Assembly: GCA_038046385.1 (NCBI GenBank) | Contig: JBBSWH010000001.1 | Span: 119,211 to 183,210, forward strand | DNA from: Nanobdellota archaeon | Lineage (GTDB): Archaea; Nanobdellota; Nanobdellia; Woesearchaeales; GW2011-AR4 | Reading direction: 5' to 3' | DNA: 64,000 nucleotides | Shown here: positions 1 through 64,000 of the stretch, in pieces | How positions within the stretch are numbered: position 1 is the stretch's first letter | Layout of the letters: each line of letters begins with the position of its first letter | Made by a program: the position numbers and the translations under genes | The notes under the pieces: generated by a model | Databases searched by the model: none | What the model was told of the DNA's origin: nothing | Seen by the model: only the letters and a program-made list of their open reading frames with translations

Positions 1-2568
1 ATCTTTTCCGCTTAATTCCTGTACAGAGCCAACCAAAGCAGGCCAGAAATAGTCAACCAAATCAGAGTAATTATAATTCGCGCATGTTTCGCATTCTTCA
101 TAAGGGCCGCCGGTAATCTCAATGAGCCACACATTTTTTCCTTTGCTTGACATCTCCATTCCTAAATCCTGCCATGAGGTTATGTCTGCCCATAAACCGC
201 CGCTCATGACAACAGGTGTTGTATCATCAAGATAAAGCAGATAATCCCCGCTGGCATCCGGCTTGAGGTTTTTCAGCCTTAAAGTGAAATTATTGGAAGT
301 GGTAACATTAAAATCTATTTCTGTGAACATCTCCCCATTCAGCGCATTCCTCACAATCGTTTTGAAAGCGTTATTTTGCAATTTATAATTTTCATTATTC
401 CCATCAATATGGAGATAATCATAAACTTTGACTGCATCTGCATTTTCATCATCAATAAACGCTGATTCAACACCTTTAGTGCCTAAAAACAATGCCTGAT
501 TTTTAATAAATTCCTTAACTCCTACTATGTCACCCTCTATATCATTGCCTGCTATCATTATCTGCCTTCCTGCCTCAAGAATGCCATTGTTCTCGAATGA
601 GGCAACCAATGCAGCGTAAGGATTTGAAGCAGTTTCATCAAGATAGATTATGCTGCCATAATCATATCCAAACCCATTCTCCTCCAGAAGAATTTTATTC
701 TTAATTTGATTCCTTGGGTGGTTTTTGCCGATGAAAATAGAAACGTCTGCTCCAAACTCGCTTTTTGCAGGATAACCATTAACCAGATTGTCTTTTATAT
801 AGTTTTCAATCTCATTGTTTATCAATGGAATGCCAACATCAGAAAAGATATACACGTAGGGCAAATCAATAAACTCTTTTTCAAGCGCATTGTTTGACTC
901 GTCATCTTCTTCAATCTCGTTGTCAAAGTCAACGCTTGCAATTATTATATCTCCGTCTTTTACGCTGATTAATGCGCTTACATTTATCTCTTTATTCCTG
1001 CTTAAATTAAAAATAAAAGTAGCGTTTTCAAGAGTGTTTTTATTGTAAATTACTGTTTTTATATTCTCTAAAGGAATCTCGGAGTTTGAAACAGTTACAG
1101 AAACATTAACATGGCTCTCGTCATACTTAAAGAAAGTTATTTCTGAAGCTGTTAAATCCCTGTTGTAATCTTTGCCGTCCAAAAACACAATTATCTGCGA
1201 CCCTCTTGTCCACAGTAAATCAACTCCTTCATTGCCGTCTATGTCAACTGCAATGGGACTTAATGTGTCAAGGCCGTAATTAAACAGCGCAGTCCCGTTG
1301 TTATAATACGCTTTGGAAGCTGTTATAATATCCATCTTGCCGTCATTGTTCAAGTCGGCAGTCATTGCAGTGCCTTTTACACCGTCCTGAATGCCGCTTA
1401 TGTTAGTCTCTGCCAAAATGGCGCCATTATAATCATAGCAGGCCATCGCCATGTGAGAGAAAACAATAGCCCCATCCTTCTTCTTTACATCTTTGATGAA
1501 GCAAATGTCATCTAAACCGTTTTTATTATAATCCATAATAAAAGGGTTTGTGCCTTCCCATCTGTCGCTTGCACCGTAGCCATCATTGCAGCCGGAGTTT
1601 ATTACAGTGGGGGCTTCGCATTTGGAAAACATTTTAGTGCCGTTTTGAGAATAAACATACAATTCAGTGAACCAGTCTGTCGTCGCGTCAGTGTTGGCAA
1701 CATCATCATAAAATGCGCTTGCAGCTATCTCAAGCTTCTTGTCATTATTCAAATCAACTAAAACTGGCTGACCTTTCAGCTGAAAGTTTTTTGACGAAGC
1801 GGTGGGTGCCCATGACGAAAATATGCTGTCAATAATCCCATTTCCGTTAAAGAGGGTATCTAGAGACCTGTTTGTCAAGTCAAAAACCAAAAACCCATAA
1901 CCAGTTACACCATTTTCGTCAAACCAGAAAACTGCTTCTGTGTGGCCGTTATTGTGCAAATCTCCAATTGCAGGCACTGTGTAAAAAATCTCCTGTTTTA
2001 CAGAGGTGTTATAACTTGTGTCATTTTTTGCATCAAGGTCAACAATATGCACATAATTCTGCTTGTCTTTAAACACGCAGATAGGTGTATTGTTCAATTT
2101 TAGGCATTTTATTCCGCTTAAATTTGAATCACGCGGCAAGGAAATATTGAATTTCTGTTTTAATGATTTTTCCGAATACTCATAGGCAAAAAAATAATCC
2201 AAAGAGCCTTGCCGCGCATTGAAAATAATCTCTATGTTTTTGTCATTGTCAAAATCAAACAATGCAGGCTGTCCAAGCAAAGCGCCAACTTTCAATTGGG
2301 ATAATATACTAAGTTTTTTGTTAAAAACTATTAAAGAATCGTTGGAGAAAATAACAATCTCCCTGCTTTTGTTTGCATCCAAGTCATCAACCAAAGGCTG
2401 GAAATTCATCCCGAGCGAACTGTCATTAAAATTAGACGTTTCTGCAGGAAAATTTCCCGTTTCATCTGTAGAGCCGCTACTTCCAAGGCTGTTTTGATAA
2501 GTATCCCACGAAGCTGTAGCTAAAGAACCGAATAGTACAAAAACTAACAAGTAAACTACCACCCTCAT
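1..2568 (-). CDS. Large secreted multidomain protein, partial at the window edge: signal peptide, FG-GAP/VCBS-like repeats, probable CARDB/Ig-like region, start of an alpha/beta-hydrolase-like domain
   Basis: Not in the ORF track because it runs off the edge. Manual translation from ATG at 2568 gives MRVVVYLLVFVLFGSLATASWDTYQN..., with DLDANK, DFDNDK and GDLHNNG-type repeats, ending GGLWADITSWQDLG...NVWLIEITGG...DLVDYFWPALV. Frame was spot-checked, not read codon by codon. Confidence 0.75.
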   Translation of the reverse strand, partial: MRVVVYLLVFVLFGSLATASWDTYQNSLGSSGSTDETGNFPAETSNFNDSSLGMNFQPLVDDLDANKSREIVIFSNDSLIVFNKKLSILSQLKVGALLGQPALFDFDNDKNIEIIFNARQGSLDYFFAYEYSEKSLKQKFNISLPRDSNLSGIKCLKLNNTPICVFKDKQNYVHIVDLDAKNDTSYNTSVKQEIFYTVPAIGDLHNNGHTEAVFWFDENGVTGYGFLVFDLTNRSLDTLFNGNGIIDSIFSSWAPTASSKNFQLKGQPVLVDLNNDKKLEIAASAFYDDVANTDATTDWFTELYVYSQNGTKMFSKCEAPTVINSGCNDGYGASDRWEGTNPFIMDYNKNGLDDICFIKDVKKKDGAIVFSHMAMACYDYNGAILAETNISGIQDGVKGTAMTADLNNDGKMDIITASKAYYNNGTALFNYGLDTLSPIAVDIDGNEGVDLLWTRGSQIIVFLDGKDYNRDLTASEITFFKYDESHVNVSVTVSNSEIPLENIKTVIYNKNTLENATFIFNLSRNKEINVSALISVKDGDIIIASVDFDNEIEEDDESNNALEKEFIDLPYVYIFSDVGIPLINNEIENYIKDNLVNGYPAKSEFGADVSIFIGKNHPRNQIKNKILLEENGFGYDYGSIIYLDETASNPYAALVASFENNGILEAGRQIMIAGNDIEGDIVGVKEFIKNQALFLGTKGVESAFIDDENADAVKVYDYLHIDGNNENYKLQNNAFKTIVRNALNGEMFTEIDFNVTTSNNFTLRLKNLKPDASGDYLLYLDDTTPVVMSGGLWADITSWQDLGMEMSSKGKNVWLIEITGGPYEECETCANYNYSDLVDYFWPALVGSVQELSGKD

Positions 2569-2597
2569 TTTTAACTAGAGCTTTAAAGAATCTGTAT

Positions 2598-2744
2598 TTA
2601 AACTTTTACATAAATATTTATTTCCCAGGTTTTTACACCTTTTTTTTTAGCTTCATCACAATCCATTATGGATTCCATCATATCAGAATTCATTAATATC
2701 CTTTTTTCTTCAGGGTATTTTTTAAGAACAATCTTCTTTTTCAT
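2598..2744 (-). CDS. Putative 48-aa microprotein with weak antitoxin-like appearance
   Basis: Manual translation MKKKIVLKKYPEEKRILMNSDMMESIMDCDEAKKKGVKTWEINIYVKV*; fills the gap between two minus-strand genes. Confidence 0.35.
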   Translation of the reverse strand: MKKKIVLKKYPEEKRILMNSDMMESIMDCDEAKKKGVKTWEINIYVKV

Positions 2745-2800
2745 AAATCTATCAATTTACTAAGAATCTAATAAACTTTCCTATTAAAATAAACCTATTT

Positions 2801-4186
2801 TTACCTGCTGTGCCTATGACCCTGCGAAGGCCTTGCACCGTAAGATGGCCTGCTGTGGCTTCTTGAAGGCGATCCCCTGTAACCTGATGAAGAACCCTCT
2901 CTTGGGCCAGATGATGGGCTTTGTCTTTGCTCTCCAAAAGTTTCCCTTGGGCCTGAAGAATGGCTTCTTGGCCCGAAAGAAGTCCTGTTGGAACCGCCTC
3001 TTCCCCTGTAACCGCCAGTTCTATTCCCACCTGACCTTTGCCCGAATCCTCTTGGGCCTTCGTCGCTTGGAACAGATGCATTAAAGCCGACTTTTTCAAA
3101 TTCAGGCAGCTTGATTTCTTTTATCGCAATTGACCTGTCTCCTAAAATCGCCCTGAAATTATCATGATCCTCATTCGAAAGCAATGAAATAACCTTTCCC
3201 TGGCTTCCTGCCCTTGCAGTCCTTCCAATCCTGTGAATATATTCTTTTGATGTCTTTGGAAGATCGTAATTGATAACATGGTTGATGTCTTTTACATCGA
3301 TTCCTCTTGCAGCGACGTCACTTGCAACAAGAACGCTTGCTTTTCCCTGCTTGAAAAGCTCCATTGAATTGGTTCTCCTGCTTTGCGTTAAACCGCCGTG
3401 CAAACTTATCGACGGTATTCCGTTGCCGTAAAGGTTCTTGCTGACAATGTCAACTCTTCTCCTTGTAGCGCAGAATATAATTGTAATCCCCGTTCCTTGT
3501 TTTAAAAGATGCACAAGAAGCGAAAACTTATCGCGTGAATTAACCTGATAATAAAACTGCTCCAGCATTGCTTCCTCAACATAAGACTGGACTTTTAATT
3601 TCTGAGGCTCCTTCATGTGATGCCTGACTATATCCATTACCTGTGTTGACATTGTCGCGCTGAAAAGCAGTGTTTGCCTGTTTTTTGGCAGTCTTGAAAT
3701 TATTTCTTTAACATCATCAACGAATCCCATCTCAAACATTTTGTCTGCTTCATCCAAGACTAATGTTTTGACCTTTGTAAGATTTATTGTTCCCCTGTTT
3801 ATGTGGTCAAGCATTCTTCCCGGTGTTGCAACAACAACATCAGAATGCCTTAATCCAGTTATCTGCGGGTTTATTGCAACTCCGCCGTAAACAGTCATTA
3901 CGCTTGTTCTTTTGTACTTTGAGAATTTGATTATTTCGCCTGCAACCTGTTCGCACAGTTCCCTTGTTGGAACAAGGACCAATGCCTGTATGCCTGCTCT
4001 GTGCTCTATTTTTTCAAGTATAGGCAATGAGAATGCAGCTGTCTTTCCTGAACCGGTTTTTGACTGGCCTATAACATCGTGGCCTGCCTTGATTAATGGA
4101 ATCGCCTTTAGCTGAATCTCTGTAAATTCAGCATATCCCATATCCTTCAATGCCTTGACCAATTCTGGCTGTATGTGAGAATCCAT
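2801..4186 (-). CDS. DEAD-box RNA helicase with RG/S-rich disordered tail
   Basis: Q motif, TGSGKT, PTREL, TPGR, DEAD, SAT, ARGID and HRIGRTAR motifs. Start moved to ATG 4186 (MDSHIQ) because a separate small gene lies upstream. Confidence 0.93.
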   Translation of the reverse strand: MDSHIQPELVKALKDMGYAEFTEIQLKAIPLIKAGHDVIGQSKTGSGKTAAFSLPILEKIEHRAGIQALVLVPTRELCEQVAGEIIKFSKYKRTSVMTVYGGVAINPQITGLRHSDVVVATPGRMLDHINRGTINLTKVKTLVLDEADKMFEMGFVDDVKEIISRLPKNRQTLLFSATMSTQVMDIVRHHMKEPQKLKVQSYVEEAMLEQFYYQVNSRDKFSLLVHLLKQGTGITIIFCATRRRVDIVSKNLYGNGIPSISLHGGLTQSRRTNSMELFKQGKASVLVASDVAARGIDVKDINHVINYDLPKTSKEYIHRIGRTARAGSQGKVISLLSNEDHDNFRAILGDRSIAIKEIKLPEFEKVGFNASVPSDEGPRGFGQRSGGNRTGGYRGRGGSNRTSFGPRSHSSGPRETFGEQRQSPSSGPREGSSSGYRGSPSRSHSRPSYGARPSQGHRHSR

Positions 4187-4194
4187 GTTGTTAT

Positions 4195-4338
4195 TTAGTC
4201 CAGCACAAGACCGCATTTTTTGCAATAAAATTCTTCTCTGGCATATTCGATTTCTTCGCTTCCGCAGTCAGAGCAGACTCTAAGCAAATCTTCACGCTTA
4301 ACTGTTTCTAGAGTTCTCTGTACCCCAACGTATACCAT
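4195..4338 (-). CDS. 47-aa TFIIB/TFB-type zinc-ribbon microprotein
   Basis: Manual translation MVYVGVQRTLETVKREDLLRVCSDCGSEEIEYAREEFYCKKCGLVLD*; CxxCGS...E.yCxxCGLV pattern; TATA-like element about 25 nt upstream. Confidence 0.8.
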   Translation of the reverse strand: MVYVGVQRTLETVKREDLLRVCSDCGSEEIEYAREEFYCKKCGLVLD

Positions 4339-4429
4339 AGTATTCTTGTAAGTTTAGCCCTTTTTAAATGTTTCGTTTTAATCACAGATTAGGGATAACA
4401 TATTTAATCTTTGGACTTTTCCAAAAAAT

Positions 4430-4846
4430 ATGGTAAGACTAAACAAGTATCAGATAACCTGCAGGGAAATTTTCACAGGCACAAGAGCGCCTTTTAGCTC
4501 TGATTTCGTCTGGTACACTGGATTGGCAGATACAGCTTCTGCTGCTGAAGAATTTGTGCGTAAAGTTCGAGAATGTGATGGCGTTTGGTTCAGGAAACAT
4601 ATAGGCCAAAGGCTTACTCATGCATCTGGCCAGACAATTGAGGACTTGGTGGAGATTTCTAATGACCCTCAGACAATTTTTGTCAGCAAAGAGGCAATGC
4701 AGGAAAGAGCTGCAGTTCCTGAGGCAACGACCCAGTTGCTCGTCTGGGGATCTTATGTATACTCCTGGCAAAATGAAACAATGCAAAAATTATTGCCTGT
4801 AAAATTCTATGTTGAAAAAAGAAAACGGAAGCCTTATGACTCTTAA
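4430..4846 (+). CDS. Hypothetical protein (orphan)
   Basis: 138-aa ORF; its stop overlaps the stop of the convergent Rad50-like gene (4843-4846). Confidence 0.6.
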   Translation: MVRLNKYQITCREIFTGTRAPFSSDFVWYTGLADTASAAEEFVRKVRECDGVWFRKHIGQRLTHASGQTIEDLVEISNDPQTIFVSKEAMQERAAVPEATTQLLVWGSYVYSWQNETMQKLLPVKFYVEKRKRKPYDS

Positions 4847-6912
4847 GCCACAACACTAACGCCATCCTGCTTCTGCACTCTGATAATATTCTCAACAAAT
4901 CCTTCTATCTTGCTTTCGTGAGAAACAATAATGACCTGTTTCATGTTTAACTGCGTTAAAACATCACGGACTTTATCCAGCTGCTCTGTGGAAAACCCGT
5001 CAGTCGGCTCGTCAAGCATTATGATGTCTTTTGTCTTTATCTCGGCGACAATGTCATTGACAACTTTATTTAATGCCAGCCTGTATGCCAAAGCAACCGA
5101 TGTCTTCTCTCCGCCGCTTAAATTTTCGATATAAGTTTCATATCCGTTCTGCTCAATTATCGGAGTGAATTCATCGTCAACGCGCACATTTATCGCCTCA
5201 TCTTCAATTAAAATATCAAACCAGTTTCTGAATAAATCATTAAACTGCGAATGAATGCTTACCATGACGTGCTTCTCCATCGTTGACATCAAATTCAGGA
5301 ACATCTCGTCAATCCAGTTGCTTAACTGCGCAAGATGGGCTATCTTTTCCTTTGCCTTCTGCTTTTCTTCAATTTCCTTTTCAACGTTTTTCAAAAACCT
5401 TGATATTGACAGTTTTTCAGTCTCGTATTTTTTGTGCTCTATCTCGAGGAATCTTTCTTCCGGCAGCAGCAAATCTAGCTCTTTTTTCATTTCTTTGTAT
5501 TTTTCCTCTATGCTTGAATGCTGCTGGATTTTTAAGTTTAAATCAGATTTTTTTGAATTCAGAATCCCGATTTCTTTCTTGACTGTTTCTTTCAGCTTTG
5601 TTTTGTCATCTTTCATCCTTGATTTCTCGTCTATGTTTTCAATTTTTATTTTCAGGATGCTCATTTTATTCTGCTCCCTCATAAGACTGTCAATTTCATT
5701 TTTTAATTCTATTTTTAATTTTGATATTTTTTCATCTTCTTCATTCAATATTCTTATTTTCTCGACAAGCTCTTCGTGCTTTTCGCTTTCCCTTTCGCTT
5801 ATTCCGTGCTTATGGTCATCACCGACTTTCTGCTCGCATACAGGGCACATGTCAAGCGATTTTATTTTTTTGATTGTTTCGTTTGAATGATCTATCTTCG
5901 CTTTGCACTCGCTGATTTTTTTTACTGTTATTTTGTAATTTTCATCCAGTCTTCTCATTTCATTGTCTTTTTCAGTTATCTTTTTGCCGATGCTGTTGAA
6001 ATCCTCAAGAGACTTTCCTTCTGTCTCTGTTTTTAATGCTTCAATCTGCGTTTCAAGCTTTTTTATCTCGTCATTCAAGCGGTTGTTTTGCTCTATTCTC
6101 AACACAAGATTGTTTTCTGCAACATTTAATTCGTTTTTTAAAATTGCAAGTTCTTTAATCTCTTTTTCAACAACTTCAATTGAAAGTTTTTTTGCTCCTA
6201 CTATCTTTTTTATCTCTTCAATCTTCGGGAGCATTGCAGTCATCTTGTGGTCAATGTCGAGAATCTCTTTTTTTCTTTCTTCCAACTCTCTTTTTTTGTA
6301 ATCCAAATCAATAACAAACCCTTCAAGGTGCCGTTTTTTCTCCCTCAATGCAGATGTGATTATTTTTGCATTCTCTTTTATTGTCTTGTACTTATCAATG
6401 TTGAACACTTTTCTTAAAGTATCCAATCGCGTTTCCCTGCTTTCGTAGAGTATTTTTTTCATCTCTTCCTGCGGAGTGTAGACTGTGTACCTGTAAATCA
6501 TATCCTTCCCCTTTTTTATCAGGTCTTTTGGATAGCCTAGAATTTCTAAAACAATAGCCCTCAATTCTTCTGACGTTCCGTCTTTCTTTAATCCATTTAT
6601 TATGACATAGCCTGCTTCCTGCTTTATGTCATTTGAGCTTCTCTTCAGCGTTCTTTTTATCAGAATGTCCTTGTTTTCAATCTGCATCCTTAATTCGACG
6701 CTTCCTTCCTTTTTTCCGTGCCTGAGAAGAGTATATGCCGGCAATTCTCCTTTCTTTGCGCCGAAAATTGCAAACTCAACTGCAAGAAGTATAGTTGACT
6801 TTCCGCATCCGATGTCGCCTGACAATAAAACAGACCCGTTTGGGAAAACAATATCCTGGTTTTCATAACTTCTTATGTTGTTTAATTTAATGGATTTTAG
6901 GAGCATACGCAT
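4843..6912 (-). CDS. rad50: Rad50/SbcC-like SMC-family ATPase
   Basis: Walker A GDIGCGKS, long coiled coil with CPVC zinc hook, LSGGE signature, LDEPT Walker B, VSH. Start may be 6906. Confidence 0.88.
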   Translation of the reverse strand: MRMLLKSIKLNNIRSYENQDIVFPNGSVLLSGDIGCGKSTILLAVEFAIFGAKKGELPAYTLLRHGKKEGSVELRMQIENKDILIKRTLKRSSNDIKQEAGYVIINGLKKDGTSEELRAIVLEILGYPKDLIKKGKDMIYRYTVYTPQEEMKKILYESRETRLDTLRKVFNIDKYKTIKENAKIITSALREKKRHLEGFVIDLDYKKRELEERKKEILDIDHKMTAMLPKIEEIKKIVGAKKLSIEVVEKEIKELAILKNELNVAENNLVLRIEQNNRLNDEIKKLETQIEALKTETEGKSLEDFNSIGKKITEKDNEMRRLDENYKITVKKISECKAKIDHSNETIKKIKSLDMCPVCEQKVGDDHKHGISERESEKHEELVEKIRILNEEDEKISKLKIELKNEIDSLMREQNKMSILKIKIENIDEKSRMKDDKTKLKETVKKEIGILNSKKSDLNLKIQQHSSIEEKYKEMKKELDLLLPEERFLEIEHKKYETEKLSISRFLKNVEKEIEEKQKAKEKIAHLAQLSNWIDEMFLNLMSTMEKHVMVSIHSQFNDLFRNWFDILIEDEAINVRVDDEFTPIIEQNGYETYIENLSGGEKTSVALAYRLALNKVVNDIVAEIKTKDIIMLDEPTDGFSTEQLDKVRDVLTQLNMKQVIIVSHESKIEGFVENIIRVQKQDGVSVVA

Positions 6913-7031
6913 GTTAATGCTGGAAATTATATAAACGTTGTTGTACTTTTATTTAATTGATGATTTTGTTACTACTTAATAGGTAAGTCAAAATAGAAAG
7001 GTTTATAAATGGAGTTTGATGACTAAATTAG

Positions 7032-7973
7032 ATGGTTAGACATTCAAGGGTTAAACTTTCAACAAATAATACATTCAAAGCTCATGACGAAGGTAGTACA
7101 CTCGGAGCCACTGGGGAGCCTGCTTCTTTTAAAAGTATTGATGATGCTTTGTTCGATAGTGGAAGATTAAAGGAAAACAGTGCAATAGGTACAACTTCTC
7201 AGTTCAGCCAAGTAAATTGGAATATTCTTAATGGTTATATTGAAGGCCTTAGCAAATATCTTGCATCTAATAGGCTGGTTGTGCCTTCATCCCAAGTTCC
7301 TGATAATCTAATATTTCAGCAGGGAACAAACCCGGTTGATGTTTTAAAAACAAGGTCTGGACTTGAAGGATATCTAAAGGGAATGGAAAAATTAGCAGAC
7401 CCTTAAATAGACAGGCTTCAATTGGTTTACGATTTTTTAAATCAGAGAAACCCTGGCACAATCCCTGGCATGCAGTCTCGCGACACTCTTAAAAAATCCG
7501 CAGGATATGCTTTGGCAACAATTGTAAGAGTGTTTAGGGAAAATGGAGTAAAGCTTAGGGCAGGAGAATATCCTATTGATACAATCTCCCGCCATGCAGC
7601 AATTCAAATGGCAACCGGAAGAGCTACAAATCCGCGCGGGATGAGGAAAATAGAAAGGGAAGATTCTGAAGCAGTGCGATTTACGGATTTACTTTACAAA
7701 AGAGACGAGAATGTGGCAAGAGTATTCTTTTTGCTTGATCAAACCAGGAATTTAAGCAAAATGCATGCCAGCAGAGTTTTCGATTACACAGCTGATCCTA
7801 ATATTTTTAGGGCATTTCAAGCCGGATGTTTTGGAACTCGTTATAATCCTTTTCCAGATGAACAATCTGGTTTAGGCTCAGACACAAAAACAGGAAGGAG
7901 ATTAATGGACAGAATGGCAGTAGCATATGTAGACGGACAAAACCTTGCTGCAATGAAACAAAGACAACTTTAA
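7032..7973 (+). pseudogene. Orphan gene apparently interrupted by one in-frame TAA (7404-7406)
   Basis: ORFs 7032-7406 and 7422-7973 are in the same frame: ...GAC CCT TAA ATA GAC AGG CTT CAA TTG GTT...; a single BRE/TATA (GAAAGG TTTATAAA) at 6996-7009. Confidence 0.55.
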
Positions 7974-8941
7974 TCTTTTAATTTTTTCTTAAGATTTTCA
8001 ATAACATTAACAGGGGAAGGGTCTATATTATTCAGCAAGGCAAGATAATAAGAAGCAAAATCGCCGTAATAAATGCCGGAGAACATTCTTGCCAATAATG
8101 AATTTCCTTTTGTTGAAACTTCTTCAACATCAACCCTGTTGGAAGTTATTTCTTTTGTTATCATCATTCTTTTCTTTATCCTTTCATGGTCAAACTCGTC
8201 TTTTATGTAGATTGCAATGAATTTGTCTTTGGACATTGTCTGGTAACCGACAAGCTCATTATGGTTTAATTCAGGGAAAACATGAGAGAATGCAGGAGAT
8301 TTGCTGTTCTCATTCAGCTGTGTTTTCCACCTGTAAGCAACCGGCGCAAATAAATCAGAAGCATACACAATAGGGGTTTTGCCTTTTATTTTTTTAGCCA
8401 GTTCCTCTCCTTTTTTCTTGAAATCTTCAGTGTTCGAAAGAACATCAATCATTTCTTTTATTTCTTTTTCATTCAGCTCTATTATTCTGGAATTTGCAAG
8501 AACTCCAAGCATTGGAAGAAACAAATATCCAAGAGAGGCTCTTGGCTGCAATCCGGATGGAATTTTGATTGCTTTCTTTGCTTTCGCTCCAAGGTCTCCG
8601 CCGCTTGTTATCACAACAATCTTGGCTTTTTTCTTTGTTGCAGCATCAAATACCGAAAGCGTTTCTTCCGTGTTGCCTGAATATGAAACACAAAATACAA
8701 GCGTGTTTTCATCAACAAACCCGGGCAATGAATAATCTTTTACAACAAAGACCGGAATCTTTGAATCGTGCATGTACGATTTAAGCAAATCTCCGCCAAC
8801 AGCAGAACCGCCCATGCCGGCCACAACAATCTTATCGACCTTGCCTGTAACAGCCATCCCTTTTGTTAGCTCAAAAGCAGTTTTGCACTGGTTAGAGAAT
8901 CCTTCAAGAACTTTTATCATGTTAGAAGCGTCAGTTGGCAT
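7970..8941 (-). CDS. Bifunctional phosphoglucose/phosphomannose isomerase (SIS domain)
   Basis: GMGGS, SYSGNTEET, QPR, RWKTQLNENSK and PELNHNE motifs. Confidence 0.92.
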   Translation of the reverse strand: MPTDASNMIKVLEGFSNQCKTAFELTKGMAVTGKVDKIVVAGMGGSAVGGDLLKSYMHDSKIPVFVVKDYSLPGFVDENTLVFCVSYSGNTEETLSVFDAATKKKAKIVVITSGGDLGAKAKKAIKIPSGLQPRASLGYLFLPMLGVLANSRIIELNEKEIKEMIDVLSNTEDFKKKGEELAKKIKGKTPIVYASDLFAPVAYRWKTQLNENSKSPAFSHVFPELNHNELVGYQTMSKDKFIAIYIKDEFDHERIKKRMMITKEITSNRVDVEEVSTKGNSLLARMFSGIYYGDFASYYLALLNNIDPSPVNVIENLKKKLKD

Positions 8942-8987
8942 TTTAAGAATACAGTAAAGCTGATGTATAAAAATGTTTGGTTGAAGA

Positions 8988-9151
8988 GGCGTTATTGAAA
9001 AGTCCTCAGCTTTGAGCTTCGGGATGCCATCGCTCAGCTTGAATTGTATTGCAAGTTTGCATTTTTCTCTCTGGAACTCCGAAAAATGCCTAGTCCATTA
9101 TTTTGATAAGCTTCGCATATTGATGGCAACCTTCAACTTTTCAATAACGCC
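8988..9151. mobile_element. MITE, 164 bp, with 16-bp perfect TIRs and 8-bp TSD (IS1595-like signature)
   Basis: GGCGTTATTGAAAAGT (8988-9003) and ACTTTTCAATAACGCC (9136-9151), flanked by GTTGAAGA at 8980-8987 and 9152-9159. Confidence 0.85.
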
Positions 9152-9165
9152 GTTGAAGAAGAGAT

Positions 9166-9579
9166 TTATCGCCTTTTTCTGGGACGCGGGTCAGGACCGC
9201 GCCTTCGTTTTTTATGAAAATCAGAAAGATAATGTGCAATGCCGGTTCTGCTGTTCAAAAAAGATATTGCAGTTTTGACATATTCAGCTGTATCGGCTCT
9301 TATTCTACCTTTGATATCTTCTACCGAATAATCAATACTTATACTAAAACTTTTGGAATTCTGGGCAGAGCGTCTAATGGGGGATTGTCCATCTGTCTCA
9401 CTAACCTGCCCTTCCTCATAAAAAATCTCCTCAAGCGCATGATATTTCATTAGTTTTTGCGCTTGATTAGGAGACGCTTTTGAAACTATTTCAGCTTCTG
9501 CAGCCAAACGGTCTATAGATGACTTTATTGTTCCATAGACTTCTCTATTTGGGCCATCCAATGCTTCTTGTGTTACCAT
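9166..9579 (-). CDS. Hypothetical protein (orphan, basic C-terminus)
   Basis: 137-aa ORF divergent from rpl15e. Confidence 0.6.
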   Translation of the reverse strand: MVTQEALDGPNREVYGTIKSSIDRLAAEAEIVSKASPNQAQKLMKYHALEEIFYEEGQVSETDGQSPIRRSAQNSKSFSISIDYSVEDIKGRIRADTAEYVKTAISFLNSRTGIAHYLSDFHKKRRRGPDPRPRKRR

Positions 9580-9752
9580 TTTACAGATACCATTATCTTA
9601 TGCAGGTATTATAGCTGTACTTTTAAACATTCTCACCAATACCTTTTTAAACCAAAATATTATCCTCTAGCTATCGGGAAATGTAGGCACAGCTTGCCTG
9701 AATCCTTGACGTTTGAGAATATCTCGAACCAGCATAAACAACGGAGGCTAAA

Positions 9753-10325
9753 ATGGGAATGTACAAATATATTAGGGAGGCTTGGAAAAAGCCGAGAGAA
9801 GGCCTGGGTGCATTGTGGCAGCAGCGCCTTATCCAGTGGAGAAAGGAAGAAGTCACAGTAAGGCTGGAAAAGCCAACAAGGCTTGACAAAGCTCGTTCTT
9901 TGGGTTATAAAGCAAAGCAGGGATTCATTGTCGTAAGGCAAAGAGTTGACCGTGGCGGAAGGATGACAAAAAATCCGCGCCATCCAAGAAGGTCAAAGGC
10001 AATGAGCAGAAGAAAAGATCTTACTATGAATTACCAGTCTGTTGCAGAGCAGAGGACTGTTGACAAATATCCAAACTGCGAAGTCCTGAACAGCTATTAT
10101 GTCGGGCAGGACGGAACACATTTCTGGTACGAAATAATTCTTGTTGACAGAGATAGCCCTACAATCTTAGCTGATAAAAACATCAACTGGATAACAGAGC
10201 ACAGGGGAAGGGCTTACAGAGGCCTGACAAGCGCCGGCAGAAAAGGAAGAGGATTAAGGCATAAAGGAAAAGGCGCAGAGAAAATAAGGCCAAGCTTGAG
10301 AGCTCATCACAGGCATGGGAACTAA
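9753..10325 (+). CDS. rpl15e: 50S ribosomal protein L15e
   Basis: MGMYKYIREAWK, PTRLDKARSLGYKAKQG, EVLNSY and RGLTSAGRK motifs. Confidence 0.97.
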   Translation: MGMYKYIREAWKKPREGLGALWQQRLIQWRKEEVTVRLEKPTRLDKARSLGYKAKQGFIVVRQRVDRGGRMTKNPRHPRRSKAMSRRKDLTMNYQSVAEQRTVDKYPNCEVLNSYYVGQDGTHFWYEIILVDRDSPTILADKNINWITEHRGRAYRGLTSAGRKGRGLRHKGKGAEKIRPSLRAHHRHGN

Positions 10326-10330
10326 ACCCG

Positions 10331-10361
10331 TTTTTTTCTTTTTTTATTTTTCTTATTTTTT
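10331..10361 (+). terminator. Oligo-T archaeal terminator after rpl15e
   Basis: About 30-nt T-rich tract immediately after the stop codon. Confidence 0.6.
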
Positions 10362-10411
10362 AGTAGTTACTAATAGTAAGATTTAAATAATAATTTTGAT
10401 TTCTAGAGTGA

Positions 10412-10795
10412 ATGGCAGTTGAAATGAATGATGGGCTAAGATATCAGATATTTTTAGCGCAGATAAATGGGAGGACAAAATTAACAGAATTACAGCAAGG
10501 CCCTCTAGAGAATATGGTTTTGTACGTTCCTCACAATTCCAGTACTCTTGATATGGCAAGCGTAACAGCATTGCCCATTAGCGTACTAGACTCAGAGTTT
10601 ATAGTTTTTATGAAGGATGAAACTCATTTGATTGAAATGAGTCGTGGTTCTACCTCACTTCAAGATGTAATAGGAGCAGCGGCCAGGGAAGCACATAAGC
10701 GATTGCATGAATTTGTAACAATTCTTCCGGCTTTTGACCCAAAAGAAGGACCGCTAAAATACTGCTTAGCATTCTATACGCCAACTGTTCAATAA
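10412..10795 (+). CDS. Hypothetical protein (orphan)
   Basis: 127-aa ORF; TATA at 10382-10389 preceded by AGTAGTTA at 10362-10369. Confidence 0.6.
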   Translation: MAVEMNDGLRYQIFLAQINGRTKLTELQQGPLENMVLYVPHNSSTLDMASVTALPISVLDSEFIVFMKDETHLIEMSRGSTSLQDVIGAAAREAHKRLHEFVTILPAFDPKEGPLKYCLAFYTPTVQ

Positions 10796-10846
10796 TTATT
10801 CTTTCAAAAAACAGCTTTTAATCAAAAGTTTTCTGCAGACTCTCCC

Positions 10847-10973
10847 AAAAAGTAAACTTTATATTGCAAAAATACTGCGTATTTTTTAACATAAAGTTTC
10901 CTAAAAAGTAAACTTTATATTGTGAAAATCTTCGATTTTCTAACATAAATTTCTCGAAAAGCAAAGCTTTTCG
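10847..10973. repeat. Tandem fold-back repeat, two units of about 56 bp, abutting a promoter
   Basis: AAAAAGTAAACTTTATATTG at 10847 and 10903; internal hairpins AAAATAC-TGC-GTATTTT, GAAAATC-TTC-GATTTTC and CGAAAAGC-AAA-GCTTTTCG. Confidence 0.8.
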
Positions 10974-11008
10974 TTAAATTTATATACTCCCTACTCAAGA
11001 GTAGGGTT

Positions 11009-11185
11009 ATGCACGAATTAGAATGCAGAAGCTGCGGATACAAATTCAAAAGCGCAAAGATTCCGCCTAGATGCCCCTATTGCTCAAAGGAAGCAGTTGG
11101 ATTAAGAAAAGGCGCGCAAGATTTGATTGACGAGACTCTTGACGAAGTAGGCCAGATGGACGAAGAGCGCAGCAGAAGAAATTAA
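11009..11185 (+). CDS. 58-aa zinc-ribbon microprotein
   Basis: Manual translation MHELECRSCGYKFKSAKIPPRCPYCSKEAVGLRKGAQDLIDETLDEVGQMDEERSRRN*; TATA about 24 nt upstream. Confidence 0.82.
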   Translation: MHELECRSCGYKFKSAKIPPRCPYCSKEAVGLRKGAQDLIDETLDEVGQMDEERSRRN

Positions 11186-11210
11186 AAATTTCTAAATTTT
11201 GATTATAGAA

Positions 11211-12653
11211 TCATTCTTTCTTATCTTCAGTTTTCTCTCTTTTGATTAATTTCATTATTGGCTTTCTTCCGTATTTGAAAACAAGCATCCCGAATATTCC
11301 GAAAAGTATTATCGGCGCAATAAAAGGATTCTTTGTCAAAATTCCGTCGCTTCCCACTAGGTTTCCGCTTAAAGATGCAAAACCCGTGCCTACTTTTTTG
11401 TAAAGTGGCCTGTTGTCATGAATCATTACATTTGATGCAAGCACTCCATCTCCTTTACCTTTGGCTACATCAAGAACTTCCTGCAGTGCGTCTTTTAAAG
11501 GGGTGCTGTTTGAAGGGAAAAAAATGCTGTAAACTCCCAAAGGGACTTCTTTTGAAAGGTCTATATCAAGAATTTTGCCAGGCGCTATATTCAATTTTTT
11601 TGTTATTGGATACTTGTTTAGTTCATTTTGTATAATAAATGTAAGCTCATCTTCAAAAGGAATGTTTCCTATATTCTCTATTTTGACAAATTCATTGTCG
11701 TAGTTTACCTTAACCTCCCTGACTACGGATATGTTTACCTTGGATACATCCTTGAGGTTCTTGTAATAAGCCGTTAGAATATATTCTCCTGGCTTTGCAA
11801 ACTGGCTTAGCTCATATTCTATTTTCTGGTTGCTTTGGATTTCTTTTGCAAAGACTTTGTTTTCTTCTGAATCAGAAAATTCAAGCGAAAGCGTTACATT
11901 GATGACATCGCCGGCCTGGTCAAGCAGTATCGGCGTTATTTCCATCTTTGCTCCGGGAAGAAATTGGCTGCTGCTTAATTCTGACTTTATTGATGTAGGA
12001 ATTGCAGTCACTTCAAGCTCAACATTGGAAGACCCCAGATTGTTTTTTGCATCAAGAACACTTATGCTTATTTCATGCATTCCGGATTTTATATCTTTTT
12101 TGAGGCTGATTGGCGCTGTGAATTTCCCGTCTTTAACCTCTGCTTCATAATTTTCATCATCAAGGGTTATCTTTGCAGATGCCTTTAATTCATAATTTCC
12201 AAATGATTCTTTTACAAATCCGGTTATGTCGATGTTTTCCCCCGGTAATGCAGTTATCTTATCTTTGAAATTAGCTATTGATAACTGGTCTATAACTTTG
12301 AATGAAGCAGATGTTTTTTGCTCAACAATTGAATTATCGTTTGTAGTTAATTCGCCTGTTATTGCGCAGTCTCCCATCATGGACGCTGTTGCCGGCAATT
12401 CCGGCACATTCAAAGCGGTTGCAAAATTTGCTTCCAAAGCTACAGGCGTCATAAAATACTGCATCTTGTAAGTTCCGCATGAAAGCGTCATTTTGAAAAA
12501 ACCTTCAAATTCTGCGTTTTGTTCAACCGTTGCAGACGCCTTTATCTTGTTGCCTAGATTGTATGAAGGCTGGTCTGTTGTGAGGGAGATATCAGCAAGA
12601 GCAGACGGGATAACAATAAAAGCCAGAACAAAAAGCAAGATTATTCTTTTCAT
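11211..12653 (-). CDS. Secreted beta-rich (Ig-like) protein with C-terminal membrane anchor
   Basis: N-terminal signal peptide; C-terminal TM helix followed by a basic tail. Confidence 0.75.
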   Translation of the reverse strand: MKRIILLFVLAFIVIPSALADISLTTDQPSYNLGNKIKASATVEQNAEFEGFFKMTLSCGTYKMQYFMTPVALEANFATALNVPELPATASMMGDCAITGELTTNDNSIVEQKTSASFKVIDQLSIANFKDKITALPGENIDITGFVKESFGNYELKASAKITLDDENYEAEVKDGKFTAPISLKKDIKSGMHEISISVLDAKNNLGSSNVELEVTAIPTSIKSELSSSQFLPGAKMEITPILLDQAGDVINVTLSLEFSDSEENKVFAKEIQSNQKIEYELSQFAKPGEYILTAYYKNLKDVSKVNISVVREVKVNYDNEFVKIENIGNIPFEDELTFIIQNELNKYPITKKLNIAPGKILDIDLSKEVPLGVYSIFFPSNSTPLKDALQEVLDVAKGKGDGVLASNVMIHDNRPLYKKVGTGFASLSGNLVGSDGILTKNPFIAPIILFGIFGMLVFKYGRKPIMKLIKREKTEDKKE

Positions 12654-12713
12654 TGGCTAAAATGGCTATATCTTGTTTATATAATTTACTATTATAGAAT
12701 GGTTGTTGTAACC

Positions 12714-13121
12714 CTATAATCCCAATCTGGAATCAATTTCTTTGGCAACTTCCTTAAGATCTTCGCATGCTCTCTTGATGTCGCGTTCAACTTCGTCAAC
12801 AAGAGACTTAAGATTGTCAACTCTTAGAATGTATTTGTTGCCTTCATGAACAACAAGCCCTGCTTCAATCAGCTTATTTATGTGATGAACTATTGTTCCC
12901 CTTGAAAGCGCAAGCCTTGCAGCAAGAACGTCGCTTGAAAGTGTTTCTTTTGCTTTGGCAGATTTTACTAGCTCTATAAATACTCTAAAGCAGCTCTTGT
13001 CTTTGTCCCTCATGTTAAACAACCCAAGAGATGAGCCAAACCATTGAAGCTCATGATTTATATTATGTTCAATGGGCTTTCTTATGTTTACTATGGTTAT
13101 TCTCTGCCTTATGTAGGCCAT
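12714..13121 (-). CDS. Winged-helix (ArsR/TrmB-like) transcriptional regulator, divergent from grpE-dnaK
   Basis: LSSDVLAARLALSRGTIVHHINKLIEAGLV helix-turn-helix. Confidence 0.8.
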   Translation of the reverse strand: MAYIRQRITIVNIRKPIEHNINHELQWFGSSLGLFNMRDKDKSCFRVFIELVKSAKAKETLSSDVLAARLALSRGTIVHHINKLIEAGLVVHEGNKYILRVDNLKSLVDEVERDIKRACEDLKEVAKEIDSRLGL

Positions 13122-13196
13122 AATCCTCACTTTAGGCCCCAGATATATAAACTTTTGCCGAAGTATTTATATACTAGTTGGTTTTACCATCCTTTT

Positions 13197-13213
13197 GTTG
13201 ACTTAAGGTCAAC
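13197..13213. promoter_or_regulatory. Palindrome GTTGAC-N5-GTCAAC, candidate chaperone-operon operator
   Basis: Lies between the grpE TATA (about 13166-13173) and the ATG; a divergent HTH gene is adjacent. Confidence 0.5.
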
Positions 13214-13221
13214 CAAACAAA

Positions 13222-13770
13222 ATGAAGCAAACACAAGAAAAAAAGGAAGCTGAAGAAGTGTCAGCGGAAGCAGAAACCAAACTTGAATCAAAGATTCAAC
13301 AAGGTTTCAGCAAAGCAGAGACCACCTCCAAGGAACAGGTTGATGAAAAATCCATCAAAATAGAAGAGCTTACTGACACTTTGAAAAGGCTTCAGGCAGA
13401 ATTCGAAAATTACAGGAAAAGGATAGACAAAGAAAGAACAGAGTTTGCAAAATACGCAAACGCAAGCTTTGTTGAAAAAATGCTGCCGGTGCTTGACAGC
13501 TTCGAATTAGCATTAAAAAATACAGAAGACAAGGAAAAGTTCCTTGCAGGTGTCAAAATATTATTTGCGCAGTTTTATTCAGCATTGCAATCACAAGGGC
13601 TTAAGCCAATAAAAACAAAAGATGAAAAATTCGACCCATTTAGGCATGAAGTTTTGATGAAGGAAGCATCAGACAAGCCGGATGAAACAATACTGGAAGA
13701 GTTCCAGAAAGGGTATATGCTGAATGAGAAGGTTTTGAGGCACAGCAAGGTAAAGATTAGCGGGAAGTGA
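13222..13770 (+). CDS. grpE: Nucleotide exchange factor GrpE
   Basis: RLQAEFENYRKR, FDPFRHE and KGYMLNEKVLRHSKV motifs. Confidence 0.96.
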   Translation: MKQTQEKKEAEEVSAEAETKLESKIQQGFSKAETTSKEQVDEKSIKIEELTDTLKRLQAEFENYRKRIDKERTEFAKYANASFVEKMLPVLDSFELALKNTEDKEKFLAGVKILFAQFYSALQSQGLKPIKTKDEKFDPFRHEVLMKEASDKPDETILEEFQKGYMLNEKVLRHSKVKISGK

Positions 13771-13782
13771 TAAAATATATTT

Positions 13783-13832
13783 GAGCAAGGTCAGATGCCT
13801 TGCGAGGGTAAACATTGTCCGAAGGACGGAAA
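13783..13832 (+). other. Two-hairpin structured element (copy 1), followed by an A-rich spacer
   Basis: GA-GCAAGGT...GCCTTGC-GAG...TTGTCCGAAGGACGGAAA; second copy at 49876-49925. Confidence 0.7.
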
Positions 13833-13977
13833 AATCAAATTACAAAAACAATAATAAAACACAATAACAAAAAACGCATTGACAAATAACATCAACAAAA
13901 AATCAATTAAAATAAATTCAAATAATAAAATTATCAAATCAAATAAAAACAAATCATTAAACAAAATTTAAAAAATA

Positions 13978-14496
13978 ATGATTACCAAAAACACGCCCTT
14001 AAAAGATGTGTTGAAGCTTGCGCCAGCGTGCAAGTGCGACTTTTGCAATCATGGCTGCAAAGTCGGAAGCGGAATGCTCGCAATGGACGATGCAAAAAAA
14101 CTTGCAGAGTTCATGGGCATAAGCGAAGATGAACTGAAAAAAAATCATCTCGAAGAAGTTGAATTGTTCAACAAAAAGATGCTGCGTCCAAAGCAGCAAA
14201 GAAATGGAAAACCGTATGGACAATGCACGTTTTACGACGATGCAAAAGGATGCACCGTTCATGAAGCAAAACCATTGCAGTGCAAAATTGCAATGGGCTG
14301 CAAAGATTATGGAGAAGAATTAATGACGTGGTTCACAGTCAACTATGTTGTTGATGCAAATGACGCGGAAAGCGTGAGGCAATACGCACAGTTCATTAAA
14401 AGCGGCGGCAAGATGATACCTGGCGCAGAATTGGAAAAATTGGTGCCGGACAAAAACAAATTAAGAAAAATATTGAGCTATGAAATATTAAAATAA
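13978..14496 (+). CDS. YkgJ/CxxCxxCC-type Zn/Fe-chelating protein
   Basis: CKCDFCNHGC and CTFYD...CTVHEAKPLQC motifs. Confidence 0.8.
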   Translation: MITKNTPLKDVLKLAPACKCDFCNHGCKVGSGMLAMDDAKKLAEFMGISEDELKKNHLEEVELFNKKMLRPKQQRNGKPYGQCTFYDDAKGCTVHEAKPLQCKIAMGCKDYGEELMTWFTVNYVVDANDAESVRQYAQFIKSGGKMIPGAELEKLVPDKNKLRKILSYEILK

Positions 14497-14645
14497 CGCA
14501 ATGACGAAAACGCATTAACTAATAACATTTAAAAAAAATAATTCAATAAAAAAATATCCATTGATAAAAATAAATTAAAATAAGGTATAATCAAAATCAC
14601 AATAATAAAAAATTAAAAAACAAAATCACAGTGGAGGAAAACAAA

Positions 14646-16520
14646 ATGGCAGCAGAAAAAATAATTGGAATTGATTTAGGAACAAGCAACAGCGCAGCTT
14701 CGGTTCTACAGGGCGGAAAGCCGACAATAATACCTAGCGCAGAAGGAACAACAGCATACGGGAAAGCATTCCCGAGCGTAGTCGCATTTACAAAAGACGG
14801 GCAGGTTTTAGTCGGAGAGCCGGCAAGAAGACAAGCCGTGTCAAACCCGGAAAACACAATAATGGCCGCTAAAAGAAAAATGGGAACATCCCATAAATTC
14901 AACATAAGCGGAAAAGAATACACTGCTCAGCAGATTTCTGCATTCATACTTCAGAAAATAAAGAAAGATGCAGAAGAATTCTTAGGGGAAAAAATCAACA
15001 AAGCAGTCATCACAGTCCCTGCTTACTTTGACGACAATCAACGACAGGCAACCAAAGACGCAGGAGAAATTGCAGGATTGGAAGTTGTAAGGATAGTCAA
15101 CGAGCCGACTGCAGCATCAATGGCGTATGGTTTGGATAAGCAGACACAGGACATGAAGATTTTAGTATTTGATTTAGGAGGCGGAACGCTTGACGTAACA
15201 ATAATGGAGTTTGGCGGCGGAGTTTTCCAGGTATTATCGACATCCGGTGATACACAACTGGGTGGAACCGACATGGACCAGGCAATGATAGAATACCTGA
15301 CTTCAGAGTTTAAAAAAACAGAAGGAATTGATTTATCCAAGGACAAGACTGCGATGCAGAGAATAAGAGAAGGCGCAGAAAAGGCAAAAATAGAATTGTC
15401 TACAATATTTGAAACAGAGATTAATCTGCCTTTCATAACTGCAACAAACGACGGGCCAAAGCACCTGTCAATGAAGCTGACAAGGGCAAAACTGGAACAG
15501 CTTATTGACCCAATCATAAAGAAGTGCAAGCACCCGATGGAGCAGGCAATGAAAGACGCAAAACTTTCTCCGAACCAAGTCAGCAAAATTATACTTGTCG
15601 GAGGGCCAACAAGAATGCCTATTGTCAGAAAGTTTGTGGAAGATTTCACAGGCAAGCAGGCTGAAAGAGGCGTTGATCCAATGGAGTGTGTTGCAATGGG
15701 CGCAGCTGTACAGGCTGGAGTTCTTGCAGGCGAAGTAAAAGATATACTTTTGCTTGATGTTACACCATTAAGCCTCGGAATAGAAACACTTGGCGGAGTA
15801 TTCACGAAGCTGATTGAAAGGAACACAACAGTTCCAACTAAAAAATCACAGGTGTTCAGCACAGCTGCTGACAATCAAACAGCAGTTACAATTAGGGTTG
15901 GACAGGGCGAAAGACCTATGTTTAACGATAATAAAGTACTTGGCCAGTTTGATCTTGTAGGAGTGCCTCCTGCACCAAGGGGAATCCCTCAAATTGAGGT
16001 TGGATTTGACATTGATGCAAACGGAATACTTCATGTAAACGCAAAAGATCTCGGAACAGGAAAGGAGCAGAACATAAGAATTACTGCAGCGCAGAAATTG
16101 AGCAACGAGGAAATTGAAAGCATGAAGAAGCAGGCTGAAGAGTTTGCAGAAGTTGACAATAAGAAAAAAGAAGAGATAGAAACAATCAACAATGCAGACA
16201 CACTAGTCTACACGACTGAAAGGCTGTTCAAGGATTTAGAAGGCAAAGTTCCGGAAAAAGAAATTGCTGAAATCAAAGGCAAGATAATGGAGCTGAAAGA
16301 GCTGATGAAGCCTGCAGAAAAAGACGTTGCTTCAATCAAGAAGAAAACTGACGAAATCAACGAGCTTGTGCAGAAAATGTCAACCGAGCTTTACCAGAAA
16401 GCAGGCGCGCAGCATCAGCACGGACAGCCGGGGCAGGAAGATGCACAATCCGGCCCAAAGGATGATAATGTGGTCGATGCCGATTACGAAGTCAAGGACG
16501 ACAAAAAGGGCAAGGAATAA
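14646..16520 (+). CDS. dnaK: Chaperone DnaK
   Basis: [27 protein letters not shown] and DVTPLSLG motifs; ATG at 14646 follows a GGAGG Shine-Dalgarno. Confidence 0.98.
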
Positions 16521-16546
16521 AAAAAGCCCTTAGTTTTATTTTTCGC

Positions 16547-17182
16547 ATGAGCAACCACCACGTTTTCGGATATGCAAGCCTTATACACGAAGGAATCAGA
16601 AATTCACTTAATCTTACCGGAAAGGCTGAAATTGTAGAGGAACTTCCGGGAGTACAGAGAGTGTGGGACCCTCAAATACCAGGCTCAAAAAGGGCAAGGC
16701 TCAATCTTAAAGCAGATAAATATGCCCATACAAATGGAGTGGTGCTGCAAGTTGATGAAGCAGAACTAAGACTTCTTGACGGATTAAACAAAGGATATGC
16801 CCGAGTGCATCTGGAAGACCACATCCACGGAAAAGACAATCACCCCACTTTTCAAAGAAGAGGCATGTCCTCAACAGTTTGGATTTATTTGCCGAATGGG
16901 AACATGAATCCAACAAATCAGGGAACAGCTGAACCCGGCAAATCTGCCGCTGCGCCAGATCCAAACCCTATTGTGCAGACCTATGTTGATCAAGTTGTTA
17001 TAGGCGCTCTTCGTTTAGGCGGGCCGCACTTCGCTTATCATTTTGTCGATGCAACAAAAGGATGGCACCATCCATGGGTTAACAACAGAACCCAATCTAT
17101 TCCAGGTGCCGGGGAAGTTGATGCCGTTTTGGAAAGAATTGTAGGAAAAGAATTCAGAAAAAGAACAAATTTAAAATCATAA
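16547..17182 (+). CDS. Gamma-glutamylcyclotransferase (GGCT/ChaC)-like protein, divergent
   Basis: N-terminal VFGYASL, then NGVVLQV...LRLLD...GY. Confidence 0.6.
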   Translation: MSNHHVFGYASLIHEGIRNSLNLTGKAEIVEELPGVQRVWDPQIPGSKRARLNLKADKYAHTNGVVLQVDEAELRLLDGLNKGYARVHLEDHIHGKDNHPTFQRRGMSSTVWIYLPNGNMNPTNQGTAEPGKSAAAPDPNPIVQTYVDQVVIGALRLGGPHFAYHFVDATKGWHHPWVNNRTQSIPGAGEVDAVLERIVGKEFRKRTNLKS

Positions 17183-17189
17183 TCTTAAA

Positions 17190-17687
17190 ATGAAACTGCC
17201 TTCAAAAGAAGAGTGCCTGAAAATACTGAAAGAAGCAGATGTTCCTGCCAATATTATTGCGCACACTTCAAAAGTCTGCGAGATTGCAGAAAAGATTTCT
17301 GACAGACTGATTAAAAAAAACATTAAAGTAAACAAAAATCTTGTTGCAGCGGCAGCAATGCTGCATGACGTAAAAAAATTAAGCAGGAATGACCATATCA
17401 TTGAAGGCTACAATTACATAAAATCGCTCGGATATCCTGAAGTTGCAGAAGTAATGAGGACACACGGGCTTGTTCATGTTGAGAACGAAGAATTCTTTCC
17501 AAAAACAGTTGAGCAAAAGATAGTTTTTTATGCTGACAAGAGAGCCAATGGCGATAAGCTCGTTTCAGTTGACGAAAGGTTTGAATATATAATGAAAAGA
17601 TACGACAGAATTAAAGAAGTAAGGCGAGAATTGGAGATAACTAAAGATATAGAAAAAGAATTATTGGGAGAAGATACGGAATTATAA
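17190..17687 (+). CDS. HD-domain (HDIG) phosphohydrolase
   Basis: IAHT...LHDV...H...TH...YADKR. Confidence 0.85.
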
Positions 17688-17688
17688 A

Positions 17689-18813
17689 ATGACAAAGGAA
17701 AAAGATTATTACAAAATACTCGGAGTAAGCAAGAATGCCTCAAAGGAAGAGATAAAAACAGCTTACAAGAATCTGGCAAAAAAGTATCATCCCGATATCA
17801 ACAAGGATAAGGATGTTTCTGAAAAGTTCAAGGAAATAAATGAGGCTGCCTCTGTTTTGGGAGATGACCAGAAAAAAGCGCAGTATGACCAGTACGGCTC
17901 TGCAGGAGAGCAATTCGGAGGCGCAGGGGCAGGCGGATTTTCCGGATTTGATTTTTCAGATTTCATGTCAGACGGCGAAGGGTTTGATATGGATGACATG
18001 GTAAGCCGCTTATTTGGCGGAGGATTTGGAGGAAGAGGGAGAACAAGAAGAAAGCAGCGCGGTTCGGATTTAAGATATGACATGGAGATAGAACTGGAAG
18101 ATGCTGCCTTCGGCGCAACAAAAACAATTAATATTCCAATTTCAGAGAAATGCGAAAAATGCGGCGGAACAGGCGCGGAATCAAAATCAGATATTGTGAC
18201 ATGCCACGAATGCGGCGGAAAAGGCACTGCAACAAGCACACAGAGAACGCCGTTTGGGCTTTTTTCAACAACAACAACCTGCAGAAAGTGCAGGGGGCAG
18301 GGAAAATACGTCAAAAACGAATGCAAAGAATGCGGCGGAAACGGAACTGTGCGCAAAAACAGAAAACTGGAGATTAAAATTCCAGCAGGCGCAGAAACAG
18401 GAACACAATTAAGGGTGCAGGGTGCAGGCGAGGCAGGAGAAAAAGGAATATCCTCTGGGGATTTATACATCGTACTTCACGTTAAGGAGCACGAAACATT
18501 CGAAAGGCACGGAAGCGATGTTCACATAAAAATTCCATTATCTTTTACAACAGCAGCTTTAGGCGGGGAAATTGAAGTTCTTACTCTGAGCGGAAAAGCC
18601 ACTTTGAAGATTCCTGCAGGCACGCAGAGCAACACTGTCTTCAGGATGCGCGGGCAGGGAATACCGGAACTGCAAACCCACCATACCGGCGACCAGCATG
18701 TGCAGATTTATATTGTAGTTCCTGAAAAATTATCTAAAAAACAGAAAAAACTGCTTGAGGATTTTGACAAGGAAAACAAAAAGAAAGGGTTTTTAGACGA
18801 TGTTTTTGGCTAA
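17689..18813 (+). CDS. dnaJ: Chaperone DnaJ
   Basis: J domain with HPD, G/F region and four CxxCxGxG repeats. Confidence 0.97.
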
Positions 18814-19403
18814 ATTTCTACAAAACTATAAATAAATGATTGAAGTTCTATGAAATTTTTTGAATTGGTTTCTTCTGTCGGGATTCTTGATTCCCATTCC
18901 AGCAATCTCCTGCCCAAGTAAGGCCTTATTGGTTTAAGGTGCGGTGCTTCAAACTCTTTTAACAAGGATATAAAACATTGGGTAGTATGACTTTCATAAT
19001 TAACTATCTCTCTGGGTTTAAACCTCAATGTTGCAAATACAAATCCTAATTCCCAAAAAATAATCTGGAGCTCTGATGACTCAAGCCCATCAATGTATAA
19101 TCTAGGCTTTTCTCTGACCATTCGCATCCTAGATATGGCCAGGGCATAAATATCTTTAAAATATTTTAGCCATTTCAAGGACAATCCGTCCTTTTCAGCT
19201 TTTGGCATGTTTTCAATATGTTTCCACGTTTTTTCAAATGCACTTAAAAGTTCAGTTTTTATTTTTTCAAAATCTTTAGAGTCCTCTATGTTTAATTGTT
19301 TATTTTTTGGGTCTCTAAGAAAAGTTTCTACTACAACTTCAGCATCGTTAATATCCTCATTTGAAAATGTGAAAAACGCTTTTATTTTTTTAAAAAATCC
19401 CAT
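18810..19403 (-). CDS. Hypothetical protein (orphan)
   Basis: About 197-aa ORF from ATG 19403; its stop overlaps the dnaJ stop. Confidence 0.6.
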
Positions 19404-19424
19404 AAAACACATTCTAAAATTTGT

Positions 19425-19931
19425 CTATTTAAATTTATCTGAGAACAATTTTTTAATTCTTTCAATTCCTTTTAGTTTTTTTATTTGAGAGGCAATCTCT
19501 TTCGGAACAAGCTTTTCCCAGTTTTTGTTTTTTGCCATCATCTCCCTTATTTTTGTGCTGCTTATCCCTTTGATTAGTTTTATCTTTTTAATTTTTGAAT
19601 GTTTTCTGAAAATTTTCAAGACACGCTGGTTGCCGGAATAAACAGAGTCAAACTGCGGAATGTTTTTTTCTATGTATCTCAGCCATTGGGCGTTTGTTTT
19701 TGCGTCTGGAATATTGTACAATCTGAATTTTTTTATTTTATTTGATTTTAAGACTGCAAGAAGCATTTTTTTTCTTTCGCTTAACGAGAAAGGATTTTCT
19801 TTTGTGTTTTTTTCCTGCGAACTCCCGATTGCTATCAGGACTTCATCATTTTCTTTCAGTATTTTTTTAATGTCGGCAAGATGCGCATTATGGAACGGCT
19901 GGAATCTCCCGATGAAAAGGGCGCGGCTCAT
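19425..19931 (-). CDS. nadM: Nicotinamide-nucleotide adenylyltransferase
   Basis: FIGRFQPFHNAH, GSSQ, NPFS and ISSTKIRE motifs. Confidence 0.9.
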   Translation of the reverse strand: MSRALFIGRFQPFHNAHLADIKKILKENDEVLIAIGSSQEKNTKENPFSLSERKKMLLAVLKSNKIKKFRLYNIPDAKTNAQWLRYIEKNIPQFDSVYSGNQRVLKIFRKHSKIKKIKLIKGISSTKIREMMAKNKNWEKLVPKEIASQIKKLKGIERIKKLFSDKFK

Positions 19932-19969
19932 ATGAACAAAAAGAAAGGAGGCTGTTTATAAAGATTTGT

Positions 19970-21103
19970 TTAGTGCAGTGTTCTTATTTTCTCCCACGGA
20001 AACTGGTCATTTCCGAACCAGCCCTCTGTTGCAGTTAACAGAACTAAGTTTGGATCATTCAGCCTCAATTCGCTGACTGCATCATCCCTGTCAAGAGGAA
20101 AATTTTTTCTTACTAATTCGTCCAAGCCAATTCTATCCAATGTGCTTCCTGAAGCTTCAAAATCCAGAACCATCGGCTGGCCGCTTCCTATTTTATATCC
20201 TAACCTAACTTCAATGTAATCTTTTACAACACCCTGAGCAACGAGGCTTTTTGCAATATGCCTTGCCAGAATTGATGCATGCACATCCACTTTTCCAAAA
20301 TCCTTTCCGAATATGCTGCCTCCGGTCTGATGCACCCTGTCTCCATATAAAAAACTGGGATCTTTCTTGCCTTTGACTCCTGTATCTATCAAAGGACTTC
20401 CGTGTTCAAACCTTTCAGCTCCGTTTATTGTAATCCTTGTTCTATTGGAATCGTAAAAATTTCCTAAAGCGGGTAAAATTACTTTTTGAGTAATATCATC
20501 CCTGAAACTGTTCAAATCAGCATCTGCATAATGCTGTGCCGCTACAACTACTTCAGCAGCATAGCTTGGCTTTCCATCTTCCAAAGCCAAAACCAAATTT
20601 AATTTGCCGTCAGGAGCCAGTCCTTTAATCTCTTTATTTCTAAATGCAGAATCTAATTTGTATGCCATCTCTTTAAGTAGCAGATATTCCAGCGGCATGA
20701 ATAACGCATTTTCACTTGTAGCATACCCATGCTTAACGATTGTGTCCCCTGCGCCGCCGTTGCTTACAGAATGATCAATATCCGGAGACTGGCCTTTGAA
20801 ATCAACGCGTATCTCTCTTGCTTCCGGATCGTAGCCGTTTTGGGGGGAATAGCCTGCCTGCCTAAGCAATTGTCTTGCAGTTTCAGCCATCTCTTCCCTT
20901 GTTAAAGGCCCACTGGAACGGTTTTGTGCAGTAATAAATAATATGTCGTTAAGAGTTACATTCAAATCAAGCCTTGATTCCGAATCCCTTCTCAAAGATT
21001 CTGCAAGAATTTTCTGGGAGATGACATTGCCTAAACCGTCCGGATGGGCAAATCTTTCTCTTTGCACTGTCAATTTATCATAGTTTAGATTATAAGTTGC
21101 CAT
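19970..21103 (-). CDS. metK: Highly divergent bacterial/eukaryotic-type S-adenosylmethionine synthetase-like protein
   Basis: HPD, QSPDI, GAGD, PDGK, DTGVKGKK, GGSIFGKDFGKVD, ARHIAKSLVA and FPWEK appear in MetK order. Confidence 0.75.
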   Translation of the reverse strand: MATYNLNYDKLTVQRERFAHPDGLGNVISQKILAESLRRDSESRLDLNVTLNDILFITAQNRSSGPLTREEMAETARQLLRQAGYSPQNGYDPEAREIRVDFKGQSPDIDHSVSNGGAGDTIVKHGYATSENALFMPLEYLLLKEMAYKLDSAFRNKEIKGLAPDGKLNLVLALEDGKPSYAAEVVVAAQHYADADLNSFRDDITQKVILPALGNFYDSNRTRITINGAERFEHGSPLIDTGVKGKKDPSFLYGDRVHQTGGSIFGKDFGKVDVHASILARHIAKSLVAQGVVKDYIEVRLGYKIGSGQPMVLDFEASGSTLDRIGLDELVRKNFPLDRDDAVSELRLNDPNLVLLTATEGWFGNDQFPWEKIRTLH

Positions 21104-21146
21104 GGAACTGTTCAGGACGATTTATTTAAATAATCTATTGAAACAT

Positions 21147-21164
21147 TTATTCCAATTGGAATAA
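21147..21164. promoter_or_regulatory. Perfect 18-bp palindrome TTATTCCAATTGGAATAA between divergent promoters
   Basis: Self-complementary; centred between the TATA boxes of the metK-like gene and orphan 21209. Confidence 0.65.
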
Positions 21165-21208
21165 TTTTATCACCAATGTTTATTAATAAGGATAGAATTC
21201 CGTATATT

Positions 21209-21535
21209 ATGGATTATACAAAACAAAGGGAATTGGCAGTACAGCAATTGGCAACAGCACAAATTTTCTATCAGGCGCATTTAAGATCAGAAGGGATTAA
21301 AGACCCTACAGCAGAGGTAAGATATGACGAGCATCTTGGATTTATAGGTGTTCCAGGCATCAAAAGAAAAGGAATAGGGCATCCTGAAGGCAGAGAAGGG
21401 TTATGTGATATTCTTGAACCAATAGTAATTGAAATCAACAGGGCAAATGCAGGATTGAAACCCTTAGATAAAGACCTTGTAGCACGCCTTAAACTCCATT
21501 CTCCAAACGGAACGCTTGCAAGAATAGTTGCTTGA
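21209..21535 (+). CDS. Hypothetical protein (orphan)
   Basis: ORF from the track; start moved to ATG 21209 based on the TATA at about 21179. Confidence 0.6.
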   Translation: MDYTKQRELAVQQLATAQIFYQAHLRSEGIKDPTAEVRYDEHLGFIGVPGIKRKGIGHPEGREGLCDILEPIVIEINRANAGLKPLDKDLVARLKLHSPNGTLARIVA

Positions 21536-21581
21536 TTTTTCTTTTAGAAAATTTTATTTTGAAATTAAGCTTTAGAATTTT

Positions 21582-24317
21582 TTATTTAGAATACGCTGCC
21601 TGCATCTTTTCTACCCAAGGTCTCCAGATTTCTTCGGGAACAGTAAACCTGAGGTCTGTGAAATTGCTTCTGAAGTCTATGACTTCTGATCTTACATCTT
21701 CTCCTCTTTCCCCTCTAACAGCAAGCTTGACTGCCTCCACAGTTGCGTCTTCTTTCATTCCAAATCTTGTCATCTCCTGGAACCCCCACCTGTTTCCGCT
21801 TGCCCCCATGAAAAGTATATCGTCGAATAAAGTCGAAGAGCTTGTGATTATATTGTTCGACTCCAACCTTCTTGCAGTGCTTTTGCCTTGGTACTTATCT
21901 GTTCTTGTCAAAACTTGATGGGTATCCGGCATCCTCTTTGTCACTACATCTATTCCCTCGTTCCTAAATGCAGCCCATGCAGATCTAGCATTATTGACAA
22001 CCTGCGGAGCATATTCATGATTAAACATAGCCTCTTCGCGTGCTGCAAAAAGATGAGCAAGCTTTGCTCCAAGATGAGTGTTGCTATGATAAACTAAATG
22101 TCTCCTCAAAACAGCCTGATAAAGAGGGTCATTAAATGGCCTATTAGAAGCAATAAATGTGCTATTTTTTGGACCAAAATTGGTTTTAGCGGTGTATCCT
22201 GCAAAATCTGCTCCGTAAGGATACTTAGACAATCCTCCAATATGTGCTCTGTCTTCAAAAAGAACTGGCCTGTCTGGATTATCTCTTCCGTATAATCTGT
22301 CAAGCATGAGCCTTATTGCTTCCGTTGGCGGCCTGAATGGTATTGCACTTCCGCCAGTTATTATTATGTCTGGTCTGACTCTTACAACCAGTTTTTCCAA
22401 TCCTTCAAGATCATAATCATAAGGAGAATCTCTCCTCATTGGTATGTTATACCATTTTGGCATCCCATGTTCATCATGTTCCAGATAATCTTTTAACCCT
22501 AAAGATGCTTGTGAGCTTATGTGGCCTCCGTCGTTTAATGCCACACTTATTGCAACCAATCCCCGTGGCCTGATTCTTTTTCTATTCACATAATCTTTGG
22601 TTCCGCCAAAAACCATATGATTGTTTATTGTACCAGAGTTTATAATCCCGATTACATTTGCTGCGCCCGTATTTGCTCTTAACTGCGCAAGAAGCAATTC
22701 TTCAACACCAGCCCCTAGACTTCCTTCAGGGGAACCCTTCATCATAAAATCTGTGCCTTGATAATACGCAAAATCTTCTCCAAGCGCCCTTACAATTGAA
22801 TGTTCATTATATCTGTGGGAAGGGTCAAGAGTCATTAGTGCTCTCACAGCAGGAGAAATTGTATTTTCAGAAGCAGTAAAATTAAGCGTTTCAAATTGGC
22901 GCCATCTTGTATTTGCAACAGCGTCGTGAACAAGTGCATCTCCAAGATCACTTATTGTTCCAGGATAAACAGGAACCCTTCTCGGCTCTGCAAGAGGACC
23001 GAATGAGGGTCTTGAGTAAGGAACCCCTCCAAGTAAATTTGTATCAGTCAGTCTAGCATCCAGACCGGCGATTATTTTGTCTTTGTCTCCAACCTGGAAG
23101 ATTATTTCTTTTGTCGGGTCGAATCTTATGTTAGAATCTATCAATGCCATTCCGACTGATCTTTTCATAGAACTGTCCCAGGAATCGGCTGGTTTTGAGT
23201 ATACTCCTTCTCCTTCAAAATGAGAGTAAGGCGCATAAAGTCCAGTTGTAACGACACCGACTTCTTTACCTTCGTAATAAAGTTTCATTCCTGCTCTTAG
23301 CGATCTTTCACCTGATGGAACAACCAATGACCTGATCATTCTTTTAAGAACAAGGTCATCAAGTGTAACACTCTCCCCTCTCTCTATCCTCTCAAAATCT
23401 CTCCTTTGCACTTCAAGAGCTCCCCTACCTATGAATTTTCTGGTCGGGTCTGCAAGATTAACTCCGAATTTCGCTTGCGTCACTGAATGAATCAGCAACT
23501 CATCACTTATCTCGTGTCCATAAAGCGGAAGACCTGCTTCTGTTCTTGCGCCGTCTCTGGATGCCAAGCCTGCAAACATAAGATTATATGGACGTCCTGC
23601 AGCCGCAAGGTCTTCTACGACTTTTGGAGCTTTTTTTGAATCAACTCTTATCTCCATAGCAACTACTTCCCCAGTATATCCGGTCCTGGAGATGCGCATT
23701 GCAGTGCCATCATGATAAATCGTTGAGCCGTAATTTCTTTTTGCCTTGGGAAGCCATCCACTATACCCGGGCATTGATAACAATGAGTTCATTATTAATT
23801 CTGAATTGGGACCTTGCAATGATATCATTGCTTCATCATGAGTCTTGTTTTCTATGGTGACATCTTTAAATCTGTCCTGACTTATTTTTAGGACCCTGTT
23901 TATCCATTTCCAGTCTTTTTCCCTGTTTCCTGCATTGACAACGAGGGTGTATTCATCTTTACCATCAGCAAAAAGGATTGTGTCATCAATTGCACGTCCT
24001 TTAGAGTTTGACAAAAAGCCATAAACAGCTTGCGGACCGATCATCCCTTCATGGTCAAGGACATTTGCATCGCTTGTCAAAAGATATCTCAAGAATTCTT
24101 TTGCATCTTTGCCAGTAAACCTGTACCTACCCATATGGCTTACGTCGAAAAGTGCAGCAGTTTTTCTTACTGCAACCCCTTCCTGAAAAGCATGAGAAAA
24201 CTGAACCGGCATCTCAGTGCCGCCAAAATCTTTTAATGACAATCTTCCCGGTTCTGCATACTTAGAGTAATAGGGATGCAACACAGTCTTCTCTAACCCG
24301 CTACCTTGTTCACTCAA
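21582..24317 (-). CDS. GcvT aminomethyltransferase - serine hydroxymethyltransferase (GlyA)-like fusion
   Basis: GcvT half: FDVSHMG, VVNAGN, SLQGP, SRTGYTGE, RTEAGLPLYGHE. SHMT half: ASEN, YYQG, GGHIS, DRAHIGGL, TAKTNFGP (PLP Lys), EMTRFGM. TTG start with GGTGG Shine-Dalgarno. Confidence 0.85.
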   Translation of the reverse strand: MSEQGSGLEKTVLHPYYSKYAEPGRLSLKDFGGTEMPVQFSHAFQEGVAVRKTAALFDVSHMGRYRFTGKDAKEFLRYLLTSDANVLDHEGMIGPQAVYGFLSNSKGRAIDDTILFADGKDEYTLVVNAGNREKDWKWINRVLKISQDRFKDVTIENKTHDEAMISLQGPNSELIMNSLLSMPGYSGWLPKAKRNYGSTIYHDGTAMRISRTGYTGEVVAMEIRVDSKKAPKVVEDLAAAGRPYNLMFAGLASRDGARTEAGLPLYGHEISDELLIHSVTQAKFGVNLADPTRKFIGRGALEVQRRDFERIERGESVTLDDLVLKRMIRSLVVPSGERSLRAGMKLYYEGKEVGVVTTGLYAPYSHFEGEGVYSKPADSWDSSMKRSVGMALIDSNIRFDPTKEIIFQVGDKDKIIAGLDARLTDTNLLGGVPYSRPSFGPLAEPRRVPVYPGTISDLGDALVHDAVANTRWRQFETLNFTASENTISPAVRALMTLDPSHRYNEHSIVRALGEDFAYYQGTDFMMKGSPEGSLGAGVEELLLAQLRANTGAANVIGIINSGTINNHMVFGGTKDYVNRKRIRPRGLVAISVALNDGGHISSQASLGLKDYLEHDEHGMPKWYNIPMRRDSPYDYDLEGLEKLVVRVRPDIIITGGSAIPFRPPTEAIRLMLDRLYGRDNPDRPVLFEDRAHIGGLSKYPYGADFAGYTAKTNFGPKNSTFIASNRPFNDPLYQAVLRRHLVYHSNTHLGAKLAHLFAAREEAMFNHEYAPQVVNNARSAWAAFRNEGIDVVTKRMPDTHQVLTRTDKYQGKSTARRLESNNIITSSSTLFDDILFMGASGNRWGFQEMTRFGMKEDATVEAVKLAVRGERGEDVRSEVIDFRSNFTDLRFTVPEEIWRPWVEKMQAAYSK

Positions 24318-24502
24318 GTTTTACCACCCTAAAGATAATACACTATTGGTAGGGGGTATGTTGATGTTTTATAAATGTTTTGGCACAAACATTATGAAAA
24401 AACAAGCAGATGACACAAATAAAGCACCGGACATTTGACCACTGGACATGTGCGCCTAAGATTTATAAAGCTTAAAGGTGTTTCTTGCTTAATAAGGCTA
24501 AA

Positions 24503-25339
24503 ATGGACAAAAACAGCGCTTTAGTGGTATTTCAGGATAAGAGAATAAGAAGGATATGGCACAATAACGAATGGCACTTTTCTGTTATAGATGTTATAAA
24601 TGCTTTGGAAGCAAGCACTATTCCAAAAAGATATTGGTCTGACTTAAAGGCAAAACTATCAGAAGAAGGATTTGAACCGTACGATAAAATCGTACAGTTG
24701 AAACTGCCAGCAGAAGATGGCAAACTAAGAGAGACCGATTGCGCCAACACAAAGGACTTATTTAGAATTATCCAGTCCATCCCTTCCCCAAAAGCTGAAC
24801 CATTTAAGCTTTGGCTTGCTCAAGTGGGTTATGACAGGGTACAGGAAATAGAAAACCCGGAGCTGGCGCAAAAGCGCATGAAAGATATTTACAAGCAAAA
24901 GGGTTATTCAGAAGATTGGATTGAAAAAAGAGTAAGGGGCATTGCCATAAGAGATGAGCTAACTGATGAATGGAAGAAAAGAGGAGTAAAACAAGATATA
25001 GAATACTCTATTTTAACAGCAGAAATTTCAAAAGCCACGTTCGGCATGACTCCAAGTGAATATCAAAAATTTAAGGGACTGAAAAGAGAAAATTTACGGG
25101 ACCACATGAACGATTTGGAACTAATCTTTTCCATGCTTGGCGAAAAGGTTTCAACAGAGATAACAAAAAATGAAGATAAGCAAGGATTTGCAGAAGTTGA
25201 AGATGCTGCAAAAAGAGGCGGAAAAGTGGCGGGCAATGCACGAAAAGACACGGAAAAAGAACTAAAGCACCCTGTGACCTCAAAAGAAAATTATCTTTCT
25301 GAAACTGAGAAAAAGAAAAGGCTGGAAAACAAAAAATAG
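24503..25339 (+). CDS. Bro-N domain (phage antirepressor-like) DNA-binding protein
   Basis: IRRIWHNNEWHFSVIDV, RIIQSIPSPKAEPFKLWLA and NLRDHM motifs. Confidence 0.85.
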   Translation: MDKNSALVVFQDKRIRRIWHNNEWHFSVIDVINALEASTIPKRYWSDLKAKLSEEGFEPYDKIVQLKLPAEDGKLRETDCANTKDLFRIIQSIPSPKAEPFKLWLAQVGYDRVQEIENPELAQKRMKDIYKQKGYSEDWIEKRVRGIAIRDELTDEWKKRGVKQDIEYSILTAEISKATFGMTPSEYQKFKGLKRENLRDHMNDLELIFSMLGEKVSTEITKNEDKQGFAEVEDAAKRGGKVAGNARKDTEKELKHPVTSKENYLSETEKKKRLENKK

Positions 25340-25498
25340 CTTTCTTTCAAACCCGCTTATAAATTAAAAATGGAAACAAAACTTTCCAAGTGTAAGTAAA
25401 AGTTTACATAAGCCTGTTTTGCCATCGTTCTCGTTATAATAAATAAAAAATGCCTCTTTTCAGCAACCTTTATAAATGAGGCAAATGTTCTTTTCTTC

Positions 25499-26215
25499 AT
25501 GGACGTAGCAATTTTGCACTCAGGCGGAAAGGACAGCACCTTTGCAATATATCATGCAAAGCAGAAGGGCTGGAACGTAAAGTACACAATATCAGTCAAA
25601 CCTACAAGGAAAGACTGCTTCTTATTCCATTTTGCAACAGTTGAGCACACAAAAGAGTTTGCTAAAGACCTTAAAGTTCCTCATTTCTATGTTTCATGCG
25701 ATGTAGCTGATCCAGTTCAGGAAGCCGACATTGTAAGAAAAGTTGTTGAAAACAACCAGAAGACAATGAAAGTTGACGCTGTTGTTCTAGGCGGAACAGG
25801 ATTACAGGAAACGCAGTTAAGAAGTGTCCAGAACGCTTTGAGGCCGTTCGGCATCGATGTTTTCGCAGCCCATGCCGGAGAAGAGCACGACATTGTTGTT
25901 GAAAAGATGCTGGATGCAGGATTCGAGATAATGGTCACGCAGATTGCTTCTGATGGATTGAAACAGTGGCTTGGAAAGACAATCACAAAGGAAAACTTTT
26001 CACAATTGAAGAAAGATTCTGTCAAATACGGCTTCCACGTTGGATTTGAAGGAGGATATGCTGATACTTTGGTAACAGACTGCCCGCTTTATTCAAGAAA
26101 GATGATTGTAGAAAACATGTCAATCATAATGGAAGACAACTACTGCGGGCATGTTGTAATTAACAAATACAGGATGGAAGCAAAGCCTATAAAAATTCTT
26201 AGTTCTTTGAATTAA
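25499..26215 (+). CDS. dph6: Diphthine--ammonia ligase (Dph6 family PP-loop ATPase)
   Basis: SGGKDS and EGGYADTLVTDCP motifs. Confidence 0.85.
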   Translation: MDVAILHSGGKDSTFAIYHAKQKGWNVKYTISVKPTRKDCFLFHFATVEHTKEFAKDLKVPHFYVSCDVADPVQEADIVRKVVENNQKTMKVDAVVLGGTGLQETQLRSVQNALRPFGIDVFAAHAGEEHDIVVEKMLDAGFEIMVTQIASDGLKQWLGKTITKENFSQLKKDSVKYGFHVGFEGGYADTLVTDCPLYSRKMIVENMSIIMEDNYCGHVVINKYRMEAKPIKILSSLN

Positions 26216-26312
26216 ATTCTAAAATAAAAAATTTAAAAAAATAAGATTATTGGTGGCATTCTAAGTGGTATTTGACATTTAAGACTGCCAGCCTTTCTGC
26301 AGCGCTGGTTAT

Positions 26313-26591
26313 TCAGCTTATGCCGTATCCTGGTGCAGTTAATGCTCCATAGTAAGGCATAAGTTGATCTGGCACGGCACTTTTAGGCAAACTAGATAAT
26401 GCTTCATCAAATTCGATTACTAATGCCCTTAATTCAAGATTAGAATTTGTCCTTGCATGTTCACGTTGTGCCGGATCAGCAAGCCATGGACTTATTTCTA
26501 AAATTCTTGTTACGAATATTGCACTCTCAAGGAGAGCCATACCTTGATTAAATCCAGGCTGTGCCTGTGTTGTTTGTGCTGGTGCTGTCAT
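26313..26591 (-). CDS. Hypothetical protein (orphan)
   Basis: MTAPAQTTQAQP... preceded by GGAGG Shine-Dalgarno. Confidence 0.6.
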   Translation of the reverse strand: MTAPAQTTQAQPGFNQGMALLESAIFVTRILEISPWLADPAQREHARTNSNLELRALVIEFDEALSSLPKSAVPDQLMPYYGALTAPGYGIS

Positions 26592-26733
26592 TTTTATTTC
26601 CCTCCATATCAATTTTATATTATGACACAAAGCAATCTATGCTTATATCCCTTTTGACTTAAATGTCAAAAAACAAAGAAAAATGACAAATCTGACAAAA
26701 AAGTTTAAAAACCGACACGTATTTGTGTCATGA

Positions 26734-27378
26734 ATGAAGAACATAAGGGAAGAAGTGTGGAAGTTTCTTGATTCTGACATTTCAATAAAGAAAGATTTGG
26801 GAAGAAAAATCATAAATGTAAGAAGCCTTGCGAAACATATAGCTGCAACTCAGAAAATAAACGGAAATCTTGATGCAGTCATAAGCGCAATAAGGAGGTA
26901 TTCTGTAGACCACAAAAAAACAGAGGAAAGCCATTCTGTCGGAGAAGTTTTAAAGCAGGCAAAGTTGTCAATAAGGACAAAAATGTCTTCTTTATTGCTT
27001 AAAAGAACAGATTTAGTAAAGACAAAATTGGGAAGGCCTGACAGCTTAATGGACTACAAAGGGCACGATATTGTGAGAGTTATGGAAGGCTCGCAGGCAT
27101 TGACAATAGTTATTGACCAGAAGAATTTTGAAAAGACAAAGTCGCATTTTCCGAAAGAAGTCATTCTGGAAGAAAACAGGCATATAGGAATGATAGAAAT
27201 AAATTATCCAAAAGTACTGAAAAAAACTCCAGGCGTTTTTTCCATTATCTACAACGAGCTTGCAGAGAACGGCATAAGCATTGTTGACGCGTTGATATCC
27301 TCAAATGAGCACATTCTTTTGATAGAAGAAGATAAGCTTTTGAAAGCGTTTGATTTGATTTACAAGCTTTGCAATTAA
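26734..27378 (+). CDS. ACT-domain-containing putative regulator
   Basis: N-terminal INVRSLAK...AVISAIRR; C-terminal TPGV...LAENGISI ACT fold. Confidence 0.75.
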   Translation: MKNIREEVWKFLDSDISIKKDLGRKIINVRSLAKHIAATQKINGNLDAVISAIRRYSVDHKKTEESHSVGEVLKQAKLSIRTKMSSLLLKRTDLVKTKLGRPDSLMDYKGHDIVRVMEGSQALTIVIDQKNFEKTKSHFPKEVILEENRHIGMIEINYPKVLKKTPGVFSIIYNELAENGISIVDALISSNEHILLIEEDKLLKAFDLIYKLCN

Positions 27379-27454
27379 GAAATTATTAAGTTCCTGCACA
27401 AGTTAAGGTATATCTTCAGGCTGTGTTGGAGCTGTCATTTTATCAGTAAGATAT

Positions 27455-27865
27455 TTATTTGCTATAGTTAGATGGCTGTGGGCAAGAGAACACATATTTA
27501 ATTCCAATTAAGTTGGGATTACCCTCTTTCCTTGCTGCAATAACAGTTACAAGATCTCCATTTCTAACTTCTACGTTGCCGGCTCTTGGCATAGAAACGG
27601 TTTTTTCCAAGCCGTCAAAATGAAGAATATCCACGTCCCACCCTGGGCTGTCAATACTTCTACCAGCAATGTGTTTTTTTTCTACTGCAGTAACCCTGCC
27701 GCTAATGCACTCTTTTGGAAGGCTGTCGAATCTGTCTATATCATATTTTATCGCGCCTATAACCAATGCAGCTGCAGCACCTACTGCTAAAAAATGAGAA
27801 TAATGTATATCATTCTTTTTAACATGATTAGCCATATGCCGTTCAACAACAGGGTCAGTTTTCAT
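27455..27865 (-). CDS. Hypothetical single-TM protein (orphan)
   Basis: 136 aa with one hydrophobic helix. Confidence 0.55.
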   Translation of the reverse strand: MKTDPVVERHMANHVKKNDIHYSHFLAVGAAAALVIGAIKYDIDRFDSLPKECISGRVTAVEKKHIAGRSIDSPGWDVDILHFDGLEKTVSMPRAGNVEVRNGDLVTVIAARKEGNPNLIGIKYVFSCPQPSNYSK

Positions 27866-27895
27866 TTTTAAAAATAAAAAAAAGAAATAAAAAGC

Positions 27896-28318
27896 TTACT
27901 TAAGGTGAGCGCTCTTGAACTTGCTTCCCCATGCAAGGGTTCCTGCGCCAACTGCATAAACTACTGCAAGGCCTGCAAGAAGCACTATTGTAAATTCATA
28001 GCCTCCGTTTGAAATAAAGAAGCCGTTCTTTATGTGCACCTTGAAAAGAGCAACAAGCATTGTCACTGCCAGCAATACTGAAGACCATCTTGTCAGTATT
28101 CCGACAACAAGGGCAAGCCCGCCGAAAAACTCAACAGCAGACACAAGAAGCGCTGCGTATGCCGGTGCAGGCAATCCAATTGCTGCAAAGAATGCAACTG
28201 TTCCCTTAAATGCTCCAGGAACAAATAATTTAACATATCCGTGGTATGCAAACACTGCACCCAGAACAACTCTCAAAAGGGCCAATGCCCATTCATTTAA
28301 TTTACCGTTCTTTGCCAT
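27896..28318 (-). CDS. DoxX family membrane protein
   Basis: LLRVVLG.VFAYHG..K, EFFGGL.L..G..TR and GGYEF motifs. Confidence 0.9.
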   Translation of the reverse strand: MAKNGKLNEWALALLRVVLGAVFAYHGYVKLFVPGAFKGTVAFFAAIGLPAPAYAALLVSAVEFFGGLALVVGILTRWSSVLLAVTMLVALFKVHIKNGFFISNGGYEFTIVLLAGLAVVYAVGAGTLAWGSKFKSAHLK

Positions 28319-28425
28319 TTAATCACCACCAAAATTATTAAAGATTATGGATGGAATATATGCACCCACTATTGAATAGTAAACAATATCCTCTTTAAAA
28401 ACATTTCGGTCAAGGAGCGTTGCGT

Positions 28426-28515
28426 AGCCAACAATATGGCTGGTCGGACGGGGGACGTCCCTTACGGGGTGTCCGACGAGGAGCGAAACGACGACAGCCT
28501 ATATTATTGTTGGCT
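28426..28515. repeat. GC-rich nested palindromic intergenic element (REP/MITE-like or ncRNA)
   Basis: Nested stems AGCCAACAATA/TATTGTTGGCT, GGCTG/CAGCC and GTCGGAC/GTCCGAC. Confidence 0.65.
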
Positions 28516-28541
28516 TAATATCAAACAACAAGAAAATATTT

Positions 28542-28946
28542 TTACTTCATCTTGGAGCTTTTGTAGACATTCGGCATATACGACCCGATTCTGTAAACAT
28601 CGGCTTTAATGCCTCTTTTCTTTAATTCATCTTCAAGTTCCTGTTTTTGAACGCGCTGGTCATAGCCAAGGCAGATTACATTCGGCTTTATCTCTTCTAT
28701 TATATCAAATATGCTTCCGGATTTGCCAAGTACAGCTTCATTAACAATATCAAGCGACCTTATTCCTTCCAGCCTTTGCTTTTCATTATGCAAGGGTTTT
28801 CTTCCTTTCATTCTTTCAGATGTTTCATCCCTTGCGACAACAACAACTAGCTTGTCTCCTAGCTTTTTTGCTTCAGCAAAGAAGAATAAATGCCCCGGAT
28901 GCACAATGTCAAAAGTGCCTGCGCACATTACTGTTTTCATAATCAA
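28542..28946 (-). CDS. ribL: Archaeal FAD synthase (cytidylyltransferase family)
   Basis: GTFDIVHPGH, VVVARD, LGYDQ and SS motifs. Confidence 0.85.
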   Translation of the reverse strand: MIMKTVMCAGTFDIVHPGHLFFFAEAKKLGDKLVVVVARDETSERMKGRKPLHNEKQRLEGIRSLDIVNEAVLGKSGSIFDIIEEIKPNVICLGYDQRVQKQELEDELKKRGIKADVYRIGSYMPNVYKSSKMK

Positions 28947-28990
28947 AGGCTAAAAGAACACATTTTAAAAATGTTATGAATAAAGAAATT

Positions 28991-29452
28991 TCAATGGCAG
29001 ACTTTAGCGCCTCTTTTCTCTAAATACTGCTGATGATACTCTTCCGCTTCGTAGAATTCAGAAGCAGGAACGATTTCTGTTGCAATGCGGACTTTTAATT
29101 TCTTGAAAACTGCTTCTTTTGATTTTTCAGCTGATTTCTTCTGTGCATCATTATGATAAAATATCGCGCTCCTGTACTGTATTCCAACGTCAGGCCCCTG
29201 CCTGTTTAACTGTGTCGGATCATGATTGCCCCAGAAAACGTCAAGCAGTTTATCATATGAAGCTTTTTTTGGATTAAATGCGACTTCAACAGCCTCTGCA
29301 TGGCCTGTTTCATCGGTGCAGACATCTTCATAAGAAGGGTTTTTTGTCTTTCCTCCGGTGTAGCCGACTCTTGTTGACACTACCCCTTTTACATTGCGAA
29401 AAGTTGCTTCAACGCCCCAGAAGCACCCTGCTGCAAATGTTGCCTTTTCCAT
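28991..29452 (-). CDS. msrA: Peptide methionine sulfoxide reductase A
   Basis: GCFWG, TGHAE and AEEYHQQY motifs. Confidence 0.96.
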   Translation of the reverse strand: MEKATFAAGCFWGVEATFRNVKGVVSTRVGYTGGKTKNPSYEDVCTDETGHAEAVEVAFNPKKASYDKLLDVFWGNHDPTQLNRQGPDVGIQYRSAIFYHNDAQKKSAEKSKEAVFKKLKVRIATEIVPASEFYEAEEYHQQYLEKRGAKVCH

Positions 29453-29506
29453 AACAATAATAAAAATACATCGCTTTAAATATTTTTACCAGAATACATC
29501 GGAAAT

Positions 29507-30712
29507 CTAGGTAATCTTTGTGATTTTCTTTACTTCTTCTGCAAAAATTTCAGCTTCTTTCTCTGTGTTGTAAAAATAAACAGATGCCCTTATGCTTCCT
29601 TCAATCTTTCTTTTGTTAAACCAGCTGTGGGCGCAGTGGAATCCGCTCCTTACCATTATCTTTTTTGACGACTCAAGCATCTTTGCAGCTTCATGCGGGT
29701 TTATTCCTTTTATATTGAAAGAGAATATTCCGCTTCTTTTTTCCGGGTTCTTTGGCCCGAGTATGGATATTTTTTCATTTGCAATTAGGATGTCCGTGAT
29801 TATTTTATTTAGCTTTATTTCGTGCGCTTCGATTTTGCCAATGCCTGTATTTTTCAGGTACCTGCACGCTTCCCCCAGGCCGATTATGCCTGCATAGTCC
29901 TGCAGCCCTGCCTCAAATTTCATCGGGACATCTTCTTCAATGTATCCTTCATAAGTAGAATCTTTTACAGTCTCTCCGCCGACAATGAACTGGTCCAGCT
30001 GCTCAAGAAGGCTCTTTTTTCCGTAAAGAACTCCTGTTCCAGTCGGTCCAAGCATCTTGTGGCCTGAAAACGCAAGAAAATCCACATCCAGGTCTTTAAC
30101 ATCTATCCTTTTCCCGGGAGCAGCCTGGGCGGCATCAACTAGGGTGAGAGATTTGTTTTCATGCGCAATTTTTACAATATCTTTTATCGGGTTTGTTATT
30201 CCGTCGACGTTTGAAGTGTAAACCACAGAAACAAGCCTTGTTTTTTTGGTTATCGCCCTTTTGAAATTTTCAATATTGAATGTCCCATCATCATTTGTAT
30301 GCGCAACTATCACCTTTACCCCTTTCTTTCTGAGCCTAAGCCAGGGTATCAAATTTGAGTTGTGCTCTTTGTCTGTGATTATTATTTCATCGCCGTTTTT
30401 GAACTCAAGCCCGTTTGCAACAATGTTGATTCCTTCTGTCGTGTTTCTTGTAAAAACAATTTCAGAGTCTGATTTTGCATTGATGTGGCTTCTTACTGCT
30501 TCCCTTGATTTTGCAATTTCATCTTCGACTTTTTTTGCAAAAGAATGCGAGCTTCTTCCGGCGCATGCAGTGTAATCATTGTAATACTCGTTCATCTTGT
30601 CAATAACCTGCTTCGGCTTTAAGGACATGCACGCGTTGTCAAAATAGATTATCGGCTTTGAAAGCATTGGAAAATCTTTCCTTGCTTTTTCAGGATCAAA
30701 TCCTAAAATCAT
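29507..30712 (-). CDS. sufS: Cysteine desulfurase (SufS-like, class V PLP enzyme)
   Basis: YFDNA, EHNSN, DAAQ, FSGHKMLGPTG and RSGFHCA motifs. Confidence 0.9.
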   Translation of the reverse strand: MILGFDPEKARKDFPMLSKPIIYFDNACMSLKPKQVIDKMNEYYNDYTACAGRSSHSFAKKVEDEIAKSREAVRSHINAKSDSEIVFTRNTTEGINIVANGLEFKNGDEIIITDKEHNSNLIPWLRLRKKGVKVIVAHTNDDGTFNIENFKRAITKKTRLVSVVYTSNVDGITNPIKDIVKIAHENKSLTLVDAAQAAPGKRIDVKDLDVDFLAFSGHKMLGPTGTGVLYGKKSLLEQLDQFIVGGETVKDSTYEGYIEEDVPMKFEAGLQDYAGIIGLGEACRYLKNTGIGKIEAHEIKLNKIITDILIANEKISILGPKNPEKRSGIFSFNIKGINPHEAAKMLESSKKIMVRSGFHCAHSWFNKRKIEGSIRASVYFYNTEKEAEIFAEEVKKITKIT

Positions 30713-31626
30713 TTTTTCAGCTCCCTGTCGATTATTGTCTTAAACGTCCTGAACGGCTTTGGCCCTGTAATCCTTTGCCCGTTGATGAAAAAAGTCGGCG
30801 TTCCTGAAACTCTTGCAAGATATCCCTGCGATGTGTCTGAATCAACTTCATTTTTATATTTCTCGCTTTCAAGGCATTTGCTGAATTTTGAAGAATTCAT
30901 TCCTGCTTTTTCTGAAAGCTCAACGAGCAGTTTGCTGCTGAAGTTCTGCTGGTTTTCAAAAAGGAGATTATGGTATTCAAGATATTTTCCCTGCTCGATT
31001 GCGCATTCTGCTGACAGCGCAGCAATATATCCTGTGTCGTGCCTTGGGATGACCATTGTCTTGAACTGCAGGTTGACCTTTCCGTCATAATATTCAAGCA
31101 CTTCACGCATAATCGGCTCTGCATGTTTAGTGTACTGGCAGGCGTAGCAGCCAAATTCTATAATTGTCAATTGCGCATCCTTATTCCCTATTATTGGATC
31201 ATTTGCTTCAACTTGAGGAATCACAGGCGGCCCTGAAATATTGCTTTCTGATGCTGAAATTGCGCTGTTTGACCCTGTCGGATCAAGAAGGCAGAATCCG
31301 ACATCAGAAGGCCCGTTGCAGTTCCCATATTGGACATAGTTATAAATTCCAACTGAAGATGAATATGTGCTCCATATGAACAATGCCAGTATTACCCAGG
31401 ATATTATTTTGTAGTTTCTAAGTATGCATCCTGCAGCTTTTGGAGAAAACTTAAAAATACTTCCTGCCATTGAAGCTTTTATCCTGTCATCAAGGCCGCT
31501 TTTGCATTTCCTTAAAGTTACAGTGTGAAAAATGCAGTTAAGAGAATCTTTTGCAAGCTTCCTGTACTTTAAGCTGAAGATTCCGAGTATTGCAAAAACC
31601 GGCAGTGCTATTATGCATAAAACCAT
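30709..31626 (-). CDS. Membrane-anchored DsbA/thioredoxin-like protein
   Basis: N-terminal TM helices; IIEFGCYACQY and GTPTFFING. Confidence 0.85.
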   Translation of the reverse strand: MVLCIIALPVFAILGIFSLKYRKLAKDSLNCIFHTVTLRKCKSGLDDRIKASMAGSIFKFSPKAAGCILRNYKIISWVILALFIWSTYSSSVGIYNYVQYGNCNGPSDVGFCLLDPTGSNSAISASESNISGPPVIPQVEANDPIIGNKDAQLTIIEFGCYACQYTKHAEPIMREVLEYYDGKVNLQFKTMVIPRHDTGYIAALSAECAIEQGKYLEYHNLLFENQQNFSSKLLVELSEKAGMNSSKFSKCLESEKYKNEVDSDTSQGYLARVSGTPTFFINGQRITGPKPFRTFKTIIDRELKK

Positions 31627-31698
31627 TTATTTTCCACCTTGTATTTGCCGAGCCTGTATCTATTAATTAAGCTTTTGCTTTTGTTTGATATCATAAAA

Positions 31699-31789
31699 TG
31701 GGGCTGCCCGGATTTGAACCGGGGCCGGACCCAGATTGGCAACTCAGTTGTCCCCAAGGGCCAATTCTACCTAGCTATACTACAGCCCC
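31699..31789 (-). tRNA. tRNA-Pro(GGG) with 18-nt intron at 37/38 (31734-31751)
   Basis: Acceptor GGGGCTG/CAGCCCC; T arm CCCGG-TTCAAAT-CCGGG; anticodon stem GGCCC/GGGTC; canonical BHB with TTGG/CCAA central helix and GGA and TCT bulges. Confidence 0.92.
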
Positions 31790-31878
31790 AATATGAAGAA
31801 GCAATCTGTTTCTTATTTTTAAATCTAATGCAAAGGTTTTAAAATAGGGTTTATTAACCTACTTATTAGGAGTATCAA

Positions 31879-32433
31879 ATGAGCTTAGGAACAATTAATG
31901 AAGCGGGCATTGTTGATGTTATAGATGGGATACTGCGAGAAAAAGATGTGTTTGCCCCTGTACAAGGCTCTTTTGTACCCGGACCATCAAAACGCGTATT
32001 GCTTGCAGATTCAACTCCTGAAGCAGCACTCTTAAAACAGAGTCTTGAAGAGATGTCGGGTGTAGGGAAGGTAACCCACATAAGAAGCTACTTTGACTGG
32101 GTTCGCCTTGCAGACAACCATAGGTATGATGCTTACGTTGTAGACCCGTCACTCCCGATGGAAAATGGAGCAAGATATGAGAATCATGGCCTAGATATAA
32201 TACGTAGCTTGCTAAATTCAAGAACAGATATCGGAAAGATTTGGGTGCACGGCAGCAACATTGAACTGCTTAAGGCAGCGGAAGAAGCGCCTATGTTAAA
32301 TGGGAGGGAGATCCTATCGAATGTCTACCTAAGATCAACAGACGAAATCCCTAAACTCAGAAACACTCCTGTATTTTTGGCAGACATATCCCTTTTTCTC
32401 AGGACTCACGGACAGTTAGGATACTTAAATTAA
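31879..32433 (+). CDS. Divergent CheY-like receiver-domain protein (orphan)
   Basis: RVLLADS...YDAYVVDPSLPMENG...GLDIIRSL. Confidence 0.55.
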   Translation: MSLGTINEAGIVDVIDGILREKDVFAPVQGSFVPGPSKRVLLADSTPEAALLKQSLEEMSGVGKVTHIRSYFDWVRLADNHRYDAYVVDPSLPMENGARYENHGLDIIRSLLNSRTDIGKIWVHGSNIELLKAAEEAPMLNGREILSNVYLRSTDEIPKLRNTPVFLADISLFLRTHGQLGYLN

Positions 32434-32440
32434 ACTGATT

Positions 32441-32614
32441 CTATTTTTTCTTTTTAGACAAACCGCAGAATACATTGTCAATGCTTACCAAAACAAACAA
32501 GACAGAAACACCAAAAAGTATTTTGTTTACAACCATTCCTGCATAAACTGAAAATGCTATGCCGATTAATGCAAGAATTGCATAAATTCTGGATCTTAAC
32601 GTGAATTTCTTCAT
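32441..32614 (-). CDS. 57-aa two-TM microprotein
   Basis: Manual translation MKKFTLRSRIYAILALIGIAFSVYAGMVVNKILFGVSVLFVLVSIDNVFCGLSKKKK*; ATGA overlap with the protease stop. Confidence 0.7.
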   Translation of the reverse strand: MKKFTLRSRIYAILALIGIAFSVYAGMVVNKILFGVSVLFVLVSIDNVFCGLSKKKK

Positions 32615-33549
32615 GGGTTATTCTGCTCGTAAGTGCTTATCAGCCCTGCTGATATATCATTAACATTGTTGGAAGTGATTGCAAAGCCCAGCCCTTCAAA
32701 AGAAGATGCCTTGAAGTTGTTTATCCCGACTATTTCGCTTTTTATGTTGACAAGAGGCCCTCCGGAATTGCCCGGGTTGATTGGGACATCTATCTGCAGA
32801 TAGTCATAATTGTTGAATTCCCTGAATGCGCTGACAATTCCTTCTGTAACTGTGAAATCAAGCCCTGCAGGGTTTCCTGCTGCAATAACCCTTTCTCCGA
32901 CTTTCATATCATCAGAATTTCCGAATTCAAGGTATTTTAAATTTGGCGCATTTATTTTCAAAACGGCAATGTCTGCCGGCCCGTCGTATCCTACAAGCTG
33001 GACGTTGCTGTAAGAATCCCCGTTATTTGTAATAATCTTGACAGAAGTTGCTCCGTTTATTACGTGCACATTTGTTATGACATATCCTTTGCTGCTGATT
33101 ATGACTCCGCTTCCCCTTGCCTTGTCTGTCTGAATGCTGACAGTAGCGTCAAGCACATCGTTGACAATCGCAGAAAAGTCTGCGCTCTTTATCTGGATGT
33201 TTTTTAATTCCCCTTTTAATTCTGTCAGCTGTATGTTGCTTTGCTGTTCTATCTGTTCTATCAATCTTGTTAATGTGTTAACTTCTTCTTCATTCTGCTT
33301 CTTGAAATGGTCTAACGATGCATCAATCTGGATTATGCTGGAATTCAACAGGTCAACATTGCTTTCAATGGAGCTTCTAACATTCTTAAGGCCCTCTATT
33401 GTTGTTCTGCTTAAGTCCGTTATCTTAAGATCATAATCCTGTTTTAAAATATCCATCCTGTAATTAAAATAAAAAACAAGAGATGCGGACAGCATTACTA
33501 TTCCGAGGAATATAAGAATCAATTTTTGGTGCTGTTTCTGCATTTTCAC
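32611..33549 (-). CDS. Membrane-anchored trypsin-like (HtrA-type, no PDZ) serine protease
   Basis: TM helix plus coiled coil; TNVHV, DIAVL and GNSGGPL catalytic triad. Confidence 0.9.
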   Translation of the reverse strand: MKMQKQHQKLILIFLGIVMLSASLVFYFNYRMDILKQDYDLKITDLSRTTIEGLKNVRSSIESNVDLLNSSIIQIDASLDHFKKQNEEEVNTLTRLIEQIEQQSNIQLTELKGELKNIQIKSADFSAIVNDVLDATVSIQTDKARGSGVIISSKGYVITNVHVINGATSVKIITNNGDSYSNVQLVGYDGPADIAVLKINAPNLKYLEFGNSDDMKVGERVIAAGNPAGLDFTVTEGIVSAFREFNNYDYLQIDVPINPGNSGGPLVNIKSEIVGINNFKASSFEGLGFAITSNNVNDISAGLISTYEQNNP

Positions 33550-33574
33550 TCTTTTTTACTTATTTGCCTGAAAT

Positions 33575-33868
33575 TCACTCTTTTATTTGAAACTCTGCAT
33601 CAATGTAACTCTTCTTCTTTTTATGCTTTTTGCCTGTGAGCTTCAGCCTTATGACAGTAATCAAAAGAATCAATAGCGATATGAGGAAGACTAAAAGGAT
33701 AATGATTAGTGAAAATGCCATGAATCCGCCTATTATTATAAGGTACCATTTTGAGATTAATGCAAGCATTGTCCATGACTTGTCTTTTGAATAAAGATAG
33801 ATGAAGTAGATGACTATCAGGCTGAAAACAGAGCCTATTCCAAAGTTCCATTTTTTTCCTGAAATCAT
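33575..33868 (-). CDS. Small membrane protein
   Basis: Two TM helices and a C-terminal YIDAEFQIKE. Confidence 0.7.
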   Translation of the reverse strand: MISGKKWNFGIGSVFSLIVIYFIYLYSKDKSWTMLALISKWYLIIIGGFMAFSLIIILLVFLISLLILLITVIRLKLTGKKHKKKKSYIDAEFQIKE

Positions 33869-33873
33869 CTTAA

Positions 33874-34254
33874 TCAGCAGAAGTTTTCTTTTATGAAAGA
33901 AGCCATTTGGGCATTGTCAGCAGCTTCGTAAGCCTTTGCAGCAAGCGCATAGTTCTTTGCCTGTATGCACAGCACTGCTGCATCGTTTAACCTGTCTTTG
34001 TCTTTAGTGGGAATAAAACACATTGTTGCAATATCTGATTTTCTCTCTTTCATGAAAGCATCTCCCAGCGCTATCAGCTTGCTAATCTCGCCTGCTTTTG
34101 CCATTATGTCAACAGCTTCCTGGTGCTTGTTCTGCTTGAAAAGCTTTTCTCCAACATCGCTTAAGATTCTTTTTTGGGCTTCTTCGCTGAGCATGGAAAT
34201 ATTTACAGAATTAATCCCTTCTTTCATTATTTTCTCGACAATCGGGTGTTCCAT
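33874..34254 (-). CDS. Helical-repeat hypothetical protein
   Basis: TPR/clathrin-like Ala-rich helices. Confidence 0.7.
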   Translation of the reverse strand: MEHPIVEKIMKEGINSVNISMLSEEAQKRILSDVGEKLFKQNKHQEAVDIMAKAGEISKLIALGDAFMKERKSDIATMCFIPTKDKDRLNDAAVLCIQAKNYALAAKAYEAADNAQMASFIKENFC

Positions 34255-34311
34255 GGATGTTTAATATTGGCGCCTGCTTAATAAAGTTTTGTATTGGAGG
34301 TATACTATTAA

Positions 34312-35403
34312 TTATCTTCTTAAAGAAACAAATACTTCCGGACGATAAATTCCGTTAAGCATAAACCACTTGTTATGTTTCACTGCAAATAGGCTTACTC
34401 CGTTTACCAACGCGTCACCATGCACACTTGATTCGTAATCGCATCTTGTCCTTTCTGAATGCCCCTTGCCATGGCCTATATGTGGTTCTGCTTTTTCGTC
34501 CATAGCTGTATTTCCAGTTAGCTTTCTGCTCATCATATAAAGATTTGTAGGAAAGCCGCCTTCCCCTATCCTGTCTCCATTTCCGTATTTTGTATCTTTT
34601 TCAAATACATAGTTTAGGACAAATCTCCTTATCAATTTATCACTGCATCCAACGTCCGTAATCCTTCCATGTTTTATTTTCCATATTATAGGATTTCTGG
34701 CTAATATTGCTTCAAGAGCAGGATAATTGCCGGCAAATGGCCCACCATCCATAAGCGGACCGTAAGAAGAGTTTATTACATATTTTCCGTCGGCATTTTC
34801 AGGATGAACATAAACTTCACCAGGTATTATATTTGCCGGCTTTCCTGGGATAAGAATTCCGTCGCTGTTGACCGGTGTAAACCTTGTGTTGTTTATGTCA
34901 ACAAAGAGTTTAGTGCCGTTTCCTACGAATAAAACACATTCTTCGTTTGAAATAAAATCAAACAATTCTTTCCCAAAATCAGGATTATTTTGAGGATGGT
35001 ATGCTTCCTTTAAAACCTCAAAAGTGCAGTTAGGCAATCCTCCAACCTTCCCCCTAGGTGTAGCAATGTTTGCAATCTGCTCCATAGCAGGCCTTTCTTC
35101 GTCTACTGCCTGCTTTAAATACACTAAAAGGTTATAATTATTATCAGGGTGGTGCAACCCAGATTCTACTGCCTCTTTTAATCCATCAGGCAAATGAGTC
35201 AAAGGAGCTCCATTGCGCCAGTCATCAAGATTTATTATTCTTACGTCTTTTCTAACTTCAGTTACAATCCTTTCTGCAGAGGCACGCACACTATCGGCAA
35301 TATCGCTCCTGCTATTATCGGTTATAATTATGAAAGGACCTCCCCTGTAGCCAAGATAGGTGCTTACCATTGAGTCTGTTAACTCTGCTAATGTCGGTTC
35401 CAT
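34312..35403 (-). CDS. Divergent M29-like (aminopeptidase T-like) metallopeptidase
   Basis: NIIPGEVYVHP, RIGEGGFPTN, MDEK..PHIGHG and VHGD motifs. Confidence 0.65.
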   Translation of the reverse strand: MEPTLAELTDSMVSTYLGYRGGPFIIITDNSRSDIADSVRASAERIVTEVRKDVRIINLDDWRNGAPLTHLPDGLKEAVESGLHHPDNNYNLLVYLKQAVDEERPAMEQIANIATPRGKVGGLPNCTFEVLKEAYHPQNNPDFGKELFDFISNEECVLFVGNGTKLFVDINNTRFTPVNSDGILIPGKPANIIPGEVYVHPENADGKYVINSSYGPLMDGGPFAGNYPALEAILARNPIIWKIKHGRITDVGCSDKLIRRFVLNYVFEKDTKYGNGDRIGEGGFPTNLYMMSRKLTGNTAMDEKAEPHIGHGKGHSERTRCDYESSVHGDALVNGVSLFAVKHNKWFMLNGIYRPEVFVSLRR

Positions 35404-35477
35404 AGGCAGTAAAAACAGCTTTAAGTTTATAAAGTTACTCCTGTGTAACCTTTATAAAGTAGTTAATTTAACTAGAA

Positions 35478-36080
35478 CTATTTTACAATTCCTTTCTCTT
35501 CAAGATAATGCCCTAACTTCTCTTTCTTTGTTTTTAGATATTTTTTATTGGATTTGTTAGGTGCGATTTCAATTGGGATCCTTTCAACAATCTCCAATCC
35601 GTACTTTTCAAGGCCGCTGATTTTTTTTGGGTTGTTGGTTAATAATCTTATTTTGCAGACTCTTAAGTCAGCAAGAATCTGCGCGCCTGTCGTGTAATCG
35701 CGTGCATCTGCCTTAAAGCCTAATTTTAAATTTGCCTGAACTGTGTCCATTCCTCTATCCTGATATGAGTATGCTCTTATCTTGTTCAGCAAACCGATTC
35801 CCCTTCCTTCCTGCTGCATGTAAAGCAATACACCGCCTTTTTTTGCAATTATTTTTAATGCAGTTTCCAGTTGAGGCCCGCAGTCGCATCTCAAAGAACC
35901 GAGAGTATCTCCTGTCAAACATTGAGAATGAACTCTTACATAAACCGGCTTGTTTTTCAGATTGCCTTTTATGACTGCAAGATGCTGTCCTTGCTTATTG
36001 TCTTCATACGCAATAACTTTGAAATTGCCGTATTTTGTTGGAAGATTGGTTTCTGCAGTTCTTTTAACTAATGTTTTCAT
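35478..36080 (-). CDS. ribA: GTP cyclohydrolase II
   Basis: [23 protein letters not shown] and LLTNNP motifs. Confidence 0.96.
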
Positions 36081-36192
36081 CAGAGAAAGGTTGATTTGAG
36101 GTTATATAAAGATTTGGTATGCTAAGAAAGTCCGTCAATAAACAATGCTTTTAAAAACATAAACGCATTCTATAGATTAATCACACAATACA

Positions 36193-37419
36193 ATGACATT
36201 TCAACAGCTTAACATCATCGAACCGCTTCAAAGGGCGCTTATCCAACAAGGATATACTGTTCCAACTCCAATCCAATTGAAGTCCATTCCTGACCTGTTA
36301 GCTGGCAAAGATTTGATAGGAATAGCGCAGACAGGTACGGGTAAAACTGCTGCATTTGTCCTTCCAATTCTTCAGAGAATGACGGAAAAATATCCCAGAA
36401 CACTTCGCACGCTGGTGCTTGCGCCGACACGAGAACTTGCTGCGCAGATTGGAGAAAGTTTTTCTGCCTACGGCAAATTTCTTAAATTTAAGCATACGGT
36501 TATTTTCGGCGGCGTTAGCCAAGGAATGCAGGTTAATGCTGTATCTAGGGGCGTTGATATTGTTGTTGCAACACCCGGACGGCTTCTTGATTTAATGAAT
36601 CAGGGCAAGGTAAGCTTAAGAGATATTGAGTTCTTTGTTTTGGACGAAGCGGACAGAATGCTTGATATGGGATTCATTAACGATATCAAAAAAATCATTG
36701 CAAGATTGCCGCACAAAAGGCAATCGCTTTTTTTCTCTGCAACAATGTCTCCGCAGGTCAGTTCGCTTGCGCACCAGTTATTAAGGAATCCGGTTCGTGT
36801 CGAAGTTGCGCCGCAGGCAACAACCGTTGAAAAAATAAAACAATGCGTTTTTTTTGTTGATTCAGCTTCCAAGGAAAAACTGCTCTTAGAACTTTTGCTG
36901 CAAAAGCACCTTACCCGTGTTTTGGTATTTACCCGCACAAAGCACCGCGCAAACAAAGTTGTAGATTATTTAATGAGCCATAATGTCAAAACTGACGCAA
37001 TTCACGGCAACAAGTCGCAAGGCGCTCGAACACAGGCGCTTCATAATTTTAAATCCGGCAGAACTAAAGTGTTAGTTGCAACAGATATTGCCGCGCGCGG
37101 CATTGATATTGACGATATTTCCCATGTTATTAATTTTGAGCTCCCTAACGAGCCTGAAAGCTATGTTCACCGAATCGGAAGGACTGCAAGGGCAGGGGCA
37201 GAGGGAACAGCATATTCTTTTTGCGCTGCAGATGAACGCGACTTTCTTCGGTCTATTGAACGGTTGATTCGGTTGAAAATAGAAGTCGTGCCTCATACTT
37301 TCCATTCAGATCACGCGCAGAATGCTTCAGGTTCTTCTGCCAGGCCTCCGCCAAAGCAGCAAAGAGGACGTTCCAGAAGCTTTAGGCCAAATAATAACAG
37401 GCCGCGCTTTAGACGGTAA
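36193..37419 (+). CDS. DEAD-box RNA helicase, RhlE-like
   Basis: [25 protein letters not shown] and [10 protein letters not shown] motifs. Confidence 0.93.
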
Positions 37420-37476
37420 ATTGTTTTCTTTAGAAAAAGATTGATTTAAAGTTTTGTTTAAGGATATCAAGAAATA

Positions 37477-38346
37477 TTATAATTGAACAATTTCTAAATC
37501 CTTTGTTGATTGTATTGTTTTAGCAGGATCAAGAACCGCCACATACCTCCCTTTCATTGGACCATCTTTAGCATATTCCTGTGATGTGAAAATTGTCAAT
37601 ATTTTATCATTTAAACCATGGCCTTTTGCATGATAATCATGACCCCTTACCAAAACTTTAGCTCCAAAAGCAGCTAATTTTTCATCCAAAAATCTTTGGC
37701 CATAAATTATAGAGTGATCATCATCAAATCCTCTTTTTGTATTTGGAGCAAAATCTTGCCCCACTGGATTTACCATACCTTCCAATAGGCTGTCATTCCA
37801 TACCAACTGGCATGCTATTTTATTTTCTTGATATAAAACAAGCCCCTTTGGAACAGCCTTTATATCGTCTAAACTTTCCACATTAGGAACGCCAGCATGA
37901 AGCGCCAGCACCCCGTTTGGAGTCATTGCTGCATAAGGCAATTCTGACATGACCTGCAAAATCTTGGGTCTTATTACTAGCATATCTCTATTATCCAATG
38001 ACGCTTGGAATCCGTATCTCCATAGTTCTGCAAATTCATGATTACCCCTTAACAAAACAACATCTTTGGGGTGTTCAACCTTTTTCTGTAAAACCCCCAT
38101 CAAATTATAAGTGCTGCTGCCCGTGGCAGGTGCCCTGTCAACATAATCCCCTTCAAAAACTATTAAATGACTTCCAAGAAACCTCCGAAAAACCTCTTCA
38201 GTGCTATCACTATCCCCATGGGTATCTCCGACGAAGACAGTAGGCCTTGAAGGCAACATAATCAGGCTTGGTTCACTAGCAAGAATTCCTTTGGCTTCTG
38301 TCAGCACTCTTGCAAATTCATCACGATCCACTACATGAGATGTCAT
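37477..38346 (-). CDS. PPP-family Ser/Thr protein phosphatase (calcineurin-like)
   Basis: GDTHG, GDYVDR, RGNHE, HAG and RGH motifs. Start moved to 38346 because the TATA overlaps the track's ATG at 38370. Confidence 0.85.
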   Translation of the reverse strand: MTSHVVDRDEFARVLTEAKGILASEPSLIMLPSRPTVFVGDTHGDSDSTEEVFRRFLGSHLIVFEGDYVDRAPATGSSTYNLMGVLQKKVEHPKDVVLLRGNHEFAELWRYGFQASLDNRDMLVIRPKILQVMSELPYAAMTPNGVLALHAGVPNVESLDDIKAVPKGLVLYQENKIACQLVWNDSLLEGMVNPVGQDFAPNTKRGFDDDHSIIYGQRFLDEKLAAFGAKVLVRGHDYHAKGHGLNDKILTIFTSQEYAKDGPMKGRYVAVLDPAKTIQSTKDLEIVQL

Positions 38347-38447
38347 ACGATAAGAATTATCAAACACCATTTATAAATCTTTCGATATTGTAACTACTAA
38401 GAAGTTATAACTTAATTAGCAAGAAAAAACAAAATAAAAAGAGCTAC

Positions 38448-40091
38448 TTAGTAGCCCCCGTCTTCTCCGCCCATGCCTCCCATTCCTGGCATTCCCGGCG
38501 GCATCTTTCCGCCTCCGCCTTTTGAGCCGGATGATGCAATCACATCATCGATTCTCAAAATCATGGTTGCGACTTCTGAAGCGCTCGAAACAGCCTGTGT
38601 CTTTATCTTAAGAGGCTCAATAACTCCTTTCTTCCACGAGTCCATTATCTTGCCTGTGAAGACGTCAACACCAGCCCATTTCTGCTTCTTTGCGTGAGCT
38701 GCTTTCAATTCCGTCATGATATCAATCGGGTCTAATCCAGCATTCTCTATCAGCGTTCTTGGAATTACTTCCATTGCATCAGCAAATGACTGCATTGCTA
38801 ATTGTTCTCTTCCTGAAAGAGATTCAGCATGTTTTCTTAACTGCATTGCAAGTTCAACTTCAGGAGCGCCTGCGCCTCCAACAACCTTGCCGTCTTTCAA
38901 AGCAGCTGAAACATCTCCAACTGCATCTGTCAAAGCCCTTTCAATTTCGTTTGTAACGTGCTCTGTTCCCCCTCTTACTAGGATTGTAACTGCTTTTGGG
39001 TTCTTGCACTCGACTATGAACGTAAATTGTTCATCTCCAAGTTTTCTTTCCTCAACAGCGCCTGCAAATCCAAGGTCGTCTTTGTTCATGTCATGCAGAT
39101 TGTTAACAACTTTTGCGCCGGTTGCCTTTGCAATTTTTTTCATGTCAGAATCAGACACTCTGCGTACAGCATAGATTCCTTTTTTTGCAAGGAAGTGCTG
39201 CGCAACATCATCAATTCCTTTTTGGCATATCAAAACATTTGCGCCTGATGCTGCAATCTGGTCAACCATTGTCCTTAACATCTTTTCTTCCTGATCCAGG
39301 AATGCCTGCAGCTGGTCCGGTGATGTTATCTCGATGCTTGCCTCAATTTCAGTTTTCTTGATTTCGATTTCCTTGTCAAGAAGCGCGACTTTTGCATTCT
39401 TAACGAGCCTTGGCATGCTTGAATGGACTTTCTCCTTGTCGATTGCAATCCCCCTGATTAATTCAGAATCTTCAATAGCCCCGCCTGATCTTTTCTCAAT
39501 TTTGATATTGTCAAGGTCTACTGTTCCGTCTGCCTCTGCAACCAGCTTTACAGCTTTTACAGCAAGGTCTGACAGTCTTTCTTTTGCATACTCTGCGCCT
39601 TTTCCGGTCATTGCAGTCATTGCTATCTGCCTTAAAACAGTTTCATCCTTTGAAGTTATGGTCTCAGCCATATCATTAAGAATTTCCTGCGCTTTTTCAG
39701 CAGCCAATCTGTAGCCTCTTGCGATTACAGCAGGATGCACATTTTGATCTAAAAGTTCTTCTGCGTTTTTCAACAGCTCTCCTGCTAAAACAACAGCTGT
39801 TGTTGTTCCGTCTCCGACAACATCTTCCTGCGTCTTTGCGATTTCAACAATCATCTTTGCAGATGGATGCTCGATTTGCATTTCCTGAAGAATTGTAACT
39901 CCGTCGTTTGTAACAGTAACATCTCCCATCGAATCAACAATCATCTTGTCCATTCCCTTTGGGCCTAAAGTTGTTCTGACAGTTTCAGCAACAAGCTTTG
40001 CTGCCATTATGTTTGACCTTTGCGCATCTCTTCCCATGCTTCTCTGTGTGCCTTCCGGCAGAATAAATATAGGTTGTATCTGGTTTGCCAT
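38448..40091 (-). CDS. ths: Thermosome (group II chaperonin) subunit
   Basis: [24 protein letters not shown] and a GGM-type tail. Confidence 0.97.
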
Positions 40092-40273
40092 TTTACTAAT
40101 ACCTCCATAGTTTTACTATGAGACCAGTCGAAACTTGTTTCGACGCTGCCTCCACGTATTTTTTTAAATTTTAGCTTAATTTGCTAAAAAAGGTATATAT
40201 TGAGTCTATATAAAGCTTATGATTCAAGATTCTTAGGAATATTTAAAAAGGAAAATGGGTTTGTAGGGATAAA

Positions 40274-40633
40274 ATGACGGAAGATGTCAGGATATATCAT
40301 AGGGCTGAAGGGGTTTTGGCCAACGGCACCACTTTAATGCAATTATTCTTAGATTATGATGGGATGGAGTTTAATATGGGGACGCTAGTCCCTAGAGTTC
40401 CGCCACTTCTTCTTTTTAATCATAGAAATGCACATACTGGGGCAAGTGATTATGATATTCTTGTTATTCTGCAAACCGGGTGTTATAGGCTGGTTAAAGC
40501 AACCCATGACCCGCAAGACTTCAGAAAAATAAGCCTGTCAGCAATAAGAGATGCAAATTTAACACTAGATGATGTAACATCAGATTTATTTCAAGCTCTC
40601 GAAGGCGCACCTAAACCAGTATTACTCTCTTAA
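40274..40633 (+). CDS. Hypothetical protein (orphan)
   Basis: 119-aa ORF with TATA about 25 nt upstream. Confidence 0.6.
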   Translation: MTEDVRIYHRAEGVLANGTTLMQLFLDYDGMEFNMGTLVPRVPPLLLFNHRNAHTGASDYDILVILQTGCYRLVKATHDPQDFRKISLSAIRDANLTLDDVTSDLFQALEGAPKPVLLS

Positions 40634-40857
40634 ATCCGACAGTTCCTAAACTATTAAGTTAACTAAAAATGAACGACAGAGTCTTAGTAAAAATAGACGG
40701 AACCACTGCAGTTTCACCTGGATTGTTGGGCATTTCAAACTTAACTGCTACATTCCAGAATAATGCTTTTAGCGGCATTGTCCAATAAACTATTAATTCT
40801 CTATTCTCCAGTAGTAATAAAAGAAAGGCTTATAAATCAATAACTTACCCAGAAGTT

Positions 40858-41361
40858 ATGAGTGAATTAGGCATCAGGCTGGAGGAAATGCTGAAGAAAT
40901 CAGACAGGTGGGTTCATGCAGTTGTACCAAATGAGGAATACTTTGATTTTAATCAGGCAAGAAGACAGAGAGTAGTGGCATCAAGCGATGGAAAATATCC
41001 TCATGGTTCTGCTTTTCACACTCAAACAAGGGAAGGTGCATGGGACAATGGATATTCAATACTTATAACTTCTGAAGGTCAATTGGAAAACATAGGCCAT
41101 ATTGTTGCATACAAAAAGCCAATACCGGATGATACATCTCAAGATCAAGTGGAGCACGGATTTCAAAGATACCCTGTGGTTGCAGAATCAAGTGATGCTC
41201 AATTGCTAGCAGGCAGAGAATTATACGATTTAATGATTAATAAGCTAATTGGAAAGGGGTATTCCCTGCTTCTTTTGAATTATGAATTGCCAGGTCATTC
41301 TGCGCCTACAGAAGCAAAACCAGCGCCAAGAAGACCAATATGGGCATTATTCACAAGATAA
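40858..41361 (+). CDS. Hypothetical protein (orphan); 3' end overlaps glk by 67 bp
   Basis: 167-aa ORF with promoter AGTAGTAA-N5-GAAAGG-CTTATAAA. Confidence 0.6.
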   Translation: MSELGIRLEEMLKKSDRWVHAVVPNEEYFDFNQARRQRVVASSDGKYPHGSAFHTQTREGAWDNGYSILITSEGQLENIGHIVAYKKPIPDDTSQDQVEHGFQRYPVVAESSDAQLLAGRELYDLMINKLIGKGYSLLLLNYELPGHSAPTEAKPAPRRPIWALFTR

Positions 41362-42329
41362 ATAGGCATTCTCTTAAGCATTTTTTTGTATGTTTTGTTG
41401 TTTTCAAATCCTTTCACAAACTCCGAATTGAAAATATCTTGGTTTCTGAATGCAATTCCGCCTGCAATGTAAATCCCTCCAAAAGGAATGCAGTCCAAAG
41501 CAAAGTTTCTGGCAAATATTGCATAAGCTTTTGTGAAAATTTCAAATGTTTCCCTGCAAACTGCATCCGTTTTCCTGTGCTTTGAAATGATCGCTGGTTT
41601 GTTGGATGAACTGTCAATCTCTTTCGAATATTTAGAGCTTTTTGTTTTTCTCAGGTAATAATAGATATTCTCCAATCCTCTTCCTGAAAGAAAATCCTCA
41701 TAAGCAATCCTTTTTGTTTTTCTGTATTTTTTTATGAAATCGGCAATATTTTTTTCCTCTTCAGTTTGCACAGGAAAATCACAATGCCCGGCTTCAGATG
41801 CAATCGGCACGTAAGATTCTTTTTTGCTGTCGTACAACAAAAGCGCTTTTCCCATTCCGGTGCCTGCGCCTATCACAAGAATCGGGGCTTTTGCAATCTT
41901 CACTCCTTTTTTTACTGTTTTTATCTCATTTTTCTGCAGCATGAATATCCCGTATGCAACAGCTTCAAAGTCATTAATAAGTGTCACGTTTTTTATACCG
42001 CATTTTAGAACCTCTTTTTTGCTGATATGGAAACTGCTGTTTGTTATTTTTACATAATCTTTCTTTGGAGACAATGCCCCTGCAGCCGCAATGCATGCTT
42101 TTGAAATTTTTATTTTGTATTCTTCCCTGATATAATCGAGCAGTGTTTTTAATGCATCCTTAAATTTTTTTATATCTTCGCTTTTGAAATGAAAATGCGT
42201 CAGCAGTTTCATCTTGTTATTCTTTGCTCCAAACAAGCCAAAACTTGAATTTGTTCCTCCAATATCTGCGCCTAGAATGTATTGGCCGTAGCCTTTTGAT
42301 TCTGAATAATCTCTTTTTATGAACTGCAT
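41295..42329 (-). CDS. glk: Glucokinase (bacterial Glk family)
   Basis: DIGGTN, INDFEA, GAGTGMG, SEAGH and GGIYIAGGI motifs; start ATG 42329. Confidence 0.9.
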   Translation of the reverse strand: MQFIKRDYSESKGYGQYILGADIGGTNSSFGLFGAKNNKMKLLTHFHFKSEDIKKFKDALKTLLDYIREEYKIKISKACIAAAGALSPKKDYVKITNSSFHISKKEVLKCGIKNVTLINDFEAVAYGIFMLQKNEIKTVKKGVKIAKAPILVIGAGTGMGKALLLYDSKKESYVPIASEAGHCDFPVQTEEEKNIADFIKKYRKTKRIAYEDFLSGRGLENIYYYLRKTKSSKYSKEIDSSSNKPAIISKHRKTDAVCRETFEIFTKAYAIFARNFALDCIPFGGIYIAGGIAFRNQDIFNSEFVKGFENNKTYKKMLKRMPIYLVNNAHIGLLGAGFASVGAE

Positions 42330-42404
42330 AATTTTAACCCAATTTTTAATGTTTTTATAGTTATTGTTTTCGTTTTGACAAGTTTTATTAATTAACAATA
42401 TTGT

Positions 42405-43610
42405 ATGTTTGTTATGGACTATAAAAAAACACTACAGTATCTTTATAGCCTTGAAAGCCCGAAGATAAAACTAGGATTGGATAGGGTTCAAACACTTCTA
42501 GATAAAATAGACAATCCAGAAAAAAGCCTTAAGTGCGTGCATGTCGCAGGCACAAACGGAAAAGGAAGCGTTTGCGCAATGATTTTTCATGTTTTGATGG
42601 AAGCGGGCTATAATGTCGGCCTTTACACAAGCCCTCATCTGAAGAAATTCAACGAAAGAATAAGAATAAATGACTCTTTTATAACGGATAAGGAAATTGC
42701 TGATTATTTTCTGAAAGTGAAGCCACACATTACGAGCCAAAGTTTTTTTGAAATAACCACTGCAATGGCCTTTCTCTATTTCAAAGAGAAAAATGTTGAT
42801 TTTGTTGTCTTGGAAACTGGGCTTGGAGGAAGGTTGGATGCAACAAACGTTGTTATCCCGCTCGTTTCTGTTATAACTAACATCGGATTGGAACACGCAG
42901 ATTTGCTCGGCAACACAATAAAAAAAATTGCTTATGAGAAAGCCGGAATAATAAAACAGAATGTGCCTGTTATTACTGGTGCAAGGGGCGAAGCATTAAT
43001 CACAATCAAAAAAATTTCAAAGGAAAGAAACTCGCAGTTGCATTTGATGAAGAAATATCCGAGAGTCAATTTTAAGCACATTATTGGGAGATACCAACAG
43101 CAAAATAAAAACATTGCATTGACGACAATAAATATATTAATAAACCATAATCTAATCAAAATAAATAAAAACCAAATCAAAAAAGGAATCGAAAAAACAA
43201 AATGGCATGGTCGCTTGGATTTTGTTTCAAATAACGTGATGATTGACGCGTCCCATAATGCAGACGGATTCAAATTGCTTAAAAAAGAATTATTAGTTAT
43301 AAAAAAGAAAAAGCATTTCAAAAATATTATTTTTGTTATCGGAATTCAAAGCGACAAGGACGCTTTTTCAATGCTTAAAACATTAAGTTCCATATCTTCA
43401 AAGTTTGTGTTTACAAAATCCAACAATCCAAAAGCCTTGAGTCAAAAAAAACTGCTTACTATTTATAATAGTATAAACAAAAACAGAAAATATCTAGCTA
43501 TCCTTGTTGACAATCCAAAAAAAGCATTAAACTACGCAAAGAAATTGGCAAAAAACAATGAATTAATCGTGTGTACGGGCTCTATCTATATGATTGGTGA
43601 CTTGATTTGA
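42405..43610 (+). CDS. folC: Folylpolyglutamate/dihydrofolate synthase
   Basis: HVAGTNGKGS, YTSPHL, ETGLGGRLDATN, DASHN and TGSIY motifs. Confidence 0.93.
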   Translation: MFVMDYKKTLQYLYSLESPKIKLGLDRVQTLLDKIDNPEKSLKCVHVAGTNGKGSVCAMIFHVLMEAGYNVGLYTSPHLKKFNERIRINDSFITDKEIADYFLKVKPHITSQSFFEITTAMAFLYFKEKNVDFVVLETGLGGRLDATNVVIPLVSVITNIGLEHADLLGNTIKKIAYEKAGIIKQNVPVITGARGEALITIKKISKERNSQLHLMKKYPRVNFKHIIGRYQQQNKNIALTTINILINHNLIKINKNQIKKGIEKTKWHGRLDFVSNNVMIDASHNADGFKLLKKELLVIKKKKHFKNIIFVIGIQSDKDAFSMLKTLSSISSKFVFTKSNNPKALSQKKLLTIYNSINKNRKYLAILVDNPKKALNYAKKLAKNNELIVCTGSIYMIGDLI

Positions 43611-43993
43611 GCGACTGGAAATACGACATTTGGAGAGAAGGCAAATATTTAGACCTGTGGCACGTGAATCACACACTTGCAGGATCTCTCTTGGCAGGAA
43701 TAACTTTCTTTTTTAATATTAAACTGTTGCTGGGCTTCGTAGTATCTGTTCTTCTCATGCTGGCATGGGAATTTTATGAGATTATTGTTGATATAGAAGA
43801 AACAATTGCCAACCAAATACTGGATGTTTTGACAGGTATATTGGGTTTTTTTGGCATGTTTTATCTGCTGCAAATTATAAATCACTCATCAGGTCTTCAG
43901 GTTTTTCTTGTTGTATTGGTAGTATGGCTATCTCTGGAATTGTGGGGTTTTGTGGCTTATAAAAAAAAGAAGGCAAAGATACGAAGACGCTAA
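43607..43993 (+). CDS. Membrane protein
   Basis: Four TM helices with H...WE..E...D pattern. Confidence 0.7.
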   Translation: MSDWKYDIWREGKYLDLWHVNHTLAGSLLAGITFFFNIKLLLGFVVSVLLMLAWEFYEIIVDIEETIANQILDVLTGILGFFGMFYLLQIINHSSGLQVFLVVLVVWLSLELWGFVAYKKKKAKIRRR

Positions 43994-44067
43994 ATCCAAA
44001 AAGACATCTCTAAAAGAAATGATTTGATTGTTGCAATAAATTATATCTATATAGTTGAAGAAATATT

Positions 44068-44553
44068 TTAAAGCTGAATTGGTATAGGCACTGGTACATA
44101 TCCAAGAAGATGATTATAAATAACTCTTAGTTTTTCCTGTACTTTAACAGTTGATGGCAATCTTGATAACTCTCTTTCGAGTTGTGCTTCCAAATCAGGA
44201 GCATTGCAATGAATTTGGGTGCCTTGCCTTTCAAAATTTCGTTCAGGATGGTGGGTCAGGCCAGCTTCAACACCCTTTTTTTCAAAAATGACCGTTTCTT
44301 CAAGAACATAGGGCTTGGCTTCTGTATCGCCTTCACGGAAACCCTGACTGTAATGATATATTCTTTCCCTTCTCATGGAAACTTTTCTTTTATTTGGGTC
44401 ATATGGTTCTACATTTTTCCTGCCATCAATCGGGACACAATCATCATCCATAAGTTTATCTGGAATCGATTCATCTGTAGGATGCTTAGGCTTAACAAAC
44501 CCAAGACCAATCAAGAACCCCTTCATTACTTTATCATCAAGTGTTACTCTCAT
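44068..44553 (-). CDS. Hypothetical protein (orphan)
   Basis: 161-aa ORF divergent from purL. Confidence 0.6.
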   Translation of the reverse strand: MRVTLDDKVMKGFLIGLGFVKPKHPTDESIPDKLMDDDCVPIDGRKNVEPYDPNKRKVSMRRERIYHYSQGFREGDTEAKPYVLEETVIFEKKGVEAGLTHHPERNFERQGTQIHCNAPDLEAQLERELSRLPSTVKVQEKLRVIYNHLLGYVPVPIPIQL

Positions 44554-44588
44554 TCAATAGAGAAATGATAACTTATTTTTAAATGTTA

Positions 44589-44652
44589 CCGCAACCTATC
44601 GAAAACCATTGGTTTTCGGAAGGTTTTGAAAGCGCGGCTTTCCGCAACCTAT
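44589..44652. repeat. Single 53-bp fold-back unit at the purL promoter
   Basis: CCGCAACCTAT direct repeat at 44589 and 44642 encloses CGAAAACC-ATT-GGTTTTCG and GAAAGC-GCG-GCTTTC hairpins. Confidence 0.75.
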
Positions 44653-44687
44653 AAATATACCCATCCCACTCAAAATATTGTGAAATA

Positions 44688-47030
44688 ATGGGGGCTGTAG
44701 ACGTAGACACAATCAACATAAAAAGTATGTCAGACAGCGAATTGTCTGCTTTCCTGAAAAAGAACGCTATTTCTTTGAGTCTTTACGAAGCAAAACGCGT
44801 TGCAGAATTGATAGGGAGAAACCCAACAATAACAGAACTGTATATATATAATACTCAATGGAGTGAACACTCTTCTTACAAGAGCAGCAGGCCTGTGCTA
44901 AAAGCACTACTGCCAACACAGGCTCCAAACGTAATTCTTGGCCCTGTTGAGGATTCAGGAATTATAGAATTAGGGTATATTAATGATGAACGATATGGGG
45001 TTGTCATTTCACATGAAAGCCATAACCATCCAAGCCAAGTTGTTCCATATGAAGGCGCAGCAACCGGTGTTGGGGGATGCATACGTGATGTTTTATGCAT
45101 GGGCGCAAAAGTAATTGCAACAGCAGACCCATTAAGATTTGGGAATCCAAAAGGAAAGAACAAAAACAAGGTTAAGTATGTTGCAAATGAAGTAATAAAC
45201 GGCATCGCAGGCTACGGAGATGCAGTTGGCATTCCAAACATAAGCGGAGATGTTTATTTTAATGATTCTTTTGATGACAATTGCTTGGTTAATGTAATTA
45301 CTCTTGGAGTTGTAAAAGAAAAAGATATAATTCACAGCTATGCTCCAAAAAATGCAGAAGGATATGACATTATAATAGTGGGAAAGGCAACAGACAATTC
45401 CGGCTTTGGCGGAGCAGCATTTGCATCTGTTATTTTGGACGATAAAGACAGAGACATCAATAGAGGGGCTGTGCAAGTTCCAGACCCTTTCCTAAAAAAT
45501 GTGATAATACGCGCTTCTTATGCTGTGTTTGAAGAAGCAAAGAAAAGAAACATCGTTCTTGGATTCAAGGATATGGGCGCAGGCGGGATAATGTGCAGCA
45601 CATCAGAATTATGCGTTGATGGAAATTACGGCGCAGATATTGACTTAAGCAAAGTAAACGTTTCAATGAACATTCCTTCTTACATGATTGCCTGCTCTGA
45701 AACACAGGAAAGATTTACTTATATTTGTCCCCCTTCTTTTACAAAAACACTTTTGAAAATATACAACGAGGATTTTGAGCTTCCGCAAATGAGCGTCAAT
45801 GCTGGCGCTTATGTAATTGGCAAAGTAACAAAAAATGATGATTACATTTTGAGGCACGAGGGAAAAATCGTGTGCAACTCTCCTGTAAAAGTCGTTACAC
45901 AGGGAATAAAATATGAGCGCGAGAAAAAAGCGCCAAAAAGAAACTTTACAGAACCTGATTTAAAAGAGCCAAAAGATTATGCTAATGCAGTCCTTTCTGT
46001 TTTAAGGCATCCAAACGTTGCAAGCAAAGCCAAGGCATACAAGCATTACGATACAAGCGTTATGGGCAATGCAGTGATTGAAACAGGATACGCAGATGCC
46101 GGCGTGATGAAAGTCGTTGATAATAGTTCTTTTGCAGTTGCGTTAAAGGCAGACTGCAATCCAAGATACTGCAAAATTGACCCATACTGGGGCGCTGTGA
46201 ATGCAACAGCAGAGTCAATGAGGAATGTTGCAGCTGTCGGAGCTATTCCAAGCGCATTAACAGACTGCCTGAATTACGGAAATCCGGAAAAGCCAGAATC
46301 ATTTTATGATTTTTACGAAGGCGTTAGGGGAATAGCAGATGCGGCAAAGAACATCTATTACAAGGGCACAAAACACCCAGTTCCCATAGTTTCTGGGAAT
46401 GTAAGCTTCTACAACGAATCGGCTTCAGGAAAATCAATTGACCCATCACCTATAGTTGCATGCATTGGCGTAATGAAAGACTACAGCAAAGCAATCACAA
46501 TGAAGATAAAAAAAATCGGAACAACGTTGGTTCTTGTCGGAGAAAGAAAAGACGAATTAGGCGGGTCTGTTTATTACAATGTCAACAAGGAAGACGGCGC
46601 AAATGTGCCGATAATAGATTTTGAAATTGAAAGAAACACGATTTATGCGGTTATTGATGCAATAAACTCAAATTTATTATTGGCGTGCCACGACATATCT
46701 GACGGGGGAATTGCAACGACAATATCTGAAATGGTGCTTGGCGGAGATGCAGACGGGGAGATTGGCGCAGAAATAGATTTTGGATTTTCAAGCTTAAGAA
46801 ATGATAAATCCCTTTTTTCAGAATCATCTGGTTTTGTGATGGAAGTTGATGATGCAAATGTTGAGAGAGTTTTGAAACTGCTTAAATTCTACAAATTAAA
46901 TCCAATAACACTTGGAAAAACAGGCGGAGATAAACTGATGATTAAAAACAAAGGAAAGAAAATTGCAGGTGTTCCTATTTCAAAAATGAAAGAAGCGTGG
47001 ACAACCGGCTTTGCGGAGGCTTTGGAGTAA
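44688..47030 (+). CDS. purL: Phosphoribosylformylglycinamidine synthase subunit PurL
   Basis: WSEHSSYKSS, ESHNHPS, GAATGVGG, DMGAGG, SETQER and HDISDGG motifs. Confidence 0.96.
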   Translation: MGAVDVDTINIKSMSDSELSAFLKKNAISLSLYEAKRVAELIGRNPTITELYIYNTQWSEHSSYKSSRPVLKALLPTQAPNVILGPVEDSGIIELGYINDERYGVVISHESHNHPSQVVPYEGAATGVGGCIRDVLCMGAKVIATADPLRFGNPKGKNKNKVKYVANEVINGIAGYGDAVGIPNISGDVYFNDSFDDNCLVNVITLGVVKEKDIIHSYAPKNAEGYDIIIVGKATDNSGFGGAAFASVILDDKDRDINRGAVQVPDPFLKNVIIRASYAVFEEAKKRNIVLGFKDMGAGGIMCSTSELCVDGNYGADIDLSKVNVSMNIPSYMIACSETQERFTYICPPSFTKTLLKIYNEDFELPQMSVNAGAYVIGKVTKNDDYILRHEGKIVCNSPVKVVTQGIKYEREKKAPKRNFTEPDLKEPKDYANAVLSVLRHPNVASKAKAYKHYDTSVMGNAVIETGYADAGVMKVVDNSSFAVALKADCNPRYCKIDPYWGAVNATAESMRNVAAVGAIPSALTDCLNYGNPEKPESFYDFYEGVRGIADAAKNIYYKGTKHPVPIVSGNVSFYNESASGKSIDPSPIVACIGVMKDYSKAITMKIKKIGTTLVLVGERKDELGGSVYYNVNKEDGANVPIIDFEIERNTIYAVIDAINSNLLLACHDISDGGIATTISEMVLGGDADGEIGAEIDFGFSSLRNDKSLFSESSGFVMEVDDANVERVLKLLKFYKLNPITLGKTGGDKLMIKNKGKKIAGVPISKMKEAWTTGFAEALE

Positions 47031-47031
47031 A

Positions 47032-47595
47032 ATGAAAGAATTAGAATTTCAAGACCTAATGACTAAGCTAATTAATGAGGGTTTAGACAACTCTAAATTT
47101 ATTTGTAAAAGAGGGGAATCGGTTTTATACGAATTAAAAGTAGATGAAGAACTTAATATTGTTGGCAACCCGAAAGACCCTAAAAGGGGGCAGGGAGCCT
47201 TTGAAACTGATGTTACAATATTTGCAATTAAAAAAAATCTGCAAATACCTTTTATAGTAATTGAAGTAAAAGAGCAGATAACCTCACATGATATAATCAC
47301 TTACAGCAATAAAGCCTCTAGGCATAAGATGGTTTATCCTTATTTAAGGTATGGTCTTGTTTCTTACGATTTGGATACAATACCCAATAGGTTTTTTAAA
47401 CATAATGAAGCGATAGATTTTTTCTTAGCTGTTAAGGAATACTCAAAAAACGAAGAAAAATTAAAAAATATTTTGTTAGAATTAATAAAGAATGAACTTA
47501 AGATTTTTGAAGAATTGCAGAAAATTCTGCATGATAAAAATAAACCAAATTTTTACCAAAGTATACCATCATTAAAAAATTTTGAACACGAATAA
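47032..47595 (+). CDS. PD-(D/E)XK nuclease-like protein inserted in the pur operon
   Basis: FETDVTIF...IVIEVK; AT-rich. Confidence 0.6.
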   Translation: MKELEFQDLMTKLINEGLDNSKFICKRGESVLYELKVDEELNIVGNPKDPKRGQGAFETDVTIFAIKKNLQIPFIVIEVKEQITSHDIITYSNKASRHKMVYPYLRYGLVSYDLDTIPNRFFKHNEAIDFFLAVKEYSKNEEKLKNILLELIKNELKIFEELQKILHDKNKPNFYQSIPSLKNFEHE

Positions 47596-47596
47596 A

Positions 47597-48415
47597 ATGC
47601 CAAACAAAAAGCCAAACATTGCGGTCGTTTACTTTCCCGGCAACAACTGCGAAGAGGAATCTTTGAAAGCAGCTCTTGCAGCAGGAATGGACGGGAAGAT
47701 TGTAAGATGGAATGAAAGAAAAGGAATTGAAAAATACGACGGATATATCATTCCGGGCGGCTGGGGATATGAAGACAGAATACGCGCAGGAGTTATCGCG
47801 GCAAAAGATCCTGTTTTTGCAATCATAAAAAAAGAGTCTGAAAAAGGAAAACCAGTTCTTGGTATTTGCAACGGCGCGCAGGCTTTGGTGGAATGCGGCA
47901 TGATTCCTGGATTAAAAAACAAAGTCGAGATGGCACTTGCGCCAAATATCAATCCTTTTGTGAGTGGATATTACTGCACATGGGTTCATTTGAAAAACAC
48001 AGAAAATCAGTCAAGATGTGCTTTCACAAAATTTACAGGAAAAGATGAAGTTATCCCGGTCCCGATTGCGCACGGAGAAGGGAGATTTACGACAAACGAC
48101 AAGGATTTGATGAAAGAACTTGTTAAAAACAAGCAGATAATCTTCAAATATTCTACTAAAGACGGTAAAATAGACAATAAGTTTCCAACAAACCCAAACG
48201 GAGCAATGCTTAACATTGCAGCAGTCTGCAACAAGAAAGGAAATGTGATGGCAATCATGCCTCATCCTGAACGTGCAACATTCATAAGGCAATTGCCCTA
48301 CATTACGAGCTTGAAAAACAACGCAGCAGGCAAGCTTGCAGAAATGGAAAAGCCGGCTCCGGCAATGAAATTATTTGATTCGATGAAGAAATATATCGAA
48401 GAGGAATTATTATAA
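47597..48415 (+). CDS. purQ: PurQ glutaminase subunit
   Basis: FPGNNC, GICNG, AHGEG and MPHPER motifs. Confidence 0.95.
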   Translation: MPNKKPNIAVVYFPGNNCEEESLKAALAAGMDGKIVRWNERKGIEKYDGYIIPGGWGYEDRIRAGVIAAKDPVFAIIKKESEKGKPVLGICNGAQALVECGMIPGLKNKVEMALAPNINPFVSGYYCTWVHLKNTENQSRCAFTKFTGKDEVIPVPIAHGEGRFTTNDKDLMKELVKNKQIIFKYSTKDGKIDNKFPTNPNGAMLNIAAVCNKKGNVMAIMPHPERATFIRQLPYITSLKNNAAGKLAEMEKPAPAMKLFDSMKKYIEEELL

Positions 48416-48441
48416 TAATGGGCGAGCTGGTTAATAAATAA

Positions 48442-49701
48442 TTATTTGAACTGATAATTTCTGGGTATGAACACATGACCATTAGGGGACAGTGTGAATC
48501 TCCTTGCAACGTCTTCTTCATGATAAATTCCTATTCTTGTGTTGTCTGGAATGTGTACTCCTTTATCTACAACTCCTTTGTTAATTCTTACATTTCTCCC
48601 GGTTCCATTGTTTCCCATAAATATTGTTTCCGTCATTTCTCCATGATCTCCGACTTCAGTGTTATACCCAACAATACAATCGTCAAGCCTGCTTTTTTTC
48701 CCAATTGATACACCATTTGCAAGTACAGATCCGGTTACATCTCCTGCGTTAACAATTTGTTTTCCATGGGATTCGTCAAAAGTCACTATGGGCCAGCCAG
48801 GATTTTCAAGGCGCAATGGAGGATGTGTGCCGGTCAGGTCAAGATTAGCCTCAACAAATTGATCAAGTGTCCCTACATCTCTCCAATAACCGGTTGTTTT
48901 AACTTGATTAGGGGTGTTTCTTGTATAATCATACATCCTGACTTTCCTGCCTTCCCTTAAATAATGAGGAATTACATCAAAACCAAAATCATGAACTGAG
49001 TACAAACTTGGGTTGGCCCTAACCAAATCCTTATTTTCTTCATCTGCTGTTCTTTTCTTTGCATCAACTGTTAAGGCAGTAACAAGAGAATTTCTATTAA
49101 ATACATAATTCCCCATAGATGCCCAGCAGAAATTTTCATTTCCGGGAATAGGCGCGGGATCCGATGGCTTTTCCTGAAATCCTATAACATTGCCATTTTC
49201 ATCGGCAACAAGAACTCCAAAAGTGTTGGCAGCCAAGTCTCTCCTGACTGGCATGGCGGCTATAGTTAAATCTGATTTACTATCGAGATGGAACTGCTTC
49301 ATTTGAGAAATGTCCATTAAGTATACATGATCACCCGCAAATACAGAAACCAGTTGTGGCTTTTGTGATGTTATTAATCCTAAATTTCTATACACAGCAT
49401 CAGCAGTTCCTAAGTAATGGCCATGTTCAGGGTGGACTACTCTGATAAATTCAGCACCTTCCTGCTCAAAAACAGGTTTCCAGGCGTGTTCTATATGCCT
49501 CTCTAAAGAAGCTGGCTTGTATTGCGCCACAACTACTATATTTCTGCTGCCGGAATTATAATGATTGTTAAGGGGAAAATCTATTATCCTCCATTTTCCT
49601 CCAAAAGGGCTTGCTGGCTTTGCCCTATCTTGGGTTATGGGGAATAACCTTTTTCCCTGGCCACCTGCTAAAATGATATCGAGAGATGTTACCTGTTTCA
49701 T
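48442..49701 (-). CDS. glgC: Glucose-1-phosphate adenylyltransferase (ADP-glucose pyrophosphorylase)
   Basis: LAGGQGKRL, RAKPA.PFGG, GTADAV, GDHVY, FQEKP, SMGNY, DFG and YWRDVGT motifs. Confidence 0.9.
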   Translation of the reverse strand: MKQVTSLDIILAGGQGKRLFPITQDRAKPASPFGGKWRIIDFPLNNHYNSGSRNIVVVAQYKPASLERHIEHAWKPVFEQEGAEFIRVVHPEHGHYLGTADAVYRNLGLITSQKPQLVSVFAGDHVYLMDISQMKQFHLDSKSDLTIAAMPVRRDLAANTFGVLVADENGNVIGFQEKPSDPAPIPGNENFCWASMGNYVFNRNSLVTALTVDAKKRTADEENKDLVRANPSLYSVHDFGFDVIPHYLREGRKVRMYDYTRNTPNQVKTTGYWRDVGTLDQFVEANLDLTGTHPPLRLENPGWPIVTFDESHGKQIVNAGDVTGSVLANGVSIGKKSRLDDCIVGYNTEVGDHGEMTETIFMGNNGTGRNVRINKGVVDKGVHIPDNTRIGIYHEEDVARRFTLSPNGHVFIPRNYQFK

Positions 49702-49819
49702 AGGTCTAGTTAAGATTATTGCTTTAAAAGCCTTTCTGTTTATAACTACTAAATAGAAGCAACATATACATATTTCTTAGAAATATTTATTTGCGCATTA
49801 ATCCATAATTATTTAAATA

Positions 49820-49885
49820 AAATTATTTGACTTGATGAATAGGCATATTGAAGATGAAGCGCTATAATACTAGGCGAGCTGGTTA
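49820..49885 (+). repeat. Diverged duplicate of the purQ 3' end (48368-48433)
   Basis: Ungapped 66-bp alignment, 52/66 identical by manual count; KLFDLMNRHIEDEAL* versus KLFDSMKKYIEEELL*. Confidence 0.85.
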
Positions 49886-49925
49886 TGGTGCCAGCGAGCA
49901 CAATCTTTTGTCCGAAGGACGGAAA
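49876..49925 (+). other. Two-hairpin structured element (copy 2), followed by an A-rich spacer
   Basis: GA-GCTGGT...GCCAGC-GAG...TTGTCCGAAGGACGGAAA. Confidence 0.7.
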
Positions 49926-50066
49926 GAAAATTTCAATAAAATAAAATCACAAAAACAATAACGAAACTCAATAACGAAAAACACATTAACGAAAATTAAA
50001 TTTAAAATAACAATTATTAAAATAAATAACAATTAAAAATTAAATAAAAATATAAAATAACCTAAA

Positions 50067-50498
50067 ATGAAGACAATCGAACTCATCGTAAGCCTGAAAG
50101 TTCCTGACACGACTGCAATCACAGCGCTGCAGACTTTGCAAAAACTGGGATTTAAAATAAAATCCTTAAGAAGGGCAAACTACTACAAATTCTCAGTTGA
50201 GGGAGACTCTTCAAAATTCAAGGAGGAAATAAAAAAAGTGGACATTCTTGTCAACGCAAACAAGCACTTATGTGTTTTTTCAATGGAAAAAAGCAATGAT
50301 TCAAGAATACTTGTCAAAGACATAGATGATTCAAATGAAGCTTTGTTGTCAACTTTAAATCACAGGCTAGGAATAAAAGGCATAAAATCAATTGAAAAAG
50401 GCACTTTGTGGAGCATGGACGCAAACAAGGTTGTTGCAGAAAAAGCAGCGAAAGAATTATTAGCAAATGAGCACTATCAGGAATTCAAGGTGATGTAA
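50067..50498 (+). CDS. purS: PurS-like protein, double length (tandem domains)
   Basis: IVSLKVPD...TLQKLG...ILVNAN, followed by a second unit ending LLANEHYQEF; pur operon context. Confidence 0.7.
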   Translation: MKTIELIVSLKVPDTTAITALQTLQKLGFKIKSLRRANYYKFSVEGDSSKFKEEIKKVDILVNANKHLCVFSMEKSNDSRILVKDIDDSNEALLSTLNHRLGIKGIKSIEKGTLWSMDANKVVAEKAAKELLANEHYQEFKVM

Positions 50499-51266
50499 AT
50501 GAACAAAGTTTTGGTTATATTCGGCTCAAAGACAGACGAAAAAGTCTACAATGAAATAGTTTCAACATTAAAAAAGCTAAAAGTTCCTTATGAGCTAAGA
50601 GTCAGTTCGGCGCACAAGACTCCGGATGATGTTGAAAAAACACTTGAAAATGATTATTCCGTTGTGATTGCAGGCGCAGGACTGGCTGCGCATTTGCCGG
50701 GCGTTGTTGCAGCAAAAGTAATGCGGCCTGTAATTGGAGTGCCTTGTGAAGGAAACTACCAGGGATTGGATTCTTTGCTTTCAATTGCGCAAATGCCTCC
50801 GGGAATTCCTGTTCTTGCTGTTGGAGTCGGACAGGCAAAAACTGCTGCTGAAAACTGCGCAAAGATGATGAAAAAATATGAAGCAGTAACATTAATAGGA
50901 GATAGGGACAACGAAGCTGTAAAAAAATGTGTTGAGACATTAAAAAAGTTTGATGTCGCCTATGTCTTTGAAGACAAGCCAAATCCTGCAACAGTCAACA
51001 TCGAATTCACTTATTTTGACGAGCCTGTTGAAAAGAAAGACGAGCTTGTAATATACTGCCCATTATTGCTTTCAAAAGACGATAGGGCAGAAGCTTCAAT
51101 TAATTTTCTGAAGCATACAAACCACGGATTGTGGGTTGGACTGAATAATGGCGTTAATGCCGCAGTTGCTGCAGTTGAAATTCTAAATATGGACAACAGC
51201 TTTGAAGAGCTTCTTTCCATGTACAGAAGGGAAATGGGAAAGAAAGTTCTGGATGCAAACAAATGA
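50499..51266 (+). CDS. purE: PurE (N5-CAIR mutase/AIR carboxylase) with degenerate second PurE-like domain
   Basis: GSKTD, SAHKTP, GAGLAAHLPG, PVIGVP and QMPPGIPV motifs; C-terminal half ends NGVNAAVAAVEIL. Confidence 0.88.
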   Translation: MNKVLVIFGSKTDEKVYNEIVSTLKKLKVPYELRVSSAHKTPDDVEKTLENDYSVVIAGAGLAAHLPGVVAAKVMRPVIGVPCEGNYQGLDSLLSIAQMPPGIPVLAVGVGQAKTAAENCAKMMKKYEAVTLIGDRDNEAVKKCVETLKKFDVAYVFEDKPNPATVNIEFTYFDEPVEKKDELVIYCPLLLSKDDRAEASINFLKHTNHGLWVGLNNGVNAAVAAVEILNMDNSFEELLSMYRREMGKKVLDANK

Positions 51267-51838
51267 ATGGGACGGAGAGTAATCTGATAACTCAGATTGC
51301 AGAATGGTTTGCAAATGAAGACAACCTCGACGGACTTCAAAGACAAGCAGAGAGGATAGTCCCGGGATACGGAGAAGATGTGGTTCATCAAACTTATGCC
51401 AAAGCTTATGACTATTTAGTTAGACATCCGGATTTTGTTCTTAGAAAATCAATAAATCGGTGGGTTTATGCCTTAGCCAGGAACGCAGCATTAGATATTC
51501 TAAAACACGATAAATCTGTGAGGCCTTATCAAGATTATATTGCCTCTTTGTTTTATGGTGAAGACCCAACACCTTTTCTTGACACAACTTTAGGAGAGAC
51601 AGAAGAAGTGACTTTAGCGCGCATAGTTAATGAAGAGGTATCCAGACTGCCGCAGATTAATCGTGAAGTTATAATATTACATTATTATGAAAGAAAGGGA
51701 TACCCAGATATAGCAACATTGCTAGGCATAGGAATAAGTGCAGCAAAACAGAGGGCATTTAAAGGAAGGGGCATATTAAGCGAAGCAATTCTTTCCCGCG
51801 TTCAAAACATCCCTTATTGTTTAGAATCTGCAGCGTGA
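51263..51838 (+). CDS. Sigma-70 family ECF-type sigma factor-like protein
   Basis: Region 2 EDVVHQTYAKAY...RWVYALARNAALDILK; region 4 LPQINREVIILHYYE..GYPDIA.LLGI.ISAAKQRAFKGR. Confidence 0.8.
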   Translation: MNGTESNLITQIAEWFANEDNLDGLQRQAERIVPGYGEDVVHQTYAKAYDYLVRHPDFVLRKSINRWVYALARNAALDILKHDKSVRPYQDYIASLFYGEDPTPFLDTTLGETEEVTLARIVNEEVSRLPQINREVIILHYYERKGYPDIATLLGIGISAAKQRAFKGRGILSEAILSRVQNIPYCLESAA

Positions 51839-51844
51839 TTGAAA

Positions 51845-52813
51845 ATGATAGACGACAAAACAATAAAAAATCAGTTGAAATACACATTAGAGGAAACAGA
51901 TTTCCCTCAGCTGGGGAAGAAATACAAGGGAAAAGTAAGAGATGTTTATGCTGCAGAAGACAGGATTTTTCTGATTGCAACTGACAGGCAGTCTGCTTTT
52001 GACAGGAACCTTGCAAACATCCCTTTCAAAGGCCAGGTACTGACGCAGACGTCTGCATTCTGGTTTGAAAAAACAAAAGATATTGTCCAAAACCATGTTA
52101 TAAGCATTCCAGACCCAAATGTAGTTGTGTGCAAACAACTAAAGGTATTTCCTGTTGAATTTGTTATAAGGGGGTATATAACCGGCGTGACAAGCACTGC
52201 AGCATGGACCGCGTATGAAAAGGGGGAAAGAAATTTTTGCGGAAATATCCTGCCGGAAGGAATGAGAAAGAACCAGAAATTTGACAATCCAATAATAACA
52301 CCAACAACAAAATCAACAGAGCACGATGAAAAGATATCCGCAGAAGAGATTATCAGCCGCGGCCTTATGACAAAGAAGCAGTGGGATTTTGTTGCAGAAA
52401 AAGCATTCAGGCTTTTTGAAAGGGGAACAGAAATATCGGCAAAAAACGGGCTTATCCTTGTGGACACAAAATATGAATTCGGCTATGATGATAAAGGGAG
52501 TATCTTCCTTATAGACGAGATACACACGCCTGATTCTTCAAGGTTCTGGATAAAAGAGAATTATAAAGAAAGGTTTGCAAAAGGCGAAGAGCCGGACAAT
52601 ATCGATAAGGAATTTCTAAGGCTCTGGTTCAAGCAGAATTGCGACCCCTATAAAGACAAGGTGCTTCCAGAAGCCCCTGAAGAACTGGTTATTGAGCTGA
52701 GCAAAAGGTACATGATGCTTTTTGAAATGATAACCGGCAAAATCTTTGAGACAAAGAATGAAGATGTTTCTGAAAGGATAAAAAATAATCTTAAGAAAGC
52801 TGGATTCTTTTAA
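51845..52813 (+). CDS. purC: SAICAR synthetase
   Basis: GKVRDVY, TDRQSAFD, RGYITG, LVDTKYEFG and DEIHTPDSSRFW motifs. Confidence 0.95.
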   Translation: MIDDKTIKNQLKYTLEETDFPQLGKKYKGKVRDVYAAEDRIFLIATDRQSAFDRNLANIPFKGQVLTQTSAFWFEKTKDIVQNHVISIPDPNVVVCKQLKVFPVEFVIRGYITGVTSTAAWTAYEKGERNFCGNILPEGMRKNQKFDNPIITPTTKSTEHDEKISAEEIISRGLMTKKQWDFVAEKAFRLFERGTEISAKNGLILVDTKYEFGYDDKGSIFLIDEIHTPDSSRFWIKENYKERFAKGEEPDNIDKEFLRLWFKQNCDPYKDKVLPEAPEELVIELSKRYMMLFEMITGKIFETKNEDVSERIKNNLKKAGFF

Positions 52814-52859
52814 TCAATTAAAAAGCAAGGTTTATATAAAAGGGGCATATCACTGATTT

Positions 52860-53024
52860 ATGGAGTTCTTAAAATTCGGATGGGCCGGGGTGTACATCCT
52901 TATCGGATTGTACCTGATTTACAGAATCTTTCTCAAAAGAGACCCGCATAAAAGGGAATACGAAAAAATGTATCATGAAATAGTCAATTCTGATAAATAC
53001 AAAGTCAAAGGTCAGTGGAAGTAA
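52860..53024 (+). CDS. 54-aa single-TM microprotein
   Basis: Manual translation MEFLKFGWAGVYILIGLYLIYRIFLKRDPHKREYEKMYHEIVNSDKYKVKGQWK*; TATA (TTTATATA) about 23 nt upstream. Confidence 0.75.
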   Translation: MEFLKFGWAGVYILIGLYLIYRIFLKRDPHKREYEKMYHEIVNSDKYKVKGQWK

Positions 53025-53073
53025 CACAGTGGTTTCTTTGATTTTTTAATAATTAATAATTGTTTGAAGAAAA

Positions 53074-53097
53074 ATTCTCATGCTGTTGCGCTGATTA
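53074..53097. repeat. Perfect 24-bp duplicate of the marC 3' end (53542-53565)
   Basis: ATTCTCATGCTGTTGCGCTGATTA at both positions. Confidence 0.92.
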
Positions 53098-53102
53098 AAT
53101 TT

Positions 53103-53453
53103 TTACGGAAAGAATTGTCCCTGTTGCCTTATCTCATCCCTTTTTGCTGCATCTTTGACTGGACTAGTGTAAGCTGTAAGAACTGCATCATTTCTATACA
53201 CTAAATTTCCATCGGAATCAAATATTTGAAAAATTCCTGTTCCGTGTCCTGCAAATACTGAATGTCCTCCTGCTAAATTAACAAAGTACCTAGGACTAAT
53301 GTCCATCACAATTCCCTTATTTTCCACAAGGTCCGGATTAAATGCTTCTTTGACTTTTAATGTAGCCCTCTTCCCGATAAGCGCCTTAGCTATACTCTCG
53401 TCTGAAGGCTGAGGACTCTGGACTGTTTCATGAATTCCACTAATATCAACCAC
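53103..53453 (-). CDS. Hypothetical protein (orphan) inside 24-bp direct repeats
   Basis: 116-aa ORF, GTG start, with its own TATA. Confidence 0.6.
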   Translation of the reverse strand: MVDISGIHETVQSPQPSDESIAKALIGKRATLKVKEAFNPDLVENKGIVMDISPRYFVNLAGGHSVFAGHGTGIFQIFDSDGNLVYRNDAVLTAYTSPVKDAAKRDEIRQQGQFFP

Positions 53454-53545
53454 CTTTAACCACTAAAAAATAGATATTATATAAAAATGTTTTTAATGTG
53501 ATAATAACCAATTAGAACAATATTAAAACGCCAATTACTCTATTC

Positions 53546-54133
53546 TCATGCTGTTGCGCTGATTATGGCGATTGTGCCGCTTGCAATCATTTCAATTGCG
53601 ACTGCTGTTAAAAATAATCCCAATATCCTTGAACTTATGTCCACAATATGTATGTTTACTCTGGGAACAGAATAGGCAAAAAGAATGAAAACTATTCCTA
53701 CCAGTATGAATGCCATAAAAAGGTTGAAAAGAATGGCTGCCTGGCCTATCTCGTATGCTTTTATCGTTATGAAAGAAATTGTAGCAGGGCCAGTAAGCAA
53801 AGGGGTTGCGATTATTGAGATGAGGCCTTCTACCCCTTCAACTTTTGCCTCTTTTTCGTGCTTTGGCTTTATTGTATCAAGGCCAAGCAGAAGCAATACT
53901 ACTCCACCTGCAATCCTGAATGAGTTTAAGGAAATTCCAAATAGGCTGAACAATGAAGGGCCTACAACCGCAATTATGACTGCAATGACAAAAGCAGTTA
54001 CAACGGAGATAAAAGCCACTTTCTTGACATTCATCTTCTGCTTATAGGCGCTCATCAGCAAAGGAAAAGATGACAGCGGATTAAGCAGTACGAATATCTG
54101 GATTATAAGTGCCAAGCTTGGTGCGAATGCCAT
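53546..54133 (-). CDS. MarC family membrane protein
   Basis: LNPL, FGISLNSFRIAGG, PLLTGPATI and RILGLFL.A.A.EMI motifs. Confidence 0.9.
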   Translation of the reverse strand: MAFAPSLALIIQIFVLLNPLSSFPLLMSAYKQKMNVKKVAFISVVTAFVIAVIIAVVGPSLFSLFGISLNSFRIAGGVVLLLLGLDTIKPKHEKEAKVEGVEGLISIIATPLLTGPATISFITIKAYEIGQAAILFNLFMAFILVGIVFILFAYSVPRVNIHIVDISSRILGLFLTAVAIEMIASGTIAIISATA

Positions 54134-54253
54134 TCAATAAAATAAAGAAAGGTGGTTTATAAGATTTTCTTTTACATAAGTTTATAAATTTAAAAAATAC
54201 AGATTAATCATAAATTTGATACCCTGAGCAAAGCCTGATCTTTTTAACTCAAA

Positions 54254-55120
54254 ATGCTAAAATTCCTGAAAGAATTTGCCGCAAGAATTGAAATCTACTT
54301 CACTATATACAAAGACGCCGGAAAATTCAGGATTTTAATAAAGGGATTAAAAATTGCCACTTTAGCGCTGGCTTTTATTATTATCCTGCTATTTTTATTA
54401 AAAATGAGCCAAAAAGGCAATACAATGGACGATAAAGCCTTGCCAGAAAAAAATAATTCTAAAATTTCAGTGTGCGGGGATTATATTTTAGATCAAAATG
54501 AGCAATGCGAATTGCAGGATTCGGGCCAAGCATGCCCCCAAGAAACAAGGCAATGCAATTTGATGAAATTTGGGCAGAGAGACCAGTTTGGAAGCTGCAT
54601 GTCAAATTGTTCCTGTGTTTATGATGAATTCAAATACAGCTGTGTTAAGGGAATGTGCGATGCACAATGCAGTGAAGACGGTACTGGATGCCCTATTGGC
54701 GAAACATGCTTTGTGGAAAGCTGTGTCTGCGTTAATGCCTGCGGCGATGGCGAGCTAAACTTCGGGGAAGACTGCAAATCATGCCCAATCGATTGCCCGG
54801 AGAAAATATGTCCTGCTAAAGTTAATGCAAATTGGAGCAAAGATATATTTTTTGCTAATGATACCGGAAATTTTACTGTAGTAATATATGATAAATCAGG
54901 AAATGCGATGCCTTATGTTGGCTTTTACATTGAAACATTTATTAACAACAAATTTTTTGCTAGCGAGTATCACACAATGCCGCCTAGAAGAGAGTTTGTA
55001 ATCCAAGGAATATACAGGGACAAAAGAATGGCTGGTTTAAGCACCAATATCATAAGAACAAATGTGAAGGGGTGCCAGGAAGTTAAGGGCATTGCCTATG
55101 CTGAATTTAAGCTTAATTGA
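54254..55120 (+). CDS. Membrane-anchored cysteine-rich extracellular protein
   Basis: TM helix followed by CGD...EQC and CGDG...EDC..CP.DC repeats. Confidence 0.75.
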   Translation: MLKFLKEFAARIEIYFTIYKDAGKFRILIKGLKIATLALAFIIILLFLLKMSQKGNTMDDKALPEKNNSKISVCGDYILDQNEQCELQDSGQACPQETRQCNLMKFGQRDQFGSCMSNCSCVYDEFKYSCVKGMCDAQCSEDGTGCPIGETCFVESCVCVNACGDGELNFGEDCKSCPIDCPEKICPAKVNANWSKDIFFANDTGNFTVVIYDKSGNAMPYVGFYIETFINNKFFASEYHTMPPRREFVIQGIYRDKRMAGLSTNIIRTNVKGCQEVKGIAYAEFKLN

Positions 55121-55164
55121 AAATAAGATCAATGACAGAGTATCTGGATTTCAACAGAGAATCA

Positions 55165-55353
55165 TCACTTGCTTGACACGTGCATTACCCATGCCAGGCA
55201 TCCTGCAGCAAAAAAGCCTATGTAGCTGAAGTAAACCGGCACGTTAAATCCTGATATATTAACCTGCCATCTAAATATTATTCTTGAAAGATGCAGCACT
55301 GCCACAATTGCGAAAATTGCTGCTGACAATGTTAAAGCGCTTTCCTTCTTCAT
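55165..55353 (-). CDS. Small two-TM membrane protein
   Basis: MKKESALTLSAAIFAIVAVLHLSRI...W. Confidence 0.7.
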   Translation of the reverse strand: MKKESALTLSAAIFAIVAVLHLSRIIFRWQVNISGFNVPVYFSYIGFFAAGCLAWVMHVSSK

Positions 55354-55437
55354 GTTTCTTAAAAAGCAGAACGGGTATTTAAAAGTATCCGAAATAATAA
55401 GGTTTAAATATATCCTAATTGCATAAACACTGCTAAA

Positions 55438-56562
55438 ATGGTAATTCATCACATAAAGAAATTCTTTGCAAATCAGAAGAAGAGGATCTCTGAAATGAGG
55501 AAGGAAAAGAATAAATTAGAATCTTTCCGTGAAACAGAGGAGATGAAGAAAGCCGAGGAGCTAAAGAGAGAAGCCGATCGTCTTGCCCAGTTAAAGCAGT
55601 ACAAAACTGCAATAGAAGAATATGCCAAAGCATTAGAGCTTTATCCTTACAAAGGCAATGAGCCAGATATTTTTAAAAACGCAGCAGAATTTGTTTTCAA
55701 GTGCAACTACAATGTTGCAGCATGCTATTCTTATCTTGATAATTTTGAAGAATCAATAAACTTCTTTGACAGGGCTTTGCTGATTGAAGCGGCAGATGAT
55801 GAAAATAAAGTGCGCGCTTTGATGGGCAAGGGCAACTGCTTCTATAGGACAAAATTGTTTATTGAAGGAAGATACAGGGCAGGCGCTTATAGGATTTCAA
55901 TGGATTCTGATTTAGAAGTTAATGACAGCAAAGTTGAAAGGTATAAGGAAAAAGACAAGAAGCACAATCTTATAGATTTGGCACACAAATGCTTTACGCA
56001 GGCTGTTGAGCTGGACAAGAACAACATTGACGGCTGGTACAATAAAGGCCACATGGAATATCTGATGAACAAAATAAAAGAAGCTGTCCAGTCTTTTGAT
56101 AATGTTCTTGGAATAAACAAAAATTATGAAAACAAAGAATCCGTTCCATTATTTGATGAAATCAAGATGGAAAAAGGCGTCACAATCAAAGGCTCTGAGA
56201 TAACGGAAAGAAGCGAGAGCGCAGAGCCAATCTTCAAGACAAAAACAGGCCATATGGTGAAGACAAGGGCAGAAGTTGAAATTGCAAACTTTTTGTTCAA
56301 CAACAACTTAATGTTTCAGTACAATGCAGTTGCTACATGGGCTGACAAGGATGATTTCCGTTCTTCTTTTTATATTCCAAAGCTTGACCTTTACATTGAC
56401 CACCATCCTTATGACCACATCAAGGAATACCAGAAAACAATGAAATTAAAAATAAAACAGTACGAGAAGCACAAGAAAAAGCACATTTACACAACTTCTG
56501 AAGACGAGAAAGATATGGAAGACTCGCTTAAGCTGAAGATGAAGCCTTATGTTATGCTGTAG
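55438..56562 (+). CDS. TPR protein with C-terminal degenerate PD-(D/E)XK-like domain
   Basis: Multiple TPR repeats; KTGHMVKTRAEVEIANFL...FRSSFYIP...YIDH. Confidence 0.75.
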   Translation: MVIHHIKKFFANQKKRISEMRKEKNKLESFRETEEMKKAEELKREADRLAQLKQYKTAIEEYAKALELYPYKGNEPDIFKNAAEFVFKCNYNVAACYSYLDNFEESINFFDRALLIEAADDENKVRALMGKGNCFYRTKLFIEGRYRAGAYRISMDSDLEVNDSKVERYKEKDKKHNLIDLAHKCFTQAVELDKNNIDGWYNKGHMEYLMNKIKEAVQSFDNVLGINKNYENKESVPLFDEIKMEKGVTIKGSEITERSESAEPIFKTKTGHMVKTRAEVEIANFLFNNNLMFQYNAVATWADKDDFRSSFYIPKLDLYIDHHPYDHIKEYQKTMKLKIKQYEKHKKKHIYTTSEDEKDMEDSLKLKMKPYVML

Positions 56563-56721
56563 GATTTGATTTGTTTATTCTATTAGATTCTTGCTGAACA
56601 ATTTTACACTGCGTAGTGCTGGAAAACTTTTATCATATTTCAGATTCGGTTATGTTAGCAATGGCAAAAGCAAAAAACATATATACCATTCTCAGATAGT
56701 AACTCAAAAGGATGATGAAAT

Positions 56722-57678
56722 ATGCCTAAATGGAATTTTATAAATGGTTTGGATAACCAAGTAATTGAATCAGTTGATCCAAGGTGGGTATCGGCATTAG
56801 AAGTTGCTTTAACCTCTCAGGCTACCCCTGATCAATCAGGATATCACGTAAATGCTGGCGGTGTTACAAAAAAAGGCAACTTTGTTTCAGGCTCTAATCA
56901 TGAGATGGCAATAACAGATACAGTAACTCATGGTGAAGAAGCAGTTATTGTTGCCGCATTGGAAACGTTTGGAAGGGAAGATCCTATTGAAGTAATCGCT
57001 TTTGCAGGGTTGGGCGGCGGTGAAATTGCAAGCCCATGCGGCAATTGCAGAGACAGCATAAGGCAATATGCTGATCCAAATAATTTGGTAATAATCAATG
57101 CCCCAAGGGAAGGGGGAAAAGCAGTCCTTGTTCCCGGCCGCGCGTATTTCAAATCCGATTTTATCGAAGTGAAAGAGACAGGAGAATTAAGATTTGCGGC
57201 AATAAAACAAGCAGTACTGGCTGAACAATCTGCTTATGATATCTATTCAACAAAATCCAGCCCTAAGATTTATGGTGCAGTTATTGCATGTGAAAATGGA
57301 AGTATTTTCAGAGGCAGTTTTAGGGGAGATGTAGCTTATCATCCTGATTTGCCAATTTCTGCTGCTATTGCTAATTTTCGCGACGGCAGTGATGATCCAA
57401 GCAGAAAAAGTATAAGGGAAATAGTAGTTGCCAGCACTGGAAGCATTCCTGATGTAATGTATAAAGACAGGCAGCATGCTTTAGAGCTTGCTGAAGCCAT
57501 GCAGTCATTGAATGGAAGATCCGGAAACCCCTTGCCGGTATATTTAGTCAACATGGGAAATGACGGTTCTATGAAAATCTTTAAGACAGATACCAATGAA
57601 TGGTTGCCGCATAGGTTTTCACCTAAACATTTGGGATTAGAAGGCGCAATGGCAGGCAGTTATGCCAAACTGTTTTGA
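56722..57678 (+). CDS. Two-domain cytidine deaminase-like protein
   Basis: HGE...PCGNC in domain 1; domain 2 lacks the Zn ligands. Confidence 0.8.
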   Translation: MPKWNFINGLDNQVIESVDPRWVSALEVALTSQATPDQSGYHVNAGGVTKKGNFVSGSNHEMAITDTVTHGEEAVIVAALETFGREDPIEVIAFAGLGGGEIASPCGNCRDSIRQYADPNNLVIINAPREGGKAVLVPGRAYFKSDFIEVKETGELRFAAIKQAVLAEQSAYDIYSTKSSPKIYGAVIACENGSIFRGSFRGDVAYHPDLPISAAIANFRDGSDDPSRKSIREIVVASTGSIPDVMYKDRQHALELAEAMQSLNGRSGNPLPVYLVNMGNDGSMKIFKTDTNEWLPHRFSPKHLGLEGAMAGSYAKLF

Positions 57679-57702
57679 AAATATGTTTTTGTTTTTTCCC
57701 AA

Positions 57703-57872
57703 CCGAAACCAGCGAAAATTTCTTCAAACTTTTCTGGGTATTCGAAAGCAAGCTTCCGAAACCAGCGAAAATATTTTAGATTTTCTGGGTATTCGAAAGT
57801 TTCACTTTCGAAACCAGCAAAAATCCTTTAGATTTTTTGGGCTTCGGAAATCATAAATTGATTTCCGAAACC
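57703..57872. repeat. Tandem fold-back repeat, three units of 52-57 bp, at the carA promoter
   Basis: CGAAACCAGC(G/A)AAAA...TTTT(C/T)TGGG..TTCG units start at about 57703, 57756 and 57808; terminal CCGAAACC directly precedes the TATA. Confidence 0.88.
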
Positions 57873-57906
57873 TTTATTAATAACTTAAAACGCTTACTAT
57901 TTTTTA

Positions 57907-58983
57907 ATGAGCGTCAATAAGGAAGTTAAATTAGTTCTAGAAAATGGGGACGAGTTCAAAGGCTTTTCTTTTGGAGCCGAGCATTCTGTTTCAGGAGAAG
58001 TTGTCTTCAACACAGGGATGGTCGGCTATCCTGAGACTCTGACAGATACAAGCTACAAAGGCCAGATTCTCGCTTTAACATACCCTTTAATCGGAAACTA
58101 TGGCGTCCCTAGCAAAGAGATTGAAGACAAACTGCATAAATATTTTGAATCAGACAAAATACAAGTTCAAGCTTTGGTTGTTTCCGACTATTCTTTTGAT
58201 TATTCTCACTGGAATGCAAAAAAATCATTGTCAGAATGGCTTAAGGAGGAAAATATTCCTGCGATTTATGGAATTGACACAAGAAGATTAACTAAAACTT
58301 TGAGAGAAAAAGGAGCAATGCTCGGTAAGATTGTATTCAACAATGAATCAATTGATTTTTTTGACCCAAACAAAGTTGACATTGTAAATGAAGTTTCTGT
58401 CAAAGAGCCAATCACCTACAACGAAAAGCCAAACCAGAAAAAAGTCGTTATAATCGACTGTGGCGTAAAAAACAATATCATAAGAAGCCTAATCAAAAGA
58501 AATCTAACTGTAGTAAGGGTTCCTTACGATTACGATTTCATGCGCGAACACTTTGACGGGCTTCTTGTCTCAAACGGGCCAGGAGACCCAAAGATGTGCG
58601 TCCAGACTATCTACAACGTTGGAAGAGCATTAAAACACAACATTCCGACTTTTGGCATCTGCCTTGGTAATCAGATAATAGCATTGGCAGCTGGCGGAGA
58701 CACTTACAAATTAAAATATGGGCATCGTTCGCAAAACCAGCCATGCACTTTAGCTGGAACAAAAAGATGCTACATCACAACTCAAAATCACGGCTTTGCT
58801 GTTGACATGAAATCACTCGATGAAAACTGGGAAGAATATTTTGTTAATGCAAACGACGGCACAAACGAAGGCCTTAAGCATAAAACAAAACCGTTCTTCA
58901 GCGTTCAGTTCCATCCGGAATCGACGCCGGGGCCGGTTGACACTGAATTTTTGTTTGACGAATTTGTAAAATTATTAAAATGA
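57907..58983 (+). CDS. carA: Carbamoyl-phosphate synthase small subunit
   Basis: [23 protein letters not shown] and QFHPE motifs. Confidence 0.97.
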
Positions 58984-61900
58984 ACAAGCCAAAAAAAGTA
59001 TTAGTATTGGGAAGCGGATCATTGAAGATAGGGCAGGCAGGAGAGTTTGATTATAGCGGAAGCCAGTGCCTGAAAGCATTGAGGGAAGAAGGAATAGGCA
59101 CAGTTCTCATTAATCCAAACATTGCAACAATCCAGACAAGCGAGGGAATGGCCGACAAAATCTATTTTCTTCCTGTAACGCCTTATTTTGTTGAGGAAGT
59201 CATAAAAAAAGAAAACCCGGATGGAATAATGCTTTCATTTGGTGGACAGACTGCATTAAATTGCGGTGTTGACCTTTACGACGCAGGAATTTTTGAAAAA
59301 TACAAAATAAAAGTTCTTGGAACACAGGTCGATGCAATCAAGATGACAGAAGACAGGCAATTGTTTGCAGACGCACTTAAATCCATAGACTTGAAAACGC
59401 CGGAAAGCGAGACTTCAAAATCAGTTGAAGAAGCGTTGAAAATTGCCGAGCAACTAACGTATCCTGTAATGATAAGGGTTGCTTACGCGTTGGGAGGAGC
59501 AGGTTCTGGTGTATGCTGGACAAGAGAAGAGCTGGAAACAAGATCAAAAAGAGCATTTGCATATTCCACTCAGGTTCTTGTTGAAAAATATCTCGGTGGA
59601 TGGAAAGAAATAGAATATGAAGTTGTAAGGGACGCGTACGACAACTGCATTACAGTCTGCAACATGGAAAACTTTGACCCGATGGGAATCCATACTGGAG
59701 AATCAATTGTTGTTGCCCCGTCGCAAACTTTGACAAATTCAGAATATCACAAATTAAGGGAGATTGCAATAAAAGTAATAAGGCATCTTGGAATTGTTGG
59801 CGAGTGCAACATTCAGTATGCATTTGACCCGCATTCAGAGGATTACAGGATAATAGAAGTCAATGCGCGCCTTTCAAGAAGTTCTGCTCTTGCGTCAAAG
59901 GCAACAGGCTATCCGCTTGCTTTTGTTGCTGCAAAGCTCGCTTTAGGATATTCACTTGTTGAAATTGAAAATTCAATAACAAAAGTCACAAAGAGCTGCT
60001 TTGAGCCTGCTTTGGATTATATTGTTGTAAAAGTTCCAAGATGGGATCTGCAGAAATTCAAAGGAGTTAGTTTTGAAATCGGAAGCGAGATGAAAAGTGT
60101 AGGCGAAGTCATGTCAATAGGAAGAAAATTTGAGGAAGCGATACAAAAAGCAATAAGGATGCTGAACATTAATCTGCACGGGCTTGTTGCAAACAATTTC
60201 ACTTTTAATGATATTGACAAGGAATTAAAAAACCCGACTGACAAAAGACTGATTGTGATTCCTGAAGCAATCAAAAGAGGCTACTCAATTGATAAAATAC
60301 ACGAGTTTACAAAAATAGATAAATGGTTTTTGCACAAGATAAAAACTGTGGTGGAAACAGAAGCAGAATTGTCAAAGTACATCATAGAAAATGTTCCTCC
60401 GCAGCTGATAAAAAAAGCAAAACAGCAGGGATTCTCAGATTTCCAGCTTGCAAGATTAATGTTTAAGGATGCACAAGGCAATCTTGAAAACGAAATAACC
60501 CGGGTGAGGGAATTAAGAAAAAAGAACAAAATAATTCCGGTTGCAAAACAGATTGACACATTGGCTGCAGAGTATCCTGCAAAAACAAATTATCTTTATA
60601 TGACCTATAACGGAGATGATGATGATGTTTCTTTTGAAAATCACAAAAGCGCAATTGTTCTCGGCTCAGGTGCATACAGGATAGGCTCTTCTGTAGAGTT
60701 TGACTGGTGCTGCGTTAACTCTGTAGCTACCTTAAAGAAACAGGGATACCAGACAATCATGATAAACTACAATCCGGAAACCGTAAGCACAGATTATGAC
60801 ATATGCGACAGGCTTTACTTTGATGAATTAAGCCTTGAAAGAGTTCTTGATATTTATGAAAAAGAAAATCCAAGCGGGGTTGTGGTCTCAATGGGCGGCC
60901 AGATTCCAAATAATCTGGCAATGAGGCTGCACAGGAAGAATGTAAAAATACTTGGAACAGCGCCTGAAAGTATAGACAATGCAGAAGACAGGCATAAGTT
61001 TTCCTCGATGCTTGATATATTAAAGATAGACCAGCCGGAATGGGCAGAATCCAAATCAATAGACGAAGCTGAGAAGTTTGCCGACAAAGTAGGCTATCCT
61101 GTGCTGATAAGGCCTTCTTATGTATTAAGCGGAGCTGCAATGAGAGTTGCATCCAACAAGGAAGAGCTTGACCAGTATCTGAAGAAGGCAGCTGAAGTTT
61201 CAAAAGAGCATCCTGTTGTTATAAGCAAGTTCATAACGAATGCAAAAGAAATAGAAATTGATGCAGTTGCAAAAAACGGAGACATTGTGATATATGCAAT
61301 CTCAGAGCACATCGAAAATGCAGGCGTTCATTCAGGAGACGCCACAATGGTTTTGCCGCCGCAGTTCACTTATTTGCAGACAATCAAGAAAATAAAAAGC
61401 ATAGCAAAGAAAATTTCAAAGTCTTTGAACATAACCGGGCCTTTTAACATACAGTTCATTGCAAAAGAAAACCACATCAAAGTCATAGAATGCAATTTAA
61501 GGGCATCAAGAAGCTTCCCATTTGTTTCAAAAGTAACCAAGCACAATTTCATCGACATTGCAACAAAGGCAATGCTAGGAATGGAAGTCAAAAAAGAGTA
61601 TAATACAATGGATATTGATTATGTTGGAGTCAAGGCTCCTCAGTTTTCATTCTCCAGATTGCACGGCGCAGACCCCGTATTAAGCGTGGAGATGGCATCA
61701 ACAGGTGAAGTGGGCTGCCTGGGAAATGACCTGAATGAAGCATTTTTGAAATCGCTGCTGTCTGTTGGCTTCGTTATTCCAAAATCAAGCATTTTATTGT
61801 CAACAGGCCCGATAAAAAATAAAGCTTACCTTTTGGAAAGCATAAAAAAACTCGATAAAAGAGACTACAAGCTGTATGCCACTCCCGGAACAGCAAAGTT

Positions 61901-62183
61901 TTTGGAAGAAAACAAGGTAAAAGTTGAGACTCTTTACTGGCCAGATGAGCCAAAAGAGCCAAACGTTTTGACTTATATTCAGGAAAAGAAAATCGACCTT
62001 GTGATTAATATTCCAAAAACCCTTGAAAATCAGGAATTGGAAAATGATTATACTATAAGGAGAAAGGCAGTTGACTTCAATATTCCGCTTTTAACCAACG
62101 CCCAGATTGCAAAGCTCTTCATAGAGTCAATCTGCAAGAAAAAGATGGAAGAGCTGGAAATCAAGGCGTGGGACGAATATTAG
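58980..62183 (+). CDS. carB: Carbamoyl-phosphate synthase large subunit
   Basis: [11 protein letters not shown], two ATP-grasp halves and a C-terminal MGS domain. Confidence 0.98.
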
Positions 62184-62185
62184 GA

Positions 62186-62605
62186 TTAACTTCTTTTAGT
62201 ACTTTGATAAAGTTCTCTTACTTGATCAATTAAAAGTCTTGTGTTGTATGGTTTTGTATGATGAAAATCAAAATCGACACCTTGAGTTAATCCCAAATCT
62301 CCTGTTGGAGAAATTCCAGAATCAGCAACAATTACCATTTTACATTTTTCTTTTATTCTTTTAACTAAATCAGACGACATGCTAAACTTATCTGACGTGC
62401 CAGAATTATTTATTACATTAAATGGGTCTACTATAACGACTTGGTATACTCCATTATTCAGTCCAGCTTCAACCAAAGAGAAGTTATTATTTGCATCAAC
62501 TAGGTTAGGAAATTCTCTTTCTAATTCTTCTAATTCAAATGTCGCTTGTGTAAGGTCATCAAGCATTAAAATTCTTTTGCCTTCTGCTTCAGTTACAGTT
62601 TTCAT
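62186..62605 (-). CDS. Divergent CheY-like receiver-domain protein (orphan)
   Basis: KRILMLDD...YQVVIVDP...DFHHTKPY; start ATG 62605. Confidence 0.6.
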   Translation of the reverse strand: MKTVTEAEGKRILMLDDLTQATFELEELEREFPNLVDANNNFSLVEAGLNNGVYQVVIVDPFNVINNSGTSDKFSMSSDLVKRIKEKCKMVIVADSGISPTGDLGLTQGVDFDFHHTKPYNTRLLIDQVRELYQSTKRS

Positions 62606-62725
62606 TAAGAATAGGGGATGTTTTTTATTTATAAATGTATCTCTTTTCACCACTTTAAAATAGCTAATAATTAGACTACACATTTAAATATAGCCTATTG
62701 GTTACTCGTCTAAAGGGTCTTTTAA

Positions 62726-63796
62726 TTGATATCTCATAAAAAATACATGGAGCTTGCGCTTAAGCTTGCTGAAAAAGGTCGTGGAACCACGAGCCCAAAC
62801 CCGATGGTGGGCTGCCTAATTGTCAAGCGCGGCAGGATTGTTGGAAAAGGATTCCACAAAAAAGCAGGCTGCGAGCATGCTGAAGTTCTTGCAATTGAGT
62901 CTGCAGGAAAGAAAACAGCGAATTCTACAATGTATGTAACTTTGGAGCCATGCTCTCACTGGGGAAAAACACCACCGTGCACTGAAAAGATTGTAGAAGC
63001 CGGTGTCAGAGAAGTAATCATAGGGATGAAAGACCCAAATCCGCTTGTTGAAGGTTTCAGAGAGCTGAAATTTCGCGGATTGAAGACAAAAATAGGAATT
63101 CTCGAAGAAGAAGCAAAGAAACTGAATGAAGCTTATATCAAATATATGAAGACAAAGAAGCCTTTTGTAATATTAAAAGTTGCAATGAGCCTTGACGGAA
63201 AAATTGCAACATCCAAAGGAGATTCAAAGTATATCACGAGCAAGGAAGCAAGGACTTATGTTCACGAGATAAGAAGCAGCGTTGATGCAGTAATGGTCGG
63301 CCTTAACACCGTTTTGAATGACAATCCTGAATTAACTGTGAGGCATGTTGAGGGGAAAGATCCATTGAAAATAGTTGTTGACAGCCAGCTTAAGATACCG
63401 AAAAACTGCAACCTGATGAAAGAGCCTTCAAAACTGATAATTGCCACAACAAACAAGGCATCAAAAAAAGAAATAATAAAATTCGAACAAAAGGGAGTCA
63501 GGATAATCATAACAAAAGCCAAGAAAGGGATGGTTGACCTAAACGATTTGATGAAGCAGTTGGGAAAGCACGAGATAATGAGCATAATGATGGAAGGGGG
63601 CTCCCAGCTGAACAGCTCTGCAATCAAAGATGGCATTGTTGACAAAGTAATAATATTCACGGCTCCAAAAATAATAGGAAATGGAATTGGTGCAATCGGA
63701 AACCTCGGAATTACAAAAATAAACAAAGCTATTCCACTAAAAGACCACACTTTCAGGAAGATAGGAAAAGATCTCCTTGTTGAAGGGTATCTATAG
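62726..63796 (+). CDS. ribD: Bifunctional riboflavin deaminase/reductase RibD
   Basis: PNPMVG, HAE, TLEPCSH.GKTPPC, SLDGKIA and EGG motifs. Confidence 0.96.
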   Translation: MISHKKYMELALKLAEKGRGTTSPNPMVGCLIVKRGRIVGKGFHKKAGCEHAEVLAIESAGKKTANSTMYVTLEPCSHWGKTPPCTEKIVEAGVREVIIGMKDPNPLVEGFRELKFRGLKTKIGILEEEAKKLNEAYIKYMKTKKPFVILKVAMSLDGKIATSKGDSKYITSKEARTYVHEIRSSVDAVMVGLNTVLNDNPELTVRHVEGKDPLKIVVDSQLKIPKNCNLMKEPSKLIIATTNKASKKEIIKFEQKGVRIIITKAKKGMVDLNDLMKQLGKHEIMSIMMEGGSQLNSSAIKDGIVDKVIIFTAPKIIGNGIGAIGNLGITKINKAIPLKDHTFRKIGKDLLVEGYL

Positions 63797-63807
63797 AAAA
63801 GGTAAAA

Positions 63808-63963
63808 TTGAAAATAAATAATGAAAAATTAAAAAAGGCAATATCTTTAGCCTCAATTATACTAATCACTTTTTTTGCTAACGAATGGTTTAGAGAAGCA
63901 TACAACCAACCTTCTGAGCTAGTAAAATGGGTAATGATTTTTGTATCATTAATGCGAGCGTAG
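63808..63963 (+). CDS. Small membrane protein, possibly truncated by a palindromic element
   Basis: TTG-start ORF MKINNEKLKKAISLASIILITFFANEWFREAYNQPSELVKWVMIFVSLMRA*; the stop is supplied by GCGAGCGTAG. Confidence 0.4.
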   Translation: MKINNEKLKKAISLASIILITFFANEWFREAYNQPSELVKWVMIFVSLMRA

Positions 63964-64000
63964 CGAGCACTGGGGTTTAATTCCCCGACCTTCAGGTCGT
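63954..64000. repeat. GC-rich hairpin element at the window edge (REP- or IS200/IS605-end-like)
   Basis: GCGAGCGTAGCGAGC, GGGG-TTTAATT-CCCC and CGACC-TTCA-GGTCG. Confidence 0.45.

Follow-up and report, generated by a model that had tools for sequence, protein, structure and literature searches.

The Lys-poor genes scattered one at a time through this 64-kb stretch of DNA (the window, 64,000 nt in full) probably belong to the flexible portion of the genome of a member of the Woesearchaeales, made up of foreign, mostly bacterial-type genes that turn over within the lineage. In this tiny groundwater archaeon they would represent a fast-changing accessory genome that is only partly adapted to its host.

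Composition of the Lys-poor ORFs

The first-pass annotation had described a Lys-rich core interspersed with 21 single genes, most of them poorer in Lys and richer in Arg, Asp, Ala and Pro. All 21 were found as ORFs, the gene placed at 21209 corresponding to ORF 21176-21535. The ORF set came from our own naive caller (longest ORF, at least 80 aa), in which some short K-poor ORFs may be spurious; this greedy set omitted ORF 40858-41361, hence 20 of the 21 were compared with the 45 other ORFs of the window (Mann-Whitney). The contrast within the window is sharp and has the direction described. Lys makes up 5.4% of residues in the listed ORFs versus 10.5% in the others (p=3e-7), Arg 5.9 versus 3.3% (p=6e-5), and K/(K+R) is 0.47 versus 0.75 (p=2e-7). 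Ala, Pro, Gly, His and Asp, taken as a pool, are likewise raised. GC1 (0.515 versus 0.464) and GC2 (0.381 versus 0.325) are higher in the listed ORFs and GC3 is lower (0.308 versus 0.393, p=3e-7). Not every K-poor gene of the window is alien: L15e and a DEAD-box helicase (2801-4225) are K-poor conserved core genes. ORF 7422-7973 (K/(K+R) 0.28) is of the same class and was absent from the list.

Genome-wide, the two populations do not form two peaks. The K/(K+R) histogram has a single peak with a left shoulder, and only among genes lacking a congener homologue is a two-component fit preferred (means 0.76 and 0.49).

The codon dialect of the aliens, as the putatively foreign Lys-poor ORFs are termed below, is native: AGR accounts for 85% of Arg codons and ATA for 48% of Ile codons. 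Preferences for C- and G-ending codons are weaker in the aliens, and their GC3 (0.31) is close to the intergenic GC content (0.323), the core having a GC3 of 0.39. A BRE/TATA-like motif precedes 11 of 20 aliens and 353 of 1271 other ORFs (p=0.011). The encoded proteins are predicted to be acidic and soluble, with a median pI of 5.9 versus 8.8 and a TM-like segment in 5% versus 33% of the others.

Distribution in related genomes

Lys-poor composition marks the flexible genome. Scored against one congener, G046 (93% complete), a reciprocal best match exists for 3 of 64 K-poor, low-GC3 genes versus 646 of 891 K-rich genes with normal GC3 (Fisher p=1e-28). The share of genes with such a match is 13% at K/(K+R) <=0.4 (n=47), 25% at 0.4-0.5 (n=93) and 60-70% at >=0.55; in the reverse comparison from G046, 12% of K-poor, low-GC3 genes versus 73% of typical genes have a match. 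In a logistic fit, K/(K+R), GC3 and length were independent predictors of conservation. Accessory status alone does not make a gene K-poor, since 61% of the genes without a G046 homologue are Lys-rich.

The K-poor units consist of one gene each and are dispersed almost randomly, and 92 of the 130 K-poor ORFs without a G046 homologue are singletons, in agreement with the dispersed gene class proposed earlier. Its separate evolution from the core was also borne out: nearly all members are private to the species or patchy in the genus, and the shared ones have changed more quickly than the genes around them. Synteny of the flanking core genes (46-91% identical) extends to 17 congeners, and none of the seven K-poor ORFs of the compared stretch (six aliens and the DEAD-box helicase) was found in the syntenic regions of these 17. 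The corresponding slots measure 13 bp to 5.8 kb and are empty or occupied by mutually unrelated ORFs. The helicase has a G046 ortholog at a different locus.

One coherent class is not supported. No paralogy was found among the K-poor genes of the window, none of the 22 aliens matched a defence family (PADLOC), and five matched a phage family (PHROG). Shared 3-mers per alien pair showed no excess at the N-terminus (0.136 versus 0.149 +/- 0.011 in controls) or the C-terminus (0.112 versus 0.179 +/- 0.014).

Recognizable Lys-poor genes

16547..17182, +: GGCT/ChaC-like protein, 211 aa; Atlas feature score 0.95, TM 0.77 to bacterial GGCT clusters; a lead only
19970..21103, -: divergent MetK paralogue, 377 aa; TIGR01034 212 bits (cut-off 309)
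21582..24317, -: GcvT-SHMT fusion of a bacterial-type family, 911 aa; homologues, branches and amelioration gradient in the next section
31879..32433, +: receiver-domain-like protein, 184 aa; Response_reg 18 bits, below cut-off; Atlas score 0.93, TM ~0.6
34312..35403, -: divergent M29-peptidase-like protein, 363 aa; 148 representatives at E<1e-3
37477..38370, -: PPP-family phosphatase, 297 aa; Metallophos 68 bits
51263..51838, +: ECF sigma-like protein, 191 aa; Sigma70_r4_2 38.5 bits, TIGR02937 41.5 bits (cut-off 42.9)
56722..57678, +: tandem cytidine-deaminase-like protein, 318 aa; dCMP_cyt_deam_1 and _2, TIGR01354 44 bits (cut-off 114)
62186..62683, -: singleton ORF, 165 aa, GC3 0.18; receiver-like by eye only

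Judging by their sequences, the recognizable K-poor genes fall, as divergent members, into known families, most of these of bacterial type. Profile matches uphold the assignments of the ECF sigma-like, MetK-like, GcvT-SHMT, GlgC, Metallophos/PPP and cytidine deaminase-like genes, while the GGCT/ChaC-like and receiver-like calls are Atlas leads only. The M29 call holds through relatives: PF02073 matches 20 of 30 aligned family members but not the query protein itself. This protein agrees with its family at 19 of 20 near-invariant columns, including E196, E281, E303, H308, H328 and D330, the exception being column 310, where it has G and the family A. Its best full-length relatives are 37-39% identical, and the nearest named ones are from Woesearchaeota. 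The term degenerate, used in the first-pass annotation, is too strong, as catalytic motifs are intact where checked. Besides the M29-like columns, the PPP phosphatase has retained GDxHG, GDxVDR and GNHE (as GDTHGD, GDYVDR and RGNHE in a PDB alignment), and the deaminase-like protein keeps HxE and PCxxC (HGEE and PCGNC, read by eye).

The MetK-like protein is 34% identical to the canonical MetK of the same genome (C1:19285). Among 40 relatives only G006 has an ortholog, at 48-49% identity; the canonical MetK is 86% identical in G046. The ECF sigma-like gene is wedged between purE and purC with an ATGA overlap, a slot that holds a VapBC-like pair in G046. Its protein found only itself in a word-index search of 5.8 billion proteins and has three weak matches among 42 congeners. 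The GGCT/ChaC-like gene is inserted between dnaK and an HD-domain gene, with no match in 17 congener regions or G046, and the receiver-like ORF 31879..32433 adjoins a tRNA gene (31698-31790).

The GcvT-SHMT fusion

The GcvT-SHMT protein is 36-38% identical to bacterial proteins of ~885-890 aa and 43-44% to two Woesearchaeota proteins. Its positional ortholog in G020 is 44% identical; the two flanking core genes are 55-87% identical, and all core genes matched on that contig 49-87%. In the tree, its terminal branches measure 2.1-2.4 versus a median of 0.2. Short branches from unrelated recent donors, a pattern that would speak for independent transfers, were not seen: the branches are long, and for both the M29-like and the GcvT-SHMT gene the closest relatives come from other Woesearchaeota instead of bacteria. 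No donor was found for any K-poor gene.

K/(K+R) has a median of 0.23 in the bacterial homologues and amounts to 0.39-0.49 in the three archaeal copies. By alignment column, the archaeal copies show a K/(K+R) of 0.30 at positions conserved in bacteria, 0.46 at intermediate and 0.58 at variable positions, where K reaches up to 11.6%. This gradient, read from aligned proteins, demonstrates partial amelioration. The anciently imported DnaK-DnaJ-GrpE set, bacterial in origin according to the parts of Castelle et al. (2021; PMC8204110) considered here, is Lys-rich throughout (0.72-0.83) and conserved.

Insertion sites and the GlgC cassette

48364..48433, +: first copy of the 70-nt direct repeat (GlgC), made up of the purQ-like gene's 3' end and a further 18 nt; 79% identity with 49816-49885
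48426..49826, no strand assigned: GlgC cassette (promoter and gene), the sole stretch homologous to the MAG loci, 82% nucleotide identity
48442..49701, -: GlgC-type glucose-1-phosphate adenylyltransferase, 419 aa; NF002023 380 bits (cut-off 458)
49816..49885, +: second copy of this direct repeat (GlgC), a decayed version of the purQ 3' end that continues into a REP-like hairpin element
53074..53097, +: first copy of the 24-nt direct repeat (53103 unit), 100% identity with the second
53103..53453, -: 116-aa ORFan that has a TATA-like promoter motif of its own
53542..53565, +: second copy of this direct repeat (53103 unit), last six codons of the MarC gene, stop and 4 nt

The GlgC gene lies within the pur operon and is 81% identical in two Nanoarchaeia MAGs. 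In these MAGs and in G046 the cassette occupies a different locus, a comparison that indicates relocation of the gene as a 1.4-kb cassette. It carries an 11-nt perfect inverted repeat (48435-48445 and 49805-49815). GlgC is K-poor genus-wide (0.43-0.52), so K-poor composition can persist for long. The 53103 unit is bounded by copies of the end of the MarC gene (53546-54133, -); no inverted repeat was found when looked for on this unit, and its protein returned only itself from the word-index search of 5.8 billion proteins. With 24 of 24 repeat positions identical the insertion looks recent, yet the codon dialect is native, which implies a close relative or the same genome as the source.

Non-AT direct repeats flank 5 of 230 accessory and 3 of 875 core units (p=0.012). 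Of the three 'core' units, two are cassettes themselves. Flanking repeats occur in just ~3% of accessory units. The duplicated gene ends measure 24 nt (MarC), 70 nt (purQ) and, elsewhere, 95 and 45 nt. At the proC site the 5' end is duplicated three times, and on contig C11 two successive units are parted by the same ~37-nt repeat. The repeat-flanked inserts comprise 0.47-1.45 kb and one gene each, with repeats of variable length and no integrase. The window contains no integrase, capsid or replication gene; the genome has three ORFs for tyrosine recombinases and one for a Y1 transposase.

Other ORFs, most without family

4430..4846, +: K-poor singleton ORF, 138 aa, no family, K/(K+R) 0.47
7032..7406, +: singleton ORF, 124 aa, low GC3 (0.24), no family
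7422..7973, +: K-poor ORF, 183 aa, the additional ORF mentioned above
9166..9579, -: K-poor singleton ORF, 137 aa, no family
10412..10795, +: K-poor singleton ORF, 127 aa, no family
21176..21535, +: K-poor ORF, 119 aa, no family
26313..26630, -: K-poor ORF, 105 aa, no family
27455..27865, -: singleton ORF, 136 aa, one hydrophobic segment
40274..40633, +: K-poor ORF, 119 aa, no family
40858..41361, +: K-poor ORF, 167 aa, K/(K+R) 0.42, GC3 0.29
44068..44553, -: K-poor ORF, 161 aa, no family

Thirteen of the 22 aliens have no NCBIfam family at E <= 0.01, and 12 of these 13 also have no Pfam match at this threshold. ORF 4430..4846 has no match in the syntenic regions of 17 congeners or in G046, none in NCBIfam, PHROG or PADLOC, and no Pfam match at the gathering score; its best Pfam hit is AtaL (E 0.005, 17 bits, cut-off 27). 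ORF 9166..9579 adjoins a repeated MITE-like element (~8980-9160). ORF 40274..40633 occupies the site that holds 300aa-GlgC-207aa-502aa in relatives, and ORF 40858-41361 overlaps the 3' end of the glucokinase gene by 67 nt. As the sigma-like and 53103 proteins had no relative in the word-index search, a foreign origin of the ORFans is assumed only, and bacterial donors may be supposed for the ORFs without family.

Origin of the Lys-poor genes

According to the explanation that we favour, foreign genes would circulate and turn over within the Woesearchaeales lineage. Each would form a small transcription unit, in many cases carrying an archaeal-type promoter motif itself, and would lie either between genes or at a core gene's end, the syntenic backbone otherwise being conserved. 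Some insertions would copy 24-95 nt from the end of the adjacent gene, by an enzymology that we infer, so that the adjacent gene stays intact. The synonymous sites may already have reached the host's neutral AT-rich equilibrium under little codon selection, which suggests low expression. Protein composition would trail the Lys-rich, basic proteome of the host because constrained positions retain donor-type residues. The K-poor genes would evolve faster than the core and be gained, lost and relocated singly.

Native genes, newborn or fast-evolving under weak constraint, might instead have drifted towards codon-table composition at 38% GC without any foreign origin. Contents of K (4.8-5.4%) and R (5.8-6.3%) near the random-codon expectation (5.1 and 7.0%), the native dialect with GC3 at the intergenic level, the many ORFs without family and the two tested ORFs without relatives would fit such drift. 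We nonetheless consider it unlikely, as the aliens differ from random expectation in Cys (0.5 versus 3.2%), Ala (7.5 versus 3.9%), Gly (7.8 versus 3.9%) and Asp and Glu (~6 versus 3.2%), at least 10 window aliens belong to known protein families, most lineage-specific genes are Lys-rich and the GcvT-SHMT family is plainly bacterial. The genes could also be remnants or passengers of Woesearchaeal viruses, of plasmids or of non-autonomous elements, and some might act in anti-defence or takeover. Such a reading is about the vehicle and can stand alongside the favoured explanation; the gene-end repeats, the terminal inverted repeat of the GlgC cassette, the recombinase and transposase ORFs, PHROG matches of the MetK-like (186 bits), sigma-like, PPP phosphatase and GlgC genes, and a neighbouring Bro-N protein (24485-25339) matching PADLOC PDC-S13 (389 bits) agree with it. 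As an account in its own right it is rather improbable, given that the window lacks integrase, capsid and replication genes, 17 of 22 aliens have no PHROG match, the 53103 unit has no inverted repeat, and the units are single genes placed almost at random.

The first-pass annotation had suggested effectors or mimics, here an acidic, Lys-poor, bacterial-derived set acting in a host cytoplasm and evolving in an arms race. Families odd in an archaeon, in particular a ChaC/GGCT-like protein and an ECF sigma factor that has no bacterial RNA polymerase to work with, acidic proteins within a basic proteome, private distribution and fast evolution speak for such a role; in the parts considered here, Castelle et al. 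(2021; PMC8204110) report sigma-70 genes without anti-sigma factors in Woesearchaeota and raise possible bacterial hosts. The shared export signals expected of effectors found no counterpart at either terminus (3-mers per pair at or below control), and no export machinery is linked to the K-poor genes. GlgC, M29-like, PPP and deaminase-like proteins are ordinary cytoplasmic enzymes, and weak codon adaptation speaks against abundant deployment. Foreign ancestry, partial amelioration and weak codon selection account for the composition more simply, and effectors are very unlikely. An artefact (spurious ORFs, binning contamination or chimeric assembly) is hardly credible. The naive caller and the many short, family-less ORFs of unusual composition would allow it, but the ORFs encode 105-911 aa at a genomic GC content of 38%, stand among core genes on a single contig, and have native dialect, archaeal-type promoter motifs and positional orthologs in G006 and G020. 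Moreover, 20 of 20 aliens score best in their own frame (a test biased by stop codons), and in five runs from two studies at least 76% of the words sampled from window positions 47001-57000 are present.

Comparison with known systems

Horizontally acquired genes reportedly ameliorate towards the composition of their host, a model attributed to Lawrence and Ochman. Similar to this model, atypical composition marks patchily distributed genes, and fast sites are at host equilibrium with constrained sites lagging. In contrast to it, synonymous sites are already wholly native, with an AT content that exceeds even that of the core, the signal survives in amino acids (Lys versus Arg, pI), and the units are single genes, not islands.

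Bacterial-type families occur in DPANN archaea, and sigma-70 factors are prevalent in Woesearchaeota, as stated in the passages of Castelle et al. (2021; PMC8204110) considered here. The window shares with those imports a sigma-70/ECF-like gene without anti-sigma factor, DnaK-DnaJ-GrpE and other bacterial-type enzymes. It differs in that old imports are Lys-rich and conserved and private ones Lys-poor; 'amino acid composition' has 0 occurrences in these passages.

Direct repeats of gene 3' ends that flank inserted DNA recall islands and integrative elements with att sites, from which the inserts differ by their small size, single gene, lack of an integrase and variable repeat length, and by the 5' end duplicated three times at proC. 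Like integron gene cassettes, the units are mobile single ORFs, with the C11 pair split by one and the same repeat; unlike them, they are dispersed instead of forming one array, and they have their own promoters.

Composition of the singleton genes

The window corresponds to positions 119211-183210 of contig C1 of its source genome (G000), a 1.28-Mb assembly of 38% GC in 19 contigs that is 85% complete. It encodes the archaeal markers ribosomal protein L15e, thermosome and diphthamide synthase as well as a DnaK-DnaJ-GrpE set of bacterial type. The names of the homologues are in line with a Woesearchaeota/Nanoarchaeota (DPANN) identity of G000, and the metagenome runs containing the window sequence were 13 DNA runs from groundwater. 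ORFs were predicted with a naive longest-ORF caller, which yielded 1291 ORFs genome-wide, 1199 of them with at least 100 aa.

All ORFs listed in the first-pass annotation as Lys-poor, Arg-rich singletons were present, and the claimed contrast to their neighbours was real and strong when 20 of the 21 were compared with the 45 other ORFs of the window. The overall GC content is equal in both groups. The singletons are acidic (median pI 5.9 vs 8.8), and 5% of them contain a hydrophobic segment, as against 33%.

Composition of the listed ORFs and the other ORFs of the window, K/(K+R) being the Lys share of Lys plus Arg and GC1-GC3 the GC content by codon position
Lys: listed 5.4%, others 10.5%, p=3e-7
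Arg: listed 5.9%, others 3.3%, p=6e-5
K/(K+R): listed 0.47, others 0.75, p=2e-7
GC1: listed 0.515, others 0.464, p=2e-5
GC2: listed 0.381, others 0.325, p=1e-4
GC3: listed 0.308, others 0.393, p=3e-7

ORF 40858-41361, the 21st of the list, has a K/(K+R) of 0.42. ORF 7422-7973 (0.28) belongs to the same class, though absent from the list. L15e and the DEAD-box helicase 2801-4225 are poor in Lys (K-poor) yet conserved.

Distribution and conservation

The notion of two gene populations held in part. Over all 1291 ORFs, K/(K+R) formed a single peak with a left shoulder, and a genome-wide Gaussian mixture on four features preferred more than one component on weak evidence. Two components were apparent, however, among the ORFs of at least 100 aa without homologue in the same-genus relative G046 (n=346; delta BIC 20), with means of 0.76 (61%) and 0.49 (39%); the two means fitted for conserved genes were close (0.77 and 0.65). 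K-poor ORFs without homologue in G046 account for 130 of the 1291 ORFs (10%). Their placement is almost random: of 109 runs, 92 consist of one gene, 13 are pairs and 4 are triples. In contrast to a genomic island or an integrative element, these genes mostly stand alone and do not form a multi-gene block with an integrase. G000 codes for three tyrosine-recombinase ORFs and one Y1 transposase ORF; none of its three Phage_integrase matches falls within the window, and neither DDE_Tnp_1 nor TnpB-type domains were found in the 85%-complete assembly.

Conservation was scored genome-wide against one congener, the whole genome of G046 (1.62 Mb), by reciprocal best hits.

Reciprocal best hits in G046 by composition class (ORFs of at least 100 aa)
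K-poor, low GC3: n=64, 3 with a hit (4.7%)
K-poor, normal GC3: n=89, 44% with a hit
K-rich, low GC3: n=155, 32% with a hit
K-rich, normal GC3: n=891, 646 with a hit (72.5%)

The difference between the first and the last class is highly significant (Fisher p=1e-28). In the reverse view, 12% of the K-poor, low-GC3 ORFs of G046 itself had a match, vs 73%. Within the window, a G046 match of any kind was found for 3 of 20 singletons and for 36 of 45 other ORFs (p=1e-6).

The block Rad50-PGI-L15e-480aa-HTH-GrpE-DnaK is syntenic across 17 congeners with protein identities of 46-91%, and none of the seven K-poor ORFs 2801, 4430, 7032, 7422, 9166, 10412 and 16547 occurs in the syntenic regions of these genomes; the helicase 2801 has an ortholog elsewhere in G046. 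The corresponding slots measure between 13 bp, where the core genes abut, and 5.8 kb. They contain ORFs unrelated to one another, many of them K-poor, and no slot ORF of the 17 congeners matched a singleton of the window. The slot between purE and purC is occupied by the sigma-like gene in G000 and by a VapBC-like pair in G046. Among 42 congeners, three weak matches were obtained for the sigma-like gene and one match for the M29-like gene.

Several Lys-rich ORFs of the window are also notable for their position. A 194-aa ORF (47011-47595, GC3 0.26), with neither a Pfam match nor a homologue in G046, is squeezed in between purL and purQ, overlapping the two at its ends; in G046 and in the congener contig L128, purL and purQ overlap each other directly. 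A CxxCxxCC-domain gene (13978-14496) is located between grpE and dnaK and flanked by a duplicated AT-rich promoter-like stretch (13871-13916 and 14507-14552; 46 nt, 78% identical). Its ortholog in the congeners G006, G020 and G046 lies beyond dnaK, adjoining the HD and dnaJ genes. The Bro-N domain protein 24485-25339 adjoins the island of the MetK-like and GcvT-SHMT genes, matches the PADLOC candidate defence family PDC-S13 with 389 bits and is missing at this place in the same three congeners.

Codon usage and promoters

The singletons use the codon dialect of the core (AGR 85% of Arg, ATA 48% of Ile, GCA 51% of Ala), and a test for donor-type synonymous codon usage among them was negative. 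They were therefore not recently imported from a distant donor. The preference for C- or G-ending codons is weaker than in the core (TAC 0.25 vs 0.43, CAG 0.44 vs 0.65), and the GC3 of 0.31 is close to the intergenic GC of 0.323, that of the core being raised to 0.39. We read this as synonymous sites that may be at neutral equilibrium without codon selection, which would imply that the singletons are probably expressed at a low level. A BRE/TATA-like motif at the expected distance precedes 11 of 20 singletons and 353 of 1271 other ORFs (p=0.011).

Probable foreign ancestry and amelioration

The GcvT-SHMT fusion affiliates with an extensive bacterial family whose members measure about 885-890 aa and bear proteobacterial names; its identity to them is 36-38%. 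Its closest matches are two Woesearchaeota proteins (43-44%). One of the two is a positional ortholog from the congener G020, with 44% identity; identity is 55 and 76% for the core genes on either side of it and 49-87% for all core genes matched on the contig. In the phylogenetic tree, the three archaeal copies form a single clade with terminal branches of 2.1-2.4 substitutions per site (median 0.2), lengths that are probably inflated because these three copies failed the composition test. The bacterial median of K/(K+R) is 0.23, and the archaeal copies have 0.39-0.49. In the latter, the value is 0.30 at columns conserved in bacteria, 0.46 at intermediate and 0.58 at variable columns, where Lys reaches up to 11.6%. 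This is the classical picture of amelioration, in which the amino-acid signal outlasts the synonymous signal. GcvT-SHMT is the one family in which this was observed, and we infer the same process for the remaining singleton families. The DnaK-DnaJ-GrpE set, an old bacterial import, is fully Lys-rich and conserved, and the closest named relatives of the M29-like gene are from Woesearchaeota.

Family affiliation

Profile matches confirmed the earlier calls of Sigma70 region 4, a MetK-like protein, the GcvT-SHMT fusion, GlgC, a PPP phosphatase and a cytidine-deaminase-like protein. The ECF sigma-like protein (51263-51838) scored 41.5 bits against TIGR02937 (cut-off 42.9), spanning positions 15-164 of 165, and matched region 4 alone in Pfam. 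The MetK-like protein scored below the equivalog cut-off, and several positions appeared altered in an alignment by eye to what we take to be the MetK motifs. The M29-like call (34312-35403) is supported through relatives, 20 of 30 aligned matching PF02073, but not by a Pfam match of the protein itself. The protein carries the family residue at 19 of 20 checked invariant or near-invariant columns (G for A at column 310) and retains E196, E281, E303, H308, H328 and D330, presumably the metal-binding residues. The GGCT/ChaC-like (16547-17182) and receiver-like (31879-32433) calls are supported as structure-type leads from the Atlas, where the neighbours of both are bacterial, likewise a lead only. 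To call these proteins degenerate was too strong, as catalytic or near-invariant residues are kept in the PPP, M29-like and deaminase-like proteins.

An ORF of 883 aa elsewhere in the genome matches HATPase_c strongly and probably encodes a histidine kinase; canonical receiver genes, three in number, are present as well, hence the receiver-like singletons are not clearly orphans. In a word-index search, the sigma-like and the 53103 proteins matched only themselves, which is weak evidence because the tool requires shared 5-mers. An origin by frameshift or from antisense strands was rejected: six-frame translations of 18 singleton regions, compared with the ORFs of G000, G046 and G006, recovered flank overlaps only and additionally one weak paralogue of the M29-like gene.

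Insertion scars and the GlgC cassette

Some of the units are bracketed by direct duplications of the end of a neighbouring gene. Flanking repeats were found at 5 of 230 accessory units and 3 of 875 core units genome-wide (p=0.012), and two of these three "core" units are cassettes themselves.

Units with flanking repeats in G000
53103 ORF, 468-bp unit: repeat of 24 nt, 100% identical, duplicating the last six codons and stop of MarC
GlgC, 1452-bp unit: repeat of 70 nt, 79% identical, duplicating the purQ 3' end
C5:73871 ORF: repeat of 95 nt, 99% identical, duplicating the 3' end of the neighbouring core gene
C2:51696 ORF: repeat of 45 nt, 87% identical, duplicating the 3' end of the neighbouring core gene
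C11 proC site: repeat of about 37 nt in 3 copies, duplicating the proC 5' end and bracketing two successive units

At the last site (C11:52752-56830), the proC-like 5' end occurs in triplicate around the two inserted units. One consists of a K-rich ORF of 193 aa, the other of three consecutive low-GC3 ORFs without homologue in G046, two of them K-poor (K/(K+R) 0.23 and 0.41) and one of 464 aa, repeat-rich, at 0.69. In the outermost proC 5' copy the start codon has decayed but is still there.

Of the GlgC unit, only 48426-49826 is homologous to two Nanoarchaeia MAG contigs (82% nt, 81% aa identity). In both MAGs, as in G046, glgC has the thermosome gene on one side and the glucokinase gene on the other; the copy of G046 itself is just 38% identical. 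This shared locus identifies glgC as a gene long resident in the genus that is still K-poor. The G000 gene was relocated together with its promoter, as one cassette, into a REP-like hairpin element situated at the purQ/purS junction. Perfect 11-nt inverted repeats coincide exactly with the cassette ends and are only suggestive because they are AT-rich; a search around the 53103 unit found none. At the thermosome/glucokinase locus, the GlgC genes of G046 (C3:119707-120924) and L128 (4506-5765) are 38% identical between flanking genes of 70-76%, explained either by a distant allele having replaced one gene in place or by extreme divergence.

The REP-like module consists of two hairpins (GCTGGTTATGGTGCCAGC, TTGTCCGAAGGACGG) followed by an A-rich AATAACGAA tract. 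It occurs in at least nine copies, mostly between co-directional core genes, and is therefore not specific to the singletons.

Copies of the REP-like module
Window: 49886-49981; 13815-13874
Elsewhere in G000: C1:29734, C2:42398, C5:96162, C6:147778 and 161767, C10:34925, C11:50703

At 8980-9160, another repeated element separates the PGI gene from ORF 9166-9579; it measures about 180 bp and has terminal inverted repeats of some 25 nt. An inner stretch of 86 bp is found again on C3, C5, C17, C9 and C13 with 87-93% identity.

Flexible cassettes or bacterial-host effectors

The first-pass annotation had proposed effectors or mimics acting in a host cytoplasm. In its strongest form, the singletons (sigma-, receiver-, ChaC/GGCT- and MetK-like among others) would be a species-private, fast-evolving arsenal captured from bacteria, with which this episymbiotic archaeon would manipulate a bacterial host, much as intracellular bacteria do with effector sets derived from their hosts. 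Families odd for an archaeon, acidic proteins and a private, fast-evolving distribution fit this idea, and passages of a published study (PMC8204110) describe Woesearchaeota sigma-70 genes without anti-sigma factors and raise bacterial hosts. The evidence from the singletons themselves does not bear it out. Terminal 3-mers showed no excess that would indicate a shared N- or C-terminal export signal, none of 22 singletons matched a PADLOC defence family (the only matches in the window being two DEAD-box helicases and the Bro-N neighbour), and 5 of 22 matched a PHROG phage family. Paralogy is likewise absent: no singleton matched another, and matches within the genome were limited to the MetK-like protein with canonical MetK, the SHMT half with GlyA, and GlgC with other nucleotidyltransferases. 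Composition and codon usage are explained otherwise, and we regard the arsenal as very improbable. Better supported is that Woesearchaeota move single promoter-plus-gene cassettes, duplicating 24-95 nt of the end of the target gene.

The contrast in Lys content marks flexible, probably foreign-derived, fast-evolving single-gene cassettes, not a functional programme, and gives no support for a novel functional system. That acquired genes can be atypical in composition and that DPANN contain genes of bacterial type is already known; the particular composition signature and the gene-end-duplicating cassette moves are modestly new. Low K/(K+R), intergenic-level GC3, acidic pI and an own promoter together make an inexpensive marker, readable from sequence alone, for the flexible and probably foreign-derived part of ultra-small archaeal genomes, in which most genes of the marker type carry no annotation. 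In strict form it retrieves 64 of the 1199 ORFs of at least 100 aa (about 5% of genes). Turnover proceeds gene by gene inside otherwise frozen operons, as with three insertions in the pur operon, and the gene-end-duplicating scars of some insertions point to an undescribed route of single-gene acquisition or relocation in DPANN archaea.

Additional observations

A 93-nt tRNA gene (31698-31790; ARAGORN, anticodon not resolved; Rfam tRNA 39.8 bits), which probably contains an intron, is separated by 88 nt from the receiver-like ORF 31879-32433. Three tandem copies of a motif with CCGAAACCAGCGAAAAT, about 52 nt apart, are located at 57695-57850 just upstream of carA (57907); carA-carB has no ortholog in G046.

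Follow-up and report, generated by a model that had tools for sequence, protein, structure and literature searches.

Archaeal upstream activating sites beside the BRE include those of GvpE and EarA, and bacterial xenogeneic silencers such as H-NS, Lsr2, MvaT, and Rok recognize AT-rich DNA loosely. Among the known sites closest to the one analyzed here are those of the TrmB family, for which PMC4158304 gives TACT-N3-AGTA (TrmB of Pyrococcus/Thermococcus), TACT-N7-8-GAGTA (TrmB of Halobacterium), and the TGM, TATCAC-N5-GTGATA (TrmBL1/Tgr), with activation when the site lies upstream of BRE/TATA and repression when it lies downstream. The sites of Ptr2 (Methanocaldococcus) and TFB-RF1 (Pyrococcus) likewise lie shortly before BRE/TATA at a constant distance (PMC4158304). 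TrmBL2 of Thermococcus is presented as a low-specificity chromatin protein and a repressor, not as an activator (PMC4158304, PMC11840125).

In the window, the whole 64-kb stretch of DNA under analysis, an earlier note had reported the box AGTAGTTA and variants of it upstream of unrelated genes, and all of the strings were present at the positions given, each on the strand of its gene. The box turned out to be one arm, the TATA-proximal one, of an imperfect palindrome of 20 bp, TWAYYACT-N4-AGTAGTWA, with the core TACT-N4-AGTA, an inverted repeat of TACT/AGTA half-sites (matrix of 13 sites). Across 13 seed sites, chosen without use of the distal arm, the complementarity of the arms was best at a spacer of 4 nt (mean of 5.6 of 8 matches vs. 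1.7 to 4.5 at other spacers). This form replaces the 17-bp palindrome with a 1-nt spacer proposed earlier, a register that arose because of an ACT-ACT repeat. At leaderless promoters, the palindrome ends 11 to 14 nt ahead of TATA. Its center is set back from TATA by about two helical turns, and the palindrome spans roughly -62 to -43 from the leaderless transcript start. The complete unit of roughly 45 bp consists of the palindrome, an A-rich linker, a distinctive BRE block, (T)AGAAAGR, and a TATA box of the consensus type. TAGAAAG occurred in 8 of 21 targets vs. 4 of 438 other promoters and GAAAG in 12 of 21 vs. 15 of 438, and the BRE/TATA score of the targets was above average (13.8 vs. 10.9 bits; p = 2e-5). 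The leaderless promoters of the genome show a TTTAWA peak at -30 to -26 from the start codons and MRAAA plus TTTAWAWA in the logo of 268 promoters, a pattern to which the target promoters conform. The linkers joining box, BRE block, and TATA differ in length and sequence between sites, and the flanks are unrelated.

Like TrmB operators, the element is an inverted repeat with TACT/AGTA half-sites, occupies upstream as well as overlapping/downstream positions in one genome, stands at the promoter of a TrmB-family gene itself, and counts sugar-storage genes (glgC, phosphoglucomutase, and GH3) among its targets. Unlike them, it has a spacer of 4 nt instead of the published N3, N5, or N7-8, longer arms of 8 nt, a specific BRE block in addition, targets that are mostly orphans and signalling genes rather than genes of sugar metabolism, and a candidate factor that is TrmBL2-like with a short C-terminal domain and whose binding is predicted. 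The fixed spacing shared with Ptr2- and TFB-RF1-type sites is compatible with recruitment of TBP or TFB; those systems, however, serve one or few promoters with weak cores, whereas the box is found at about 5% of promoters, with strong cores, and its sequence is unrelated to theirs. Literature searches, including a general one on DPANN promoters, gave no description of the motif.

Five clear box sites lie within the 64-kb window, and the TATA boxes at the claimed sites are of the TTTAWAWA type, 22 to 33 nt ahead of the start codon. AGTAGTTA was verified at 10362-10369 (+), 38391-38398 (-), and 49743-49750 (-). The first belongs to the class-1 palindrome (box upstream of the BRE) at 10350..10369 (+; 22.7 bits; gap of 12 nt to TATA 10382-10389) ahead of a 127-aa orphan with a leaderless start at 10412 and no Pfam or NCBIfam family. 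The second, at 38391..38410 (-; 23.3 bits; gap of 13 nt; TATA 38377-38370), precedes a calcineurin-like (PPP-type) phosphoesterase of 289 aa (Pfam Metallophos, E = 1.5e-18), whose start, an ATG at 38346, is in frame and lies downstream of where the longest ORF begins. The third, at 49743..49762 (-; 21.2 bits; TATA 49729-49722), precedes a glgC-like nucleotidyltransferase (start 49701; Pfam NTP_transferase, E = 4.6e-48). The class-1 box at 40798..40817 (+; 13.1 bits; gap of 11 nt; TATA about 40829-40836), with AGTAGTAA verified at 40810-40817, lies ahead of a 167-aa orphan (start 40858) without a Pfam or NCBIfam family. At 35446..35465 (-), TAACTACT-TTAT-AAAGGTTA, read from 35465 to 35446, combines a perfect distal arm with a weak proximal one (15.5 bits in the opposite orientation and 9.0 in that of the gene; gap of 12 nt; TATA 35433-35426); the 363-aa protein behind it (34315-35403; start 35403), previously labeled an M29 peptidase, had no Pfam or NCBIfam match. 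Two further class-1 candidates are weak. The half-site TTACTACT, verified at 6969-6976, forms the good distal arm of 6966..6988 (+; 11.2 bits), which has a degenerate proximal arm and an ambiguous register and is followed by a TAGAAAGG block, TATA 7002-7009, and an orphan starting at 7032. The AGTGGTGA arm, verified at 62654-62647, belongs to 62647..62666 (-; 8.1 bits; gap of 11 nt; TATA 62635-62628), behind which lies a 139-aa protein with a probable start at 62605; the receiver label once attached to this reading frame (62189-62605/62683) was unsupported, with no Pfam or NCBIfam match and no hit in the genome-wide Response_reg search. A class-2 box differs in position: at 53457..53476 (-; 16.9 bits) it follows TATA (about 53486-53477) and precedes the start codon (GTG, 53453) of an orphan of 116 aa without a family, a placement that leads to repression in the TrmB family.

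Across the 1.28-Mb genome (G000), the box scored at least 11 bits at the fixed position in 21 of 463 TATA-anchored promoters, vs. 3 promoters at each of two control offsets. Outside the 13 seeds, 8 promoters reached at least 11 bits, where 300 column-shuffled matrices gave a mean of 0.44 and a maximum of 3. The positional bias relative to TATA claimed for the window extends to the whole genome: TTAGTAG, GTAGTTA, and TAGTAGT were the top three position-concentrated 7-mers upstream of 462 TATA boxes (test statistic, binomial min-p), and of 200 runs of a rotation null, 1 reached the observed value. The raw maximum window count gave no information, as chance alone brings common AT-rich 7-mers to 8 to 10. 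The raw abundance of the AGTAGTTA 8-mer was not above chance (28 genome copies vs. about 78 expected in a hand estimate from base composition); the excess over chance lies in the placement of the box, not in the count of the 8-mer. All of the best 29 matrix matches genome-wide were intergenic, although only 12% of the genome is non-coding, and ordinary promoters lack the box as had been suggested, with 415 of 463 scoring below 0 at the fixed position. The sites are scattered over 11 contigs, none of them in arrays. Downstream of TATA, TAGTAGT forms a small secondary peak genome-wide (5 of 68 copies, too few for a test), and the box abuts TATA at three cassettes in the genome.

The box is thus, as proposed, a fixed-position cis-element common to scattered, unrelated genes, and the description of these genes as alien has an objective counterpart in GC3, lysine content, and Pfam coverage. 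GC3 was 0.31 in targets vs. 0.39 in the genes of other promoters (p = 6e-8), lysine content was 5.8% vs. 10.4% (p = 7e-7), and codon adaptation was lower than in other genes. The association with orphans also bore out, with 13 of 21 targets (62%) lacking a Pfam family vs. 38 of 136 others (28%; p = 0.005); an NCBIfam family was absent in 43 of 46 proteins scanned. Nearly all box-driven genes are accessory, compositionally foreign-looking, or orphan. They may form one functional system, as the earlier note inferred, although their families barely overlap from genome to genome. The 13 sequencing runs listed for window 34000-42000 were all DNA-type groundwater or unlabelled metagenomes, with no RNA data set among them. 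As with H-NS, Lsr2, MvaT, and Rok, one DNA-binding protein would be tied to the horizontally acquired part of the genome; in contrast to the loose recognition by those silencers, the mark is a specific 20-bp sequence inside a full promoter unit, and the targets show no higher AT content overall (GC of 0.396 vs. 0.388).

The pattern TAGTAGTWA-N10-14-TTTAWA occurred in 38 of the 41 genomes of a sample drawn mostly from the order (140 matches vs. 37 for a reversed control, hand sums) and in 87 of 121 genomes of a phylum sample; 28 genomes from other orders of the class held 58 matches vs. 25 for the control (hand sums). Judged from these pattern matches, the unit is not special to G000 and is conserved across the order and class. 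Many genomes have near-identical units, e.g., TAGTAGTAAAAATAGAAAGATTTATA, ahead of unrelated genes. In the glgC promoters of two relatives (G160 and G007), box, BRE, and TATA are conserved and the 4-nt spacer is variable. In G007 and G160, glgC is 82% identical, vs. 72 to 76% (about 75% in most cases) for the core gene that flanks it (window 44688-47030), and glgC and its promoter move jointly between loci. The homology of glgC extends about 64 nt past the box to the start of a divergent gene, and the box is for this reason not the junction.

A candidate for the factor that reads the box is P0003 (G000:C6:99864-100679), a TrmBL2-like TrmB-family protein that matched the TrmBL2 structure 5bpd over its full length (E = 5e-20) and carries the domains TrmB (PF01978; E = 5.9e-19) and Regulator_TrmB (PF11495; E = 1e-5), with a short C-terminal domain. 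It has the same two-domain layout as TrmBL2 of Thermococcus kodakarensis/Pyrococcus furiosus (5bpd, 5box). It also keeps the Tyr-Asp pair (RSYDVL aligned to RTYDVL of TrmBL2), the residues described as contacting DNA in the TrmB family (PMC4158304). The protein was present in 40 of 41 relatives, and its winged helix is almost invariant among 34 orthologues of 62 to 90% overall identity. Its gene carries box sequences at its own promoter: TTACTACT ... TTTTAATAGTAGTG in congeners, TAGTAGT directly 3′ of TATA in four other families of the order, and AGTAGTA in a fifth. Among five orthologues from other orders, ACTACT(A) lies about 10 nt after TATA in two, and AGTAGT or ACTACT near TATA is absent in three; a class-1-like unit stands at two paralogues in other orders. 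The promoter of the gene in G000 is degenerate, with TATGAGTG after TATA and an upstream site of 13.9 bits. None of the other recognized regulator genes of G000 has a promoter site of at least 11 bits. The TrmB-family idea raised earlier fits both the TACT-N4-AGTA core and this conserved gene, whose own TATA has the box beside it. L002, a receiver protein that is also a box target, was rejected as a class-wide factor on finding no orthologue in five motif-bearing relatives (E = 1e-5); loci related to it were distant bacterial receivers only.

Motif, fixed position, conservation, and distinct gene set are direct observations, and the box is very probably bound by some specific factor, most likely by a single conserved regulator that controls the variable part of these genomes. 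Our best explanation, put forward tentatively, is that one conserved, dimeric, sequence-specific transcription factor, most likely the TrmBL2-like protein, would bind the 20-bp palindrome, with the unit driving about 20 dispersed genes in G000 and different genes in relatives. We infer both the identity of this factor, for which the TrmBL2-like protein has a little less than an even chance, and the sign of its control. If it works like TrmBL1, Tgr, and Halobacterium TrmB, it would assist the recruitment of TBP/TFB at class-1 sites; where the box overlaps the BRE or lies just after TATA, it would repress, as proposed for the gene of the factor itself, for the orphan that starts at window 53453, and for nuclease-type cassettes. 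Both geometries occur, upstream at 21 promoters and after TATA at the TrmBL2-like gene of relatives and at window 53457. For class-1 sites, a positive action is evenly balanced with its opposite, and dependence on an activator is questioned because the core promoters of the targets are stronger than average, which is unusual for activator-dependent promoters. Whereas Thermococcus TrmBL2 binds AT-rich DNA widely (PMC11840125), the site here would be a sharply defined palindrome at fixed positions.

The strength of the target BRE/TATA elements also suits an alternative, unlikely in our judgment, in which the same site and probably the same protein silence accessory genes in the class-1 arrangement until a signal releases them, the protein nucleating on the palindrome and spreading or bridging over the strong BRE/TATA. 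The low GC3 and codon adaptation of the targets would be expected of rarely expressed genes, the TAGAAAGR block beside TATA could provide a second contact, and Thermococcus TrmBL2 is described as a repressor and filament-forming nucleoid protein, a dimer of dimers (PMC4158304, PMC11840125). However, the tight phasing of 11 to 14 nt suits protein-protein contact with TBP/TFB, of which simple occlusion has no need, and the archaeal repressor sites described in PMC4158304 overlap BRE/TATA or the start site. The use of such overlapping positions in the same genome suggests that the two geometries differ in meaning. That a different conserved factor outside the TrmB family (e.g., Lrp/AsnC, ArsR, or an unclassified winged-helix protein) reads the operator is quite unlikely: the TACT/AGTA core is a TrmB-type half-site (PMC4158304), L002 lacks orthologues in five motif-bearing relatives, and no other recognized regulator gene of G000 has the box at its promoter with at least 11 bits. 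On the other side, about a dozen wHTH candidates matching the TrmB model and an AsnC-type gene exist in the genome, in relatives, a box precedes one gene of the AsnC type and one of the ArsR type, and the TrmBL2-like assignment builds on resemblance and promoter footprints.

A non-regulatory role, with the palindrome as a recombination or mobility site of a portable promoter cassette, is very improbable. The recurrence of near-identical units before unrelated genes, the travel of glgC with its promoter, and the accessory nature of the targets would agree with it, but the linkers vary between unrelated flanks, the glgC homology passes the box, and the arms are conserved around a variable spacer, as for a protein-binding site; integron-like organization was not found, the sites being dispersed rather than arrayed and the box, in the one case analyzed (glgC), lying away from the junction. 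Hardly credible is a separate promoter class for an alternative basal factor, or a chance pattern. The BRE block of the targets is indeed unlike that of other promoters, but the 85%-complete assembly yielded one TFB and one TBP gene and no second of either, and the contacts of TFB fall short of -62; chance is excluded by the 7-mer position test, the shuffled-matrix test, and the conservation in other genomes.

No member of the Woesearchaeota or their relatives has been cultured, and to our knowledge there is for this reason no experimental work on how these archaea regulate their genes. The present finding provides a precise cis-element with a named candidate protein, along with a predicted regulon for which the sequence suffices in many of the genomes sampled from the order and class. 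Its link to foreign-looking, genome-specific genes bears on the control of bacterial-type DPANN genes, which for many such genes was left open in the account of a DPANN genome survey (PMC8204110). Should the unit be a switch common to acquired genes, it would account for the expression of foreign genes in an archaeal host, and it could conveniently mark the accessory genome in bins from metagenomes. A class-wide, plug-and-play control of the Woesearchaeota-type mobile gene pool by the unit and the TrmBL2-like protein is possible, if somewhat doubtful. Genes from bacteria or exchanged among these archaea (sigma-70-like, penicillin-binding, RelA/SpoT-like, TAT-signal, and orphan genes among them) would carry the unit, and any recipient could turn all of its variable genes on or off at once. 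Such a system would be an archaeal counterpart of xenogeneic control that acts through a specific site instead of AT-richness. No clear sigma-70 gene was found in G000, where the sole borderline region-4 match lies at window 51641-51766.

The box upstream of the TATA element is a genuine cis-element with solid statistics behind it. Its conservation extends over the order and class as sampled, and the genes that it marks are distinct in composition and specific to each genome. The strings with which the earlier note had introduced it all lie where that note placed them, on the strand of the gene and 11-14 nt 5′ of the TATA box. The 8-mer AGTAGTTA occurs 28 times in the source genome (G000; 1.28 Mb in 19 contigs, 38% G+C, completeness estimate of 85%, with its DNA present in groundwater metagenome runs), below the approximately 78 copies expected by a hand estimate from base composition; the oddity of this 8-mer is its location, not its frequency. 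A raw-count position test of 7-mers was uninformative. An unbiased scan took in every 7-mer of the 62-nt regions preceding 462 TATA-anchored promoters. Positional concentration was strongest for TTAGTAG (6/6 in one 4-nt window), GTAGTTA (6/6), and TAGTAGT (9/15), which are overlapping parts of a single motif, and when each upstream region was rotated, the observed p-value was reached in 1 of 200 runs.

The ordinary promoters of this genome were characterized from 1294 genes called as ORFs, which together span 88% of its length. TTTAWA forms a sharp peak 26-30 nt 5′ of start codons, indicating leaderless transcripts in most cases. The logo of 268 leaderless promoters consisted of a purine-rich BRE (MRAAA) and TTTAWAWA, with no conserved bases farther 5′ of the BRE; promoters in general thus do not include the box. 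Other 7-mers were also fixed in position 5′ of TATA boxes, including CAATAAC (6/10, part of TTCAATAACGCC), GACATCT (5/6), CCACTGG (5/7), and TTCTTAT (5/6), candidates for additional shared boxes or for promoters that are repeated.

Alignment of 13 promoters picked solely by the proximal 9-mer revealed a second arm that is also conserved, with T at -11 in 13/13 and A at -6 in 11/13, followed by C/T and then T; it is the reverse complement of the proximal arm. The match between the arms was highest with a 4-nt spacer (mean, 5.6 of 8 positions), followed by the 1-nt spacer proposed in the earlier note (4.5), a runner-up because ACT-ACT is self-repeating; other spacers gave 1.7-3.9. The element is therefore the 20-bp TWAYYACT-N4-AGTAGTWA, which replaces the earlier palindrome. 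From its centre to the first T of TATA the distance is 21-24 bp, or about two turns of the helix. Between box and TATA, TAGAAAG was found in 8/21 target promoters versus 4/438 others, and GAAAG in 12/21 versus 15/438; this shared extra block extends the element to a unit of approximately 45 bp, composed of the palindrome, an A-rich linker, (T)AGAAAGR, and a TATA box whose BRE/TATA score (13.8 bits) is above the average (10.9 bits).

When 463 promoters were scored with the matrix built from the 13 seed promoters, with the site end fixed 9-16 nt before TATA, 21 reached at least 11 bits (the targets), 17 of these at least 14 bits, and 415 scored below 0, compared with 3 promoters of at least 11 bits at each of two control offsets. 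Both the fixed distance to TATA claimed for the box and its reported absence from ordinary promoters were thus borne out. Eight of the high-scoring promoters were non-seed promoters, whereas 300 column-shuffled matrices yielded a mean of 0.44 and a maximum of 3. The best 29 matrix matches (approximately 26 distinct places) were all intergenic, in a genome of which 12% is intergenic. The window (C1:119211-183210), holding 5 of the 21 anchored target promoters in 5% of the genome, is a rich patch. Its clear boxes lie at 10350-10369, 35446-35465, 38391-38410, 40798-40817, and 49743-49762, and weak ones at 6966-6988 and 62647-62666; a further weak box (10.4 bits; 12686-12705) lies 2 nt from the TATA of a 480-aa gene (11211-12653), and the box at 53457-53476 separates the TATA of an orphan gene from its GTG start (53453).

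The genes behind the box differ from the rest of the genome in content and composition. No Pfam family was found at E ≤ 0.001 for 13/21 targets, versus 38 of 136 baseline genes (the full complement of contigs C2, C5, and C6 among the 438 non-target TATA-anchored genes; Fisher p = 0.005), and the ribosomal, tRNA-synthetase, replication, and translation genes in which the baseline is rich were absent from the 21 targets. The remaining targets are two genes with a clear receiver domain (out of three such in the genome), a glgC-like nucleotidyltransferase, a phosphoglucomutase/phosphomannomutase, a calcineurin-like phosphoesterase, and a SAM methyltransferase, alongside a GH3 hydrolase whose N-terminus is of the twin-arginine type and one weak Pfam match. 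Compared with non-targets, targets showed higher GC1 (0.49 vs 0.44, p 1e-4) and GC2 (0.385 vs 0.32, p 1.5e-6), lower GC3 (0.31 vs 0.39, p 6e-8), less lysine (5.8% vs 10.4%, p 7e-7), and more Ala+Gly+Arg+Pro (24.7% vs 19.4%, p 7.5e-6); 19/21 had GC3 values as low as those of the bottom third of non-targets, and targets differed even from Pfam-less non-target genes (p 5e-4). Window positions 30001-50000 were searched as DNA against 30 congeners, with the strongest ~150 matches listed and 118 weaker ones beyond them. The flanking genes (35478-36080, 38448-40091, 41295-43610, 44688-47030, and 47582-48415) were present in most congeners and glgC in two, whereas the targets at 34312-35403, 37477-38346, and 40858-41361 were absent among the ~150 matches listed. 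Composition and absence from the listed congener matches therefore give measurable content to the label "alien" that the earlier note had attached to these genes. Two of its gene names fared less well: neither the "M29 peptidase" nor the "receiver" at 62186-62683 has Pfam or NCBIfam support, and the latter was missed by the Response_reg genome search. The 408-aa ORF at 36193-37419, between two box-driven genes, scores very low for coding (7.3) and likewise had no DNA match among those listed for the 30 congeners.

Relatives were searched with TAGTAGTWA-N10-14-TTTAWA, with the reversed pattern as a control and hit totals summed by hand. Matches occurred in 38 of 41 genomes mostly of the order (140 hits vs 37 for the control), including 24/24 genomes of the genus, and in 87 of 121 genomes of a phylum sample; within these 121, the 28 genomes from other orders of the class gave 58 hits versus 25. 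The GAAAG block was visible in most matched strings. Within a follow-up sample of 60 of the 133 hits of the order-level search, from 9 genomes, the distal arm was visible in many, and 49/60 hits were followed, 22-54 nt after TATA, by the start of an ORF of 40 aa or more (39 at 28-34 nt). Of these ORFs, 31/49 had no Pfam family; the remainder include sigma-70 regions 2/4, transglycosylase/transpeptidase, RelA_SpoT, HD, NUDIX, GT2, a trypsin-like protease, a glgC orthologue, a Glu/Leu dehydrogenase-like protein, and AsnC-type and ArsR-type HTH proteins. Lysine was again low (6.2% vs 10.3% in 95 neighbouring ORFs, p 3e-8), with no significant GC3 difference from the same ORFs (p 0.09). Comparison of all 75 target proteins revealed only four related pairs: glgC with two relatives, a dehydrogenase-like pair, and one in-genome paralogue pair. 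The promoter unit is conserved; the genes behind it are not. A published survey describes sigma-70 genes and other bacterial systems as common in Woesearchaeota, with unclear control (PMC8204110). Our literature searches found no description of the box motif, of which the tie to the accessory genome and the composite, portable promoter unit are unusual.

An alternative reading is a pure mobile promoter or recombination site, and glgC is the one case examined for it. The gene and its promoter (window 48426-49826) are 82% identical in G160 (L166) and G007 (L167), above the neighbouring core gene at 44688-47030 (72-76%, mostly about 75%), and in these two relatives glgC adjoins a thermosome-like gene at a different locus, with the start of a divergent dehydrogenase-like gene that is broken off in G000. 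The gene thus moves with its promoter, yet in this one case homology continues for ~64 nt beyond the box, and variation affects the spacer rather than the conserved arms; linkers and flanks also differ among copies elsewhere. The alternative is weak. In kind, the box is most likely an archaeal transcription-factor site, for which a reader of the TrmB family is plausible. TrmB-family sites reviewed in PMC4158304 include TACT-N3-AGTA, TACT-N7-8-GAGTA, and ATAATACT repeats, which the box core TACT-N4-AGTA resembles, and members activate from sites upstream of BRE/TATA and repress from sites downstream. Since only one TFB gene and one TBP gene were found (in an 85%-complete assembly), a second basal factor reading these promoters is unlikely. 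The receiver L002 is excluded as a general factor by the lack of an orthologue in five motif-bearing relatives.

One of two full-length TrmB-model proteins in G000 (C6:99864-100679) aligned over its full length to TrmBL2 structures (E 5e-20) and has both TrmB domains with the Tyr-Asp pair kept. An orthologue (63-90% identity) was found in 40/41 relatives, and the winged helix is almost invariant across 34 orthologues, which would fit a target sequence unchanging across the class. In congeners, the promoter of this gene carries TTACTACT, ~24 nt with BRE and TATA, and then TAGTAGTG immediately after TATA. TAGTAGT immediately 3′ of TATA recurs in four other families of the order, where the rest of the region has diverged, and AGTAGTA follows TATA in a fifth. 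Of the orthologues in five genomes drawn from other orders, two carry ACTACT(A) ~10 nt after TATA and three have no such site near TATA; two paralogues there have a unit like that of the upstream boxes. The promoter in G000 itself is degenerate. Judged from these sequences, the post-TATA box is suggestive of an autoregulatory footprint, not proof of one. The second TrmB-like gene, for which the annotated TTG start probably lies too far 5′, has a different palindrome, GTGGTG-N9-CACCAC, just 5′ of its TATA (C6, about 77605-77650), probably a separate operator.

The box also occupies other positions. The full palindrome abuts TATA (gap of 0-2 nt), replacing the BRE, at three cassettes (C12:106, C14:27112, and C19:17023) where a TATAAAGCTTTCGG-type leader follows; the C19 copy precedes the box promoter of L002 by ~60 nt. 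At a LAGLIDADG gene (C6:7715-8485), AGTAGTTAT comes directly after TATA and before the start (C6:7682-7715), as does the box at orphan 53453 and, in relatives, at the TrmBL2-like gene. Having two geometries within G000 agrees with the rule by which TrmB-family members act both as activators and as repressors, and by this analogy positive control is favoured at upstream sites: a factor on the upstream box would contact TBP/TFB, and the tight phasing is what such contact would require. The main rival is silencing at these sites, in keeping with the strong core promoters of the targets (13.8 versus 10.9 bits), their codon usage, which is like that of genes expressed only rarely, and the description of Thermococcus TrmBL2 as a repressor and nucleoid protein.

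The glycogen/sugar genes, receivers, and phosphatase of G000, and RelA/SpoT, HD, and NUDIX in relatives, are reminiscent of a starvation or stress response, which is only a suggestion. L002 (C19:16164-16895) combines a receiver domain bearing an insertion with a C-terminal domain of ~95 aa without a family. Twin-arginine (TAT-like) N-termini were observed in the box-driven proteins L019 (G000 C2:40072-41418) and L062, L064, and L089 of relatives, examples being the GH3 hydrolase and the trypsin-like protease. The 160-aa "orphan" L011 (G000 C10:42376-42858) shares 62% identity with the N-terminal part of L090, a Glu/Leu dehydrogenase-like gene of at least 424 aa behind a box in G019, and may be a truncated or split gene.

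Follow-up and report, generated by a model that had tools for sequence, protein, structure and literature searches.

Two copies of a two-hairpin motif lie in the window, by which the whole analysed stretch of 64,000 nucleotides is meant, of the genome G000 (assembly of 1.28 Mb, 85% complete). The first copy stands between grpE and the gene of a CxxCxxCC-domain protein, with dnaK following further downstream, and the second is found upstream of purS (Table 1). Both had been described in a sequence-only reading, and the re-read sequence agrees with that description: copy 1 (13783–13832) reads GA-GCAAGGT-CAGAT-GCCTTGC-GAG...TTGTCCGAAGGACGGAAA and copy 2 (49876–49925) reads GA-GCTGGT-TATGGT-GCCAGC-GAG...TTGTCCGAAGGACGGAAA, the terminal 18 nt being the same in both after a linker of 8–9 nt. 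As also described there, the first stems are unlike in sequence, each nevertheless pairing with its own partner (GCAAGGT/GCCTTGC versus GCTGGT/GCCAGC), copy 1 starts 12 nt past the grpE stop codon, and A-rich sequence extends from both copies to the next ATG.

Table 1. Features at the grpE and purS loci (positions are those of the window)
Feature	Position	Strand	Basis or remark
grpE, 5' neighbour of copy 1	13222..13770	+	Pfam GrpE
Head, copy 1 (divergent member)	13768..13836	+	Covariance-model match G000:C1:132978-133046, 50.5 bits
Copy 1 hairpin 1	GA 13783-13784; stem 13785-13791 with 13797-13803; GA 13804-13805	+	G.A/A.G flanks
Copy 1 hairpin 2	13816-13820 with 13824-13828; GAA loop 13821-13823	+	
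A-rich, G-poor tail of copy 1	13837..13977	+	Ends at ATG of CxxCxxCC-domain gene
CxxCxxCC-domain gene, 3' of copy 1 tail	13978-14496		Pfam
dnaK, further 3'	14631-16520		Pfam HSP70
GATase_5/PurQ-like gene, directly 5' of truncated third copy	47582-48415		Pfam
Direct duplication (roughly 68 nt), left unit	48366..48432	+	GATase_5/PurQ-like 3' end, AT box and first 13 nt of head
Truncated third copy	48410..48433	+	AT box and GGCGAGCTGGTTA; partial nhmmer match C1:167620-167643; alignment
NTP_transferase gene, in 1.4 kb segment between the duplicated units	48442-49701	-	Pfam
Direct duplication, right unit	49816-49886		Alignment to left unit
Head, copy 2 (majority type)	49860..49929	+	Covariance-model match G000:C1:169070-169139, 79.4 bits
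Copy 2 hairpin 1	GC-GA 49874-49877; stem 49878-49883 with 49890-49895; GA-GC 49896-49899	+	
Copy 2 hairpin 2	49904-49913 with 49917-49927; GAA loop 49914-49916	+	
A-rich tail of copy 2	49930..50066	+	Ends at purS ATG
purS, 3' of copy 2 tail	50067-50498		PurS by Pfam

The likeness of the two copies reaches about 60–70 nt into the A-rich sequence. In copy 1 the structured part, called the head, consists of an AT box with an invariant AAT followed by hairpin 1, a linker and hairpin 2. The heads of copies 1 and 2 fold with -17.3 and -22.4 kcal/mol, respectively (z -3.3 against dinucleotide shuffles in both cases), and each is more stable than its own reverse complement. The first 150 nt past the head of copy 1 have an A content of 0.63 and a G content of 0.02, with five A5+ runs and zero T5+ runs, while the tail of copy 2 (A 0.62, G 0.04) contains three CAATAACGAA/CATTAACGAA words, which correspond to its three motif matches.

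The purQ end near copy 2 had been called duplicated, and alignment together with Pfam shows the duplication to be real. Its two units flank a 1.4 kb segment, the break of whose insertion falls within the loop of hairpin 1, and the left unit overlaps a truncated third copy of the motif. Since the duplicated units flank the segment, copy 2 once stood between purQ and purS; the claim that both copies lie inside operons does not apply to copy 2 today, because the 1.4 kb segment has been inserted between purQ and the element, so that its upstream neighbour is now a divergent gene.

Copies and conserved structure of the family

Within the window alone, recurrence of the 14-mer TGTCCGAAGGACGG is not significant, its 2 matches being reached in 42 of 100 shuffles. 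Genome-wide, 10 matches were obtained in G000 (9 exact and one with one mismatch), as against 1 for the reversed control, and a head profile, a structural regular expression and a covariance model together define a family of 35–38 copies. All of them were placed by eye between the main ORFs; six that a crude ORF caller had flagged as lying inside an ORF (C3:20791, C10:34959, C17:6115, C19:1000, C6:54474 and C2:25487) were read as cases of short ORFs spanning the spacer. The earlier reader had not recognised the family, and neither did the comparison with Rfam 15, in which a tRNA was the sole match of the window at the gathering threshold. Two chance-level matches elsewhere and no family were returned for 14 head-bearing loci with E up to 5, and tRNAs with chance-level matches, again no family, for 15 loci of other species with E up to 1. 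A literature search for REP sequences in DPANN archaea and for miniature inverted repeats in Woesearchaeota found nothing; a wider one yielded general REP papers, among them a survey of loosely defined palindromes in bacteria and a few Euryarchaeota and Crenarchaeota, in which DPANN is not mentioned (PMC12306157). The original observation is confirmed far beyond chance, and the motif represents a real, structured and undescribed family.

The conserved unit, about 65–110 nt long, has the order AAT box, GGCGAG, variable stem, CGAGC, A-rich linker ending in TTTG, GAA-loop stem and GGA. The base of hairpin 1, GC-GA-G...C-GA-GC, is fixed and contains tandem G.A pairs as an internal loop, and its distal part is free in both sequence and length; in hairpin 2, which follows the linker ending in UUUG, the stem is free and the loop is always GAA. 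The variants within G000 show paired changes in both hairpins. Stems of hairpin 1 include GCTGG/CCAGC, GCCGG/CCGGC, GATGG/CCATC, GCAAGG/CCTTGC and GTTGTCGC/GCGACAAC, and there is also a short form with just two pairs above the tandem G.A loop, while those of hairpin 2, all closed around GAA, include GTCC/GGAC, GTGC/GCAC, GCC/GGC, GTCGC/GCGAC, GTCCC/GGGAC, GTTGC/GCAAC and GTGCC/GGCAC. An identical 26-nt core of hairpin 1 is common to 17 of 35 copies in G000.

An alignment to the model was made of 66 heads, 34 from G000, 31 from 29 congener loci and one from a metagenome contig. Among the 20 base pairs, 17 change on both sides, and the covariation score of this alignment, which was fitted to the model and so favours structure, is 0.265, compared with a shuffle mean of 0.103 (0 of 500 shuffles reach the observed value) and at most 0.097 for slid partners. 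The low values of the slid controls and the stem variants, visible independently, argue that the signal is real. The pairing first noticed in two copies is in this way extended to many, with strong covariation in both hairpins. Support is weak for the outer extension of hairpin 1, where more than half of the cells are unpaired and two G-C pairs alone are fixed. Besides the pairing, several stretches are kept as sequence: AAT occurs 7–9 nt before GGCGAG in 65–66 of the 66 heads, GGCGAG and CGAGC in 64–65, and the linker has the consensus A-A-N-W-T-T-T-G, with A94 present in 63 heads and TTTG in 53–58. Of the 66 heads, 65 fold better as the sense than as the antisense strand, therefore the functional form is a single strand, either RNA or single-stranded DNA. 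A kink-turn as a binding site of L7Ae consists of tandem G.A pairs beside a 3-nt bulge; this candidate was rejected, as the tandem G.A is present (GA in 64–65 of 66 heads, on both strands) but lies in a symmetric 2x2 loop without a bulge.

In the sublineage of G000 the head is joined to an A-rich, G-poor tail of 60–150 nt, which is missing from heads in other species. Twenty-three of the 43 A-rich, G-poor tracts in G000 follow a head (22 by pattern, plus copy 1 of the window), and 32 of 65 genome-wide matches to CA[AT]T[AG]AC[GT]AA are found no further than 220 nt 3' of a head. Genes preceded by an element have A 0.55 and G 0.08 in the 100 nt in front of them, compared with A 0.37 and G 0.16 in other upstream regions, and the tails contain 2–6 A5+ runs and mostly zero T5+ runs. 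Inspection by eye revealed conserved TATA-like blocks within the tails and mostly no Shine-Dalgarno sequence in front of the genes downstream of them; the SSU rRNA is absent from the G000 assembly. In the six copies running antisense to the genes on either side, the 3' flanks are poorer in A (A 0.29–0.47). Oligo-T tracts are archaeal terminator signals, and a tail in antisense orientation would place several T5+ tracts in operons; selection against such terminators inside operons may be the cause of the sense bias described below for G000.

Distribution, context and turnover

With an improved covariance model, the taxonomic family yielded about 700 matches, distributed over 50 of 70 genomes. 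In the same genus 37 of 42 genomes have a match, with 0 to 58 copies each, the extremes being G221 with 58 and two nearly complete genomes, G231 (93% complete) and G238 (91% complete), with none; in other genera of the family the element was matched in 12 of 27 genomes (11 of 26 without the unpublished G251). None of 148 sampled genomes from other families of the order was matched by this model. In 200 genomes of the order, matches of the 14-mer with one mismatch did not rise above the control level outside G000. A loose pattern returned 118 or more chance matches in genome_contigs; a tighter one returned 29 matches there, bacterial only and mostly Bradyrhizobium as judged from record titles, and 29 in metagenome_contigs, of which two are true relatives (L161 and L165). 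These two contigs represent a sister species, with about 84–88% DNA identity, in which three junctions that are occupied in G000 are occupied as well, by copies differing from those of G000 in their stems and subtypes. It is clear that the family spreads or is homogenised within genomes.

The genes flanking the copies in G000 share no function according to Pfam. The two neighbours often encode subunits of one enzyme, the pairs including E1beta/E2, AtpB/AtpD, TktN/TktC (transketolase halves), PyrD/PyrK, two ABC ATPases, ProA/ProB, IspE/IspH, Dxs/IspG and MoxR/DUF58. Archaeal markers beside elements comprise TBP, subunits of the A-type ATPase, aIF5B and L31e. A regular-expression search of G000 for rpl24e-like and aIF2-gamma-like gene starts, intended for comparing conserved positions of heads, found none. 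Concerning orientation, 19 copies in G000 have the same direction as the genes on either side and 6 run against both, while the adjacent genes converge at 4 further copies and diverge at another 6. The orientation bias suspected from the two window copies appears in this genome as a sense bias of 19 versus 6. Among 31 heads of other species the corresponding numbers are 10 sense, 11 antisense, 5 convergent and 3 divergent, with 2 undetermined. Head orientation relative to GC skew was uninformative, with 19 concordant and 16 discordant copies. Similarly, the notion that the motif follows right after stop codons holds for G000, where 23 copies have a co-directional gene upstream and 16 of them begin no more than 40 nt past its stop, and does not hold for other species, in whose 31 heads the distance from stop to head is unconstrained. 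The median co-directional spacer in G000 is about 40 nt and the median spacer holding an element is 208 nt; the start right after the stop results from whole elements filling otherwise tight gene junctions. The sense bias of G000, together with the sense copy at all 9 occupied grpE junctions, would also fit a function at the RNA level.

Comparison of equivalent junctions revealed both filled and empty states. The atpB/atpD spacer of 26 congener loci measures 2–65 nt in 11, 162–370 nt and is filled with repeats in 7, and 647–1362 nt with inserted ORFs in the remaining 8. The model detects heads in four of these junctions (G000, L330, L338 and L341), the detected copy being antisense in the last three, and the detected copy is one half of an inverted pair in L316, L330 and L338. 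Downstream of grpE, a sense head is present at 9 of 30 loci, 2 of which have an antisense partner as well; at about 10 of the 30 loci grpE and dnaK are separated by spacers of 20–100 nt with a GGAGG Shine-Dalgarno sequence of dnaK and no head. Most copies are single, with inverted pairs arranged 5'-to-5' at L252, L316, L330, L338, L385 and L398. Furthermore, in L161 the loop of hairpin 1 encloses a second, nested repeat, hairpin 2 stands alone in units of L278 and L280, and additional hairpin modules precede the head at several loci. The family is thus gained and lost at gene junctions, tolerates nesting and truncation, and occurs in both orientations and as inverted pairs. Gain and loss, inverted pairs, nesting, lone hairpins and extra modules point to a dynamic, mosaic, selfish repeat and not to a fixed regulatory site.

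In the flanks of 66 copies no signature of target-site duplications (TSD) or terminal inverted repeats (TIR) was detected, the same-copy and cross-copy flank matches being 5.68 and 5.41 nt for direct and 5.03 and 5.35 nt for inverted repeats. Isolated flank repeats of 14 nt in L260 and 10 nt in L255 are situated in low-complexity T-rich DNA. Contigs built from four DNA runs are fragments that stop at the repeat, and none of them spans it. As to the enzyme responsible for mobilisation, none was found with the models searched (Y1_Tnp, RVT_1, LAGLIDADG_3 and integrase). The idea of a SINE-like element was rejected on finding no RVT_1 reverse transcriptase in the 85% complete G000, and a link to LAGLIDADG homing endonucleases on finding a head near only 1 of 7 loci in the LAGLIDADG_3 search. 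As the usual mobilising enzymes do not fit, the family is likely to spread or be homogenised by a mechanism that has escaped recognition.

Nature of the family

Among known systems, the REP, REPIN and BIME sequences of E. coli and Pseudomonas share with the present family the form of short imperfect palindromes in tens of copies, exclusively intergenic and often directly 3' of stop codons between co-transcribed genes, single or in inverted pairs and in mosaics with other hairpin modules; in both cases the sequence is lineage-specific and paralogs in one genome are more alike than orthologs. The family has no sequence similarity to them, however; its host is a DPANN archaeon, and REP is one palindrome carrying a 5' GTAG, whereas the head contains two unlike hairpins with a tandem G.A loop. 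Nor does it resemble the REP-RAYT partnership, since Y1/RAYT genes do not co-occur with it (43 congeners) and are not flanked by the repeat in G000. The pneumococcal BOX elements and the Correia-type MITEs of Neisseria are likewise modular, about 60–150 nt long, strongly folding, situated between genes and co-transcribed with them, variable in copy number between relatives and accompanied by solo modules, to which the lone hairpin 2 units correspond; the family differs from them in having no detected TIR or target duplications, no sequence relation and an A-rich tail peculiar to the G000 sublineage. The IS200/IS605 PATEs, which are known in archaea, have strand-specific subterminal hairpins and neither TIR nor TSD. 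The fold of the heads is strand-specific too, with no TIR or TSD detected, yet here the left and right hairpins are dissimilar, there is no link to a Y1 transposase and no parent IS was found with the models listed above. With integron attC sites the family has in common a kept structure with free sequence, a terminal loop of varying length, a site past gene ends and genes inserted at the same junctions, unlike them lacking an integron integrase, R/L core boxes and cassette arrays. Finally, the conserved single-stranded A-rich/UUUG stretch between two hairpins may be likened to the Sm sites of snRNAs.

Taken together, the motif is probably the head of a lineage-restricted, multi-copy, strand-specific, selfish and mosaic structured intergenic repeat of the REP/BIME, BOX or hairpin-ended MITE-like kind. 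The sequence-only reading had left the choice between a cis-acting RNA and a small mobile structured element, and the evidence favours the second: copy numbers from 0 to 58, filled and empty junctions, mixed orientation, and inverted, nested and truncated copies. A dedicated cis-acting mRNA element, in which hairpins after the stop and an unstructured A-rich tail set stability, processing or SD-independent translation start, is rather unlikely. It would agree with the strand-specific fold and its conserved U.G pairs, with the sense bias and stop-proximal position of the copies in G000, with the sense head at every occupied grpE junction and with the A-rich, G-poor sequence upstream of element-preceded genes, and most genes downstream of tails are without a Shine-Dalgarno sequence; however, five congeners are copy-free, many species lack a copy at the same junctions of essential operons, 11 of 31 heads from other species run antisense to the genes on either side, as do heads at 3 of the 4 occupied atpB/atpD junctions, the tail does not exist in other species, and the TATA-like blocks within tails suggest that downstream genes have promoters of their own. 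Small RNAs with genes of their own, or RNA modules to which an archaeal Sm-like protein binds, would account for A-A-N-W-U-U-U-G between the hairpins, and the Sm site of snRNAs is a single-stranded RAU4-6GR between two hairpins. The linker is indeed kept as sequence and not as pairing, its U.G 'pairs' barely covary, a gene of the LSM family is present, T4-6 tracts seen by eye lie directly 3' of several heads in other species, and an AT box with invariant AAT precedes the heads. This reading is held to be improbable, given that the AT box, 7–15 nt before GGCGAG, would be too close to act as the TATA box of a hairpin 1 transcript (the usual spacing is about 26 nt), that to our knowledge nearly all archaea carry an Sm-like protein, whose presence is therefore not discriminating, and that a core RNA would not be expected to vary in copy number in this way. 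The narrower proposal that the heads are dispersed Sm-site-like modules, loading an Sm-like protein or another RNA chaperone in operon transcripts or as small RNAs, can hardly be called probable either.

Where movement itself is concerned, a palindrome element of the REP/REPIN or IS200/IS605 type, moved as single-stranded DNA by an HUH Y1 transposase (RAYT or TnpA), would be in keeping with imperfect, strand-specific hairpins, undetected TIR and TSD and the occurrence of inverted pairs, and G000 does contain one intact IS200-like Y1_Tnp gene with HUH and Y motifs. That gene is flanked by different, GC-rich hairpins, though, and the distribution of Y1_Tnp, which 23 of 43 congeners have, does not follow that of the element: genomes rich in copies (G221 with 58, G216 and G201 with 37 each, G205 with 31) have none, and G231 has 9 Y1 matches and no copy of the element. 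With the two hairpins of the head also unlike each other, such a transposase appears an improbable agent. Recombination sites like attC of integrons, or orphan CRISPR-repeat-like Cas6 sites, are very improbable. The conserved base, internal loop and variable terminal structure, the location past stop codons, the insertion of whole genes into the same junctions and the ATTGAAA end seen in other species, whose 3' end GGATTGAAA we take to resemble the 8-nt crRNA handle, would suit them, but an integron integrase scored above the cut-off in none of 43 congeners (TIGR02249), where Xer-like recombinases only were found, and neither Cas6 (PF01881) nor a CRISPR array, in an 18-mer periodicity scan, was found in the 85% complete G000. 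The core GTTRRRY/RYYYAAC was not seen, the conserved columns being GGCGAG and CGAGC, and the elements are surrounded by housekeeping genes and do not form cassette arrays. A small protein gene (MVPASC..CPKDGK) with its start at an ATG in the hairpin 1 loop, offered earlier as an alternative, is scarcely credible: an ATG-started frame runs through hairpin 2 in 50 of 66 heads and is lacking in the other 16, CPKDG occurs in only 7 of the 66, the peptides are unrelated in sequence and length, and the variants of hairpin 2 are indels of 1–2 nt and paired substitutions that keep the pairing and not the residues.

The selfish structured repeat is thus the preferred explanation, and the family is best placed in the REP/BOX class of structured intergenic repeats, as a variant from archaea. 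The conserved single-strand fold would then serve as the recognition structure for a mobilising or binding protein, and an element lying between co-transcribed genes would simply be carried in the mRNA. REP hairpins are 3'-end barriers to RNA decay, and the stable hairpins of the family probably act in the same manner between cistrons.

A well-supported structured repeat family absent from Rfam is hereby added to the poorly charted non-coding landscape of DPANN archaea. A dedicated RNA role, if true, would raise the interest further, whether the element slowed decay between cistrons, marked a processing site or offered proteins an Sm-site-like platform; in the last case the modules would be a portable device with which these minimal archaea punctuate their polycistronic mRNAs and keep them stable, the mobile equivalent in archaea of the snRNA Sm sites. 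The covariance model can be used to mask the repeats in annotation, to explain contig breaks in assemblies and to mark lineages and strains. Dozens of these folded, probably selfish inserts are present in groundwater archaea with genomes of only about 1.3 Mb, and they lie within essential operons, including those of ATP synthase, pyruvate dehydrogenase, grpE-dnaK and the proline, purine and isoprenoid genes. The family therefore lends itself to studying how operon transcripts of archaea deal with strong hairpins and with inserts rich in A or T.

Gene insertions at gene junctions

Additional genes lie at several gene junctions in this genome and its congeners (see table). Between purQ and purS, the inserted 1.4 kb segment is flanked on both sides by a direct duplication of about 68 nt, and its break falls within the loop of hairpin 1 of the element, the structured intergenic repeat family found in the window. 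Further along the purine operon lies an ORF with a helix-turn-helix domain, positioned with the gene for AIR carboxylase on one side and that for SAICAR synthetase on the other. The gene inserted between grpE and dnaK is shared by the genome of the window and two congeners (L397 and L398), and in most congeners dnaK is located directly 3' of grpE. The junction between the ATP synthase genes atpB and atpD is a gene-insertion hotspot: an inserted ORF of 650–1360 nt was found there in 8 of 26 species, and at least three of these ORFs are mutually related.

Coordinates and loci of the features discussed (C, contigs of the genome of the window, G000; L, individual loci)
Feature	Location	Remarks
Segment between purQ and purS, 1.4 kb	window 48366-49886	carries minus-strand nucleotidyl-transferase/GlmU-like gene
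Sigma70_r4_2 ORF, 191 aa	window 51263-51835	
CxxCxxCC-domain gene	window 13978-14496	inserted between grpE and dnaK
atpB/atpD junctions with inserted ORF	L319, L320, L327, L329, L331, L332, L333, L336	congeners
IS200-like Y1 transposase gene	C10:41826-42305 = L223:1423-1902	single, intact
MEP isoprenoid pathway genes	C5:95086-102619 (L295, L296)	bacterial-type
Accompanying palindromic repeats	C2:42430-42620, C3:20700-20790, C10:34970-35010; L161; L375, L396, L273	
Hairpin-repeat insert, ~90 nt	C1 ~79040-79140 = L358:1783-1880	duplicates rpl37e start; adjoins Sm-like protein gene
Two-GAAG-hairpin stretch	L010, L013, L015, L019, L022, L026, L028, L066, L076, L086, L093, L096, L121, L136	

Transposase and isoprenoid pathway genes

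The Y1 transposase gene adjoins a Glu/Leu/Phe/Val dehydrogenase-like ORF and is flanked by GC-rich hairpins, which are atypical of a genome with 38% GC. Elsewhere, the genome encodes Dxs, GcpE/IspG, an IspE-like GHMP kinase and LytB/IspH, a bacterial-type MEP pathway being unusual among archaea.

Accompanying and related hairpin repeats

The element is accompanied by several further families of small palindromic repeats, exemplified by GAAAATCAATGATTTTC, AAACTTTTT..AAAAAGTTT, GTGCCATC..GATGGCAC, CCGTGCCTTCGGCAC and GGCGCCC..GGGCGC, which form mosaics with it and often stand immediately 5' of its head. The insert at rpl37e falls outside the family of the element and represents a different hairpin repeat, GTGCTATATTTGC-TTCG-GCAAAATAGCAC. 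A distinct multi-copy repeat is present in a genome from another family of the same order (G187; loci L214, L215 and L217), with the layout CCCGCCTCGC..GCGAGGCGGG-aaaaaa-GAGTCCGAAGGACGGCGG; like the element, it comprises two hairpins, and it terminates in the GUCC-GAAG-GAC hairpin that the element has.

The same GUCC-GAAG-GAC hairpin is shared by the element and an apparent conserved single-copy non-coding stretch found in many genomes of Woesearchaeota and Nanoarchaeota, in which two hairpins with GAAG loops are arranged as ..ctGCGAAGCAG..ATGTCCGAAGGACtg..gggag... Six of its loci were searched against Rfam and gave no match at E values up to 5, and the stretch may represent an undescribed DPANN RNA.

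Follow-up and report, generated by a model that had tools for sequence, protein, structure and literature searches.

Between the purine genes purE and purC of a groundwater Woesearchaeota genome lies an intact gene whose 191-aa product is a two-domain sigma-70/ECF homologue, with a similarity to bacterial sigma factors far beyond chance. The gene is a near-orphan from a very rare ECF subfamily, and the slot that it occupies varies in content among related genomes. Our best explanation, which we put forward tentatively, is that a lateral ECF-type sigma-like gene entered this slot and has been kept as a helix-turn-helix (HTH) DNA-binding regulator. The gene, which is very divergent for the ECF type, would have been acquired ultimately from the bacterial ECF pool and lodged between purE and purC as species-specific cargo, sharing a transcript with the purine genes and probably coupled to their translation. 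Its product would then act as a small, sequence-specific regulator that binds DNA through the sigma4 recognition helix and possibly also through sigma2. DNA binding, the regulator role and an incidental purine context are the parts of this explanation that we infer, whereas the analysis itself establishes the homology, the predicted fold, the intact frame, the genuine locus, the near-orphan distribution and the variable slot. The features of the locus are listed in the table below, numbered from the start of the window, by which we mean the whole stretch of 64,000 nucleotides that was analysed.

Table. Positions of the sigma-like gene, its predicted domains and its neighbours in the window.
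Feature	Position	Strand	Basis or remark
AT-rich leader 5' of purS	49702..50066	.	GC 0.30-0.33
purS-like, first gene of the purS-purE-sigma-purC string	50067..50498	+	PurS 29.5 bits
purE (AIR carboxylase/mutase), upstream neighbour	50499..51266	+	AIRC 160.9 bits; TIGR01162 147 bits
ATGA start/stop overlap with purE	51263..51266	+	read off the sequence
Sigma-70/ECF-like gene	51263..51838	+	intact ORF, ATG start, TGA end, 191 aa
Sigma2-like domain, residues about 5-97, four helices	51275..51553	+	model, SigW/AlgU alignment
Sigma4-like HTH domain, residues about 108-181	51584..51805	+	Sigma70_r4_2, model
purC (SAICAR synthetase), downstream neighbour	51845..52813	+	SAICAR_synt 242.1 bits; NF009251 456.5 bits

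A first-pass annotation of this DNA had described the gene as ECF sigma factor-like, and profile searches bear this out. The Pfam family Sigma70_r4_2 matched residues 124-169 (nt 51632-51769) with an E-value of 9.1e-10 and 38.5 bits, against a cut-off of 25.7. Matches at E<=1 were found to 68 NCBIfam families, the best 25 of which were all sigma factors; TIGR02985 ranked first (E-value of 8.1e-13), and whole-length ECF models reached E-values of 1e-10 to 1e-13. The sigma70-ECF model TIGR02937 aligned residues 26-175 to positions 15-164 of its 165 (E-value of 1e-10), and its score of 41.5 bits fell 1.4 bits short of the cut-off of 42.9. No sigma model exceeded its curated NCBIfam cut-off, the subfamily and equivalog models remaining far under theirs. 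Searching 1.84 billion proteins with phmmer gave 1742 matches at E<=1e-3. The annotation had further called both regions 2 and 4 recognisable and suggested HMM searches for each. This held for region 4, which Pfam detected above its cut-off, but Sigma70_r2 (PF04542) had no match at E<=1 in either the protein or the whole genome. Region 2 was recognised only via the whole-length ECF models, the predicted fold and a pairwise alignment to the solved SigW structure (E-value of 1.5e-6, residues 37-174).

The AlphaFold2 model (mean pLDDT of 87.2) comprises eight helices in two helical domains separated by a disordered linker at residues 100-106, a predicted sigma2-linker-sigma4 fold without regions 1.1 and 3. 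All 20 Foldseek matches in the PDB at E<=0.001 were ECF sigma factors or integrative sigma models, and the best were ECF sigmas with a probability of 1.00. Structural matches included SigW of B. subtilis (5wuq), AlgU of P. aeruginosa (8z6g, 6in7) and RpoE of E. coli (1or7). The helices of the sigma2-like domain span residues 5-17, 19-32, 37-54 and 64-97 and were aligned to regions 2.1-2.4 of SigW and AlgU; those of the sigma4-like domain span residues 108-128, 131-142, 147-154 and 158-181. In both its domain order and its length of about 190 aa, the protein resembles the bacterial ECF (group 4) sigmas.

At the residue level, the sigma4 HTH core is kept (L129, P130, R134, L139, Y147, I150, A151, L154, G155, K162, R164 and R169), as in bacterial ECF sigmas. 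Consensus residues D39, W67, N74 and D78 are also kept in sigma2, where the changes are Q42 to H, E43 to Q and F45 to Y, together with a substitution of R81. These four substitutions set the protein apart from bacterial ECF sigmas, as do its scores under the NCBIfam sigma cut-offs, the negative Sigma70_r2 search and a shortened first sigma2 helix that bears a W-F motif specific to the subfamily (W15-F16..N21..L25). Counted over 62 ECF consensus columns, 35 are kept, compared with 41.7 +/- 5.6 (range 28-52) in 69 other aligned ECFs; the protein is therefore divergent but within the ECF range. In the three subfamily members, position Q42 has become H, H and N, and E43 has become Q, G and Q. We take these positions to lie in the core-binding helix of sigma region 2.2 that contacts the bacterial core in E. 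coli. On the strength of the alignment, their replacement would fit a loss of bacterial core binding, and would fit plain drift equally well.

The gene sits between its neighbours as the annotation had described, with an ATGA overlap at purE, a stop 6 nt ahead of the purC start, and flanks that match AIRC and SAICAR_synt. The purC ATG at 51845 is conserved in relatives, whose translated N-termini line up with that of purC here, while the ORF list offers a TTG at 51839 as an alternative start. The purS-purE order also recurs in relatives. The overlap implies co-transcription of purE and the sigma-like gene, and the latter is probably translationally coupled to purE, judging from the arrangement of the reading frames. 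The leader upstream of purS is presumed to hold the archaeal promoter for the string; it gave no Rfam match to a riboswitch or other RNA at E<=1.

We compared the purE-purC junction across 25 loci of the same genus. The gap ranges from -4 to 1280 nt, with seven loci at <=40 nt, eight at 79-271 nt, two at 356-404 nt and eight at >=566 nt. Where inserts could be classified, they encode PIN proteins (two loci), a ParE toxin (one locus) and GAPDH (one locus). Four further ORFs have no family at E<=0.01, namely those of three loci and a second ORF beside PIN in locus L012, and another has only a sub-cut-off match to DUF6515. Because the slot carries unrelated cargo in congeners, the purine context of the sigma-like gene is probably incidental. 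A place in the operon does not imply a purine-linked role, and we judge a purine-specific regulatory function unlikely.

The toxin modules raise another reading, in which the gene was the regulator of a cassette (mobile, defence or toxin-antitoxin-like) that formerly filled the slot and has otherwise been lost. PIN and ParE modules do occupy the same slot in congeners, and defence islands in bacteria are known to be under the control of ECF sigmas (PMC11506125). Against this, the gene fills the slot exactly, neither a further cargo gene nor a repeat or integrase lies beside it, and no relative was found on viral contigs. We consider a lost cassette improbable. A phage origin of the gene was also considered and dropped, the phage search having returned three weak matches at 24-31% identity.

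A gene of bacterial type on an archaeal contig may also reflect an assembly or binning artefact, in which a bacterial fragment was mis-joined; the annotation had named a chimera as grounds for refuting its claim. Contigs from an independent study cross both junctions. In run X4 (study P2), record 11 spans 50976-51376 and bridges the purE-sigma junction with 0 mismatches, and record 13 spans 51570-52239 and bridges the sigma-purC junction, also with 0 mismatches; the latter junction is bridged again by run X3 record 7 and run X8 record 18. The arrangement is therefore not chimeric. The gene shares 4 nt with purE and lies directly against purC, its GC of 0.398 is close to the genome value of 0.38, and the same 183-kb contig carries a thermosome gene within the window (817.5 bits). 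The purE product is 70-80% identical to those of MAGs titled Woesearchaeota or Nanoarchaeota; among 36 loci with purE relatives, 35 have archaeal titles and 21 are titled Woesearchaeota, Nanoarchaeota or Nanoarchaeia. Nothing was found in favour of an artefact, whose likelihood we regard as negligible, and the view that the gene is integral to an archaeal contig is upheld.

Within this lineage, the gene is isolated. The protein was not found in any of 40 relatives searched with it (24 from the same genus and 16 from the same order), and the purE-purC gaps of 29 same-genus purC loci contain no relics of it, all tblastn matches having E>=4. A subfamily profile run against 400 other genomes of the order gave only generic ECF-level matches, with 20 genomes at E<=1e-6 and a top score of 65 bits, versus 320 for the protein itself. 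No match reached the N-terminal motif, so these genomes yielded no subfamily member. Among 1.84 billion representatives searched with HMMER, the only clear relative is P0002, a metagenomic protein of 189 aa with 40% identity (E-value of 1.3e-27). It shares a similar length, the N-terminal residues W15, F16, N21 and L25, and the tail Q181..L187-E188. P0003, from the same search, is a weaker candidate for the subfamily; the two are encoded on ENA contigs of 1582 bp (P0002) and 1254 bp (P0003). In a word-index search of about 5.8 billion clustered proteins, P0002 and the query each matched only themselves. No relative was found on genome, metagenome or viral contigs searched with alignment A2, nor on metagenome contigs searched with P0002.

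A quick IQ-TREE phylogeny of 88 rows placed the query and P0002 as sisters (SH-aLRT 97), joined next by P0054 (96). Four of 20 short DPANN forms were left out of this tree, L104, L110 and L116 as non-ECF by eye and L114 as truncated. The query+P0002 group and its union with P0054 were the only supported groupings, 43 of 85 branches being unresolved; P0003 fell outside these groups, and no donor could be named among the 88 rows. Five of the 28 relatives' clusters that we looked up bear organism names, and all five are bacterial (Alicyclobacillus, Elusimicrobiota, Bacillota, Planctomycetota and Clostridia). Neighbours in a protein atlas are bacterial or phage sigma clusters. As the 40%-identical orthologue retains both length and termini, the subfamily appears to be under constraint, although this apparent purifying selection may have taken place in bacteria and not in archaea.

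This sporadic presence also fits a dispensable passenger. The main rival to our explanation is a neutral or nearly neutral one, a recently captured bacterial ECF gene that is read through from the pur operon, lacks a function in the archaeon and has yet to decay. The gene is a singleton both among the 40 relatives and, at the subfamily level, among the 400 genomes of the order, in a slot whose cargo in congeners is unrelated and often selfish. Its GC3 is at the 6th percentile of the genome's ORFs, and the genome contains neither an anti-sigma factor nor a bacterial polymerase that we could detect as a partner. On the other hand, the 191-codon reading frame is intact and its fold confidently predicted, and overall GC and codon index (23rd percentile) are near native. 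The ATGA coupling and the tight packing, without leftover intergenic DNA, suggest long residence, and the orthologue indicates that the subfamily itself is constrained. We regard a neutral passenger as rather unlikely, and retain the HTH regulator as the preferred reading.

The transcription machinery found in the genome is archaeal. TBP and TFB genes are both present, and the single RpoA' candidate is archaeal (1219 bits). No bacterial polymerase subunit scored above its cut-off, the rpoA model for the alpha subunit reaching 18 bits against 227.8, and zf-HC2 anti-sigma domains had no match at E<=0.1 in this genome, which is 85% complete. Since only an archaeal RNA polymerase, TBP and TFB are encoded, the protein is most likely not a polymerase subunit. 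ECF sigmas are usually, though not universally, co-transcribed with an anti-sigma factor. Here, unlike in bacterial ECF systems, no anti-sigma gene adjoins the sigma-like gene, both of whose neighbours are purine genes, and the genome is archaeal.

Two readings would nonetheless tie the protein to a polymerase. In the first, it docks on the archaeal enzyme, for example on the RpoA' clamp coiled-coil, as a sigma-like factor alongside TBP and TFB. The RpoA' clamp coiled-coil and the beta' clamp helices of bacteria are homologues, and the translation places the former here at residues 261-309, in the corresponding position. Sigma genes are moreover very common in the phylum, with TIGR02937 above cut-off in 164 of 401 genomes, while bacterial beta' was above cut-off in none of five near-complete sigma-bearing genomes. 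Since sigma genes are very common without bacterial beta', selection seems to favour some use of them that is independent of polymerase or dependent on the archaeal one. However, the RpoD-like family is widespread and the present gene an orphan, and two presumed core-contact positions of region 2.2 are substituted. We know of no precedent for such docking and found none in the literature searched. When sigma2 (residues 1-100; alignment A3) was predicted in complex with residues 225-360 of RpoA', its clamp segment (alignment A4), the score was 0.13 against a mark of 0.32; in a run without controls, this weighs neither for nor against docking. We give this docking little credence for the present protein. 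The broader proposal, that Woesearchaeota sigma-family proteins, the present one among them, have been domesticated, either by docking on the RpoA' coiled-coil or by recruiting the TBP/TFB polymerase to -35/-10-like operators, strikes us as very improbable; if true, it would mean a sigma-type specificity factor at work on a eukaryote-like polymerase.

In the second, the protein is a genuine sigma for the bacterial RNA polymerase of a host, prey or partner cell, one of the possibilities raised by the annotation. All organism-named relatives among the nearest clusters are bacterial, the atlas neighbours are bacterial or phage sigma clusters, and most ECF consensus residues are kept in sigma4 and in the -10-recognition helix. 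Yet the N-terminus is hydrophilic, without an evident signal peptide or export feature, the gene has no associated delivery system, and we saw no sign of a bacterial host or prey. The region-2.2 substitutions, whose functional meaning we presume, also speak against it. We hold this reading to be extremely improbable.

In the regulator reading, which we find more likely, the protein would act like the many bacterial-type HTH regulators in archaea. HTH regulators with sigma-70 region-4 or LuxR-type domains are described in archaea (PMC5413776), and the sigma4-like HTH domain resembles them. In these proteins the region-4-like HTH occurs without sigma2, often with GAF, PAS or receiver domains, whereas the present protein adds a full sigma2. 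Sigma70_r4_2 also matched in all four archaeal genomes that served as controls. The sigma-like domain of PhyR (PDB 2lfw) was among the profile matches. PhyR keeps the ECF sigma2-sigma4 fold for a non-polymerase job, mimicking a sigma factor towards its anti-sigma factor. Unlike PhyR with its receiver domain, the present protein consists of the two sigma domains only, and we detected no anti-sigma factor.

Sigma-70-family genes in DPANN archaea, especially Woesearchaeota, are already in print as family fam00359 (Castelle et al. 2021, PMC8204110), so the novelty implied by the annotation does not hold. The present gene is like these in lying on a genuine DPANN contig, in a genome with TBP, TFB and an archaeal RNA polymerase, and in having no anti-sigma factor. 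It differs from the phylum's abundant type, which in the best 30 loci is RpoD-like, with regions 1.2, 2, 3 and 4 placed C-terminally in long ORFs; the present protein is a short, two-domain ECF form. It has no detectable similarity to the sigma-like genes of the 40 relatives, and its scores against 20 sampled DPANN ECF-like proteins were <=34.9 bits.

The locus thus adds a clean, artefact-free ECF-type example in an archaeon, and capture in a recurrent cargo slot of the purine operon should guarantee its expression without a promoter of its own. Archaeal polymerases are not known to use sigma factors, so every intact archaeal sigma gene poses the question, raised in 2021, of what role it has without its polymerase. 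At 191 aa and without a partner, the protein is a compact candidate for testing what DPANN sigma-like proteins bind, be it DNA, archaeal RNA polymerase or bacterial RNA polymerase.

The first-pass annotation had described the ORF between purE and purC as an ECF sigma factor-like gene, and profile searches, an alignment to a solved sigma factor and the predicted fold confirmed this. Of the two Pfam models it proposed for checking the assignment, Sigma70_r4_2 matched residues 124–169 (38.5 bits against a gathering score of 25.7, E 9.1e-10), whereas Sigma70_r2 had no match at E ≤ 1. Region 2 is divergent, and was seen in a pairwise alignment to the solved SigW (E 1.5e-6, residues 37–174). Sixty-eight NCBIfam models matched at E ≤ 1, the best 25 of which were all sigma factors. 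Positions 15–164 of the 165 in the sigma70-ECF superfamily model TIGR02937 aligned with residues 26–175, scoring 41.5 bits, 1.4 bits short of the cut-off. The AlphaFold2 model (mean pLDDT 87.2) predicts a confidently folded sigma2–sigma4 protein, with a low-confidence linker between two helical domains, and every Foldseek match to it at E ≤ 0.001 was an ECF sigma factor or an integrative sigma model. We defined 62 conserved columns from 69 aligned ECF-like proteins; the sigma-like protein keeps 35 of these, including D39, W67, N74, D78 and most of the sigma4 HTH core, while Q42, E43, F45 and R81 are replaced. The other aligned proteins keep 41.7 ± 5.6 (range 28–52).

The gene is intact, native-like in composition and tightly packed. 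Its ATG overlaps the purE TGA in an ATGA at 51263–51266, as read from the sequence, and purC starts at the ATG at 51845, 6 nt past its stop. We preferred this purC start to the TTG at 51839 chosen by the ORF caller because the N-termini of purC in relatives align with the ATG. The upstream neighbour purE (AIRC, 160.9 bits) is preceded by purS and, further upstream, by purL and purQ; purC lies downstream (SAICAR_synt, 242.1 bits; NF009251, 456.5 bits). The GC content of the sigma-like gene (0.398) equals that of the genome, and its codon index and GC3 fall in the 23rd and 6th percentiles of the genome's long ORFs.

That the gene is integral to an archaeal contig, as first proposed, is borne out by a thermosome gene on the same contig and by the genome itself (1.28 Mb, 85% complete), which carries TBP, TFB and one copy of archaeal RpoA' (1219 bits), the sole candidate. 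The neighbouring purE is 56–81% identical to 36 loci of public genomes, whose titles are Woesearchaeota, Nanoarchaeota or Nanoarchaeia (21), other archaeal (14) or gammaproteobacterial (1). The stretch is present in groundwater runs of several studies. In run X4 of an independent study, Logan contigs cross both the purE–sigma junction (record 11, 50976–51376) and the sigma–purC junction (record 13, 51570–52239) without mismatch, and the latter is also bridged in two further runs. A chimeric assembly, which the first-pass annotation had marked for checking, and mis-binning are excluded by these independent contigs, the thermosome gene and the genome-like GC.

Several other features were recorded alongside the sigma-like gene (see table). 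Besides the archaeal thermosome, the contig encodes DnaK (896.6 bits), DnaJ (434.6 bits) and a bifunctional RibD (397.3 bits) of bacterial type, in keeping with reports that Woesearchaeota have taken up many bacterial genes. On contig C4 of the genome, rpoA' (892 aa) has an rpoA''-like ORF (405 aa, with a trigger-loop motif) upstream of it and is followed by L30e-, NusA- and S12-like ORFs. Other genomes of the order have A' then A'', and a gene-order swap is possible. The 910-aa ORF combines an aminomethyltransferase part (GCV_T, 199.8 bits) with an SHMT-like part (40 bits over residues 459–860), a predicted and unusual one-carbon-metabolism fusion.

Features of the window and of the rpoA locus (L067)
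Feature	Positions	Strand	Evidence or remark
Sigma-like ORF, 191 aa	51263–51838	+	ORF listing; ATG start, TGA ends at 51838
Thermosome gene	38448–40088		817.5 bits; same contig as sigma-like gene
DnaK, DnaJ and RibD, with thermosome	14631–18813, 38448–40088, 62726–63796		Profile scores
194-aa ORF between purL and purQ	47011–47595		Pfam search, no family
Sugar-nucleotidyltransferase gene between purQ and purS	48442–49701		Opposite orientation to pur genes
Probable intron-containing archaeal tRNA, 93 nt	31698–31790	-	ARAGORN, without assignable anticodon; Rfam 39.8 bits
910-aa ORF, GCV_T N-terminal and SHMT-like C-terminal part	21582–24317	-	Profile scores
rpoA''-like ORF and rpoA'	L067, 4200–5417 and 1489–4167	-	Contig C4 of the same genome

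Sigma-70-class genes have been reported in DPANN genomes as "particularly prevalent in Woesearchaeota"; mis-binning was excluded, no anti-sigma factors were found and the mechanism was left open (Castelle et al. 2021, PMC8204110). Our searches agree with this: among 401 genomes of the phylum, TIGR02937 had a match at E ≤ 1e-5 in 230 and exceeded its cut-off in 164. The unpublished genomes G379, G292, G293 and G440 are counted here; no claim depends on them alone. The best 30 matches sat at the C-terminus of long ORFs, often with variable N-terminal extensions, and the six that we read were RpoD-like. Such RpoD-like proteins are widespread in the phylum (e.g. loci L042, L044 and L061). Unlike these proteins, which have canonical regions 1.2, 2, 3 and 4, the purE–purC protein is of the ECF type. 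Core-binding and −10 motifs are strongly conserved in the RpoD-like proteins of the phylum, without a bacterial polymerase. We found no later work in the literature searched on the role of DPANN sigma-70 proteins.

The bacterial alpha model, whose cut-off is 227.8 bits, scored 18 bits in the 85%-complete genome, where no zf-HC2 anti-sigma domain was found either, and bacterial beta' exceeded its cut-off in none of five near-complete sigma-bearing genomes.

The protein is rare. It was not found at E ≤ 1e-3 in 40 relatives, of which 24 belong to its genus and 16 to its order, and nothing but the protein itself came back from a word-index search across 5.8 billion clusters. Searching 1.84 billion representatives with HMMER yielded 1742 matches at E ≤ 1e-3, with one close relative, the metagenomic protein P0002, a distant orthologue of similar length (189 against 191 aa; 40% identity, E 1.3e-27) and itself a singleton in the word-index search. 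The other matches were generic ECF sigmas at roughly 30–36% identity, and the organism names found for five of 28 clusters looked up were all bacterial. A weaker candidate, P0003 (188 aa, 31–32% identity), shares an unusual N-terminal W-F..N..L motif with P0002 and the sigma-like protein, and these two also have a C-terminal tail in common. Both relatives are on short contigs. When 400 other genomes of the order were searched with a profile of the three members, 20 matched at E ≤ 1e-6, a tally that includes the unpublished G524, with a best score of 65 bits against 320 for self; these matches were at generic ECF level and none extended to the N-terminal motif. No further member turned up when GTDB genomes, JGI metagenomes and viral contigs were scanned. 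In a poorly resolved tree, the protein paired with P0002 (SH-aLRT 97) and fell outside 16 sampled ECF-like proteins of its own phylum.

We found purC in 33 of 40 same-genus genomes. The 25 same-genus loci holding both genes have purE–purC gaps of −4 to 1280 nt (≤40 nt, n = 7; 79–271 nt, n = 8; 356–404 nt, n = 2; ≥566 nt, n = 8). Inserts in the large gaps encode a PIN-domain toxin (L012, L035), a ParE/YafQ-type toxin (L028) or GAPDH (L023). Others lack a credible Pfam family: four ORFs, in L026, L032 and L024 and beside the PIN gene of L012, had no match at E ≤ 0.01, and the L029 insert matched only DUF6515, under the cut-off. The junction is a recurrent insertion slot in this Woesearchaeota genus. 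As this cargo is unrelated and the same-genus gaps searched held no relics of the sigma-like gene, that gene seems to have been captured at a permissive and well-expressed site, instead of owing its position to a functional link with purine synthesis. The first-pass interpretation is partly supported: its reading of a sigma homologue at a genuine archaeal locus stands.

The pur cluster (44688–50498) is also broken at two more places, between purL and purQ and between purQ and purS; purQ, purS and purE are contiguous in relatives (L010, L015, L030). A GC-rich island (49850–49925) lies within a very AT-rich leader 5' of purS and matched no Rfam family at E ≤ 1.

Given the selfish company in the slot and the orphan distribution, the main rival to a regulatory role is a functionless passenger, an explanation that we hold to be rather unlikely. 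It is improbable that the gene is what is left of a mobile or defence cassette. Residues aligned to the bacterial core-binding helix, at positions that we take to be bacterial core-binding sites, are changed in all three subfamily members. We see little chance that the protein acts directly on the archaeal RNA polymerase, and action of the protein on a bacterial RNA polymerase appears very improbable. We tentatively propose that it would be an exapted HTH DNA-binding regulator. We rate this role likeliest because the archaeal polymerase is the only one available, because the putative core-binding positions are altered in all three subfamily members and because sigma4-type HTH domains occur in archaeal regulators, as described in PMC5413776. 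DPANN sigma-like genes as a kind are already in print; new here are a rare ECF-type subfamily and its apparent capture in a slot of the purine operon that repeatedly takes up cargo.
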